Source: Trichoplax adhaerens
Lineage: Eukaryota > Animalia > Placozoa
Assembly (NCBI RefSeq): GCF_000150275.1
Contig: NW_002060953.1
Coordinates: 1,555,646 to 1,619,645 of the forward strand
DNA length: 64,000 nucleotides
Reading direction: 5' to 3'
In this document: positions 1 to 64,000 of the stretch, piece after piece
Layout of the letters: each line of letters starts with the position of its first letter
How positions within the stretch are numbered: the stretch's first letter is position 1
Translations under genes and position numbers: made by a program
The notes under the pieces: model-generated
Told to the model about the DNA's origin: nothing
The model's input: only the letters and a program-made list of their open reading frames with translations
The model's database searches: none

Positions 1-3000
1 GAATGGAAAGTAAACCATAAGGGCCATAGTAGAAACAACAGTAATGATGACTTACTACTAATGCAATTATGTGACATTGTATCTTTAAATTAAAATCTTG
101 AATGAAACATCAAGGATCAACGTTAGTATTCAATTAAGGAAATCATAATACAGTTCAAGCCCTTATTCTGTTAGGACTAGATGATATTAGGTTAGTAATT
201 TATTTTATTTTATGTTGTCACTGTTGGTGATCTTGTACTAGTTTATCACCAATTTCTAGATATAGAATATATCTAATAATAGGTATTTGTAGATTCTGTG
301 AGTTGGAATACATGTATAATGCTTTTGCACTAGAACGATGACAGAGGAGCAGTAATTGCATAGGAACATCATTAATTAATAAAATTCAAGGGCATTAAAA
401 AATCAGTAGCTATTCGATTCTTAAATTTCGTTGCTAGCGATATAATTTTCAATAATTTAAGACAGCAGTTAGCCAGTTTATGATTTTTGCTCTAAATTAA
501 CATTAATCGAAACAAAGTAAGACTGACTTAAGACTTTAATTGTTAATTGAAAAGCTAATTGCCTCTATTAGATACAATAGAGAAGTCTATTCTAAGTATT
601 CTAGCATCCTTGATAGATAACTAAACTTTTATTTTTATAAACGTAAACCGTATAGTGATAAAGTATCTTCAAAATAGTAGAATATGAACAAGTGTTTCTC
701 GTAAAATTTATTTTTTGTAGCATAAAATGTGATTTGTCTAAAATCACAAGCTGGCTATCTTCAGTTTTACATGTTTCCACACACTTCAACGAAATCCATC
801 GTTGAAGTACAACTGGTTACACGCCTATTTTAGGTAACTCAATCATATCTCATTGATATAGTCGCAAAATCAAGAAAAAGTTCAATATCGATCGATCTAT
901 TGTGAATAACCTTTACTAATTAAGCCATCACGATGAATTCTTCATAATGTCAACTTAGTGCAATCGTCAAATATCTAATAGTCGCAAACTATATTTATGG
1001 CTGCAAAAGTCAACTATCCGTATCGTAATTATATCACCTTAGAACAGATATTAGTACAATCGTACGATCGAACGTCCAATTTCAATTACTTTCCTGCAAT
1101 TTTATAGTCTTTTAATCGCAAGCTAATTGAGGACCGTATCGTACACTCCAAAAAATCAAGTTAATTCCAGCGTAAATGGGCTTAGTCAGAATTATGAAAA
1201 CTGCGATCAATCTCAAGTTGCCAATGTATCTGTTATAGTCATTCATATTTCATGCGATTCTTATGCGATCCATTAAGTCCAGCAATAAATCGCATATTAT
1301 TTTCAAGTATGGAAGTCTAGAACGTAAGAAACGCTCGAAATCATAGCGGCAATGATTTAAAAGGTTTGTCTTAGTCCGATGAATTATAGTATATAAGTTT
1401 ACAACACACCTTCAGTACGGAAGCCTTAAGTGATGATTTAATTAAGACGCTAGACAGATGGATTGTATAGATAATAATAATTTTATGCTGGTCTATTGCA
1501 GTCGAATTTTAAAATGTATGTCATGACCAAGTATTAGTCTTTTACTGTAACTATAGGTTCGCGACCTCCAACTCTTAATGTGAGTTGTTTAAGTTGAACA
1601 AATCCTTTTGATACGCAATAAACCGTCACAACCGAGAGAGCAGTTTTAAAACCTCATTTACTATTCCGTTGTGACAGTGCTATATACTGTATTAGAGTAA
1701 AAATATCTATGTTAGGATAATTCTGCTAGACTATCCTTATTTGGTTAACTTCTAATTTGGATATACTGTGTGTTAATATAGCACTGACTTTTTATGACAG
1801 TGACACTTATACACATACTGAAATTAATAGTTATAATAGGGAATGCAAATCATCTGCTTACAGTTCGAATCATTGTGATTGTAATTTACTTATGGTAGAT
1901 TGTAAATTATCATGGAAATGTTCCGAGATAGGACATATCGTAATCTGGCTATTCCGTATTAGTCATTACATGTCTATGTTCATAAATCCTGTTGTCTGCA
2001 TTAAGGGAGCAGTAGCTAAAATTAATATCTAGTTCAGTAAATGATTCCAATGTTAATTGTATTAACTACGACTCTTGAACTGTTGAGGAATAGTATATAA
2101 ATGCAGTATATCGTGTAATAAAGTGGATTCTGAAACTTAGTGTTTAACGTAAAATACGAGGCGTCTAAGTCTTTGTGTAGTCTGCTAGTAGAGCAAAAGT
2201 GTTTGTGATAGAGCAGATATCGTTCCTTGATACGTGGTTCAAGGAATTGACTTATTGATCGCACATTACGTTATCTTGTTCCAAAGCTGTTTCGTGACAT
2301 CCGTCTATTCGTGAGAGTGAATTCAATGTTCACCTCTCATATAATCGGTCGAAAACGGTCAAGATGAAACCTTGATACGATAGAATGATAAATTTAGATT
2401 CATTCGCAGTTTTTGGTAATGAACAAGCAGATATAACTTTTATAGCCTTACCATTAAATTAACGATATTTTCCTGATTCGAAATGTAGTACTATAATTGA
2501 AGTCGATTTTATGGAGCATAGTCAAATACACAGAACCAAATTGAGATAGGGGAAAATGTCACCAATAATTGCTTTTGCAACGACAATCAGTATAACTTTA
2601 CAACTGCTCTGAATAAAACAACAATGCATGCTTTCTTTTCGAGAGTTTCTTAAATCTTAAGAATAAATTATTTGTTTTACAAAATAGGGTTATAGATATA
2701 TTGGCTTGGTGAGTAGTCCATGTAAATACTCTTACTTTGCTAGTCAAACTTGACAGAGGTATTAAATGAAGAATTACCGTTAAATACTCCCTGTTACGAA
2801 CGATAATAGAACGCTAACTATAATGAAATTAGATTCCTTAATTGCTGCTATATCTATGCGAACGATTATAGGAAATGAGTATTTTACTGAAAAATTTGAA
2901 GCATGTTTGGCAGTAATGTAGATTCGTAAGCATTAGAAGATCATATTGTAGAATTACTCTCGATATATTCAATGATATGAACGTGTATAATTAATGATGG

Positions 3001-5074
3001 TAAGATAGTTTGATCTTGATATATATTGCATCTAGAAGAATGGTATTAATAATGCCTCAACAAAGGTACTTCAAGCCGTGAGCGAGTTTCATTCCATGTT
3101 ATTTTCTATTCATTTAATAAACAAAATGAGACCAAAGCAACTCCAATTTATTTCATTATCTTATGTAATAATTTTAACTTTCGATAATGAAATTGAAGAT
3201 TCTACTCGTAAATTAGCCACGTTAAAATAGAAATTATTCAAACCCTTGCATCTAAATTCAATATCTGGCCGTAGTAGCCCCATAAATGATTCTAAATTTT
3301 GATGATTTCAGTTTGGTTTTAAATTTAATATTAGTCATTTTATAGGTTCAACGGATTAAATTTTAATCAGTATATGCCCTGTGGCATAAATCAATTCTTT
3401 ATTGATCAAAGCTTACGATTTGACTTATGACTGCAGTATATAGCTCCATATCCCAAATTTGCTCTTTATGCGTTATTTTAAACTTTTATAAATTTCTTGT
3501 TTGTAAAACATATCTAATAAAAAGCTGAAATAGCTTTTCACAATAGCGTATCAAGTCAAAGCTCCGAAGAACTGCAGGGCAAATAGCCGTACATGTAATT
3601 TGTTTCTTGATGTAAACTTGATATAATAACAATTTATTGAAATGATTTTGGTTTACACGTAGACTGTATAACCGTATCTTTGCATGTGCACGGCAATTAA
3701 TGTTCAAGCCAGAAGATTGAATAGCAATAGAAATTATAATGATTAAGATTACATTTAATCACGAATAAAATCAGAAATGTGTACGCGATCACACTGTACT
3801 GGCGAAAGTTTTGAACTTTCTGTATTGGAAAATTGACTTAAAGCTCAAGTAACAATTCTTTTCAAGACAATATAAACTTTATTACTTTGAAAAGGTGTAC
3901 TTATTAAATAAAGGATGGTAAGATATCAAATGAGAAGATAAAATTGTTATTGAAACAGTCATATTTGTAATAATAACATATACTGAATGTTTTTACATGC
4001 GAATACGCCGATATCGCATAAAATGAATAATAGGGCAACAACCCTTTAAGTTGTAAAGGATGATTAATTTAGTAATCAAAAATTTTAATTGCAATAAAAT
4101 TAAAAGGAGAGTGATTTCAAAAATAATAGAGAGAAAAGTTGAAATAACAATCATTGACATATATAATACGGGGTTGTTATTAACTTGTTAGGGTTGGAAT
4201 GATTAATATTCTAAAAATAGCTGACAATATAACCTACTCATACTTTGCAAGCATTATCATTGCCTCATGAGAATTATGTAAAAGTATAAGTATAATTTAT
4301 CTCATAGCTCCATGAGAAATAGGTAATAACTATATTAACTTTATATCAATATATTAATACAAGACAAGGTGTCATAGTTTAAAATTGTGACTAATTGGAC
4401 CAAGATTGAACAACTTGTGACTATTTCCATAGAAAGCCAGCGCAAATAGCAAGTTGATCATAATATTGGATGTAGGAGATATTATCAATTTATAAAAGAG
4501 AATATTTTAAGGATATACAATAAGACATTAGACAATATCAAGACCGTTAATTATTTCGTCTTACGATGACTGCTAGGGCAAGCATAAAAGATGTGAATCG
4601 CAAAATAGTCTAATTGAGTTGTTTTCGATAAGAGAACATTCCTTAATTGATACCGTATGATTAATAAATTAACTTATAAATTGAATTGAGAATAGCTACC
4701 AGTCAACATGTTCCGACTTTGTAAGAATATTAACTATAGCAATTAAAATCTTTTAGTCCTTATCATAAGAGTTCGATAGTGTTTTGATGACACGTTTTGC
4801 TAGAGATATTATTGTTTACATAAATATTATTTTAAAAGGTCAATGTCGAACAAAAATGTCATTGTATTATATAAGAAGTAAAACTTGACAAATTTCTGGC
4901 TCATAAAATGATCCTACATGTCTTTCATTCATGAAAAAGGTTTAAATCGAGCGCGTAAATTAAAGAGGGATTCGATCCTCGTCTATCGAATGGCAATGCA
5001 ATTCTGATGTTGAAATAACCTTCAGAATCTTGATCAAATTGTTTAGCCAGAGTTTTTGTTCAAATTATTTATTA

Positions 5075-7834
5075 TCATTTGCGAGGATGAACTTGATTGC
5101 TGGTCTTTCTTTGATCTTGAGGGTTGTTGTCTGGTTGAACAGAATCAGCGCTGGCATCGGCAAGTACTTCCACAGGTTTTGTCTTCAAAGAATTTTTAAA
5201 ATTATAACTAGTAATTTCCGCCATTGCTATTTGCCGATTATTTAATTCAGGGCGGTAATAGATAACATATATTTTAGGAAGAAACAAACATAGCATTGGT
5301 GAAATACCAAAAAAAAGAGTGGTTAAAGCTGTGATACTATCTGCAATTTCACCGAATAGAATCACGGTCGTTGGAATAGTACATATTTCGACAACAACGA
5401 TCAAGATGGACGATAAATAAATATATCTAGATTCATTAAAATTTTCAGGTAACAATCGTGCTCTAAATGCTAGAACCAAACAAGCTGAGCCAATCAAACA
5501 TAGCCATACAATTAAGTTTAGACTACTATATCTATTGGGAATCTGACATATAAATATCAGCTGCTTATTTGTTACTTCATGATGAATAGTAATCGGGAAG
5601 GCAAAAACTAAACATAATAAAATCGCATTAGCGATGAATAGCACCGTGAAAATAAGTAATACTTGACTGGTATTACGAGTAAAATGAATAATCTTGGTTT
5701 TTCTTCCAATAACATTCTTAAATATTAAGGATACTTGATTTGTCTTACAAAATATGGTGATAAATATACCAACTTGGCTAGTAGTAGAAGAGAACATTCT
5801 TGCTAGACAAATTGGAATAGATGGAGGCAGTATGTACAAGAAAGCTGTTGGAATGCACGCTATGATAAACAACAATAGTATATTGATTAAGATGAAATTG
5901 GATCCTTTAACTACAGGGAAATTTCTATGGCGAATCATGACTATCCAAATGCCCATTACTACAAACAAATTAGCCGAAGCTAATATAATAAATGTAATAG
6001 CTAAAGGTCTATCAAATTTCGATTGAATTAATACAGGATCAGCACATTTTGTATTATTATCATTGGGTAGGGTTACATCGGGACATAATTGGCAATGGGG
6101 ACTATTGCTCTCATTTGAGATCATATTTTGGGGACATTTTCGACATTTCCAACAGCATGGTCGTAATGATAGTGAAATATTAGGATCTTGATATAAATAA
6201 TAGCCAGGAGGGCAATCGCTGGAACATTTCGACAAAGGACTGTTAAACCATGATCGATTTCCATTCCATATAATGTTCCTTTTATTGATCATTAGACCTT
6301 GCGTTTTATTCCAGTACCCTACTTCGACAATTTTGACCTTTGCCTGTGAATTAGAAGTTGTTCTTTGTAAATTGATAACATCAAAGTAAGATTCTACCGC
6401 ACCATCAGATCGGAAGGTAATATCTGGACTTGTTACCCCGGTAAATCGTATATTTCTTAAAACTTTGTTAAATTGTTGACGATTGAAACTAGTATTATAT
6501 CCAGATGGACAGTGAGTTGTATTACAACCAAGAGCCTTATGCAATGCTTGAGCATATGCCAAAGTTGCGTCAATAACATATCCAGCGACAAAATCTGCTT
6601 TAAAAAACGAATTTAAAACTTCTTGTTTTATAACCCTATCTACTGTACAATTTTCTAAAATTGAATCGAAATCCAATCCTAAATGATTTAATTTTTCGCG
6701 ACACAGTTCTATAAACCACGGGTTTTCAAGGTTGTTGCAGAAATCAAGTTGGTTAAGATAGTTTTTAAAGCCATGTAATGCTTCATTGCTAAATGTTATG
6801 CCTATCGCTCCTCCAATAATCTCGGCTCGAATAGTGTGGATACGAGGCGAACTTAACCAATTATAGGTACCCACAAAGGTAATACCGACCACATTTTGAG
6901 CTTCTGCTTGCTTAAGCAGATCATAAATGATTGATTCTTGTCCAAATAAAACAGCAACACGTGAATTGGATTGGCTCTTCCATTTTGTAACAATGTCAAT
7001 CAGATCAGATGTCGTATAATTGTCATAAATTCTAGAAACAGTATGGTAACATATACCGTGAGTTTGGGCCAAAGTAGATATCATTTGATAGGAATTTTCT
7101 ACCTCTGCAGTACCAGCAATGACTATGGATATCCAGTTCCATTGGAAAACTTTAACGATATCAAAAATAATTTGCCTATGAATCGTGGAGGATGCCGAGG
7201 TTCGGTAGAAATAAGGAAAATGTTTACGATCGCTTAATAGGGAAGATATGGAAAAGTAACTAATTTGAGAATAGCCAAGACTACTCGTAAGCGAAGCTAA
7301 AGAAGTGGTGATAAAATCCGATCTCTCTCCTACAACTCCCACCACATGTCCTGGAGAATTCTCTTCAATACTTGTACCACTTGCAGATAATGTACGACAT
7401 AAAATTTTAGAAGAATTTAAATTACGTCCATTTTGACAGTGAGCTAAATAGGACTGCCTTTGTTTATCTTGTATTAAATGAGAGGCCAATTTTGTGATGG
7501 CTACTTCTCGTGACGAACAGGAGTCGATCAAGGTCCAGCCAAGATTGATACCTGGCAGCAATTTGGTATTATTATTGATTATATTATTAAGAGCATAGAT
7601 CATAGCTTGTGTAAGTTGTATATCTCCGGTACTTAATTGGCTGCATCGGCGAGAAGTAGCATTAAAATGCAGAGAGTTGGAAAAAATACCTATTAAGCGA
7701 AAGTCGCCAGAATTGACATGTTCTATTTGTGATTGAATTTCAGGAATATCGGCAAATAATTGCTGAAAAATTAAAAGCCATCGAAATATTGAATAAGCAC
7801 CAAAAGGCAAATAACGAAGGCTCCGAATTGACAT
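5075..7834 (-). CDS. Class C GPCR (mGluR/CaSR/V2R-like orphan), single exon, 919 aa; paralog 1
   Basis: Uninterrupted ORF with hydrophobic N-terminus; VFT motifs QAMIYA/LLPGINLGWTLIDSC, QISY, FPYFYRT, FQWNWI, NPWF, VIDA; CRD CSSDCPPG..CCWKCRKC; 7TM with PVVKGSN, CKTNQ, LPENFNESR, PKIYVIYYRPELN. Confidence 0.93.
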   Translation of the reverse strand: MSIRSLRYLPFGAYSIFRWLLIFQQLFADIPEIQSQIEHVNSGDFRLIGIFSNSLHFNATSRRCSQLSTGDIQLTQAMIYALNNIINNNTKLLPGINLGWTLIDSCSSREVAITKLASHLIQDKQRQSYLAHCQNGRNLNSSKILCRTLSASGTSIEENSPGHVVGVVGERSDFITTSLASLTSSLGYSQISYFSISSLLSDRKHFPYFYRTSASSTIHRQIIFDIVKVFQWNWISIVIAGTAEVENSYQMISTLAQTHGICYHTVSRIYDNYTTSDLIDIVTKWKSQSNSRVAVLFGQESIIYDLLKQAEAQNVVGITFVGTYNWLSSPRIHTIRAEIIGGAIGITFSNEALHGFKNYLNQLDFCNNLENPWFIELCREKLNHLGLDFDSILENCTVDRVIKQEVLNSFFKADFVAGYVIDATLAYAQALHKALGCNTTHCPSGYNTSFNRQQFNKVLRNIRFTGVTSPDITFRSDGAVESYFDVINLQRTTSNSQAKVKIVEVGYWNKTQGLMINKRNIIWNGNRSWFNSPLSKCSSDCPPGYYLYQDPNISLSLRPCCWKCRKCPQNMISNESNSPHCQLCPDVTLPNDNNTKCADPVLIQSKFDRPLAITFIILASANLFVVMGIWIVMIRHRNFPVVKGSNFILINILLLFIIACIPTAFLYILPPSIPICLARMFSSTTSQVGIFITIFCKTNQVSLIFKNVIGRKTKIIHFTRNTSQVLLIFTVLFIANAILLCLVFAFPITIHHEVTNKQLIFICQIPNRYSSLNLIVWLCLIGSACLVLAFRARLLPENFNESRYIYLSSILIVVVEICTIPTTVILFGEIADSITALTTLFFGISPMLCLFLPKIYVIYYRPELNNRQIAMAEITSYNFKNSLKTKPVEVLADASADSVQPDNNPQDQRKTSNQVHPRK

Positions 7835-10800
7835 TTTAAACTGAAATATGGAAATTAATAGCAGTTTACGGAAAAAATGTTATGATTTCTTCGATCCTCG
7901 AAGCGAATCTAATTGTTCTGTTATCGTCCAATGAAGAATAATTTATCGGATATATTACTAGACTATTTTCCTGTAAAATTCTTTTGCCTCAATCGTAACG
8001 TTAATCAAATTAATTGTAATGGTAGTTGTTTAGAAATAATTTTATACAGATAATTGCAATGGTTACAATGATAACTGTTTAAAGAAAGAATAGTGCTTAT
8101 TGTTCTATAAGTAAGAAAGATAACCTTTCTGGAAAATACCTTTTCATACTAAAGATCCGGCTGATCACAATATAGTATTCAAATCTATTTGAATGTTGAA
8201 AACAGATTATAATATTGGTTTGGACATCTTGCAATTTTATGAGCAAGTAATACAATTTTTGCTGTTACTTCTTGTTAGTTTCGTTTCGGAGATCATGTAC
8301 TGGCTTAAAAGTAATCCAATTATGCTTTAACAGATATTTTAATTTCAGCACATGGTATACGGGACGGATAATTAAGCGTTATTGACTTAACTGATATTTT
8401 CACAATAAATGATAATTGTAATTTATCATATAAAAAGAGATTTTTAAGATTTTCAGACTGAATTACCGGTAGACCTTCTACTATTGAAATTTATGCTTGC
8501 TCTGTATAGAAACTGAATTACATCTCTACAGAATTGTTTATTTCCTATTATTTGATATCGTATTGCAATGACTTGAGAAAAGAATGAAAAATCAAAATAC
8601 TAAATGTTGTCGACTGAATTACCTTAGTTAGGAAGTTCGTTTTTAACTATAGTCGGGTTAACTTAAATAGAAATATTATGTTGGTAATAACTTATACTTT
8701 TCTACTTTAATGCAACAATTAACTATGAATGCTACTGTTTGACATTATTGTAGAGCGTAAAGAAATCTTAAACAATCTTTACTAAAACATTCGCGAACAG
8801 ATTCAATACTGTTGATAGAGCAGCAAAACTGAACAAATCTGTAACAAAATGGAAGTTCATTTTACAAAGAATTTGAAAATTATCTCAAGTTATAGCTAAG
8901 TGTGTGAAGTGATTGAATTACTAATCATAGTGATTCAAGTTGACAAAAGAAATTGGAATACTAAATTGTAGCTTCAGCGGACAATCTTTCAAGCGGAAAA
9001 AAAGTTCTACTTAAATTGACAGCGTGGGAAAAAAATCTTCAACATGCAATACCAGAAAATAAGGCGTTTGTAAAGTTGGAGTCGATGTGAATTTTAACTC
9101 TTTTTTTATTTCTTTTCATTCTTACTTAATCCTTTCAAGTAATAAATGATATTATAAACAGTTACGGAGAGTGTATAAAGANNNNNNNNNNNNNNNNNNN
9201 NNNNNNNNNNNNNNNNNNNNNNNNNNNNNNNNNNNNNNNNNNNNNNNNNNNNNNNNNNNNNNNNNNNNNNNNNNNNNNNNNNNNNNNNNNNNNNNNNNNN
9301 NNNNNNNNNNNNNNNNNNNNNNNNNNNNNNNNNNNNNNNNNNNNNNNNNNNNNNNNNNNNNNNNNNNNNNNNNNNNNNNNNNNNNNNNNNNNNNNNNNNN
9401 NNNNNNNNNNNNNNNNNNNNNNNNNNNNNNNNNNNNNNNNNNNNNNNNNNNNNNNNNNNNNNNNNNNNNNNNNNNNNNNNNNNNNNNNNNNNNNNNNNNN
9501 NNNNNNNNNNNNNNNNNNNNNNNNNNNNNNNNNNNNNNNNNNNNNNNNNNNNNNNNNNNNNNNNNNNNNNNNNNNNNNNNNNNNNNNNNNNNNNNNNNNN
9601 NNNNNNNNNNNNNNNNNNNNNNNNNNNNNNNNNNNNNNNNNNNNNNNNNNNNNNNNNNNNNNNNNNNNNNNNNNNNNNNNNNNNNNNNNNNNNNNNNNNN
9701 NNNNNNNNNNNNNNNNNNNNNNNNNNNNNNNNNNNNNNNNNNNNNNNNNNNNNNNNNNNNNNNNNNNNNNNNNNNNNNNNNNNNNNNNNNNNNNNNNNNN
9801 NNNNNNNNNNNNNNNNNNNNNNNNNNNNNNNNNNNNNNNNNNNNNNNNNNNNNNNNNNNNNNNNNNNNNNNNNNNNNNNNNNNNNNNNNNNNNNNNNNNN
9901 NNNNNNNNNNNNNNNNNNNNNNNNNNNNNNNNNNNNNNNNNNNNNNNNNNNNNNNNNNNNNNNNNNNNNNNNNNNNNNNNNNNNNNNNNNNNNNNNNNNN
10001 NNNNNNNNNNNNNNNNNNTTAAAACAAATTAATTACAGATCGATAAATTCTGTATAATTAGAGTTGGATGGAGTTACACTAGAACATAAATTGTAATACT
10101 TTAAACTGGTACTGTTATAAATCTGGTAAACGGGATATTTTCGACATTTAAAACAACATAATTGCGTTGATTGTGAAATATTTTAATCGTAATATAGATA
10201 ATATGCAAGACGACAATCGATAGATCATCTCACTATCGAAATATCGTTCTGTGGTCGCTTTCCATTCCAAATAATTTTGTCGCTATTAATAACTAGACCC
10301 TGTAATTTATACCAATAACCTATTTTAGCTCTTTTAAGGTTTGCATATTTACTGTAGTTTTCTTTCTGGAAATTAGCTATAACGAGGAGTGACTTGACTG
10401 AGCCTTCAGATGAGAAAGTTATATTTACATTTATAAATGTAGAAAATTGTAAGTTACTAAGAAAATCATTAAATTATTGATAATTGGAAACATGATCTTG
10501 CTGATATATACTGTTGGTCCTATTGCAACCTAGGAACTTATGCGATACTTAAACAAATAATAAAGCAGCTTTGATAGCGTGTCCAGAGAGAAAACCGATA
10601 CTATAGAGCGATTTAAAGTTCTTTCAAATTACTATTAATTAAACAGTTCCGCATGATTATATCAGAATTAAGTCGTAACTCATTTAATAGACAATATACC
10701 ATAATGATCGCACTAGAAATAAATAACAGTAATGATTTGTTAGGCAAATGACTGTAGGATATAGTACTTGAATCATTAAATTAGAATACTGAATTAAACA

Positions 10801-12187
10801 TCAAAAGTCAACCCTATAATCAATTCATTGGATTATTCACGTGATCATACCTGTATTCTGTTACATTGATATCATCTTCTATTTTTGAATTACTACTTTC
10901 AGTGATCTTGTGCATGTCACCAATTTCTAGATTTAAATTACATCAAATTGTTGTGGAAAAAATTCTCAGTAATAAGATATAATACTAGTACACAAAGTAA
11001 TTGAGAGTTGGTGAGCATGATTTGAATATGAAAGGAGGGTTTGGAAATGCCTGTCATCAGCTAATATCAAAATTACGTGGAGTTAATACGTAATTTGCTG
11101 TAATGTTAGGTAAATAAGTATTGGTGTACCCATATACAGAGCTTCTATACTTACAACATGACTACCCTTTCATAGATTTCTTAACTACTAGTAAATAAAC
11201 TAATTCTGAGTGAGCAATATCTTTAATTTCTTTATTATTATGGATTAAATATTTATGTTTTCAAGGTAGTGCTTTGACACGTTTAGTATTTGGATTTTAG
11301 GTACGAGTTTCAATCTGAGTAGTCATGTTACTCTTTTAGTTAATATTCCAATAATTATAAGTTATTCTACAAAACGATAATAAGATCAACTTAAATATAC
11401 AAATTTAAACGTTCGTCAGTGGGAAGACATATAGTAGTTTAGAGATATTTTTAAATAATTTTCAAACAAAATAAGTCCTTCAATAAGAAACAATTTTAGT
11501 TTTATTTGAGGCTAAAATTTTGCATACCTAAGCAGAAAAGGCGTAAGAGCTCGTATACACCGGTGACATCTTAAAAGCATTAATATCAGTAATTTTAAAT
11601 TATTATGCTAATTTATAATTTAAAATTAGTCAAGTAAGATGTTGTAATATAAATGCTAATTCTATATTAAAATATAGCAGAGGTAAATTTCAGGACTGTT
11701 ATAAATCAGAAGAAATTTGACATCCCTAGCTAATGAAATATCGTTCCTACATTCCAGGTTACGAGAAAAATTACGAATAAAGTGATAAATTAACACTTCG
11801 AAGTTATAGCTTGATTTTTGATATTTATAAGATAGAAATAAATTAATATTTTTTCATAATACATATTTCTTTATACATTTGTTGAACTAGTACGGTGTGA
11901 CATTTTGTAGTAGATAGTATCTGTTGCAGCAAAAATTCGTAGTAAGATAAAAAATACTTAACCCTGATAATTTTTTAAGTCAATCAAGTTGAGAGAATAG
12001 AATCTTCCAGCCAACAATGATTGGCTACTTTTAATTCTCATCTTTAGTTAAGTAAAACTTGTAAATAAACTTCTAAATAGTGTAATGCCAATTTTATACC
12101 AGCAAAATGCGAAAATTGAATTTATGCTTCAAGTTTGTGTAAAATTTAGAACATTAAACTTGATAGAAGAAGTTAGTAAAGTTGTTA

Positions 12188-14989
12188 CTACAGTACATCA
12201 TTTTCAATAAACTCCGGGTTAGTTATGCCTTTCACGGCTAATGAGCTTGCCCTATTTGGAGTCTGAGGAGAAAGAATCTTACGTCCAATAGCTATGGGAG
12301 AACTTTGCATATAACTGTCAGTGGAGTTATACGGTAAAGGCGATCTTGCTGCAGGCTTGCTATTTCCAAAAGAAAAGTTAGCCACACTTACTACAGCTTG
12401 TTCTTGAGTATTTAACTCAGGCTGTAGGAATATTATATAAAATTTAGGTGCGAAAAGACAAATTAAAGGAACTAAACCAAATAAAAGGGTAGTTATGGAT
12501 CCAATAATCCTATGTAGAATCCCAGTTGTAGCTATAAATGCTGGTATTCCTGTCAAGGATACACAAAGAAGCATTAACGAAGACAAAAATATGAACTTTG
12601 CCTCACTAAAATTATCCGGTAATGATCGTGTGCGATACCCCATGAATAATGTAACTGGACATAAGATACCTATACTAATAGTAGCAATTAGAAAAATTGG
12701 CTCTCCTCCAACTCGACACATAACTTCCATAGCTTGCCCCGAGTTTGCCCCGGATACTTGCAGCTTAAGCAATTCTGCTGGCTTATAATAGTATACTCCT
12801 ATCATGAGGCCATTCAGTAGGAGTAAAATGAATATAATACTGATAACTTGGTATTTATTCCTAACTACTTTGGATCGAAAGGAATTATGATTGATGGAAT
12901 TTTTAAATATCAAGGAAATCTGGTTGGCTTTACATATGACAGTTAGCAGGATGCCACAATCGGTAGTACATACTAAGCAGACAGTTGCTAAACAAACTTC
13001 TTTACGAACTGGCAAGAAAAAAGTCAAAGAAGCTGGAAGAGATACTGAAATAAAGAATAAAACAAGACTTAGAAGAATAGAATTAGATGCTTTAATAATT
13101 GGAGTATTCCTTTTAAAAATAATGATAACCCAGCAGAATAGGAGGCATATAATAAAAATAGAGGCCACGATGTAATAGACGATAACGAATCCATGATTCC
13201 AACTAAATTGAACAATATCAAAATCAATGCACTGAGTTCTGTTAGCATTTGGCTTAGTAAAACTTTGACATGTTATACATTCAAATTGATTTGTTGTATT
13301 AGATATTGTCGGTGATAAGCATGGATGGCATGTCCAACAACATAAACGATTCAGAATATTTTGGCTGCGAACTTGGTAGAATCCAGGTTGGCAATCGATA
13401 GAACACCTAGATTGAGGTACTTCGAACCATGGTCTATTTCTATTCCAGACAATTTCCTCATCGTTTATTTTTAGACCTTCTTGATCATTCCAATAACCAA
13501 TGATAATAGGCTCAATACTAGTAGTACCGTTAATTATTCTTGGTTGGAGGTTAATAACGTTATAAGACAACTTACTACTACCATCGGATCGAAAACGAAA
13601 ATGTTGACCGGTAATTCCTTTGAAGGTAATATTACTTAGGATACGATTGTATGTTTCAGAGATTCTTTCAATCGTATGAATTGGAGGACAATACGTAGCA
13701 TTGCATCCTAGATATTCATGCAATGCATGGGCAAAAGCTAATGCAGCGTCCATTACAAATGCTGAAATATAACTAATAGAATAAAATGAATCCCTATAAA
13801 TACTTTTTAATTTTAATTCTAAAGTACAGTTGGCGATAATTTCATCAACGTTATAGTTTAAAGACTTCAACGTTTCTCGCCATACTTGCATAAACCAAGG
13901 ATTAGCCAAGTTGTTACAAAAATCGAGTTGATAAATATATTTTGCAAAGTCTATTAATGTATTGGCTTTCAAATCAATTCCAATTGCGCCTGCGATTACA
14001 TCAGCATTTATCTTACGAATTCGAGGGGAATTTATCCATCCGTACGAGCCAATGAATGTTCTACCTGTTAGTTGTTGCGCTTGAGCTTGCTGAAGAAGGT
14101 GATAAATAATAGATTCATCACCTACTAAGGAGATTACATGAGAAGTAGGCCGTATCTTTAAGTCGTGAATGACCTTTACTAGTTGATTTTGAGTATAATT
14201 ATCGTAAAGAGTAGCTATATTTCCAATACATATTTTTCGGCCGGAAATTCCAATACTCTGGAGCATCGGTAGAACAATATCGATCGTTTCACTACCGGCA
14301 ACCACCACTGAGCCCCAATTCCAATTAAACTTAGTGGCAATATCCATTAAAGCATCAACTTGAGCATGATGTGGAGGAGAAGTACGGTAGAAATAGGGAT
14401 AAAATTTTCGATTCGTTAAAAGTGAACTAAAAGAAAAATAACTAATTTGAGGGAGCCGGAGGCTACTTGTAAATGATGCAGTAGATAAAGTAACAAATTC
14501 CGACTTCTCTGCTAAAATTCCAAATGTTGGCGGATGATTAGTTTTATTGGCGTTAAGGCCATCCATAATGGTAATTTGTGTTTTATTTAAGTTGTCAATA
14601 TTAATTTCACATTCCAATTCCGGAAATTCTTCTGGTTCTGACAAGAAGACATTGGCTGTAAGAGCAGTAATAGCTAATTCTCGTGATGAGCAAGAATCCA
14701 TTAATGTCCAACCAACATGAATACCAGGCAGCAGATTTGGATTATCGTTAATCAATTTGTCAATAGCGTAAATCATGGCTTGAGTCAACTGTATATTGGT
14801 CATACTAAATTGACTACATAATCTAGTAGTTAGGTTGAAACGAAGCGAATTGGGAAATATACCTTGCAGCTGAACATGACCAGATTTTCGACTAATAATT
14901 TGATTTTTGCTAAACGTTAAACCATGGCAATCGAATAAATTAATTAGAAAAACGCAGAAGAATAGGAGTAACGTGTTGATTTTCAACAT
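12188..14989 (-). CDS. Class C GPCR, single exon, ~933 aa; paralog 2
   Basis: ORF-track start at 15148 is non-ATG; first ATG at 14989 gives a signal peptide (MLKINTLLLFFCVFLINLFDCHG). Same VFT/CRD/7TM motifs (LLPGIHVGWTLMDSC, CSIDCQPG, CCWTC, TPIIKASN, LPDNFSEAK, PKFYIIFLQPELN). Confidence 0.93.
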   Translation of the reverse strand: MLKINTLLLFFCVFLINLFDCHGLTFSKNQIISRKSGHVQLQGIFPNSLRFNLTTRLCSQFSMTNIQLTQAMIYAIDKLINDNPNLLPGIHVGWTLMDSCSSRELAITALTANVFLSEPEEFPELECEINIDNLNKTQITIMDGLNANKTNHPPTFGILAEKSEFVTLSTASFTSSLRLPQISYFSFSSLLTNRKFYPYFYRTSPPHHAQVDALMDIATKFNWNWGSVVVAGSETIDIVLPMLQSIGISGRKICIGNIATLYDNYTQNQLVKVIHDLKIRPTSHVISLVGDESIIYHLLQQAQAQQLTGRTFIGSYGWINSPRIRKINADVIAGAIGIDLKANTLIDFAKYIYQLDFCNNLANPWFMQVWRETLKSLNYNVDEIIANCTLELKLKSIYRDSFYSISYISAFVMDAALAFAHALHEYLGCNATYCPPIHTIERISETYNRILSNITFKGITGQHFRFRSDGSSKLSYNVINLQPRIINGTTSIEPIIIGYWNDQEGLKINDEEIVWNRNRPWFEVPQSRCSIDCQPGFYQVRSQNILNRLCCWTCHPCLSPTISNTTNQFECITCQSFTKPNANRTQCIDFDIVQFSWNHGFVIVYYIVASIFIICLLFCWVIIIFKRNTPIIKASNSILLSLVLFFISVSLPASLTFFLPVRKEVCLATVCLVCTTDCGILLTVICKANQISLIFKNSINHNSFRSKVVRNKYQVISIIFILLLLNGLMIGVYYYKPAELLKLQVSGANSGQAMEVMCRVGGEPIFLIATISIGILCPVTLFMGYRTRSLPDNFSEAKFIFLSSLMLLCVSLTGIPAFIATTGILHRIIGSITTLLFGLVPLICLFAPKFYIIFLQPELNTQEQAVVSVANFSFGNSKPAARSPLPYNSTDSYMQSSPIAIGRKILSPQTPNRASSLAVKGITNPEFIENDVL

Positions 14990-16575
14990 ATCTAAACATG
15001 AAAAAATCGACCTGAATTTAATAGAAAAGAACAGGCAAAGGTCTAATATTCCTTTCAAAGAAGTTTTATTGTTGACATAGTTTAATCTTGCAAGACATCC
15101 AGGATAACAATCTTGGCAACGATGGGTGTAAACATTAACGATTATCAACGAAATAATCTATCGTTACAGCAATTGTAGAGCAATTGAAAAAAATTTTTTC
15201 AATCGAAGTTAAATGGCGAACTTGTAGTTTTTATTAACGGAAAACAATTTTTTTCTGCGCATGACTTACTCAAACGTTATCGTCATGTTGAAGACTAGAT
15301 AACGTCATAATGGCAAAAGAGGGACAGTAGAATAAATATATGACGTCTATATAAGAAGATAAAAGCATCATATGGCTAACAAGACTGCTATTATAAATTT
15401 CATGGCCTATAATAATCGATAGTTCATAGTAATTATCCCTCACGTCCTGTTATTCTCCTCTATTGGTGGGACTTATTCGTCTAATCTAAAAACCTTTCGA
15501 TCGCGACTCTTGAACATATAACATGAACTATAAAATAAAGATTATCGGCATAGAATTAAAAATTATTCAAAAATTTAATCTGACAACAATGTGAGAAATT
15601 CTTATAAACAATACAAGTAAAATTGTATCTTTAAATTATTAACGTGAAATTGTTATTCTGCACTGATAGAGCATAACGCAAAAATAGTAACAGTTATGAA
15701 TCATAATTATACTCAACTGCACTTTTTTTACATAGATCGATTGTGCAGCCTTATAATAAATTATATATTGAATAATAGGAATNNNNNNNNNNNNNNNNNN
15801 NNNNNNNNNNNNNNNNNNNNNNNNNNNNNNNNNNNNNNNNNNNNNNNNNNNNNNNNNNNNNNNNNNNNNNNNNNNNNNNNNNNNNNNNNNNNNNNNNNNN
15901 NNNNNNNNNNNNNNNNNNNNNNNNNNNNNNNNNNNNNNNNNNNNNNNNNNNNNNNNNNNNNNNNNNNNNNNNNNNNNNNNNNNNNNNNNNNNNNNNNNNN
16001 NNNNNNNNNNNNNNNNNNNNNNNNNNNNNNNNNNNNNNNNNNNNNNNNNNNNNNNNNNNNNNNNNNNNNNNNNNNNNNNNNNNNNNNNNNNNNNNNNNNN
16101 NNNNNNNNNNNNNNNNNNNNNNNNNNNNNNNNNNNNNNNNNNNNNNNNNNNNNNNNNNNNNNNNNNNNNNNNNNNNNNNNNNNNNNNNNNNNNNNNNNNN
16201 NNNNNNNNNNNNNNNNNNNNNNNNNNNNNNNNNNNNNNNNNNNNNNNNNNNNNNNNNNNNNNNNNNNNNNNNNNNNNNNNNNNNNNNNNNNNNNNNNNNN
16301 NNNNNNNNNNNNNNNNNNNNNNNNNNNNNNNNNNNNNNNNNNNNNNNNNNNNNNNNNNNNNNNNNNNNNNNNNNNNNNNNNNNNNNNNNNNNNNNNNNNN
16401 NNNNNNNNNNNNNNNNNNNNNNNNNNNNNNNNNNNNNNNNNNNNNNNNNNNNNNNNNNNNNNNNNNNNNNNNNNNNNNNNNATATTTTCGGGATCGATAT
16501 CTTCAGTTCGTTGTACACAAAACGACTTCAAGCTTCATAAGTAAACTTAGAAAAGTAATGTATGCGTGAACTTAC

Positions 16576-19500
16576 CACGGGTTTCCAATTTAGCAATGTT
16601 TTTGCTTTAGTTATGTCAGGTTTTCGTTTTCGAGGATCATCTTGTGGCATTGGCTTATTTACTATAGGTACTTTACCGCCTGTGAGAGCATACACATGCA
16701 TGTAGAAGATAACGGTTTATAGATCGAATATCAACAAGCTACAAATTATTTTTCACGCTCTATAAGCTAATAGTATTTGAAAAATGGTATTATAATTTGA
16801 TAGCCAAGACATAAAACTGGTAAACTACTTTCTCAATAGACAACTTTTGACGGTAGTAGTAGCGAAACAAACCTACGAATTTTCTTACAAATTCAGCGAA
16901 ATCAGCAATTGTATGCTCTTCAGGATTACCCTTTCAAATTTTAATGATATATCCGCAGTAACTCAGTCGATAAGTATAAATAATATTTTACAATTGATAA
17001 AAAGATGGAACAAACAAGATTTCTCTTACCAGGTTAACAGGAGAAGAGACGTTGCTATTCATTAACGTGATCAGCCCTCTGACAAGGTCGCTGATATAAC
17101 CATATTAATGCGTTATAAAAGAATAAATGATTTTATTGTTTGTATTGCTACTTACAATTCCTTTTAAGTTTTTAACTATCAAAATATCATACCTAACATA
17201 TTGGAAAGATCTAGTTTGTTTACCATTTCCGTACACCTATAAGAATTTAAATAGTAAAATCTTATGAATACTGCAAACAGTACGCTACAGCATTAATACA
17301 AACCGTTAGCGGTTTCCCTTGCAGGGCTTGAATAATAAAATTGCTTACTACCCTACCTAAAGCACGATACCGAACAAATCAGTATAGTGCATCTATCAAT
17401 TTTATCGTATATGGAGAGTATTAAGAATATTTGTACTAACATACCATCATTTACGTGCATTCTTGGTCCATAGGTATTGAATATTCTCGCAACACGAACA
17501 GCAACATTTTCCTGCGTTGAATTGAAAAATATATCTTTAGGGCTATGAATTATTAGTTATATAACATTTAATCAGAAAGATATTTCACTTCTTTACCTGC
17601 TTTTTGTAAGCGTAGCATAACGTTTCTGCAATTCTTTTACCTTCATCATAACAAGCACGGGGTCCAATCGAATTTACATGACCCCAGTAACCTTCATGCT
17701 GAGGATGAATCTACAGAAATATTGATATTAATTACTTGGTACCTGCATTGTTAATAGCTGATATTACGCTAGTCTTGAGCTTTATAACGGTATACCTCAG
17801 GATCTAGATGATATAGCAATAATGCAACAGTGAAAATAGCAAACATCAACATTGAAGATAATTGGACGAAATTAAAATTTAGTTACGCGTATATCAGATA
17901 ATTGAGATACCTCCGTAGACTTCAGAGGTTGATGCTAATAGAAGTCTCGCTTTGACGCGTTTAGCTAAGCCTGATAAAATAAGAATTTATGAATACAGCT
18001 ACTCGTACCACCAACATTACAGTATAACCTATATAGATGTCGCTTTACCAAGCATGTTCATAGTTCCAATGGTGTTAGTTTTTATTGTCTTTTGTAGAAT
18101 AGAATGTAAAAGAGTTTAAAAAATTATGTGGTAAAGTACTAGTAAATTATCATAGAAATTTGATTGCGTAGGCAAATCTTCTAGGATATTAACTTAGCAG
18201 TAATTCAACTATACCAATTCGTTGTTATAAAACTATTTCGCCGGAGAAATATACTCACTTTAATTGGATTATACATATAATGCGGAGGAGAGGCAGGTGA
18301 AGCTAAGTGATATATTTGATCCACTGTAAAATCATGGATGTTTTTTTAGTAAATTTAATTTAAATTAGTTCAATGTAGATCATACTGCACCTTCAATTCG
18401 TAAGGGTTCCGTAATGTCATGATGTAGTAGTTCAAAGTTTTTATGACCAATCCTGTAGTGAATGGTTAGTAATGAGAATATCTATTTGCTAGGAAGATTG
18501 TATCAACGTGATTTGCAAAAATGATTATGTGTGGGGCCTTACCAATGGTCGACATTCACTTTTCGTCCAGTAAAAAAGTTGTCAGCTACTGTGACCTAAA
18601 GTAGAATGATGAATATCTATTATGTATATGCTATGAATGAATGATAGATATAAATTAATATACGCGTAATTTACGTACTTCGTGACCAGCAAGCATTAGC
18701 GCATCTGCAAGATGAGATCCAACAAATCCAGCACCACCAGTAATCTAGTTATGACATTTAAACAAATAATAAGTACGATTCTTGCAGCATTTCACTGTTG
18801 ATTACAAAAATATGTAATTAAGAGGTAACATCATCCATACGTAAGATAAACTTCACAGTTAAGACAGAAGTACCGCAAAAATTGGAATATGATGACTATC
18901 CTATAATATCACTAACCAAGATTCTCAAGCGTTGGCCTTCTATTAATGATTTCACAGGTGGGTAATTTTTTTGCCTATCATCAATTAACGAAATTGCCAA
19001 GTTAAAGGAATTATTAATGTAGCTCCATCATTTCTTTTGTATTCTATCTCTTCGAGTTGTGATTGTAAGTCACGATATCCCATTTTAAAAACTTCTATCA
19101 ACTCGTCTATAAATAAGACCTTACTTGTTTTCCAACTTCTCCACTCTCAGCTGAAGATCATCTAAAGACTATAGTTACATGTCATTACAAGGGGAATGGT
19201 TAGTCCTATCATAGTCACTGTACAATTTAAGCAAACTCTTAAAGGTGCATGATGCAATAGACGATTGATTCGTTTATCAGGTTATTGACCATTATTGATA
19301 TTGCTAGTCATGATTACGTTAGAAATTGATTGCTTATTCCATGGCCGATTGCTTGCTATTCTCGTCACTATACCTGTATATAATGCTTACTCCATTTATT
19401 CAAGATCTCGGTCTGATCTATTGTATTTGCCCTACAAAGTATCGGTTATACAAGTTGCCATAGAATTGGCAATGATGAAATGAAGTAGACTGAAAGGTTA

Positions 19501-19810
19501 ATCACGCCATTGGAGACACCATTGGCACTCTCTGCAGTTAGCAGGATAGCCGAATAGCAATTTATATCGCAACTTACATTATCCAACCTTTAGGTCCATG
19601 AATACCGCTAAGTGAAACTATTTATAACATGCACAACAGTACCAGGATTGAATAATTGAAGATGAAATGTCAATCATCACATCGCATAACTGAAATTACA
19701 ATACTGAATTGCTCACCTAAAATAACAAGGATGAAGAGGAAAAGAAAGAGATAACTTCTAGCATAGCGTACAAAAAAGGAAAGAGAAAAGAAATTTTTCA
19801 TTCGTGGCAT
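16576..19810 (-). CDS. UXS1: UDP-glucuronic acid decarboxylase 1 (UDP-xylose synthase), multi-exon; last coding exon probably lies in gap 15783-16481
   Basis: Manually spliced GT-AG exons with consistent phases: 19717-19810, 19578-19617, 19391-19431, 19125-19161, 18917-18974, 18679-18744, 18543-18595, 18391-18452, 18259-18323, 18049-18088, 17911-17970, 17796-17803, 17597-17710, 17445-17511, 17304-17356, 17193-17236, 17030-17090, 16873-16930, 16576-16679. Translation: type II anchor ([12 protein letters not shown]), then [88 protein letters not shown]. The first four exons (anchor and stem) are less certain. Confidence 0.95.
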
Positions 19811-20431
19811 TTTTGATTCTCCCAGCTGACTTATACGGCTATAACACAGTCGTTAACAGCATTAGCGATGGATTATTCAATATATTTGTTGAATAGATAT
19901 ACGCTATTTGTCGTATCATGCAATTATCATCTTGCACATCGAGTTAATTTACTATCGCCGGGATCGACATTTCGCTACTGGTTGGCCACTAGCTCAGCCT
20001 GGAATAGACCGTCAAGGCCACCCCTGGGTACAGTACCACAGTACAGCATAATGTACTGTACACTGTACACTGTACGTTACAGTACAAGTGGCAGGATTAC
20101 AGTGCAGTATTGTAGCGCGGACTGTAATACAATGATTAGTATTAGAATGGCGAAGACATTGATGGACTTTAGTACTGTACACTGTACAGTACTATGCAAT
20201 CTTTCCAGGATAGTAGACTAGTAGTAGTTTGACTTTCAATCAGGATTGACAATTGCAAGTCCATTTCCTCCTTTTTATTTTTGACTTGAATGTTCCTATT
20301 CAGGATCGAATTAGGAAAGGGTTACTAGAGGAATAGAAGGAAAGAATGATGATCAAATTTATTTGTAAACATGGAATCATGAGAACAGTTGGTCTAGCGT
20401 AACAGTGCTGAAAAAAATTGGTTATCAGTTC

Positions 20432-20560
20432 GGGGACTAAATGTTATCTATGCTTGAATACAATTATATCTAGAATCTTTTGTTCATAAATTGATCATCA
20501 ACTAGGGGACTGAATGTTATCAGTCATTGAATACAATGATATCTAGAACCTTTCGTTAAT
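20432..20560. repeat. Diverged tandem duplication, unit ~73 bp
   Basis: GGGGACT(A/G)AATGTTATC...TTGAATACAAT(T/G)ATATCTAGAA occurs at ~20432 and ~20505. Confidence 0.75.
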
Positions 20561-21317
20561 TCATATAACCTTCAAGGTGAAATATCTCGCCTCCTGAACA
20601 TGGCAGATCAGTGCAGCTAGTAACATTAATTTCGCGAGAATAGGATCCTGTGTTCTGTGCCAAGAGTCCAAGACCATTTCATTCATACTGTCCTTCCATG
20701 TTGCTGCAATACCAAGTTTAGTCCTTTCACTTACTGTACTATACTGTATAAGTGTATAGTACAACATCCAATGTCCAATGACCATATCAGAACAAGTGAT
20801 GGGTGCTGAGCATGATATTTGCCGTTACACTTTCCTATTTCTACCCCACACTTTATTTGCACCTTGGACGTTTGGATTTTTCCTTGTACCACGGAAAAAT
20901 CGACTAGATCATGGCTCTGTAGTGATTGCAATTTCACATGACCTACGCAATCTTTGCTAACATATTGACCTTACTAATACAATTCCTGCTCTACAACTAC
21001 ATTCTCATGTTAAAATATTGTCGCCCTTTCTTGTACTATCCGTGTACGTTTCAAGATATTATGGAATCAGTATTTTGTTGACTGTCTATGGCTATGAAGC
21101 TAAAAATTTCATATTTCTTGAGTTCGTCAACGCCATTCTAGCAGTGCTTAGCGTTATATTGTATTGGGAGATCTAAAAATTACACTACTTACGGTGCAGT
21201 AGAGTGCATGCTTGAATACCATCGCTTTGTATACTTTGTTACTGAATTAAATTCTTATCGTTGATCCTGTCCTAATGTACAATTGGAGTAGCTAAAACCA
21301 AAATGATAAGGACTTGC

Positions 21318-21447
21318 AGCAATGCGCGTTGATGTACATCTTCCAAAGCGGTGCGTTACCCCCTTTGTCCACTTGCATATAGAAAGCTTAACGAATTTTT
21401 AAGGGGTAATGCACTGCTTTGGAAGATGTATATCAACGCGCATTGCT
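21318..21447 (+). repeat. Inverted repeat: 45-bp arms around a 40-nt loop
   Basis: 21318-21362 pairs with 21403-21447; the three non-Watson-Crick positions are all G:T on the + strand. Confidence 0.9.
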
Positions 21448-22088
21448 ACATGGTAGACATTAGAAATATATCTATACATTTAGTTGGGGCACTTTTTTAA
21501 TCAAGACTGCAATTACTACACATATGCCATTAATGGTTAGTACCTGTTTTATGAGATACTGAGACAAGAACTGTTTTAATCACATCAACTTGCAATACAA
21601 TACATACCTGCATTAATGCGACAGAACAAATACAGTATAATGCGAATGTAATTTACGGCTTTTATAATTAAATATACTTTATAGATAGGCAATATTTTCC
21701 GCAAGTTGAGTTAATGATAATTAACTGATTGATACATACTGAGAATAACCATCATAATTTCGTAGAGACTATAAACTTATAGCGTTCAATATCAGTACAT
21801 CAATAAAATACTTTTTTAATAATCATAATAAACGGATGTTGTAGATTTCTTCATGCTGCGATCACATGAATAAACCATACTAACCATCATAAAATTCTAA
21901 ACTGCATTTTACACATACTGTATGTATTGCTAACCAATCCCACAGTAAGTAATATAACATTAAAGAAATTAATAAAATATTGCATTACTTATATAATAAC
22001 GGACAATATTACAGTTTGCGCTATTTCTATGATACTAAAATTCTGTCAGAAAGATCAGATGATAAAATAGTTTCCAGCTCTAACCAGC

Positions 22089-24803
22089 TCATGAACTGGT
22101 GATAGTGGCGCTTGAATCAGATGATTTGTAAGACTGTCCACATTTTGTGTGTCCGGATAGGTTGCTAAATGTAAACTGCGTAATACTACTCTTTATTCCA
22201 GCTTTGGTATTTAAATCCGGCCGAAAGTAAATAACGTAAATTTTAGGAATAAAGAAGCACAGTAAAGGCGAAAGACCAAAGGTTAGCATAAATAGGGACA
22301 AGAGATAGTCACGAACCATACCGTATAAGAGGAATAATGCAGGACTACTAATAAATTCCAAAGCCAGAAGCAGAATTGAAGATAAATAAATATATCTAGA
22401 TTCATTGAAATTGTCTGGTAATGAACGGGCTTTGAAAGCGAGATAGACGCATAGTAGACCCAATATGCCAGAGGATACCAGCTGATATATGCTGGGGTAA
22501 CTGCTTTCTTCGAAACAAATTATCGTCAAATATCCTTCAATTCTCACATTTTTGGTAACTTTTATAGGATAGATTAGCATTAAACAAACTACAATACCAA
22601 TATTGATAAATACAATGAGGAAAATGAATAAAATTTGTACGCTTGTTTTTCTCAGGGGAGCAGTTTTAGAATCCTGATTGATAGCATTTTGAAAAATGAC
22701 CGAAATTTGATTTGTTTTACATAAGATTGTGGCAAGTATACCTATATCCATAAGGGTGACTAATATTACTCTGGCATGGCATACTATCATTGATGGAGGC
22801 CTTAAAAATAGACCACCTGCGGGGACACATAAGGAAATAAAAAAGAGTAATATATTGACTAATGTAAAGTTAGAACCTTTTACAACTGGAGTATCCCTTT
22901 TCCGAATCATGACTGACCAAATCCATAGCAAAACAATTAAGTATAAGCTCGCGACAATATAGAATACAATGGAAATAGTATCATCCCAACGAATTGTTAC
23001 AACTTTCAAAGGAATACATGCAGTTCTGTTGGCATTGGACTTAGTTTCATTTGAACACTGTATACAAGAATATTGATTTGTTGTGTTGGTGATACTTTGC
23101 TTGGGGCATACTTTACATTTCCAACAGCATGGACGATAACGTTTATCAATACTGTTATCATGATACCAATATGTCCCTGGTAGGCACGGGGATGAACATC
23201 GCGAGTTAGGAGCGTTATTTCCAACTGAATTATTATCCCAATCAATTAATGATTCGTTAATAACTACACCAGCCTCTCTATCCCAATAACCGATCATAAC
23301 TGGCCTCACTGTTCGATTTTCATAATTAGTTTCTCGTTGCAAATTAACAATATCTAGTTTCATAATTGGACTACCTTCGAAATCAAACTGGAAATTATTA
23401 CTTGACACACCAGGAAACTGAATACGGTTAAGAAAATCATTAAGACGCAGCTTGTTTAAGTCGATATCATTTAATGGTGGGCACGAGGTTGAATTGCAGC
23501 CTATCGCGTTATGAAATGCGTTAGCTAGCGCAAGTACAGCATCCATAACAAATATAGAGATATATGATGGCGAATGAATTGAATTAAGGAAGGATAACTG
23601 TAGTTGCTCAATTGTACATTCTTTCAAAACTGTACTGATGTTATATCCTGCTTTACTAAGTTGAGTTTTCAGTACATCCATGAACCATGGATTATCGCCA
23701 TTATTACATAGGTTCAGGTTTTTTAAGTAACTATGATAACGATCTAATGATCGTCCTTTAAATTTAAAGCCAATACTACCTCCGATAACATCGGCCCTAA
23801 TATTGTACATGAGTGAAGAAGTTAACCAAGTATAAGAACCTACGAAGGTCATACCAGTTAAGTTTAATGCTTCGGCAACCTTAAAGAAAGAATAAACTAC
23901 ACGTTCGACACCAATCAATACAATTACACGTGATGATTGATTTTTTAGATTCAAAACAACATCGACCAACTCAGATTTGGTGTAGTTATCATTTATTTTA
24001 CCCAAATAGCTATAGCAGATATTATATGAAGGACCAGCGAAATAGATAAATTTGGATATTAAATCTATGGCTGTATTGCCTGCAAAGACAAATGAAACCA
24101 AATTCCAATTAAAACGAGTTAATAATTCCATGATTGCTGTCGCCTGAAAAGATGCCGGTGGGGATGTGCGATAAAAGAATGGAAAGTATCGACGAAGGCT
24201 TAGTGTATAGTCGAAAGAAAAATAGCTTATTTGACAGACTCTGAGGCTACCGGTATAGGCCGCAGTTGCCACCGTAACGTCGTCCGACTCATCACCTATA
24301 ACTCCAATTATGTACGAATGATTGGACATATGCTCATGGTTGTGACCTCTGCTTACCATATCTGACAACCTATTATTATTGCCACTGGTTTGTATCAGCT
24401 TACATTGTAAATTTTGATAATCCTTTCTTTCTGATAAAATTAGACTAGATGATAAGGCAGAAATGGCTATTTCACGAGAGCCACAGGAATCGATAACAAT
24501 CCACCCGACCGGAATTCCAGGTAATAAATTTGGATTATTATTGACTAATTCCTTAACAGTGTATATCATAGCCTGTACAAATAGTATATTTTTTACACTG
24601 ATATCGCTACATTGTCGACTTGTCGCGTTATATCGACTGGAAATCGGGAAAAGAGCTTGTAATTGTACTAATCCAGCCTTCATGGACATACGTCGACTTT
24701 GAGCATATCCAATATTGTTACTACCAGGATAAATTGAAATTGTTATAAGGAGAAGCGCAATGAAATAGTTAAGCCGCTGAGAAATTGCACAACCGGTAGC
24801 CAT
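22089..24803 (-). CDS. Class C GPCR, single exon, 904 aa; paralog 3
   Basis: Signal peptide; LLPGIPVGWIVIDSC, QISY, FPFFYRT, NPWF, CSSPCLPG..CCWKC, TPVVKGSN, CKTNQ, LPDNFNESR, PKIYVIYFRPDLN. Confidence 0.93.
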   Translation of the reverse strand: MATGCAISQRLNYFIALLLITISIYPGSNNIGYAQSRRMSMKAGLVQLQALFPISSRYNATSRQCSDISVKNILFVQAMIYTVKELVNNNPNLLPGIPVGWIVIDSCGSREIAISALSSSLILSERKDYQNLQCKLIQTSGNNNRLSDMVSRGHNHEHMSNHSYIIGVIGDESDDVTVATAAYTGSLRVCQISYFSFDYTLSLRRYFPFFYRTSPPASFQATAIMELLTRFNWNLVSFVFAGNTAIDLISKFIYFAGPSYNICYSYLGKINDNYTKSELVDVVLNLKNQSSRVIVLIGVERVVYSFFKVAEALNLTGMTFVGSYTWLTSSLMYNIRADVIGGSIGFKFKGRSLDRYHSYLKNLNLCNNGDNPWFMDVLKTQLSKAGYNISTVLKECTIEQLQLSFLNSIHSPSYISIFVMDAVLALANAFHNAIGCNSTSCPPLNDIDLNKLRLNDFLNRIQFPGVSSNNFQFDFEGSPIMKLDIVNLQRETNYENRTVRPVMIGYWDREAGVVINESLIDWDNNSVGNNAPNSRCSSPCLPGTYWYHDNSIDKRYRPCCWKCKVCPKQSITNTTNQYSCIQCSNETKSNANRTACIPLKVVTIRWDDTISIVFYIVASLYLIVLLWIWSVMIRKRDTPVVKGSNFTLVNILLFFISLCVPAGGLFLRPPSMIVCHARVILVTLMDIGILATILCKTNQISVIFQNAINQDSKTAPLRKTSVQILFIFLIVFINIGIVVCLMLIYPIKVTKNVRIEGYLTIICFEESSYPSIYQLVSSGILGLLCVYLAFKARSLPDNFNESRYIYLSSILLLALEFISSPALFLLYGMVRDYLLSLFMLTFGLSPLLCFFIPKIYVIYFRPDLNTKAGIKSSITQFTFSNLSGHTKCGQSYKSSDSSATITSS

Positions 24804-26013
24804 CTACAGTCTATTGCCTTATAATGCAATAATTATAAAGCGCTAAAAAATGATGAGTGTATCTCTGAAAGATGTCTAATTAAATGATGCAAAGTCCTAG
24901 CATGGGCTGCTTATTACATCAATTCAGATATTTTGATATAATTACGTGGCATAGCGCCTGCACTTGCCCTAGATTAATTAATTAGTTTTTTAACAAGAGG
25001 TATTTTAGATGCTATTTGAACAATTACATTCTCGAAAAGAATTACTAACAATGCAAAGTAACCTGATGCAATGATGTTTCCTAATTTTAATGAGACTTCG
25101 GCTATGAATAGAATATGTCAACACTTGAGCAACAGAATGAAAGAACTGGACCACCGCCACCTGGCAGCTTTATAGCAAGTGTGTATTAAAAAAATTTCGA
25201 CTTATGTACTCCATAACATATGTTTATACTTACTAGTAATTGTTGAAATTCAGATACGAGATTTATTGGCAGATGAAATATTAAGTATGATAGTCAATAA
25301 ATTATCTATTAGCAACATTATGGCAATTATTATTAAGTTACAGAATTGTTAGCGAAAGCTATAATAGTAATGTCCGCCCTAAATAAAAAAAAATGGTGTT
25401 AACAAAGCTTGTATTGTTTAGCATAAACTACATTGAGATTTTAACATTTTGGTATGTCATTTGGATCGCATTGTAAGGCCAATATATTATTAAGATTTCA
25501 TGATTATAATAATTCAAAATTGTACATTTACGTGTTCTTCATAATAGTTCTCTTATATAAAATTTGACTCTAAGCAGATCTTGGTAAACATGTATTTATG
25601 ATAGAATGAAAATAATTTAACGGTTCTTAATTTTCTTTATTTTCATTCATCGATAGTTATAAAGGCATTTCTAACTTTTACCGTACCCTTTAAAATGACG
25701 CCTTAGATTTGAGTAAAGCTAATTATACGATAATTTTTGTCTTATTGTAAATATCGCTCCTGTCTATAGACCTATATTACAGATCTTTCTAAAGACTCTG
25801 TAATTGACTTTAACTAGGTTCAGCTTTTATGAAGATCTTATTGTCTATATATTTCAACTCATTCTCTTATAATATTACCAATTGCTTAATTTTTTTCTTT
25901 CAGAAATAGCAGCTCAAAGAAATACAAGAATTTATTTTAAATTAGTAATTCTAGACAGATGTATCTTTCAAAATATTGACTTAGTTACTAACAGAAAATT
26001 TTGAATACCAGTA

Positions 26014-26448
26014 ATTATCATACAACTCCAATTAATTCGCTCGAGGAACTAATACAACATCTTTAATGATAGCCAAAAGCAAACCTCTCTGTTGTGTCAA
26101 TAGTTTGCAGAAGAACTTGTTTTCCCTAGATGCATTAAGTAATCAATCATTTATCAATATTTTTACTAGCATATAAAGCCGTGTAATACTCAATCACAAT
26201 ATTCTATATAACTCCTCTCGATTTTTTAAAGCATGAAACACTCGCAGCTCGTTTACACTTCTGGAAATTAGTAATATTTCAGTGTCATCTAACTGTATCG
26301 CATTTAAATTCAACTATAATCTGATGACACTAAGTTATGGTAATGTTATTAAAAAGTTTTTTGATACAACAGAGAGGTTTACTTTTTGGCTATCACTAAA
26401 GATGTTGTATTAGTTCCTCGAGCGAATTAATTGGAGTTGTATGATAAT
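26014..26448. mobile_element. MITE-like foldback element with ~87-bp terminal inverted repeats
   Basis: 26014-26100 (ATTATCATACAACTCCAATTAATTCGCTCGAGGAACT...) is the reverse complement of 26361-26448 with about three substitutions and one indel; non-coding ~260-bp interior; TA dinucleotides near both ends. Confidence 0.65.
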
Positions 26449-28668
26449 AAGTTATTTGCTCCATATTAAATTTCTTCAACTCCATTTAACATTTTGTAAT
26501 TGGTGGGTATGTGCTTAGTCGATTATTTTTTTAAAGTCAAATCTAATTAAGATACAATATATCAGTCAATTTGTCTGAAAACTTAAGGTTAGAAATTGTA
26601 AGGAACTTTGCGACATGGAGAATACCTGTAGGCTAAGTGTTTTGGTCTTTGAAGAGCTGTTCACGTTAAGTTTAAGCTAATGTGTGACGAAGTTCTAGAA
26701 TCTTCCAGATACCAATTTATTAATTTATAAAATAATTCCAAAATAAAGAGAGAGTATGCGCTAATTTTTGCTAATTAAATAAGAGATTTACTCAAATACT
26801 TAGGAAGCCAATGAAGGATTCTCCTCGGCATGTAAAGATATGAATAATATAACCTTAGTATTGGAAACAGCAACGATTTATGGGTGCTATTGTCAGACCG
26901 ATTATAATATCCATGTAACAACATCAATACTATTAGAAGGAAAAATATTAACTTCTTTCTATTGACCATAGCCGTTTTAAAATATTGTGCATACATAAAC
27001 TCACGCTTTGCTTAAGGTCAGTGCAATTAGTGGATAAATTAATAGGGGATTTGAAGAATCTTGTTGGAAAATATTCTTGTTAATTTGAAGTTTTAATCGA
27101 TTTAATAATTATTAGATATAATCTAATCTAATCACTATCATCTTTGACACTAGTTGAAACTATTTAATGTTTAATCTAAAACTGCGGGGCAGCTAAGTTT
27201 ACTTCTGCAATAACTAAAAGATTACAGGCATCTGCCAAAATAAATTAGATTATTAAAAAATCATTTACGATTGTAACTATCACCAATTTTTTTGGAGTTG
27301 AGAGTAATACCATTAATACTATATGTAAAATAAGTCACATAGTTTACAGATTGTAATTGATTATGTAGCTACTGCAGACAAATAATGATCCGTATTTCTG
27401 GAAGAATCTGAGGTATTAAAATTGTATAAGCTGATAGAAATATTGCTGGCATAGCTGTAATCTTTGGAATTCCTCTAGCTACCTAGAAATATGTCGGAAT
27501 GGAGGTCACGACCAGGCAAGATAATAGTAATATGACTCAGACATTTAATCGCGCTTCATTAAAGTTTTCAAGTAGGGATCGAACTTGAAAAGCTATAATA
27601 TTGTAGGTAAAACTTATAAAGTCATTACTACCGGAGAACTGAGATATATGCAAACTAATTGAACTTCGATGAAACTAGTGAGAACTGGCTTGGATAACAG
27701 TTGGCGATAAAAACTTAATCCAAACATCAGTGCTACGATACATATTCAAATAGCAAAAAATAAATGTAACTTGACTCCTTATTTTTGTAAGATTTTTTAG
27801 CATGGCGCTGTAGCTAACTAAATTTCGAAATATTAATCACAATTTTCTTCAATTTGCATGCTACGATGGAAGTTATACAAATTGATTTAATTTTATGACT
27901 GCAATTTGATAATACGCGAGGTAAATTATCTGGCGAAAACCTATTTATGATTCAGTTTGACAAAATGAGATCTTTTAAAAGCTTTCTTAATTATGATTAT
28001 CCATCTTATTATTAGCATTGCCAGAACTATTGATGCAATACTTACTAGATTATAGGATTGCATGATCACTGCTCCAATTAAAGTGTTTGGCTTTAGGAGT
28101 TATGCTACTCTATAAAAAATTATCCTTCCATAAATAACTTTGTTAGTACTATTTTGTGTTTAGGTTAGTAAATTTTTACTTTTAAGATTGATGTATTAAA
28201 GGAAATTATTAAAATGTACTATTATGAAGTGAATTTGAATGGAAATGTTTAATAGATCAAATAAAGGTTCTACGGCTTCATTAACACTACCAATATAAAG
28301 TTGTTTTACAAAGTCTTTTTATTCGATTATATTTGATACATTAATGTCATTCAAAGCTACTTAACTTTAGTAAATATCATAGGAGCATGAACTTATAATT
28401 ATTAGATAGAACTACTTACAATTCAATTTAACATTAATTTCATACCATTAAATATGTCCTTTATTGGGTAACTTGTAAGTCAGGCTTCCATTAAAAAAGG
28501 CTTGATAATATTATCTAATTGCGAAATAATTTTATTATGCGCCTACAGAGAAAAGTAAATTTAGTAAAGAAATGAATTTCGGAGTAATGTGCAAATTATA
28601 GGCTATCGGATATCATTACTCAAAGAATTATAAGAATGATTTCTTTTAGTTATGTCGTTACCGTGAAA

Positions 28669-31347
28669 CTAAATTGCAGATATGGCAGTGCTTCCATTAT
28701 TTCTTGATGGCATTTGATTAGGATATTTGGTTTGCTTGTCAACCTTTGCAAATGTAAACTTAGCAATACTAGCTGCAGCTTCATATTGTGTATTCAAATG
28801 CGGTTGACGAATGATAATGTACATTTTTGGCAAGAAGTAACAAAATTGAGTCACGAATCCATAAAATATCATCATTAAACAAGACAGTATTGATCGCAAC
28901 TGACCATGAAAAAAATACATGACTGGAGTTACGGTTAATGCAAGAAATGCATACAAAATACTAGCTATCAAGATATATCGAGCATCATTATAGTTATCCG
29001 GTAATGATCTTATACGAAAGGCAAATACAAGGCCAACGGTAACTGCTGTTGTCCATAGCACTACAGCAGCAGTAAAGGCCGGAAAGCTGAAAACTTCGCA
29101 TGATTTTACGAGCTGTTGTTTGTCGTTCTCATATTTGATAATTTTTAGTGGTTGATATACGATTAACCCAACGATAATCGCGTTAGTAATAGTCATAGTT
29201 ACAATGAGAACAATAACTTGATTTCGTGTTTTTGACAATTTCTTGTATAAGGACCGCTGACGAAAGCCATTTCGGAATATAGCTGCTACTTGAATTGTCT
29301 TGCAAATGACAGTAACTGCTACGCCAGTCTGACTATTAGCAGTGAGTAGTAATCTAAATGTGCAATTGAAAACAGTACTGTCACAAAGAAACATGATTGA
29401 AGCAGGAAGGGACATAGCGTTATAACCCATTAAAATATTAATCAACGTAAAATTGGATCCTTTAATTACAGGAGTATTTCGTTTGATGATAACGACAACC
29501 CAAATAAATATCGAATTAATCAAGAAGATAAACCATAGGCAGCAAGCAATAATAAAGTATTTATCTCTAAATGAAATATTAATGATTTCGTAACCAATAC
29601 ATTTCGTTTTGTTCTCATTTGGAGCAGTAAATGGCTCACATTTAGTGCAATTTGACTGATTGGTAGAATTAGTTATAGAATGAAAGTAGCATTTAGTGCA
29701 GAGCCAACAACATTTTAGTGATTTCTTGTCAAGACTATTGTAATAACGGTAAGTACCGGGCTGACAATCATCAGAACAGCGAGCAACTGGTACAATACCA
29801 CTATTCCATTTTATTTTTGTTTTATTAATAATTAAACCGTAATCTTCATCCCAATATCCAACTTTGACATGTTTTATTGGACCTTTACCGATACTCTTCG
29901 CTGGAACTTGCAAGTTAATTATATTGTAAAGTAAATGATTAGTTCCGTCGGCGCGAAAGTGAAAATCGTCGTTTGATATGCCCTTAAAGGTTACCTTGCT
30001 TAAATATTCATTTAATTTTAGTCGATCGTAATGAGATGCAAGATTATCTACTGGAGAACAGTGTGTTGAATTGCAACCTAATTTGCTATGTAGTGCGTAA
30101 GCTAAAGCTAATGCTGCATCCATAACATAAGCAGCGGAGTCATGCATGGAATAAAATGATTCTGAAAAGTAACGTTTGAGATTATTATTAATTATACAGC
30201 TTGCCATTATGGATTCAGTATTATTTCCAAGAGATTGGAGTTTTTCTGACCAAGCTGCTATAAACCAAGGATTCTTAATATTATTACAGAAGTCAAGTTC
30301 GTCTAAATAAGATTGAAAGTCCTGTAACGAACCATCCATTATATCCATACCCAATGCACCACCAATTACGCTAGGATTGAGTGCATTAATTCTAGCAGAA
30401 CTTAACAAATCATACGACCCTATCCATGTCTTACCTACTAAACCCTCGGATTCTACTTTTCGAAGGAATGGATAAATAAGCGCTTCACCACCAGCGAGAA
30501 TAATGACGTTCGAACGAGTTAAGTATTTAAGTTTTAATACAATTTCCTTTAAATTAGATTGCGTGTAATTGTCATTTATAATTCCGGTATATCCAATACA
30601 AATTTCATTATTAAAAAGTAATTTAGAAACAATTTTTTTATAATTCTCGGCAAAATTTGATCCAGCTACGATAATAGATATATAATTCCAGCGAAATTTT
30701 GCAACAATATCAAGGAATACTAGCACCTGCATCGTTATTGGTGAACGTGAACGATAGAAGTATGGAAAGAGTTGACGAAGTGATTGACTTACGTGGGATG
30801 TACCGTAACTGATTTGAAGAAAATACAAACTACTAGTATATATGGCCAACGAAGTTGAAATGTCATCTGATTTCTCACCGACAATTCCAAGAATTGGAGT
30901 GGTCATTGTGTGATTATATTGAAATTTTATGTTACTATCAGTCCATTGATTAGGTATATGGTTGAATTTTTGGTATGAAGGCCAGTCAAAATTGGCTGGA
31001 TTACTGAACATTAATTCATAACTTACCAATTTCATAGCCATTTCTCGAGATGAGCAAGAATCAATTAGTGTCCAACCAACTTTGATACCAGGCAATAAGT
31101 TTTGATTGGCATTGATTAAAATATCTATAGCGTATATCATAGCTTGTGTGAGCTTTACATTGACTAAATTGAATTCATAGCATTGATTTAAGGTACTGTT
31201 ATAATGTAAGGTATTAGGAAAAACACCTATAATTTGAATATCTCCTGGTTGATAAGAGTAAATATGGCAATGTGAAGACTTTATCTTTACAAAAGTAACA
31301 ATGACGAAAAAAAAAATATAACTTTTAATAAGTTGCTTTAGGACCAT
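28669..31347 (-). CDS. Class C GPCR, single exon, 892 aa; paralog 4
   Basis: Signal peptide; PGDIQIIGVFP, LLPGIKVGWTLIDSC, CSDDCQPG..CCWLC, TPVIKGSN, LPDNYNDAR, PKMYIIIRQPHLN. Confidence 0.93.
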   Translation of the reverse strand: MVLKQLIKSYIFFFVIVTFVKIKSSHCHIYSYQPGDIQIIGVFPNTLHYNSTLNQCYEFNLVNVKLTQAMIYAIDILINANQNLLPGIKVGWTLIDSCSSREMAMKLVSYELMFSNPANFDWPSYQKFNHIPNQWTDSNIKFQYNHTMTTPILGIVGEKSDDISTSLAIYTSSLYFLQISYGTSHVSQSLRQLFPYFYRSRSPITMQVLVFLDIVAKFRWNYISIIVAGSNFAENYKKIVSKLLFNNEICIGYTGIINDNYTQSNLKEIVLKLKYLTRSNVIILAGGEALIYPFLRKVESEGLVGKTWIGSYDLLSSARINALNPSVIGGALGMDIMDGSLQDFQSYLDELDFCNNIKNPWFIAAWSEKLQSLGNNTESIMASCIINNNLKRYFSESFYSMHDSAAYVMDAALALAYALHSKLGCNSTHCSPVDNLASHYDRLKLNEYLSKVTFKGISNDDFHFRADGTNHLLYNIINLQVPAKSIGKGPIKHVKVGYWDEDYGLIINKTKIKWNSGIVPVARCSDDCQPGTYRYYNSLDKKSLKCCWLCTKCYFHSITNSTNQSNCTKCEPFTAPNENKTKCIGYEIINISFRDKYFIIACCLWFIFLINSIFIWVVVIIKRNTPVIKGSNFTLINILMGYNAMSLPASIMFLCDSTVFNCTFRLLLTANSQTGVAVTVICKTIQVAAIFRNGFRQRSLYKKLSKTRNQVIVLIVTMTITNAIIVGLIVYQPLKIIKYENDKQQLVKSCEVFSFPAFTAAVVLWTTAVTVGLVFAFRIRSLPDNYNDARYILIASILYAFLALTVTPVMYFFHGQLRSILSCLMMIFYGFVTQFCYFLPKMYIIIRQPHLNTQYEAAASIAKFTFAKVDKQTKYPNQMPSRNNGSTAISAI

Positions 31348-34300
31348 TTTGAAAGCTAATTGTACTAAAGGGAAGGGTTGTAGCGATAGAGCAGTATCCT
31401 GCTTTTAAATAACAGAAAATTTTTATACTTTTTCCACAATAGATTGAAATTCGACGATTTTCACTATTAGTTAAAAATATAACATAAACAGCAATATTGA
31501 TGATTCTTAGCAATAAGTTACTTTACGCTTAGAAACGGAATACATAATTTGGTCTTTACAAATATCGTGAAGCTTAATTATAGATGGATCTAGTTACTTT
31601 ACGATATTACAAATTCATACTTGGTATCCTATGATACGCACGGCTTGTTAAATATATAATAAAGAATATAAATTTTTTATTTGCCCATTTATGATTAATT
31701 ATTAGCATTTATGGCTAATAAGAATATAAGTTAGTAATGTAAGAAATGGAAATTAAATTATTGATTATTTGTAAAGGAACATTTACAAACCGATCTTTTA
31801 GCATATTCTTAGATTAATATTAAATTTAATTTTTCTAGATGAGATGACAGTTGGCTAAAGAGTTTGCTCGTAAATAATGGAGATCTTTTTAATTTAATGA
31901 CGAGTAAAAATAAGTAATGATTTATTCCATGCAATCCATTTTTGATGTTTAATGATTAGCTCGTTGATAACTAATTGAAGATTTATCGTAATGTAACGGT
32001 ACGAACTACCGTGAAGAAATAGATATCTAAATTTGGTGATATTATATTACAACTAGTTACTTACAATAGGAATTGCTCTAATTATAAATGTGTTTCAGTA
32101 AATTTAATGCTGTGCTATAATGTACACTGAAATGATTCTGTGAATGGACATATTGTAGTCTGATTGTGAAAAATTAGTTAGGTAGATGTTCTCACCTAAG
32201 TATTTTTATAAGATAACTCGTGAATGTTAGCTGCTGTAGAAGGGTGTATAAGCCCGTCTGATAGTTGAATAAAGTAGTTTTCAATTGTCTAGTTGAGTTT
32301 AACGTAGAATCAAAGGCGTTTAAATTCTTGTGAGGTAGTTAACGGATACTGAATCCCGGAGACTATAGTAATTTAGAGATTTGTTTTACGTTATCCTTGA
32401 CGCGAAGCTGGTTTGTGACGCGTAAATTTAGCGTAAGTTCCATGGTCATGGAATTAGTTATTATCCTTTACTAGCTGATCAGTAATAAAATCTTTGCATG
32501 ATCAATGGAAACCTATTTCTCAAAATTAAAGCCAGTAGTAGTTAGACGTACCGGATGTTATTATATTAATTAGATTTATGTTTCGGTTCAATTACAATTA
32601 GCAAAGGACGTATTGCTCGAAGGAAATTACAGAATATTAAAAATGATGCTTAAAATTTTAAGTTATCTGATATTTAATAAAGTAGCTACTGTAAAGCCTT
32701 GATCCCATCTACTATTTATTTGTCAATTCCAGTTTTATTCCCCAATGATTATAGATAAAATTCCGATATCTAGCTAATTAACAAATAGTAAGCTTGCAGA
32801 AGATATTTGAATGTATGCAGACAAATGTTATGCATTAAATCGCGGGTTTTTTGTGAACAACATTAAGACAGAAATTTGATATTACGTTTAATATAATGAA
32901 ATATCCTCGAATTTTTTATTTATATTGATTAAGTTGCATAGAAATTGCTTGTTACTTACATATGCAAGATAACAGTATGAAGGTATTCTTATAAGTTGAA
33001 TCAATGATAATTTATATAGGCAATATTGACAATATACCAAGAGTTTGAAACTTTCTTTAATTGAACTAAGCGATTGTTCTCCATTTATTAAGTGTGAATT
33101 GAATGTAGTATACAATAGTTGTAATGTGAGTATTGTCTGTTATTTATATGATTTTTGAGTTTTCTAACCCCAAATTTGTTATTACATTTAATGTAATGAA
33201 TTATTCTTGATTCTTTATATTTACATACGATGCTTAGGAATTGCTTGATACTCACTCAAGCCATTTGACGGTGTGAAGGCTACTTTTGCTAGTGAAACCG
33301 ATAGTGTTTTATATGGCCAACATTAACATTATACCTACAGTTCGCCACTACGTACAATTAAATAAACGGATTATTCTCAATATATTGCACTTGTATTGAT
33401 TATGGCGTATAATAGCTACTAATGTGAGTGTTATCAGATATATATACATAGTTTTGGAGTTCTCTATTGCCTTAAGACAGAAACTATCATAGGATATGAT
33501 AGATGCTGCATTAATTGCTGCTTAATTGGCCTAAAAAGATATAGATAAGACCTTTGAAGCCTTACATATTGTTGCAAAGTTGCTATACTACTTCAATTAA
33601 TTAATTAATGACATGAACGTAACAAAAAAATTTGGGGGTTTCATTCATAAATAAGACATCTACTGCTGTATTAATCTAGATGACAAAATACTTTCTAGTA
33701 GTTATACTATCTTCAATTATCCTAGGAATCAGGAAAAATAATGTACCGTAGTTAGATGAATCATTTTAAAATAGAATAAATGAAAGAGAGTCTTTATAAA
33801 TTTTACGATTAACAAAATACGTAAGCAAGACCTTAATATGATTGTTATGAAAATGTTAACTAAAAGCTATTTGAATTCTGCTTGGCGAAAATTGAATATA
33901 TATTATAGACTAAAATTGAAAATAGCTATGAGTCTATAGCTCGAAAAAGGATAATTTATAACTGTTAATCTCATACTAAATTCTAGCTAATAACGGGAAT
34001 TATAGTTCTACATGCACAGTATATAGCAGCGCATAGGAGAGGAATGGCTACAATAACTCTTCTATATACCGTACAGTTTCAATTTAAATATTCTGTTTCT
34101 ATTTGTATTTGATAGAGTTTAAATAGCTATGTGTCCTCACTATACATGCAATATTAATAGCAATCTCGCTGTAATTGATTAAAAGAAATGGTTCATATCT
34201 TGAATGATGAAAAATTGCAAATTTGCTAATTGAGTTGCATTGATAATTCTCTTGTTTCGTAATTACTTGATCTACGAATTTCAAATTAAGTCCCGTCACA

Positions 34301-35791
34301 TCATGAAATTACGGTTGTCTGAAAGGCTTATCATTATTTGATACGTAATCAGAAATTTATTTCATTTATTATAAAATAGTATATATTTATACATGAACTT
34401 ATGAGGATTGTGGGAAAAGAATGCATTTACAGCTATTAATTAGATGATATAGCGAATAAAGTCTGATTCATTAGATAAATATTACGGTAGTAAATTAGAT
34501 TTATTATTGCCTTCTCAGAAAGAATACAGGATAAACCACTGGAAAATAGTAAAAAGGATATAGAATTATTAAAACGAATAGCTTTGAATTCTAACTTAAG
34601 TTAACTTTAGGATAAGTATCAGTTTACGGATAAGCTTCAATAACAACCTGGCAAAATCATTTGCTAGGATTATGAAGGGCAGGCTACTGTCTTCGCCAAT
34701 CAAACTAATGAAATAACTCACGATTTCTGGAAATATTTTAAACGTTTGCCTTCTTATTTCACTATCTTGAAGTATTTAATTACTACACCACTTCTATAGG
34801 CAAAACAAAGCAATTGGTGGTACCAGGCTATCAAATTATCACAGCAAAGTTATCTAAATTTAACTAATATTTAATCTCATATGATGAGATAAATACTATC
34901 TTAGATCCCCGAGGTCACTAAATTAATAACAGTCGTAATTCACTATAATTGTAAACTTTATATCACTAAAGTATTGTTAGATCTCTCTTACTTCACTTCA
35001 CTCACGTTCGATTAATTTGCTAAAATTAGCAAAATACTATCTTATTTCACAATAGCAATAGCCGATATAAATATAGCCTTCAAATTCGGAAGGTTTATTT
35101 AATCGCTATGCAAATCAGATTCCGGGAGATCCGTCGTATATCACTTCTCCTCCCTCATAAGAAACAGTCGAAAGAGGCTAAGATAAACCGGATATTCAGA
35201 CTTAGCCAATTTTTAATCAATCACAATTCCATGCAAATAATACATCTAACAGTCTCTACTCTCTATATAGTAATTCCTCACTTGAAAATTAGTCAAACTC
35301 AGAAGCGACACCCGGCTATAATAAGCCGGATAATTATCCTGATACTTATGACAGTAGAATCTTCAAACAGATTACTATTACTTTCTATAGTACTTAGGGC
35401 CAATAATTAGAGTATTACTCCGCTAGTTAATACTGAAGGAATCTTAACATTTACGTTACGTTACAAATATATAGAATAGAACATTAAAAGTATTAAGACA
35501 GACCAACAATCCTACACTAGAAGTCAGGCCAAAACGCTTTTGGGTCACAGAGTATTTGATTACAAAGTAAAATAACTTCTACTGTTTTTATGATCGAAAT
35601 CAGCTATCAGCTTTATCATAATTGAAGCATAAATTTTATACTATTAAATAAATCGCTTAAGTTACAATCTTACTTTGTATAATTCTTAATAAAAGTAAGC
35701 TATCCCATATTGCTTAATCATAACACGAATAAAGTAGTGAGGTTCCCAATATACTAAGATACTGAGTAAAATCTATTGTAAATTTCATTTG

Positions 35792-38527
35792 TTAGTCTTC
35801 TGTTTCTGTGATCGAATTATTTTGAGGTTGTATGCGGCTTGTTATAAGTTTTTTCCTTAATGTCCATGGCGAAGTAAGCGATGAATTCTCTGCCAAAGTT
35901 ACCGCTACTATCGAAACTTTAGAATTTGGATCGACCTTTGCTAAGTTATATTCGGTAATGCTAGCTTTAGCATGCTCTGGAGTGTTCAACTCGGGCTGAA
36001 AGAAGATGATATAAAGCTTGGGAAGAAAGTAGCAAGCATTGGTCACTATTCCATAAAATAATGCTACTGAACACCCTATAAGTTTACTTAGTCGCCCTGT
36101 TGTGGACAGAAAGGCTGGAAATCCAATCATATCAATAGCGGCATACATTAACACAGCTGCGGCGATGTTTTTTGATTCATTATAATTACCTGGTAGAGAC
36201 CGAATACGAAAGGCCAAATAGCAGCTTAAAATCAATGTAGCGAGCCAAAATACAATAATACAAATCAAAGCAGGAGAAGAGCTATAATCGCACATTAAAT
36301 CCATAGTATTATCTGCTAACTCGATTTTAAGAATATTTACCGGTTGAATTTGAGTTATCAGAAGTATAATACTACTTGTAACGGTTAACACCGTAAATAT
36401 AAGGATAATTTGTGTGCGTGTTTTCGTAAATAGATTTTGAAAATTATTTTTGAAACCGCGATGAAAAATTAATGCCACTTGATTGACTCTGCAAATAATT
36501 GTTACTGAGGTTCCGATTTGAGTTATATTAATTAAAATTAGTCGTATTTGACATAAAGTAGAGTTATCAGGTGCCAAAAATACTCCCGCTGTTAGTATAC
36601 AAATTGCATACCAGAATAATAACAAATTCATCAAGGGATAATTAGATCCTTTGATAACGGGAGTATTTCTATAGACGTAGATGACAACCCATGTAAATAT
36701 CATTTTAATAACGCAAAGAGATGAAATGATGTAAAATAAAATTGCAAAAGCTCCTCTCCAATTGAAACGTAAAACTTTATAACTGATACATTGTGTTCCA
36801 TTTGAATTACTGTAAAAGAAATTTCGACACCTAGAGCAATTAAGCTGATTATAAGTTGTACTGATACTATACTTAGAGCACTTTCGGCAATTCCAACAAC
36901 ATGTCCACAGTTTCAGAGGTAAGCTGGAATCATGATTTACGCGATAACCTGGTTTACAATCCCTACTACAACGTGATGTTGGAGTTTTATTGCTATTCCA
37001 AACTATTTTTGTGGAATTAATCGTTAACCCATTTTCCTTACTCCAGTTACCGACTACAATCGGACTTAACGACTGCAAGTTATTAATGTATACATTTTGA
37101 TAATTAACAAAGTTAAATCCAGTTCCACTAGAACCGTCACTGTTAAAATGTATTAAGTCGCTACTAACTCCTTGAAATTGAATATTTCTTAAACAATGAT
37201 TTAACTGTTCTCGGTCACGATTAATTTCCATTGCATTAAGAGCGGGACAAGATGTATTAGTACAGCCTAATTTATGATGTAAAGAATACGCCAAGGCTAA
37301 AACTGCGTCCATGATAAAAGCTGTAAATGATTGCGGTACGTAAAAAGTTCTTTTGAGAATCCTTGCCATTTGAGGACCGTATTTACAGTTAGCTGTAGCC
37401 GATTTTGAAATTTCTTTCCGTGCATCAAATAACCACGGATTTCCATGACTATCGCATAAATTAAGTTTACGTAAGTAATCGTCAAAGTGGCGTATTATTT
37501 TTTTATTGACGTCGATACTAATAGCGCCACGGATAATATCGCTGCTAATATTTGCTATTTGTGCTTCGGTTAACCAATTATAAGTACCGATCCATGTTAT
37601 TCCAGTAAGCCTTTGCGATTGAGCTTGCTTAAGTAACGCATAGATGATCTTATTATTACCTGTTAAAATAACGACTTTAGATTTAATCGTTTTCTTCAGA
37701 TTTTGTATAGCGCTGATCATATCAGATTGGGTATAATTATTAGATATTACAATATTATTAGCGACACATATTTTCTTAAATGAGAATTGGCGTAATAATG
37801 TAGTGCTGAATTCTCTATCAATAGTAGAGCCTGTAACTATTACTGAAACCCAATTCCAGTTAAAGTTACTAATAATATCAGCAATAGCTTCAGCTTGCTG
37901 TTTATATGATATAGACGTGCGATAGAAATAAGGACACATAACACCAGAGCTTAATGCAGTAGTACGTGAATTATAGGTAATTTGGATGACGCGAAAGGAA
38001 CTTGTATAATAGGCCAAAGGAATAGTAAGACGGTCAGAATCTTCACCAATAACGCCGATAATTGGCGGTTCCGAACTAACTGTATTATTTAAGTTATACT
38101 GCAGAGTTCGGACAAAAGGATCAAGATTGGCATAATTTAAATTTCGGCTTGATAGCAGTTGAAAAATGTTAGACTTTCTGAAATGATATTCTAATGAAGC
38201 CATAGCAAGTTCTCGCGATTTACAGGAATCAATCAATGTCCAACCAACTTTAAGTCCAGGTAGTAATTTTGGATTTCTATTAACTAGTTCGTCGATCGCA
38301 TAGATCATAGCTTGCATTAGTTGTAAATTTTTTAGTTTATACTGGCTGCAAAGCTTGGTTGTCTCGTTAAATTGTAAAGAATTTGGGAAAATACCAATTA
38401 TTTGAACATTTCCAAATTTTTGGCTGTAAACTGGAGCTCTTTCATTTTTCAATGTCACGTTGCTGACTAGACTTAACAGGAAGGCGATATGTAAGAATGC
38501 TTTCTTCAATTTCGATGACATTAGCAT
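35792..38527 (-). CDS. Class C GPCR, single exon, 911 aa; paralog 5
   Basis: Signal peptide; LLPGLKVGWTLIDSC, CSRDCKPG..CCWNC, TPVIKGSN, LPGNYNESK, PKLYIIFFQPELN. Core nearly identical to paralog 6. Confidence 0.93.
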   Translation of the reverse strand: MLMSSKLKKAFLHIAFLLSLVSNVTLKNERAPVYSQKFGNVQIIGIFPNSLQFNETTKLCSQYKLKNLQLMQAMIYAIDELVNRNPKLLPGLKVGWTLIDSCKSRELAMASLEYHFRKSNIFQLLSSRNLNYANLDPFVRTLQYNLNNTVSSEPPIIGVIGEDSDRLTIPLAYYTSSFRVIQITYNSRTTALSSGVMCPYFYRTSISYKQQAEAIADIISNFNWNWVSVIVTGSTIDREFSTTLLRQFSFKKICVANNIVISNNYTQSDMISAIQNLKKTIKSKVVILTGNNKIIYALLKQAQSQRLTGITWIGTYNWLTEAQIANISSDIIRGAISIDVNKKIIRHFDDYLRKLNLCDSHGNPWLFDARKEISKSATANCKYGPQMARILKRTFYVPQSFTAFIMDAVLALAYSLHHKLGCTNTSCPALNAMEINRDREQLNHCLRNIQFQGVSSDLIHFNSDGSSGTGFNFVNYQNVYINNLQSLSPIVVGNWSKENGLTINSTKIVWNSNKTPTSRCSRDCKPGYRVNHDSSLPLKLWTCCWNCRKCSKYSISTTYNQLNCSRCRNFFYSNSNGTQCISYKVLRFNWRGAFAILFYIISSLCVIKMIFTWVVIYVYRNTPVIKGSNYPLMNLLLFWYAICILTAGVFLAPDNSTLCQIRLILINITQIGTSVTIICRVNQVALIFHRGFKNNFQNLFTKTRTQIILIFTVLTVTSSIILLITQIQPVNILKIELADNTMDLMCDYSSSPALICIIVFWLATLILSCYLAFRIRSLPGNYNESKNIAAAVLMYAAIDMIGFPAFLSTTGRLSKLIGCSVALFYGIVTNACYFLPKLYIIFFQPELNTPEHAKASITEYNLAKVDPNSKVSIVAVTLAENSSLTSPWTLRKKLITSRIQPQNNSITETED

Positions 38528-40506
38528 GGTGTAATGAAAACCTTGTAGAGCTTGAGGTACTATTTCTAATCGATGATAGTTACAGATTTGAGTTTTCTCT
38601 GTTTAATTTCATAATAACCTTAAGAAATAAATAAGCTAGTTCGAAAAACAATGAATTATTGTTGTCTTTCCTCGGCAATTAAAAGATTTTTAATGATCTA
38701 CAAAGAATAATTACTGTACCATGTTCAATATTAATATAATATCTGAACTTTTCGTTACCTTTGCTTTTGTATTAATATTTTATAACTTAAGATCTGATCT
38801 TGAAGGAAGTTTTACATCCAATAAAGAAATTCAGATATTTCAAATTTAAGATATCTTTAATGAAGCAGATGCTTTTAGCGTCATTTTCAATAAAGAATTC
38901 ATGGGCTTTTAAAAATTAAAATATCATTATCGATATTCCTTATTAATCTTTATTTGATCTTGCAAGATAAAATTCTCTCTTTCAAAATAATCGATACTTA
39001 TCTTGAATAATATCACGAAAACTCTAATCTAAGGTTTTCATTACAAAAATCGGTTATTTTAGAAGCTATCAAAAAATTACAGTTTAATATTGCAAATTTG
39101 TAATTGTTATGACGATTATAAATTGGATATCTATTGTGATAATGTTATTACATTTAATAGCGTTACTACTAATTAAATCCAATTCGTTACATTATTCCGA
39201 ATTTCCTAAAAACGAGTACCAACGATTTGTAACCTAGAACTTCGTCATTACTGTCTGATAAGATATTGATATTAGAAATAGATCTGCTATTATTAGATTT
39301 ATTTGTTTGAAGCTATCAATTTGTTGGCTTAAATATGAGTCTGACTCATTATCAGTTGGGGTAAAAGAAATCAAGATGTCCTGCTTCTACTCGATGTTCG
39401 TGGTGTACAAATATACATCCGTTATACCAAAGCGATATGCTGCAAGCAGGCTTGGCCCGAATGAAACTCTGATATAATACTCGATATTGATAATATGCAT
39501 ACAATATACAAAAACAACACATAATAAACGATTCTGCGGCCTGAATATAACTCTGATGCTCTACTAAATTTTGATACTATACTTATAATACAGTATACTA
39601 CTAGAACAGATTCTAGAAAATTATGCCATTTTCCGTATTAATGAAAATCATTAATGCAGTATGATACAATGATAGATTGGAAAAATAGTATTAGTATCTC
39701 TTATTTCAAAACTTGTTTTAGAGTGATATATTATTCCTTGAATAAATTAATCTGATTAGCTAATTAAAAAAGGAAGCATTTGATTAATATCTCGATTCCA
39801 AATTTTAGTAAATTGCGGTCTCGTTGTTAACAGCGTTAAATATACAACGTTGTCAGATTTACAGTTCGTTAGGTATTGGCATATCACAATTGTATGAAGT
39901 TACTTTTATCTTCTTGATGTTGTCCATTATTACATCAATTTTTTCTACATTTTTAGCGCTATACCCGTGTTATTTGGCAACTCGATAGAATTGCTAGATA
40001 TTGATATCTCAAATATTTCATATTTCATTTCAAAATCATTAATTGCTTGTAATTCTAAATTTATCTTTCTACGTTACTTTAAATATAACTAAAACAAAGG
40101 CAAAGACCGACAAATAATCTTAAATTAGAACCCAAACCAAAGCTTTTCCGTTAACTCTGTAGTTGATTGCAAAATAATATAACTTTGTGAGGTTGATAGA
40201 TCAAGAATCTTCAAAACTTTAGAAAATTCAGATTTATTGAACATAACTTCGTTTACGAAGATGCAACGTAATCGATTAGCTGAGGACCTCTAACGAGAAA
40301 GAAATATCTTACTATGCTAAACTACTCGCTTATATACTTTTCCGCATTTACAGTCTTAGCACCTTACTTACTACACACTTCAGTATTATCATCTCAAATA
40401 CAGAATAGTTTACACCTTTCATGCGAAGCTCTAGCGTGAGCACTGTAGCGCTGCTCTTCAAAAGGATTACAATTACTAAGCTAGCTATATGGATATGATA
40501 TACCGA

Positions 40507-41050
40507 TCACGAAATTCCCAATTTTAGAAAAACAAGGGCTTTATAGAATCTTATACAAAGATTAACTACACACAGCTCTATTCTAGCCGAATACTACTAC
40601 TAAAGACTTCTACATAGAACTAACAGAATAATCTAAAGTTGCATGCTTTTATACTTTTCGTAGCATTCGCAGCTATAATCCGCATGGCAACCTTTTACCG
40701 CATTTTACACTTAGTAAATTATTCTTAGTAACACAATTCTACTGCGGACCATCATTAATCCGTTATGGATACGACTACAGTAATTATGTAGACATTATTC
40801 ACACCAGCCAAAATACAATGAATTAACTATATTTTAATATATGATTTACAGTTCTATTTTTACCTATAACCTTATTAGTAACTCAACACCTTACTGTATA
40901 TAGTCATCTATACTCTAGCATAGAATCTATACCACTACCGTCTATAGTTATAGATACCAAATATCTCTTAGGATAAATATAGAAGTTACGCTACCGTAAA
41001 TTATACTAAACATGGCTAACAGTCTACAATACAATACTAAGTTACATTAC
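40507..41050. repeat. ~540-bp direct repeat, copy 1 (partner 48299-48834)
   Basis: ATCACGAAATTCC...GTTACATTACA shared at roughly 90% identity by eye; C/A-skewed, TAC-rich sequence. Confidence 0.88.
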
Positions 41051-43014
41051 AACTGAACACTTAAGCCTCTAACGAGAATATCTATCTCATGTTGAACACA
41101 ACACCTACGGTAGACATTACTAAATATATCATCAACTTAGAATACAATATTATACTGTCTTACAAAATTCTACCTTATTTTATGATGTATAGCGTATTGT
41201 AGCTGATAATATGCTTTTTAGTATGCTACTATAATGCTAAATAAGATATTGCCTACTGCAATTGTAATTTACGACAGATTTATACAATTTGAATAATGCC
41301 TAGTCAGTTTGGATAATGCCTTACTAATTAGAAAAACGCAAAAATGAAGTNNNNNNNNNNNNNNNNNNNNNNNNNNNNNNNNNNNNNNNNNNNNNNNNNN
41401 NNNNNNNNNNNNNNNNNNNNNNNNNNNNNNNNNNNNNNNNNNNNNNNNNNNNNNNNNNNNNNNNNNNNNNNNNNNNNNNNNNNNNNNNNNNNNNNNNNNN
41501 NNNNNNNNNNNNNNNNNNNNNNNNNNNNNNNNNNNNNNNNNNNNNNNNNNNNNNNNNNNNNNNNNNNNNNNNNNNNNNNNNNNNNNNNNNNNNNNNNNNN
41601 NNNNNNNNNNNNNNNNNNNNNNNNNNNNNNNNNNNNNNNNNNNNNNNNNNNNNNNNNNNNNNNNNNNNNNNNNNNNNNNNNNNNNNNNNNNNNNNNNNNN
41701 NNNNNNNNNNNNNNNNNNNNNNNNNNNNNNNNNNNNNNNNNNNNNNNNNNNNNNNNNNNNNNNNNNNNNNNNNNNNNNNNNNNNNNNNNNNNNNNNNNNN
41801 NNNNNNNNNNNNNNNNNNNNNNNNNNNNNNNNNNNNNNNNNNNNNNNNNNNNNNNNNNNNNNNNNNNNNNNNNNNNNNNNNNNNNNNNNNNNNNNNNNNN
41901 NNNNNNNNNNNNNNNNNNNNNNNNNNNNNNNNNNNNNNNNNNNNNNNNNNNNNNNNNNNNNNNNNNNNNNNNNNNNNNNNNNNNNNNNNNNNNNNNNNNN
42001 NNNNNNNNCGTTTGATAGCCTTTCGAGATTAGAATAAATCTAAAACTGTAGTAAAATCCTATTCTTTGAGAAAGATGCTTTCATAATATTTCAGTATCGT
42101 ATTGTAGAGTACACTTGTACAGTATAATCCATACTATAGCGTATAACTTCGTGTTAAAACATTAACTGTCAAGCTAACGCCAAATATTGGTCTTCACCAT
42201 GGCGTAAAATTTCTTGTTATATTTTATATTTCATTACTGTTACGAAGTAGAAATATCGTAATTGATTAACTACGTTAGACTCAAGGTTATAACGGTAAAG
42301 TCTGCATGTTTGATGACTAAAACGCATACACTTGCTTTGATTTTGGAACTGTAATCTTTGAGATTAGGACTTAGATAGCACTGTTAACACAATACGTCTT
42401 ATCTTGTGATAGTCGTCATAAACTTAGTTATCTCGTTAATTGATATGATAAGATGCCTATTACTATTCAAGGTTAGCCGTTGTAGAACTTTTTAACTATT
42501 TCCTACATATAATGGCACTAATATCTATAATAAATTTCAGTTTAACATTCAAGTTCTAGTGAACTCTTTTAATCTTATTACAAGAAAAATCGTGGTACAG
42601 AAAGTTCGTAACAATTTCTCGTATATTGTATAATTCTTAACAGTATTATGCTACATAATATTGTAAATTTCTTACCCAAATAAAGTAATAGGGTTCATGA
42701 TACTAATATGCAAGATAGTAAGTAAAATCTACTGTAATCAAGCCGAATAAGATGTTTTTTTAAAGCTGCAATACTTATTGCCATATAATCTTTGAAGAAG
42801 AATTTTAAAATTAAGCTTCAATATAAGGCAATATTGTTAATTTAATGAGAATTAAATGAGTAGGGTAAGTTTTGTCTTTACCAACTGAAAGAAATGAAAA
42901 TTTCCTAGCAAAGTACACATATAAAGATTGGTAAGCTAATTGGCAAAGGCGCCAAATTACGCATCAATGCTGTCGGTGAACCAATAGAAAAACATCGCAT
43001 GGAAAAAAGCTTCA

Positions 43015-45750
43015 TTAATATTCAGTTTCTGTGATCGAATTATTTTGAGGTTGTATACGGCTTGCTGTTACTTTTTTCCTTAATTCTAATGGCGAACTAG
43101 TCGATGAATTCTTATTAAAAGATACCAATATTGCCGAAACTTTAGAATTTGGATCGACCTTTGAAAAGTTATATTCGGCAATGCTAACCATAGCTTGCTC
43201 TCGAGTATTCGACTCGGGTTGAAAGAAGATGATATAAAGCTTGGGAAGAAAGTAGCAAGCATTGGTCACTATTCCATAAAATAATGCTACTGAACACCCT
43301 ATAAGTTTACGTAGTCGCCCTGTTGTGGACAGAAAGGCTGGAAATCCAATCATATCAATAGCGGCATACATTAACACAGCTGCGGCGATGTTTTTTGATT
43401 CATTATAATTACCTGGTAGAGACCGAATACGAAAGGCCAAATAGCAGCTTAAAATCAATGTAGCGAGCCAAAATACAATAATACAAATCAAAGCAGGAGA
43501 AGAGCTATAATCGCACATTAAATCCATAGTATTATCTGCTAACTCGATTTTAAGAATATTTACCGGTTGAATTTGAGTTATCAGAAGTATAATACTACTT
43601 GTAACGGTTAACACCGTAAATATAAGGATAATTTGTGTGCGTGTTTTCGTAAATAGATTTTGAAAATTATTTTTGAAACCGCGATGAAAAATTAATGCCA
43701 CTTGATTGACTCTGCAAATAATTGTTACTGAGGTTCCGATTTGAGTTATATTAATTAAAATTAGTCGTATTTGACATAAAGTAGAGTTATCAGGTGCCAA
43801 AAATACTCCCGCTGTTAGTATACAAATTGCATACCAGAATAATAACAAATTCATCAAGGGATAATTAGATCCTTTGATAACGGGAGTATTTCTATAGACG
43901 TAGATGACAACCCATGTAAATATCATTTTAATAACGCAAAGAGATGAAATGATGTAAAATAAAATTGCAAAAGCTCCTCTCCAATTGAAACGTAAAACTT
44001 TATAACTGATACATTGTGTTCCATTTGAATTACTGTAAAAGAAATTTCGACACCTAGAGCAATTAAGCTGATTATAAGTTGTACTGATACTATACCTAGA
44101 GCACTTTCGGCAATTCCAACAACATGTCCACAGTTTCAGAGGTAAGCTGGAATCATGATTTACGCGATAACCTGGTTTACAATCCCTACTACAACGTGAT
44201 GTTGGAGTTTTATTGCTATTCCAAACTATTTTTGTGGAATTAATCGTTAACCCATTTTCCTTACTCCAGTTACCGACTACAATCGGACTTAACGACTGCA
44301 AGTTATTAATGTATACATTTTGATAATTAACAAAGTTAAATCCAGTTCCACTAGAACCGTCACTGTTAAAATGTATTAAGTCGCTACTAACTCCTTGAAA
44401 TTGAATATTTCTTAAACAATGATTTAACTGTTCTCGGTCACGATTAATTTCCATTGCATTAAGAGCGGGACAAGATGTATTAGTACAGCCTAATTTATGA
44501 TGTAAAGAATACGCCAAGGCTAAAACTGCGTCCATGATAAAAGCTGTAAATGATTGCGGTACGTAAAAAGTTCTTTTGAGAATCCTTGCCATTTGAGGAC
44601 CGTATTTACAGTTAGCTGTAGCCGATTTTGAAATTTCTTTCCGTGCATCAAATAACCACGGATTTCCATGACTATCGCATAAATTAAGTTTACGTAAGTA
44701 ATCGTCAAAGTGGCGTATTATTTTTTTATTGACGTCGATACTAATAGCGCCACGGATAATATCGCTGCTAATATTTGCTATTTGTGCTTCGGTTAACCAA
44801 TTATAAGTACCGATCCATGTTATTCCAGTAAGCCTTTGCGATTGAGCTTGCTTAAGTAACGCATAGATGATCTTATTATTACCTGTTAAAATAACGACTT
44901 TAGATTTAATCGTTTTCTTCAGATTTTGTATAGCGCTAATCATATCAGATTGGGTATAATTATTAGATATTACAATATTATTAGCGACACATATTTTCTT
45001 AAATGAGAATTGGCGTAATAATGTAGTGCTGAATTCTCTATCAATAGTAGAGCCTGTAACTATTACTGAAACCCAATTCCAGTTAAAGTTACTAATAATA
45101 TCAGCAATAGCTTCAGCTTGCTGTTTATATGATATAGACGTGCGATAGAAATAAGGACACATAACACCAGAGCTTAATGCAGTAGTACGTGAATTATAGG
45201 TAATTTGGATGACGCGAAAGGAACTTGTATAATAGGCCAAAGGAATAGTAAGATGGTCAGAATCTTCACCAATAACGCCGATAATTGGCGGTTCCGAACT
45301 AACTGTATTATTTAAGTTATACTGCAGAGTTCGGACAAAAGGATCAAGATTGGCATAATTTAAATTTCGGCTTGATAGCAGTTGAAAAATGTTAGACTTT
45401 CTGAAATGATATTCTAATGAAGCCATAGCAAGTTCTCGCGATTTACAGGAATCAATCAATGTCCAACCAACTTTAAGTCCAGGTAGTAATTTTGGATTTC
45501 TATTAACTAGTTCGTCGATCGCATAGATCATAGCTTGCATTAGTTGTACATTTTTTAGTTCACACTGGCTGCAAAGCTTGGTTGTCTCGTTAAATTGTAA
45601 AGAATTTGGGAAAATACCAATTATTTGAACATTTCCAAATTTTTGGCTGTAAACTGGAGCTCTTTCATTTTTCAATGTCACGTTGCTGACTAGGCTTAAC
45701 AGAAAGACGCTGTGGAAAAATATATCTTTTAATTTCAATAATATAGCCAT
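43015..45750 (-). CDS. Class C GPCR, single exon, ~911 aa; paralog 6
   Basis: ORF-track start at 45783 is GTG; first ATG at 45750 (MAILLKLKDIFFHSVFLLSLV). Near-identical to paralog 5 except in the signal peptide and C-tail. Confidence 0.92.
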   Translation of the reverse strand: MAILLKLKDIFFHSVFLLSLVSNVTLKNERAPVYSQKFGNVQIIGIFPNSLQFNETTKLCSQCELKNVQLMQAMIYAIDELVNRNPKLLPGLKVGWTLIDSCKSRELAMASLEYHFRKSNIFQLLSSRNLNYANLDPFVRTLQYNLNNTVSSEPPIIGVIGEDSDHLTIPLAYYTSSFRVIQITYNSRTTALSSGVMCPYFYRTSISYKQQAEAIADIISNFNWNWVSVIVTGSTIDREFSTTLLRQFSFKKICVANNIVISNNYTQSDMISAIQNLKKTIKSKVVILTGNNKIIYALLKQAQSQRLTGITWIGTYNWLTEAQIANISSDIIRGAISIDVNKKIIRHFDDYLRKLNLCDSHGNPWLFDARKEISKSATANCKYGPQMARILKRTFYVPQSFTAFIMDAVLALAYSLHHKLGCTNTSCPALNAMEINRDREQLNHCLRNIQFQGVSSDLIHFNSDGSSGTGFNFVNYQNVYINNLQSLSPIVVGNWSKENGLTINSTKIVWNSNKTPTSRCSRDCKPGYRVNHDSSLPLKLWTCCWNCRKCSRYSISTTYNQLNCSRCRNFFYSNSNGTQCISYKVLRFNWRGAFAILFYIISSLCVIKMIFTWVVIYVYRNTPVIKGSNYPLMNLLLFWYAICILTAGVFLAPDNSTLCQIRLILINITQIGTSVTIICRVNQVALIFHRGFKNNFQNLFTKTRTQIILIFTVLTVTSSIILLITQIQPVNILKIELADNTMDLMCDYSSSPALICIIVFWLATLILSCYLAFRIRSLPGNYNESKNIAAAVLMYAAIDMIGFPAFLSTTGRLRKLIGCSVALFYGIVTNACYFLPKLYIIFFQPESNTREQAMVSIAEYNFSKVDPNSKVSAILVSFNKNSSTSSPLELRKKVTASRIQPQNNSITETEY

Positions 45751-48298
45751 GCTGTCAAGAAGATCTATAGACCTTAACGACACTAGTTCTAGTCGATCTT
45801 TGTTGCAGGTTTATATTTTTTCCGCTGTAATTTTGCCGCAACTTTTAAGTAAAATAGTAAGAAATACATAAAATTGTTCCAAAAACAATGAATTATTCTT
45901 GCATTTCATCTGCAATTTATAGCATTTCTAACAATTAATGTATAAAGAACAATCGTTGTATCTTATTCCTTTATGTATCAAATCTTCAGTACCATTTGCT
46001 ATTGTAGTATTACTTTAAGATCCGATCATAAGTTCTACTCCCAATAAAGAATTTTGATATTTCAAACTTAAGACACTTTTATCTTAAGGACTTACTTTAA
46101 ATATAGGTCACGATAAAAATTTCGTCGCCTGCTAAAACTACAACACCATTATTTAAATTCTATCTTTTACGTTCTTCGTTATGGTGAGATGAAATTTTTT
46201 GTTTCAAAGGTAATTAATACCCTTCTTCAATAATATGAAGAGAATTTCAATTTTGAGGCTGGTATATTCAAAGATTTATAAATTTTAGTTGTTGGGGAAG
46301 CAATTAGGATGTAAGCAACTCTTTTCATGTATACAATTAACAGGAAAATGATTATTTCAAGCCGGCTTATTTTATTCATATCGTTTAAATAATAAATATT
46401 TGATGTTGTTATTGTAATGCTCTATCAGTACGTTTTAAGTTAGCTTTGAAAATTTGTAATTGCTTACACTATAGTTGGACATCTACTAAAATAGTATTAT
46501 TGCATTCAATACTGTTACCACTAATCAAAGCCAAGCTGCTACAATATATTGAATATCCTAACAGCCAGTGCTAACAATTAGGAATCAATAATTTTAATCT
46601 TATCATTTAATAGAAAATTGACGTCAGAAATAGACCTACTATATTTATTGTCATTAATTCTATTTCTTTTTAAAGCTCTTAATTTACTAATTTAAATAAA
46701 ACTCTAATTAAAGTTGGGTAAAAATCATGATATCCTTAATTCTACATGATGTTATAACATAGCGATTTATAACTTATATTTATGTTACAACATAAGCAAT
46801 TTTGGCCTAAATATTACTCTGGCAATATGCTCAATGTGGATATCATACATAAAATATACATTTATAAATACAGTAACACAGTGTCAAGTTACAAACTACC
46901 GTGAAGAGTTAATGATTACGTTTAATGAATTAGCATTTATATATGGTGATAACTATTAATGGCCTACAGTAAAAACTACAGTCATTATTATATTGTTACA
47001 GTAAATTATGTTCTACTGTAGTAAGAGTTCTTATTTAGTAACTGATGCTAACTGATTATGGTGCTATGTCTTGTAACGTTTGTAATTAATATCCTGAAGA
47101 TGTTCACTTATAGATGATATCATAGATAATTCTGTAAATGGACATACTGTAGTTTAATTGTACAGGATCATTCGGTTCATACCTAGGATTATGAATATCT
47201 TTGTATTAATTCTGCTATTCAATATGAATTAGATTTAATAATCTATTGATGACTCATTCACGATAGCTGCAACCGAAGGGTATTTGAGATCGGCAGATAG
47301 CTGAATAAAATAGGAATTCTCTAGTCGCTTAACTTAGAAGCAAAGACGTCTAAATTCTTGTGAGGTAGTTAAAGGATACTTAATCCCAAAGACTTTAGCA
47401 ATTTAGAGATTTGTTTCATGTTAGTTATCCTTGTCACGAAGTTAGTTTGTGACAAATACATTGTGTGACTTTTTGACCTAAATATAACTCTGACGTTCTA
47501 CTAGTTATTGATAATATACGTATAGTATGCTGCAATAACATTTTCTAAGAAATTGTGATACTGTCCCTATTAATGTAGATTTCGAATGCAGCATGATGTA
47601 ATAATAGTTGCACAGACAAACTATTATTGATACCAGCTATTTCAAAATATTTCTAAGAGTGATACTATTTTTATGACAAATTAACCTGGTTGGCTAAATA
47701 AAAACGGAAGTAGGGAGATGATTAGTTGTTCAATTGCAAACTTTAGTTTCGTTATTGAAATATTATATGTCGTGTTTTCGTATTTGTATTTCGTTAGATA
47801 TTGACACATTACAATTATATAATGTTACTTTAAGTCTTCTTGATATAGTTGATTTTTGTATTAATTATTTTTTATTTTCTTAGTACTCTGCTTGCACTAT
47901 GATAACTTGATAGCATTTCTAGACATTAGTATCGCTTACACTCCACAATTCGTTACGAGATCTTAAAAATCATTCAGCATGATATATGGCTTTTTTTACC
48001 CGGCTTAGAATTTAAGAACCGGTTTAATTAAAGGGTATAAAAGTTAAACTCGAAAAGAAATCTTCTATTATAAAACCCAAGATAATAAAAAACATATTTC
48101 CTCATAAGTTTGCTTACATTCATAAGATAATGAGATCGTTATTAACTTGATTTTGCTTGTAATTTTTCTCTCGAATGAAATCTGAAAATGTGACGGTCAA
48201 ATAATGGTGCCTACAAGATTCTTGGTTTAATCGACTAGTTCATCATAGTTAAGTTAGCATAAGTGTATCAATTTAATATCATGTTGTGATATATATCA

Positions 48299-48834
48299 AT
48301 CACGAAATTCCAAGTTTTAGAAAAATAAGGGCTTTATTGAATCTTATACAAATATTTACTACACACAGCTCTACTCTAGCCGAATACTACTACTAAAGAC
48401 TTCTACATAGAACTAACAGAATAATCTAAAGTTGCATGCTTTTATACTTTTCGTAGCATTCGCAGCTACAATCCGCATGGCAACCTTTTACCGCATTTTA
48501 CACTTAGTTAAATTATTCTTAGTAAGACTATTCTACTGCGGACCATCTTTAATCCAATATGGATACCACTACAGTACTTACGTAGACATTATTCGCACCA
48601 GCCAAAGTACAATAAATTAACCATTTCCTAATATATGATTTACAGTTCTATTTTTACCTATAACCTTATTAGTAACTCAACACCTTACTGTATATAGTCA
48701 TCTGTACTCTAGCATAGAGTCTATGCCACTACAGTCTATAGTTATAGCTACCAAATATCTCTTAGGATAAATATCTACCGTACATTATACTAAACATGGC
48801 TAACAGTCTACAATCACAATACTAGTTACATTAC
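48299..48834. repeat. ~540-bp direct repeat, copy 2
   Basis: Matches 40507-41050. Confidence 0.88.
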
Positions 48835-49434
48835 ACATGCATTATTTATTTTTTTGATATGCCAAAATTATATGATATGATATAGATTATTTATTAAGTA
48901 TCGCCCATTGCTGTTGAACTATTTTATTTCAGGTTATTATAAATGCTAGTATTATAGCATTCTAAAACAATTGCCTGTAATAGAACATCTATAGAAAAAG
49001 AACTTCATTTATAGGAATAATACTTGCAATTATTGTAATACGTATGCATGTCTGTAGAACATGTACTCTTAAATATGTCTTTACAGGGTAGATAGTAATT
49101 TTTTAACTTATTTTCAAATATCAACTACAAAAATTAGATTACTGACTCATATTTTGATAGAGTCTTCAATTACTTCATTTCTTCTGTATATTACTATAGA
49201 TATTAAAAGCTAGCATCATTTTAAACACATAGATGTTATATAAGCGGTGATGTATCACCAAATATTGTTAATTTACCAGCCTTACATTTAGAATTATCGG
49301 TTTTGTCCATAATATTGTTACCAAGAAAACATGGAGAGTAGTAGTAATAATAACATTTTATTGCAACTAATTATTGAAAGGCATTTTCAGTAGCTTTTTA
49401 GAATGAACTTCTGTATTTGCACTAAAATACTACC

Positions 49435-51123
49435 CTAATTTTGCGCCTTACTCATGTTTCCAAGTAGATCAATATTAGATGCTCTCTTTACCGCTATTTC
49501 AAGCTGTCTAAAGTTTTTAAAAATTGTATAATTTGTAATTTCATCGATATCATTTCGTCGAGTATTTAATTCAGGTCGATAATAAATAGCATATATTATT
49601 GGCAAGTAGCATCATACTAATGTTATAAACCCATTACTTAATGAGATAACAGCTGCTACTATATCATGAAATTTTTTAGATGTAAATGCTAGGGCCGGAG
49701 TCGTAATAATAATAGTAAAAGAATACAAAGTGCAAGCTATGAAAGTATATCTTGCATCGTTTAAGTTATAAGGTAATGAACGGCAATGATAGCAAATTGC
49801 AAGACCTAAAATGATTAGTGTAGTCCAAATGGCAACAGCAGCTATAAAAGCTGGAGAAGTACCATAGCCACAAATATGTTCAATTAATAGGTACCAGTGC
49901 TGATCATGATGATGTTTTTTGGTTAGCAAGCTATTAAGCTTAAAATTATGGAATTAATTGCTAACATCATGGCCACAACAAATATTAACACATTCAGCGC
50001 TTCAAATAGTTTTCCTAATAGCGTCTTCCTACCATAATTTTTATTCAATATTATCATAATCTGACCAATATTTCTCATTAAGATTACTGCCGTCCAAATT
50101 TGACTGTTACTAAAAAGGACTATTTGTACTGAACATAACAATGAATCTTTATGAACTAAGAGTAGTGCTGCGGATGGAAGGCATAATGTAGTATATGGTA
50201 AGAGTAGATTTAATTAAGAGGAAGTTGCTGCCCTTTATGATTGGTGTATTTCGCTTTACAATGATAAATATCCAAATAAATAATAACAGAATAATATACT
50301 ATATGTTATTGTTAGGCAATAGAATGCCATCGAAAAGATCCGTAATAACTTGGAATAAGTAATCTGATATGTCAGACATAGGGTATTATTTTCATTTAGG
50401 GCAGTCAAAATTGCTGCATGAAGTAAATTTTACTTGATTGGTGATTGTACATATGGTAGAACATATACATCGATTGCACATCCAGCAACACAGTGAAAAG
50501 CTCATTTTATGCTTACCATTAACACTAGTAAAGTAGCAAGGTGGACAGTCCTCGCTACAGTGCGCTAATGGAAATTCTCCACCATTCCAAATTATTGCTG
50601 TTGTATTGATCGCTAGCCTTTTCTTTGTACAGCATTTGCCAATACGTATTAGATCAAGACTACTTCTATTTGAATGGTAGTGCTGTTGTATTAGAATAAC
50701 ATCAAATGAAATTGATCTAATACTATCCGATCCAAAATTAATGTCAGTGTACCACTTTCCTTTAGATCGGATCTTTTGTTCATAATCATTTATTTTAGAA
50801 CGATCGTGATATAGTTTGTCTATATTAAATGATGGTCAATGCCTTAAACTACACCATAGTAAGTTATGAAGGGCTTGGGCTAAAGACAAAACGGCATCCA
50901 TAACCGAAAAGGATGTAGAATTAACTGTATGCAATGCTTGCATATCATTCTGTTTTAATTTTTGATAGGATTGCAATTCAACATGGCAGCTATAAAGCTA
51001 TAACCTGCAGACTTTAATTTCTTAGAACAAGCGCTAATAAACCAAGAATTTTCAACATATTACATAGATTTAATTTTTTCGTTTACGCGTTAAAGCTTTT
51101 AAATAATGACATGGGATATTCGA
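49435..51123 (-). pseudogene. Class C GPCR pseudogene, 3' part (late VFT, CRD, 7TM, C-tail)
   Basis: Recognisable fragments LNLC, VMDAVLSLAQALHNLL, CSEDCPP, CCWMC, TPIIKG, RSLPYNLNDARY, YYRPELNT, broken by in-frame stops and frameshifts (ORF pieces 49612-49929 and 49923-50141). Homology ends abruptly at ~51123. Confidence 0.88.
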
Positions 51124-51684
51124 ATAATAGAAATAACACTGAGACTTAACCGGTAAAGGCTATTCTTACTTTTATTAACTTCGCCATGAGAATTAGTTTC
51201 TTGAAAACTTAACAAGCTTGAGTATACCGCAGTATTAATTTTATAAAACCTTATCCTTAATTCATTCCTTACTATTAAGTCTTAACTATTGCAATAAAGT
51301 ATTATATCTGATTCTACTATTTAATGATCCCGCGATTGATCATCTAGCAATATTAGCGCATAAAATTAGTTTATTACTTAATTTTGTCTCTAAATAAATA
51401 TTACGGTAGCAGACTCAGACTATATAATCTATATACATAGCTAGATATCAGGCTGAATTCCTCTAAAGAAATCAGTCTTTTCATCCTTCATTACATATTT
51501 TGACGAAACACAATAGTCAATTTATCGTCAGTGGCCAATTCATTTTAAAGCTCAATCTAATATAGTTAACAGTGCTTCCTAAAGCTTTACGCACAAGATG
51601 GCTCCTACGAATGAAAAATTCCAAGCTAGCAATGATTGCCATCCCTTGGTTTGACAGTATCATTCTGTAATTAATGAGATATGT

Positions 51685-51900
51685 TTCTACCGCCTTCTGA
51701 GGTGACTTTTATTCTCACTTAAGGCTTTACGAGCTATCACCTCTACATTATATACTAACAGAACTCGACTATCCTATCGTCTAAGTACCGTATAACATCC
51801 TTAACACCACTAGTCCACTTAGGTCTAGCACCATATCTCACCTTTGATTAATTATCGGAGCTTCACCGTAGAACCAAGTTCCTGCATTTCGGCGACCAAT
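51685..51900 (-). mobile_element. Possible decayed Ty3/Gypsy integrase C-terminal (GPY/F-region) remnant
   Basis: Minus-strand fragments RYGARPKWTSGV and, after a frameshift, YNVEVIARK..SHLRRR* resemble the KW.xG...SY.V......HLR pattern of gypsy integrase tails; heavily disrupted. Confidence 0.3.
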
Positions 51901-53119
51901 TAATTTAGATATCACGTTATTAATATTCGCTAGATATAAAGTATAATCTACCGCCTGGACTTAGAAGATAAACATCTAATTTATAAAATTTTTTTGTTTA
52001 TATTTAATTTTGTTCGTAATTATATCTATCTTTTTCATTAATTTAAGTAAAAGTTATTTTGCTTTTATGAAGAGGAGAATGTTAGCTAGAATATTTGATC
52101 TTGATTCGTATTTAGCACAGTTATGTTAGTAATTACCGCTAGATATGATTATCTACTAATATCCGTAGCTATGCAACATCCCGGATTTAGATGTACTCCA
52201 AGAAATTGATCAAAATCAGTGGTATAGCAAAGCGTTCACTTAAGAGCTATTTTTATAATGTTTTCTAAATGCACATCCATAAAAAAAGATGCTTTGCATT
52301 ATCTAAATACAAGCTATGCAAGCATTTACAGAAAATAGACCTTAAAAATATGTGATATTAAGATTTCAGGCCGATCAATCATGCATACTTTGCTAATAAA
52401 ATGTGCAACGATTTTAAATCAGGCACAGATTTACCAATTAAAAGCACGAGTTGTAATAATTAAACGACTAATTATTTAATACTTGATTTCAACATTAATC
52501 CCTTTGAATTGCTTACCACCTGGATTTAGAGGAAAAACATCTGTTCTTTTAATTTTATAGTTGTATAGAATTTTGTTCGTAAACGATAACTAGATTTGTT
52601 CGTTAATTAAGTAATTATCTCTTACATAGAGTAAAGTGTAAACCCAAATTTTGATCTGGATTTGCAAATTAAAGAAGTTGATCTTTTTCAATTTTATCAC
52701 AAATACTAGTTCTTACTGTAATATTTTGAAGACTTCCTATCGCAATAGCTTAAATCAAAAAATCTAACATAGAACAGCGTCCTTAAATTAGAAACTAGAT
52801 CAAAAATTCTGGTTTACATTGTGCTTTCCTGTAAACTAAAACAATTTCTACTTTAATTGATAAATAAAGCTATTCATCACGACGAAAATACTCAAAAAAT
52901 ATTTTATCTTGATACAAGCACAAGTACTACGCTAAGAAAATGTATCAGTAATTTTCTATTTTTACGATTGACAATATTTAACAAATACATTAGATTACCT
53001 AAAATTGCTAAATTATAGCAAAGATAAAATCGTAGGCTTCACAACGGGCTCAATTAGGAAATAAAGCTACTTCAAAAATCTAATAGAATAAGTGTTGTTA
53101 AATCTGCAAAAATAATTAC

Positions 53120-54551
53120 ATGTAGTAAAGGACTAAAAGTAGAGTCCTTTATACCTTTCAGTATGAATCTAATATTATTTTATTATAGAAAATACCTAGA
53201 AAGCGATAGTGTCTTTAAGTTTTACCTTGACAAATCATCATGTCGCCATCTTTTCTTCTTCATTACTTTACAAGGTATTATATAGATTACTATACAAGTA
53301 GCCCTAGAGCAATTGCCTAATCTAAAGAAAGGGCGTTTGATCGTCTATTCAAATTGTAAAGGAATTTGACTTAGTAACAAAACCCTATCCTTAGAGAAAG
53401 GGGATTTATAACATGACGATAAAGTACTGTAATGTAGTCTATAATCGTATAGTTACCGTACAATCTGACGCTAAAACATCAACTGTCAACACTCAGCGAT
53501 ACTAATGTCAGAAAAGTAGTCGTAGTAGTCATATAAAATTTTTTTGATAAGCGATTACTGTGATCTTTATAAAATCCGGATTTTTCGGATTCGGATTCTG
53601 GAACCGGTCGGATTTATGTCCGATATAATTTTCCTGTTTTAATTTTTGGATTTTAATTTATGAAAAATATCGTAAGAGTTGATTTTTGAATATGAACTTT
53701 TTGTTGTGAATTTGTTACTTTGGAATTTTATGACGTGACTTGAAAGTCACATTAGCAGAGTTTAGTGAGGAAAATAGAAAATAAGATGGAAGTTGGCAGA
53801 GATTGTGTTGATTGTTAAGTAGTTAGACTGTTGTTTTTATGACTAAATCTTGATGTTTAAAGGTTGATTTTTAGACTTTTATGGTGCATTAATGAGAAAT
53901 TGTGATGGAGGGTTCGATATCTCAGAGGATTGAGATTTAGTCGCCATTTACAATTATTGCAACAAAGGGTTTATAAAAGTTATGCTTTATTGTAGGTTAG
54001 TAATGTGAAGTACAGTGAGGTAGTTACGGTAGATCAGCGTGCAAGCTGTCGTGTGTAACGAGTAGAAGTATTAGACTGTGAGAAACTAACTAGAAGACTA
54101 ACTGAGAGGCTAATGAACTCTGAGGTAGAAATCGCCGGTATTTATAGTTTTGAAGATAGAGCACATGCAGAGAATCGGATTGTGGAATTTGATACAACAT
54201 ATACCATAACAGGTTACAAAATAGCAGATGATTGTAGAAAACAGCGAGTACCGTAATAACTAAATACAGTAGTCTATATATGAATGTAGAGTAAGCGGAC
54301 TGTAGATCTGTCTAAATATAAGAGCAATACAACATGTCTATATTTAAGGGTAGAATATAGTTACAGTATATTCTAAATACACTACAGAAATTATGTTAGA
54401 AGTGAAGTTTGATGTATTTTCATAGTTAACTTGTTGGTTTTATAGTGTTTTGTTAGGGAATCATAGGGTAAATTGTGTCTCAACTTTGAGTGATTTTTGT
54501 TTTCTTAAATGGTACAAAGTAGTTTAGTAAAACGGATCTTAAGAGCGATTG
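53120..54551. repeat. Long direct repeat, copy 1 (partner 58411-59446)
   Basis: Shared blocks from TGTAGTAAA(A)GGACTAAAAGTAGAGTCC to AAACGGATCTTAAGAGCGATTG; internal CCGGA/TCCGA short repeats. Confidence 0.88.
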
Positions 54552-55129
54552 TGTAGTGTTTACTTCTAAATACGGTATAGTCTATTTTTAGTAAAAGTCA
54601 ATTTCCACTAGATTGTAGCATAACTCTAAATATGTATATGGCGTCTACTTTACAGTTATGTTATTATAGAAAATTAATTATAGAAAAGTATTATAGAAAA
54701 GTCAATACTGTATTCTTTAAAAATCTTAACAAAAGCCAGAAAAATACATTAACTTGCCACGCCCTAACTCACAGTATCAGGAATTAGGATTATTATTTTT
54801 GATATAATGTGCCATATGCTCAAATCTTTAATAATTAAATTCTTTTTACTTATACGATGATTTTACTTGAGATAATAAGAACGGGCACAGTACTTATAAA
54901 TAAGCCTTACATACTAAAAAGCACAACATTTTTAGATTATAGTATGATATCAATTAAAGTCTGAAAGATTCCCTTACTTTAATGCCGGCTTTTGCATTAC
55001 AAATGTTCTCCTTGTGTTGGCAGAATTGTCAAAAAGTAAATCTTTACCTATTAAGTATGTATGCTAAACATACATTATGATGACCGAAAAATTACATTTG
55101 CTTTATCTTATCTTTGTGTAAACATAGCC

Positions 55130-57805
55130 ATGAAAAAATTTGCCAAAACTCCTTTTATTATACTGATATCTTGCTACTTGATCTTTTCTAATCAATCTAT
55201 TAATAATGCTTCGGAAAAAGCTAATTTTCAAATTATTGGAATCTTTCCTAATTCACTAAATTATAACTATTCATTTAAGAAATGCTCTAATTATAGTATG
55301 CTTAATATACAACTAACACAAGCCAGTATCTATGCTATCGAAATGCTAGTCAATAACAATTCAAATTTACTACCTGGTATAAAACTTGGATTAACAATAA
55401 TCGATTCTTGTTCTTCGCCACAACTGGCTATGTCTTCGCTATCAACAAAATTAATATTATTGCCTAAACAACAAAATTACGATCAGTATAATTGCTCTGG
55501 ATCGTCTACAAATACTCACGATCTTTATTCTAGCGGGTCACAGGTATTAAATCGTAGCAACACTGATCATTCCCATATTTTGGGTGTTCTTGCAGAAAAA
55601 TCTGAACATATCACGACATCATTGGCTTCTTACACTAGTAGTCTACGTATTATTCAGATTGGTTATAATTCTTTTAATCCTGCATTGAATAATCGTAAAT
55701 TCTTCCCCTATTTCTATCGTACTTCTCCATCTCCAGATGTCCAAACGAAAATCATAATCGACGTTCTAACCCGAATGAAATGGAATTGGATATGTATTGT
55801 TCTTGCAATATCAAATAATTTAGATTCAGCCGTCGTAAAATTTGATTTACAGTTACGACAACATGGTATTTGTATAGCATATAAGGCAATCCTCTATGAT
55901 AAAAATACTACCTCGGATTTTAGAAGTGTCATTACAGCAATAAGAAATCAGCAACGGACAAATGTTATCGCTTTATTAGGAGATGAAAATATTGTATTCA
56001 GATTTTTAAAGGAAGCTGAAAATCAAAATTTAGAGGGTAAAACATGGATTGGTTCTTACAGTTGGATGCTTTCTTCAAGAATTAAAAATATCAATTCTAG
56101 CGTAATTGATGGAGTATTAGGTGCTGGTCCAAATATGAAAAGAATAAACAATTTTGATCAATACTTAAATCATCTTGATTTATGTAATAATGTAAAAAAT
56201 CCTTGGTTTGTACGTGCTATACACCAACATTTACAATCTTTAAGAAATCGTAGAGATCAAGCTAACAAGACGAGCTGTAAGATTGATTATCACGTCAAAC
56301 AAAATTTTGCACATTCATTTTACACTGTTAATCCTATTTCAGCGTCTGTCATAGATAGTGTTCTAGCTTTAGCTCATACCTTACATGATCAATTAGGCTG
56401 CAATACAAGTTATTGTCCGTCGATTGATAATTTACATTTCGATTCGAATTATCAATATAAGTATAACGAATTCTTTAAAAAGGTAAAGTTTAAAACCTTT
56501 ACAGACGAGTTTTTCTATTTTCAGTCCGATGGAAGTAGTTCACTTAATATCGATATTATTAATTTTAAATCAGTCAATAAAAATAATAAATCTGCAATAA
56601 TTCCCGTCAGTATAGGTAGCTGGAGTGAAGAATTTGGCTTAAATATAAATATCCAAATGATAAATTGGAATGGTAATAAACCATGGTATGAGATACCAAA
56701 AGCGCAATGTTCAGATAATTGTCAGCCGGGTTCATATCGTGTTAATAATCCCAATATCACAGTACTTAATCAAAGATGCTGCTGGTTATGTGTATCTTGT
56801 AAATCACAAAGTATTAGCACCACCATAAATTCACTAGATTGCCAGGAATGTACAAATTTCACGAAAGCCAATAAAAATAAAACCGAATGTATCGATATGG
56901 AACTTCAGCCATTTAGCTGGAACAGTAGTGCTATCATCACATTTTATATAACAGCGGCGCTATATACGATAATGGTGTTCTTTATTTGGTCATTAATGAT
57001 TATGTATCGTACAACACCAGTAGTTAAAGGATCTAATTTTGTATTGATTAATATTTTATTAAGTTTTATAGCTCTCGATATTCCATCAACTATAATCCAG
57101 TTTTTGCCTGTTTCTCAGCTAATATGTCAGTGGCAAATAATAGTAATAGCCTTTACACAGCTTGGTATAATGACAACGGTGATATGTAAAACTATACAAA
57201 TCTGGTTAATATTTCGAAATTCAATCGGTCAAAATTCTCTACTATCAAAGCTTACGAAAACCAAGAGTCAAGTCATGTTGATTATTATTCTCTTGACAAT
57301 TTTCTTGATTTTCATATTGTTGCTAACTATTTTGCGGCCAATAGCAATCACGACAAGAATTACAGCTGATAATTATATCAACTTAAGCTGTGATTATGCT
57401 AATTCTCCAGCATTAACGGTATCACTTGGACTTTCATTTATATTATCCGTTGTAAGCTTGATATTAGCTTTTCAGGTTAGGTCATTTCCCCACAATTTCA
57501 ATGAAGCTCGATACATCTTTTTAGCCACGTTCTTACTTAATATCTCAGCTGCGATTTCCGTACCGACATATTTTTCACTACGTGGTGAAATGAAGCAAAT
57601 GCTGGGTTATTTTTCCAGTCTTGGTCAAGGACTAATTCCTCTAATTTGCTTTTTTATCCCGAAAGTATACATTATTTTTTATCGGCCCGAACTAAATACA
57701 CGTCAAGAAGCAGTTACGAGTGTGGCCAACTTTTCATTCAACAACTATCGAATTTCTGGTAAGGATAGTATAGCTGGTGAAATACGAGAATCTTCTATAA
57801 ATTAA
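55130..57805 (+). CDS. Class C GPCR, single exon, ~891 aa; paralog 7, the only intact + strand copy
   Basis: ORF opens at ATG 55061; GCCATG at 55130 precedes the signal peptide (MKKFAKTPFIILISCYLIFS). LLPGIKLGLTIIDSC, FPYFYRTSPS, CSDNCQPG..CCWLC, TPVVKGSN, FPHNFNEAR, PKVYIIFYRPELN. Confidence 0.92.
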   Translation: MKKFAKTPFIILISCYLIFSNQSINNASEKANFQIIGIFPNSLNYNYSFKKCSNYSMLNIQLTQASIYAIEMLVNNNSNLLPGIKLGLTIIDSCSSPQLAMSSLSTKLILLPKQQNYDQYNCSGSSTNTHDLYSSGSQVLNRSNTDHSHILGVLAEKSEHITTSLASYTSSLRIIQIGYNSFNPALNNRKFFPYFYRTSPSPDVQTKIIIDVLTRMKWNWICIVLAISNNLDSAVVKFDLQLRQHGICIAYKAILYDKNTTSDFRSVITAIRNQQRTNVIALLGDENIVFRFLKEAENQNLEGKTWIGSYSWMLSSRIKNINSSVIDGVLGAGPNMKRINNFDQYLNHLDLCNNVKNPWFVRAIHQHLQSLRNRRDQANKTSCKIDYHVKQNFAHSFYTVNPISASVIDSVLALAHTLHDQLGCNTSYCPSIDNLHFDSNYQYKYNEFFKKVKFKTFTDEFFYFQSDGSSSLNIDIINFKSVNKNNKSAIIPVSIGSWSEEFGLNINIQMINWNGNKPWYEIPKAQCSDNCQPGSYRVNNPNITVLNQRCCWLCVSCKSQSISTTINSLDCQECTNFTKANKNKTECIDMELQPFSWNSSAIITFYITAALYTIMVFFIWSLMIMYRTTPVVKGSNFVLINILLSFIALDIPSTIIQFLPVSQLICQWQIIVIAFTQLGIMTTVICKTIQIWLIFRNSIGQNSLLSKLTKTKSQVMLIIILLTIFLIFILLLTILRPIAITTRITADNYINLSCDYANSPALTVSLGLSFILSVVSLILAFQVRSFPHNFNEARYIFLATFLLNISAAISVPTYFSLRGEMKQMLGYFSSLGQGLIPLICFFIPKVYIIFYRPELNTRQEAVTSVANFSFNNYRISGKDSIAGEIRESSIN

Positions 57806-58410
57806 TCGAATACATAACCTTTCTATAACTTTTACCATTATTAGATTCACTAAATTGTTATAATTAGTAATTAAGTAGCGAAATATCATATTCACCATTA
57901 GTTCTTCATGTCACTAGTAACTGTACGTAAATGTTCAACGGTATTATTGTGGTTTAGCTGTATGACACTGATAACACTAATATAAGATGGAATGTACTGG
58001 AAACACCAGAGAAACATACTATATATAAGCCATAGAGATTAGAAATAAAGGCAGATTATACATATGCATTCAAATGAAGTCTAACCAAATTAAAAATAAG
58101 TTAACGTTTAATATAGCAATCTCATGGGCATTACTTGAAATATTAATTATTTTATAAATAAAGTATACGCAGATGGATACGTATACTAGTTTAGTATATA
58201 TTATTAGCTGGTTTATATCATGCTGCATCTTTAGGTGTATTAAAGCACCGAATCTTAATTGATGTCATAAAATTAATGGAATACAGTATTAAAGCACGAC
58301 GTTTTCGGTTTGAATGTGATATTTTCCTCGTATCTGCTAATAAAAAAATTTATGGTACAACCGAAAGTTTTGCACAAACTTTGCTGAAAGTTTACTCTTG
58401 TGATAGTTTA

Positions 58411-59446
58411 ATGTAGTAAAAGGACTAAAAGTAGAGTCCTTTGTAGTTCTTAGTACGTAATTAGTATTATTTTACTATAGAAAATACCTAGAAAGTGATA
58501 GTGTCTTTAAGTTTTACCCTGCCAAATCATTATGTCGCCATCTTTTCTTCTTCATTATTTTACAAGGTATTATATAGATTACTATAGAAGTAGCCCTATA
58601 GAGCAAATGCCTAATCTAAAGAAAGGGCGTTTGATCGTCTATTCAAATTGTAAAGGAATTTGACTTAGTAGCAAAACCCTATCCTTAGAGAAAGGGGATT
58701 TATAACATGACGATAAAGTACTGTAATAAAGTCTATAATCGTATAGTTACCGTACAATCTGACGCTAAAACATCAACTGTCAATACTCGCGAATACTAAG
58801 CGATACTAATGCGGTTAATGTCAGAAAAGTAGTCGTAATAGTCATATAAATTTTTTTGATAAGCGATTACAGTGATCTTTATAAAAACCAAATTTTTCCG
58901 GATTTGTGTCCGATATAGTTTTCGGATTCTGCGACCGGTTGGGTTTGTGTCCGATATAATTTTCTTGTTTTGGAACCGGTCGGGTTTATTTTTAATTTAT
59001 GTCTGAATTATAATTTTTTTGTTTTAATTTTTGGATTTTTATTCATGAAAAATATCGTAAGAGTTGATTTTTGAGATTTGGACTTTTTGTTATGAATTTG
59101 AAACTTTGGAATTTTATGACGTGACTTGAAGTCACATTAGGAGATATAGTGAGGAAAGTAGAAAATAAGATGGAAATTGGCAGAGGTTGTGTTGATTGTT
59201 AGGTAGTTAGAATGTTGTTTTTATGACTAAATCTTGATGTTTAAAGGTTGATTTTTAGACTTTTATAGTGTATTAATGATAGAAATTATGTTAGAAATGA
59301 AGTTTGATGTATTTTTATAGTTAGCTTGTTAGGTTTATAGCGTTTTGTAAGGGAATCGTAGGGTAAATTGTGTCTGAACTTTGAATAATTGTTGTTTTCT
59401 TAAATGGTGCAAAGTAGTTTTGTAAAACGGATCTTAAGAGCGATTG
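58411..59446. repeat. Long direct repeat, copy 2, lacking ~490 bp present in copy 1
   Basis: Aligns by eye to 53120-53895 and 54386-54551; the deletion joins two AGAAATT microhomologies. Confidence 0.88.
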
Positions 59447-60559
59447 GTTAGCAAATGTTTAGTTTTAAATACCTCTGACGGCTCTACGAAGCCTATAAAT
59501 GATAGTACAATTAGAAAGTTTAGAGAGAGAGTAGAAGAAGGTTTTATTTGAAGAACTTGTTGAATTTAAAAGCCTTCGGGGTCGAATTGTCGTAAGTTAA
59601 AACGTTCTTCTTTTTTTGAAAGGTTGTTTGGTCGTTGACAGTTTTTAAGTCTGTCATTTATTTTATTAATACTTAAAGCTAAGTATTTGTAAGGTTGTTC
59701 GGTTTATACTTCTCTCCATTTTTGTTTTGTAATAAATTGTTGTTCGGTTATTTCCCCAAATTTTATTTGGTGTCAAAGCATTAGCGTTAAGTCGACCGGA
59801 GTGCAACGAAAGTAGAATCAAAGTTTGTTAAAGTTTTGTAGCTTGATCTCTACACTAGTCATTTCATTACATTAATCAATGTTCATTCTGAAACTTGCAT
59901 TTAAATCTTATAGTCTATAGTAAAGAGGCCTGAAAATTTTTTTGTGCCAATAAATATCATAGTGTAGCCTAATGGTGATCGATAAAAAAAAAATTTCTTG
60001 TCTCAAAAGATGAATAAAATTTAATTACTTAGCCAACCTTGTGATTTTATTGTAGTAAAATACGCTATGAAATACTAACACAAGTGGTGATGTTAGATTA
60101 GCCAGGTTTTGACAATGTAAAGCAATCATATTTCATATTCGTTATTAACTTCGATTCAAAGCATAAACTTTTCAATAAATGAATAACCCTACTTTATCGT
60201 TTTAAATTGATATTTAAGATAAGTTAGATAACTACGTAACTAATTCATTTCTGAACTAGAAATTTCAGTAAATAGCAGTATAGTAATGGTGAATTAGCTC
60301 TCGATGCAATTAAAGTTAGGTATTAGCTGATGAAAGCGTAATAATTCCATATTTAAATAAAGTTAGAGGATTTTCATAAGAAGAATTCATAATTGAAGAT
60401 TATCTCAGTTCAAAATGGTAATCATCAATTTCATTGCCAGTAAAATAGTATCGCTACCCTTATTTCAGTATGTGGTTTAATTTACAGAAAAAGTAGACCT
60501 GGACACCAAGGTTACTCTTATTGTAATCTAAACTTTAATTTAACTCCAATCTTATCACT

Positions 60560-61284
60560 CCAACTTATTGTCCTTAATAGATATTGTAATCAAATTCCAA
60601 TTGAATTGGATATCAGTTATCGCTACTGGAAATTCAATTTCCAGCTATGTCCTGTCAGAACTCCCTCTGTTAGTCAAGAAATATAAAATATGCTTAATAC
60701 TTAATGCGACTATTCATGATAATTACATTCGATCAGATCTTACAGAAATAGTATTAAAGTTAAGGAACCGCAAACGCTCGGACGTCGCTATTCTCATAGG
60801 AAAAGAACCCAATAGATATTCATTTCTTAAGGAAGTCGAGTATTGAAACTTTGCGGGTGAAACTTAATTGGTTCTATTGAACGGTTAAAGTCACCTCGAA
60901 TCAGAAATAATATCAACGGAGCAATTATTAGCTGAGCAATAGGCGTCGAATATCCCATGTCATTATTTAAAAGCTTTAATGCGTAAACGAAAAAATTAAA
61001 TCTATGTAATAATGTTGAAAATTCTTGGTTTATTAGCGCTTGTTCTAAGAAATTAAAGTCTGCAGGTTATAGTTTTATAGCTGCCATGTTGAATTGCAAT
61101 CCTATCAATAATTAAAACAGAATGACATGCTAGCATTGTATACAGTTAATTCTACATCCTTTTCGGTTATGGATGCCGTTTTGTCTTTAGCCTAAGCCCT
61201 TCATAACTTACTATGGTGTAGTTTAAGGCGTTGACCATCATTTAATATAGACAAATTATATCACGATCGTTCTAAAATAAATGA
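60560..61284 (+). pseudogene. Class C GPCR pseudogene, mid-VFT part, truncated by an assembly gap
   Basis: ORF 60568-60846 (DIVIKFQLNWISVIATG..IHDNYIRSDLTEIV) matches the paralog VFT; stops follow, then LNLCNNVENSWF and VMDAVLSLA. 60946-61284 is an inverted copy of 50786-51123. Confidence 0.85.
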
Positions 61285-61334
61285 NNNNNNNNNNNNNNNN
61301 NNNNNNNNNNNNNNNNNNNNNNNNNNNNNNNNNN

Positions 61335-63162
61335 GTCATTTTATAACGCAAAGAGATGAAATGATGTAAAATAAAATTGCAAAAGCTCCTCTCCAATTGA
61401 AACGTAAAACTTTATAACTGATACATTGTGTTCCATTTGAATTACTGTAAAAGAAATTTCGACACCTAGAGCAATTAAGCTGATTATAAGTTGTACTGAT
61501 ACTATACTTAGAGCACTTTCGGCAATTCCAACAACATGTCCACAGTTTCAGAGGTAAGCTGGAATCATGATTTACGCGATAACCTGGTTTACAATCCCTA
61601 CTACAACGTGATGTTGGAGTTTTATTGCTATTCCAAACTATTTTTGTGGAATTAATCGTTAACCCATTTTCCTTACTCCAGTTACCGACTACAATCGGAC
61701 TTAACGACTGCAAGTTATTAATGTATACATTTTGATAATTAACAAAGTTAAATCCAGTTCCACTAGAACCGTCACTGTTAAAATGTATTAAGTCGCTACT
61801 AACTCCTTGAAATTGAATATTTCTTAAACAATGATTTAACTGTTCTCGGTCACGATTAATTTCCATTGCATTAAGAGCGGGACAAGATGTATTAGTACAG
61901 CCTAATTTATGATGTAAAGAATACGCCAAGGCTAAAACTGCGTCCATGATAAAAGCTGTAAATGATTGCGGTACGTAAAAAGTTCTTTTGAGAATCCTTG
62001 CCATTTGAGGACCGTATTTACAGTTAGCTGTAGCCGATTTTGAAATTTCTTTCCGTGCATCAAATAACCACGGATTTCCATGACTATCGCATAAATTAAG
62101 TTTACGTAAGTAATCGTCAAAGTGGCGTATTATTTTTTTATTGACGTCGATACTAATAGCGCCACGGATAATATCGCTGCTAATATTTGCTATTTGTGCT
62201 TCGGTTAACCAATTATAAGTACCGATCCATGTTATTCCAGTAAGCCTTTGCGATTGAGCTTGCTTAAGTAACGCATAGATGATCTTATTATTACCTGTTA
62301 AAATAACGACTTTAGATTTAATCGTTTTCTTCAGATTTTGTATAGCGCTAATCATATCAGATTGGGTATAATTATTAGATATTACAATATTATTAGCGAC
62401 ACATATTTTCTTAAATGAGAATTGGCGTAATAATGTAGTGCTGAATTCTTTATCAATAGTAGAGCCTGTAACTATTACTGAAACCCAATTCCAGTTAAAG
62501 TTACTAATAATATCAGCAATAGCTTCAGCTTGCTGTTTATATGATATAGACGTGCGATAGAAATAAGGACACATAACACCAGAGCTTAATGCAGTAGTAC
62601 GTGAATTATAGGTAATTTGGATGACGCGAAAGGAACTTGTATAATAGGCCAAAGGAATAGTAAGATGGTCAGAATCTTCACCAATAACGCCGATAATTGG
62701 CGGTTCCGAACTAACTGTATTATTTAAGTTATACTGCAGAGTTCGGACAAAAGGATCAAGATTGGCATAATTTAAATTTCGGCTTGATAGCAGTTGAAAA
62801 ATGTTAGACTTTCTGAAATGATATTCTAATGAAGCCATAGCAAGTTCTCGCGATTTACAGGAATCAATCAATGTCCAACCAACTTTAAGTCCAGGTAGTA
62901 ATTTTGGATTTCTATTAACTAGTTCGTCGATCGCATAGATCATAGCTTGCATTAGTTGTACATTTTTTAGTTCACACTGGCTGCAAAGCTTGGTTGTCTC
63001 GTTAAATTGTAAAGAATTTGGGAAAATACCAATTATTTGAACATTTCCAAATTTTTGGCTGTAAACTGGAGCTCTTTCATTTTTCAATGTCACGTTGCTG
63101 ACTAGGCTTAACAGAAAGACGCTGTGGAAAAATATATCTTTTAATTTCAATAATATAGCCAT
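61335..63162 (-). CDS. Class C GPCR, 5' two-thirds (VFT, CRD, start of TM1), cut by gap; near-identical to paralog 6 (possible allelic haplotig)
   Basis: Matches 43923-45750 with about two coding differences seen, and the upstream non-coding DNA also matches. The apparent stop at 61336 arises from a 1-nt deletion at the contig edge. Confidence 0.8.
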
Positions 63163-64000
63163 GCTGTCAAGAAGATCTATAGACCTTAACGACACTAGTT
63201 CTAGTCGATCTTTGTTGCAGGTTTATATTTTTTCCGCTGTAATTTTGCCGCAACTTTTAAGTAAAATAGTAAGAAATACATAAAATTGTTCCAAAAACAA
63301 TGAATTATTCTTGCATTTCATCTGCAATTTATAGCATTTCTAACAATTAATGTATAAAGAACAATCGTTGTATCTTATTCCTTTATGTATCAAATCTTCA
63401 GTACCATTTGCTATTGTAGTATTACTTTAAGATCCGATCATAAGTTCTACTCCCAATAAAGAATTTTGATATTTCAAACTTAAGACACTTTTATCTTAAG
63501 GACTTACTTTAAATATAAGTCACGATAAAAATTTCGTCGCCTGCTAAAACTACAACACCATTATTTAAATTCTATCTTTTACGTTCTTCGATATGGTGAG
63601 ATGAAATTTTTTGTTTCAAAGGTAATTAATACCCATCTTCAATAATATGAAGAGAATTTCAATTTTGAGGCTGGTATATTCAAAGATTTATAAATTTTAG
63701 TTGTTGGGAAAGCAATTAGGATGTAAGCAACTCTTTTCATGTATACAATTAACAGGAAAATGATTATTTCAAGCCGGCTTATTTTATTCATATCGTTTAA
63801 AAAATAAATATTTGATGTTGTTATTGTAATGCTCTATCAGTACGTTTTAAATTAGCTTTGAAAATTTGTAATTGCTTACACTATAGTTAGACATCTACTA
63901 AAATAGTATTATTGCATTCAATACTGTTACCACTAATCAAAGCCAAGCTGCTACAATATATTGAATATCCTAACAGCCAGTGCTAACAATTAGGAATCAA

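Follow-up and report, generated by a model that had tools for sequence, protein, structure and literature searches.

Placozoans coordinate feeding without neurons, and the receptors through which they read their environment are in question. Among vertebrates, the V2R and OlfC genes, which are multi-exon, form tandem clusters of class C receptors with pseudogenes and young duplicates. Amino-acid-binding class C receptors carry a signature of five residues (S150, S/T173, D193, Y221 and D/E307 in OlfCa1 numbering), which was required in every such receptor known at the time of its description; its absence from V2Rs accompanies other ligands (PMC1764893). In Trichoplax, 34 mGluR-like receptors have been counted, and placozoan-specific clades reported that are nearer to CaSR (the calcium-sensing receptor) and to receptors of the taste and vomeronasal types, with 37 GABA-B-like genes counted separately (Nikitin et al. 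2023, PMC10133484). The lineage-specific expansion has thus been known since 2023, as have its nutrient-sensing reading and the labels 'amino acid receptors' and 'metabotropic glutamate-like amino acid receptors' (PMC10133484), and the literature treats these roughly 34 mGluR/CaSR-like receptors together as amino-acid sensors.

Here we describe a 64,000-nucleotide (nt) stretch of the Trichoplax adhaerens genome (hereafter, the window) and confirm that single-exon class C GPCR genes are clustered in tandem there. They belong to the published repertoire (34 genes there, 35 full-length single-ORF genes here). That study, however, is silent on gene structure, tandem order, pseudogenes and pocket residues, and treats all of the genes as amino-acid receptors, whereas we find one 13-member clade without the amino-acid signature (PMC10133484). 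Neither there nor in the other literature searched did we find the loss of the signature in all 13 members, the single-ORF structure of all 35 genes or the gene conversion described below, and the searches turned up no account of placozoan class C genes as intronless or tandem. Our overall reading, which we hold to be probable, is that the window is the centre of a placozoan class C block of about 117 kb, with the structure and history set out below and a putative role with a non-amino-acid ligand.

A tandem block of class C receptor genes

The window lies on a 2.4-Mb scaffold, and a protein search restricted to the cysteine-rich and seven-transmembrane (7TM) part gave genes on the same contig that are named TRIADDRAFT_... 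[Trichoplax adhaerens], in agreement with the non-vertebrate, possibly nerveless host proposed by the initial annotation. It holds seven intact single-ORF receptor genes (R1–R7), one copy cut by a gap (R8t) and five decayed fragments (F0–F4), for which residue numbers are approximate unless an alignment is given:

F0, 2610-3286, minus strand: weak remnants similar to R1 residues 464-503 and 663-719 (tblastn E 4e-5 to 7e-6), stops in all frames
R1, 5075-7834, minus strand: intact, 919 amino acids (aa); Pfam ANF_receptor 5e-48, NCD3G 1e-11, 7tm_3 1e-39
F1, 10021-10687, minus strand: pseudogene, about residues 370-648, several in-frame stops; adjoins the gap at 9182-10018
R2, 12188-14989, minus strand: intact, 933 aa from the first ATG; the open frame continues to 15148
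R3, coding sequence 22089-24803, minus strand: intact, 904 aa; transcript 21614-24870
F2, 27318-27836, minus strand: C-terminal 7TM remnant (tblastn against R7 residues 716-894, 30% identity, E 4e-9), stops in all frames
R4, 28669-31347, minus strand: intact, 892 aa, Pfam domains
R5, 35792-38527, minus strand: intact, 911 aa, Pfam domains
R6, 43015-45750, minus strand: intact, 911 aa, Pfam domains
F3, 49465-51123, minus strand: frameshifted pseudogene, about residues 369-884
R7, 55061-57805, plus strand: intact, 914 aa, Pfam domains; between inverted-repeat arms at 50786-51123 and 60946-61284
F4, 60550-61284, plus strand: frameshifted, about residues 207-461, ending at a gap
R8t, 61336-63162, minus strand: first 608 codons of a copy 99.6% identical to R6, cut by the gap at 61285-61334

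The seven intact receptors that had been proposed are borne out by seven long ORFs, each with ANF_receptor, NCD3G and a full-length 7tm_3 domain (E 1e-36 to 1e-50). The reported near-uniform orientation also holds, with six of the seven intact genes and R8t on the minus strand and R7 as the sole intact copy on the plus strand, and so does the range from strongly diverged paralogs (34-41% pairwise identity) to near-identical copies (96-99.7% among R5, R6 and R8t). The family motifs listed by the initial annotation (GIFPNSLxFN, QAMIYA, GWTLIDSCxSRExA and TPVxKGSN) were found in most copies. The block extends beyond the window on both sides (scaffold positions 1529358-1646113) and contains 13 intact genes, one gap-cut copy and several pseudogenes; a 13.7-kb run of N follows the window.

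The public gene models are too short: the four checked span 746-865 aa, against ORFs of 904-919 aa, and TRIADDRAFT_59558 (R1) gives 865 aa for a 919-aa ORF. The corrected single-exon ORFs should be useful for expression atlases and cloning. A 117-aa ORF at 19868-20221 had no Pfam match, and ORFs listed across gaps are artefacts of runs of N. In the 300 nt upstream of 12 non-redundant genes, no 7-mer exceeded shuffled controls; ATCGAT, considered as an upstream motif, was not enriched (23 occurrences against 19.9 expected).

Domain architecture and phylogenetic position

Each of the seven intact genes, like R8t, has a Venus-flytrap (VFT) domain (Pfam ANF_receptor, E 3e-36 to 4e-50), and NCD3G was detected in all copies (E 4e-9 to 1e-11), the R7 match of 36.6 bits being slightly below the curated 38.9. 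For R1–R7, the matches to 7tm_3 cover profile positions 2-251 of 251, the full length of the domain. Among the 13 block members, the CCWxC motif is present in all and the xPKxY motif of TM7 in 12. Solved CaSR and mGluR structures were matched at E 1e-117 in a sequence search, and a profile of the subfamily matched CaSR (395 bits) and mGluR7 (390 bits) about equally well, and T1R2 less well (274 bits). The best matches cover the VFT, cysteine-rich and 7TM domains (in two aligned stretches for CaSR and one for mGluR7), and the motifs RxTPxVK, NE(S/A)(R/K) and xPKxY are common to the block and both receptors, yet the block is an ortholog of neither. The encoded proteins are predicted to dimerize and signal in the manner of class C receptors generally: the flytrap would close on an extracellular ligand, and the cysteine-rich domain would relay this closure to the 7TM domain and on to a G protein. 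The GABA-B-like receptors of Trichoplax share the Pfam 7tm_3 superfamily and are also found in tandem clusters in the genome. Their loci, however, match 7tm_3 only in exon-sized pieces and are therefore multi-exon, whereas the window genes are continuous ORFs with a cysteine-rich domain.

The block forms one clade (SH-like support 100, FastTree, 135 rows; SH-aLRT 100 with a stem length of 0.94, IQ-TREE, 65 rows), nested within a placozoan-only clade (support 99) that represents a radiation of about 33 genes. The window genes fall outside the mGluR clade, which contains the Anguilla, Clupea and Saccoglossus mGluRs together with two other Trichoplax genes (C1410:3654531 and 3663708). They are likewise separated from the clade holding a Saccoglossus CaSR-like receptor, zebrafish OlfCj1 and a frog V2R. 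The block resembles the V2R/OlfC arrays in architecture and clustering but is of independent origin, outside the CaSR/OlfC/V2R clade; its genes are single-exon rather than multi-exon, and Trichoplax has neither neurons nor a sensory organ.

The expectation of a single species-specific clade is therefore upheld as to the single clade, apart from both mGluR and CaSR/OlfC/V2R, but not as to species specificity. R2, R3, R7 and one neighbouring gene each pair with an outside sequence, so that most of the duplications are old. Single paralogs are closer to outside relatives from public assemblies (55-61% identity) than to one another within the array (34-41%); R2, for example, pairs with P0002 at 61% identity. 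This assembly does not encode another relative, P0004, whose best match in it is R3 (56%).

Duplication, gene conversion and decay

The tandem array combines old paralogs with very young copies and pseudogenes, as chemoreceptor-type families under birth-and-death evolution do. The initial annotation had rightly noted that pseudogenes occur alongside very recent copies (R5, R6 and R8t, 96-99.7%), but it counted two pseudogene fragments where tblastn revealed five. Genes that are adjacent in the block tend also to be close in the tree: local duplication built the block. Gene conversion between R5 and R6, a probable inversion of R7, a very recent duplication of about 8 kb (unless R8 is a haplotig) and the decay of copies have reshaped it.

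R5 and R6 are certainly two loci, with distinct flanks within long contigs. Over a 2.4-kb tract (36048-38447 in R5 and 43271-45670 in R6), 2393 of 2400 bases are identical, while outside it identity drops to about 65-70% in the 5′ flanks and to 85% in the C-terminal tail, and the 3′ flanks cannot be aligned. From these alignments, the tract is identified as a product of gene conversion. The dN/dS ratio of the pair is about 0.8, based on few changes that lie mostly in the signal peptide and C-terminal tail. Over its last 339 nt, F4 repeats the 5′ end of F3 in inverted orientation at 97% identity, and an inversion of about 10 kb probably flipped R7, which lies between these arms.

F1 carries in-frame stops irrespective of what the gap at 9182-10018 contains, and no N-terminal part of it was detectable upstream. 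The gaps at 15783-16481 and 41351-42008 are intergenic, with no receptor similarity on either side. At the gap at 61285-61334 (50 N), a plus-strand fragment (at about residue 461) meets a minus-strand gene (at codon 609), so the two sides are neither continuous nor in frame.

R8t had been described as a truncated gene. The copy is present, but it is cut by the 50-N gap, and its stop arises through loss of a single nucleotide 10 nt before the contig end, which leaves biological truncation unsupported. Its similarity to R6 (99.6%) extends upstream of the gene through about 840 nt of flank, as far as the end of the window; no third copy of the 3′ part of R6 was found anywhere in the assembly. R8 is either a duplicate of recent origin or a haplotig of the assembly. 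F3 likewise has an equal-scoring copy 17,411 nt further on, outside the window. The near-identical copies could in part be products of the 2008 draft assembly, with R8t and the outer F3 copy being allelic haplotigs placed in scaffold gaps and no third gene existing, and we give this somewhat less than an even chance. Both copies lie on contigs bounded by runs of N (2.7 and 1.4 kb), are 99.6% identical to R6 and F3 including the flanks and are offset by about 17.41 kb, and other small contigs that duplicate scaffold sequence exist in the assembly. A collapsed recent tandem duplication, however, would fragment in the same way, and R5 and R6, in contrast, are sure to be separate.

Single-exon structure and transcription

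The window genes were proposed to be intronless, and their uninterrupted ORFs agree with this. Intronlessness does not set the array apart, however, because each of the genome's 35 full-length VFT–cysteine-rich–7TM class C genes is a single ORF. The R3 transcript is unspliced, and R3 is the sole paralog covered in the run-contig analysis. One colinear contig of 3257 nt in run X14 spans 21614-24870 on the minus strand, with a 67-nt 5′ UTR, the coding sequence at 22089-24803, a 3′ UTR of about 475 nt and no intron; its ends are common to contigs from X15, X17 and X19. These are four runs from four studies, of which X19 alone is recorded as an RNA library; that X14, X15 and X17 are RNA is a guess, although the gene-limited cover argues for transcripts, with no run contig on the flanking stretches 20500-21241 or 24871-26400. 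Expression of placozoan-specific GPCRs is combinatorial across placozoan cell types (PMC10580291). In the same work, the class C genes TriadG59563 and TriadG59571 belong to the lipophil-cell module; their identifiers are near that of the R1 model (59558), a candidate link to the window genes.

Loss of the amino-acid-binding signature

All five signature residues are kept in 10 of 10 reference receptors and in at least 12 other Trichoplax paralogs. By contrast, among the 13 block members the first Ser is kept in none, the Ser/Thr in one, the Asp in one, and the Tyr-Gly and the Asp/Glu in none. The Ser is replaced by Asp or Glu in 11 of 13 and the Ser/Thr mostly by Phe, the Tyr-Gly is absent and the acidic residue that holds the α-amino group of the ligand is Tyr in every member. 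In terms of CaSR, S147, S170, D190, Y218 and E297 correspond to Asp/Glu, mostly Phe, a variable residue, no counterpart and Tyr, respectively, a mapping obtained by sequence alignment rather than from a structure. The invariant Tyr is shared by all five outside relatives (P0002, P0004, P0006, P0022 and P0024). The same division between signature-bearing receptors (OlfC; the other Trichoplax paralogs) and signature-less ones (most V2Rs; the block) recurs in vertebrates (PMC1764893). Mean identity among the paralogs is 40% in the VFT and 35% in the 7TM domain; the VFT is therefore not the more variable of the two, unlike in a repertoire diversifying at its binding site.

With all of the amino-acid-binding residues lost, the ligands are probably something else, and we infer from the sequences that they are not free α-amino acids bound in the canonical way. 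That the block nevertheless encodes ordinary nutrient receptors, with glutamate, glycine or another free amino acid bound in the cleft, would fit its membership of the mGluR/CaSR-type superfamily, the behavioural responses of Trichoplax to amino acids and the 34 such receptors counted (PMC10133484). We consider this unlikely, because the five core residues are missing throughout the 13 genes while at least a dozen paralogs in the same genome keep a motif that was required in all amino-acid-binding class C receptors then known (PMC1764893). Slightly less probable again is a loss of ligand binding by the flytrap, either in receptors serving as silent dimer partners, as GABA-B2 and T1R3 do, or in a family drifting to loss. 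The lost canonical pocket, the several pseudogenes, the R5/R6 dN/dS ratio and the weaker ANF_receptor scores (126-171 bits against 190-255 in signature-bearing paralogs) would all agree with it. Against this, 13 ORFs of about 900 aa have stayed open at 34-41% identity, the replacing residues show conservation of their own (Tyr in all 13 and in five of five outside relatives, the acidic residue in 11 of 13) and R3 is transcribed.

The most likely role would be the detection of another extracellular chemical, either one present in food or biofilm or one that the animal itself secretes; the chemosensory function is putative. On a more speculative reading, which we hold to be less likely than not, the rebuilt pocket, with its Tyr and acidic residue, may detect a class of non-amino-acid ligands, much as V2Rs do relative to OlfCs, making these receptors food or biofilm chemosensors on digestive (lipophil) or other surface cells of a neuron-less animal. 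The receptors might instead respond to signals that the animal secretes itself, whether peptides or small transmitters, in paracrine coordination rather than to the environment, which is conceivable but likewise less likely than not. Mammalian V2Rs, which likewise lack the signature, bind peptides and proteins, and single paralogs are conserved between placozoan-like assemblies, as expected of fixed ligand–receptor pairs; the combinatorial expression of placozoan-specific GPCRs by cell type points the same way (PMC10580291). Continuing duplication and pseudogene formation, however, are more typical of environmental chemoreceptor families, and nothing in the analysis separates the paracrine from the environmental reading. 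For deorphanisation, the repertoire offers a testable partition between about a dozen signature-bearing paralogs and the 13-gene block with its conserved Tyr and acidic residue. An example of a signature-bearing Trichoplax paralog is C1414:8146299.

A tandem array of intact class C receptor genes

The initial annotation described an array of G-protein-coupled receptors of class C that share family-specific motifs and range from strongly diverged to almost identical. The array is real: seven long open reading frames (ORFs; R1–R7) of 892–933 amino acids (aa), measured from the first ATG, each contain ANF_receptor, NCD3G and complete 7tm_3 domains, and the motifs were found in most copies. Paralogs are 34–41% identical, with the exception of R5, R6 and R8t (an eighth ORF, a near-copy of R6) at 96–99.7%. 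By contrast, two pseudogene fragments had been counted where tblastn finds five (F0–F4), in all of which every frame is interrupted by stops.

Receptor genes and decayed fragments of the window (complete: long ORF with all three Pfam domains; decayed: tblastn match)
2610-3286, - strand: F0, decayed piece
5075-7834, - strand: R1, complete
10021-10687, - strand: F1, decayed piece with several in-frame stops
12188-14989, - strand: R2, complete
22089-24803, - strand: R3, complete
27318-27836, - strand: F2, decayed piece
28669-31347, - strand: R4, complete
35792-38527, - strand: R5, complete
43015-45750, - strand: R6, complete
49465-51123, - strand: F3, decayed piece
55061-57805, + strand: R7, complete
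60550-61284, + strand: F4, decayed piece
61336-63162, - strand: R8t, flytrap and cysteine-rich domains only

The gap at 9182-10018 adjoins F1 and has no receptor similarity to its left; because of the stops inside it, F1 is a pseudogene whatever that gap contains. Intergenic DNA surrounds the gaps at 15783-16481 and 41351-42008. The gap at 61285-61334 has F4 (+, about residue 461) on one side and R8t (-, codon 609) on the other, and given these opposite strands and residue positions the two are not continuous across it. A 1-nt deletion creates the stop codon of R8t; it lies in an A/T run, 10 nt away from the end of the contig, and a third copy of the 3′ part of R6 is absent from the whole assembly. 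What had been taken for a truncated copy is therefore a gene cut by an assembly gap.

Public gene models are shorter than the ORFs of R1 (865 versus 919 aa), R3 (746 versus 904), R6 (841 versus 911) and R7 (820 versus 914), and appear to lack N-terminal sequence or to include false introns. The sole other window ORF of at least 110 aa that is not an N-run artefact (19868-20221, +) has no Pfam match.

Examination of 136 kb of flanking sequence placed the window within a - strand block at scaffold positions 1529358-1646113, with four intact genes to its left, seven inside and two to its right, all 36–42% identical to R3 and on the same 2,399,976-bp contig as TRIADDRAFT_11427 and TRIADDRAFT_59558, both named Trichoplax adhaerens genes. 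Farther right, the class C genes are on the + strand, belong to another clade and share only 24–30% identity with R3. This adjoining block (1649538-1681047; window coordinates 93893-125402) contains four genes, of which three are intact and the fourth is split into ORFs of 475 and 619 aa. Directly after the window end, N runs at 64001-66029 (2.0 kb) and 67457-81218 (13.8 kb) enclose a 1.4-kb contig with a second copy of F3; these runs may be assembly gaps and could conceal further array members. Two unplaced contigs, C1064 (4909-6180) and C836 (1925-2761), carry further subfamily members with open N-terminal parts of 471 and 360 aa, 40% identical to P0004, a related protein from public assemblies.

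An old, placozoan-only clade

A profile of R1–R7 retrieved 9927 relatives from 1.84 billion representative proteins. Scores exceed about 740 bits within the array's own family, are 540–660 bits in other Trichoplax clades and stay below about 465 bits for the remaining single-gene matches, a value exceeded by fused multi-gene models (for example, two from Polypterus). FastTree (135 rows) and IQ-TREE (LG+C20 PMSF; 65 rows) gave the same picture. The 13 block genes fall into a single clade (support 100, stem length 0.94), as had been proposed, but the clade is not specific to this species: it includes five proteins from Logan/ENA assemblies (P0002, P0004, P0006, P0022 and P0024), presumably from another placozoan genus. 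It is nested in a 37-row clade (support 99) of only Trichoplax genes, these five proteins and one near-copy. Outside both clades fall the named mGluRs (Anguilla mGluR4-like, Clupea mGluR1, Saccoglossus mGluR8-like) and CaSR-like, OlfC and V2R proteins (Saccoglossus, zebrafish OlfCj1, a frog V2R).

Inside the block clade, R3 is paired with P0004 (55–58% identity), which this assembly does not encode, and R2 with P0002 (61–63%); R7 clusters with P0022 and P0006, and P0024 is the partner of a right-hand neighbour gene. Because these pairings are closer than any two old paralogs, most duplications predate the split from the source of the Logan/ENA proteins. Sister genes are often physical neighbours (R1 and its left neighbour; R4 and R5/R6), which fits growth of the array by local duplication.

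Loss of the amino-acid-binding signature

Against solved structures, the subfamily profile scores CaSR (395 bits) and mGluR7 (390 bits) about equally and above T1R2 (274 bits). Among class C receptors, those that bind amino acids have a common five-residue proximal-pocket signature (S150, S/T173, D193, Y221 and D/E307 in OlfCa1 numbering) that is missing in most mouse V2Rs (PMC1764893). The 13 block genes were aligned to ten reference sequences and to every other Trichoplax paralog. All five positions are kept in 10 of 10 references and in at least 12 other Trichoplax paralogs; the intact gene at 1678234-1681047 in the adjoining + strand block also keeps the full signature. In the block, the S150 position is Asp/Glu in 11 of 13 genes, Tyr in one and Asn in one; S/T173 is Phe in nine, Arg in two, and Ile and Ser in one each; D193 is kept in one; Y221-G222 is absent from all 13; and D/E307 is Tyr in all 13, as in the five Logan/ENA relatives.

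The wider motif mostly retains its structural residues (in the FxRT...Q stretch, Arg and Gln), and the block proteins therefore look like working class C receptors in which the cleft has been rebuilt rather than lost. This reading calls for caution, because residues were mapped by sequence alignment alone and the flytrap does not exceed the 7TM domain in variability (mean paralog identity 40% and 35%, respectively).

Single-exon genes and an unspliced R3 transcript

A domain search of the 105.6-Mb genome (1414 contigs) gave 139 7tm_3 matches, 35 of them complete domains in open frames of 721–994 aa; these 35 genes include two of the mGluR clade and two nearer CaSR-type sequences. The remaining matches (about 100) are only exon-sized pieces in other clusters, presumably GABA-B-like genes. 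Among the complete genes that were fetched, six encode the three domains completely within one ORF and a seventh lacks the first flytrap part. Examples of single-ORF genes are L015:2909-5578, L016:1732-4389, L018:1694-4660 and L029:1733-4405. Given the 35 open frames, the intronless state is a property of all class C genes here with flytrap, cysteine-rich and 7TM domains, not of the array alone, and may reflect an ancestral condition or placozoan-wide intron loss.

For R3, we searched 20500-26400 in four sequencing runs from four studies (X19 is a recorded RNA library; the other three were guessed to be RNA). X14 yielded one colinear 3257-nt contig over 21614-24870, and contigs of the other runs have 3′ ends within 60 nt and 5′ ends within about 20 nt of it; the last contig of X17 ends at 24716. 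None of the four runs has contigs on the flanks of R3 or joints, whereas DNA runs contain about 88% of the words of the stretch. R3 thus gives rise to an mRNA of about 3.3 kb that is unspliced and has a 67-nt 5′ untranslated region.

Gene conversion, a possible recent duplication and a probable inversion

R5 and R6 are identical at 2393 of 2400 bases of their coding core, but only about 65–70% identical in their 5′ flanks and 85% in the C-terminal tail; their 3′ flanks cannot be aligned. Of their amino-acid differences, 33 of 38 fall in residues 2-15 or 814-911. Gene conversion between older duplicates produces such a pattern. Within the 3′ flank of R6 (42228-42846) are two interspersed repeat families with dozens of genome copies at 70–82% identity, which probably explain the unalignable 3′ flanks.

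R6 and R8 are 99.6% identical, upstream flank included, and F3 has an equal-scoring second copy at the same ~17.41-kb offset. R8 and this second copy each lie on a small contig flanked by N runs. The pairs go back either to an ~8-kb duplication that is very recent or to haplotigs that were misplaced.

R7 is the only + strand gene among the window receptors. A 339-nt inverted repeat (50786-51123 versus 61284-60946; 97% identical) flanks it and connects F3 to F4. A probable explanation is an inversion that left its breakpoint duplicated; one repeat arm stops at a gap. Direct repeats also lie on either side of R7 (53112-53904 versus 58403-59290, 83%; 54386-54573 versus 59281-59472, 89%).

Relation to published work and expression leads

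Trichoplax has 34 mGluR-like and 37 GABA-B-like receptors, reported as 'massive lineage-specific expansions' with a proposed nutrient-sensing reading, and three of the four mGluR-like clades were positioned closer to CaSR and to the taste and vomeronasal receptors (Nikitin et al. 2023, PMC10133484). The initial annotation was right about the kind of animal. Its central claim, that class C receptors expanded independently in an animal without nerves, is already published; a sensory role for the array is putative. The text of PMC10133484 makes no mention of introns, tandem order or pocket residues, and our other literature searches gave nothing on these. Our analysis adds that a 13-gene clade has lost the amino-acid signature wholesale and that a whole gene class in the genome is single-exon, which a transcript supports directly for R3. 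It also adds the age of the paralogs, the R5/R6 conversion tract and the cutting of R8 by an assembly gap.

Placozoan GPCRs are largely placozoan-specific and expressed in cell-type-specific combinations (Najle et al. 2023, PMC10580291). The module table of that study places the class C genes TriadG59563 and TriadG59571 in the lipophil-cell module; their numbers are near that of R1's model (59558), which makes them candidate window genes, as a lead only. In supplementary file 3 of PMC10580291, the module of lipophil cells (digestive gland cells) includes several Trichoplax class C genes annotated 'calcium_sensing_receptor' as well as relaxin-receptor-like and adhesion GPCRs.
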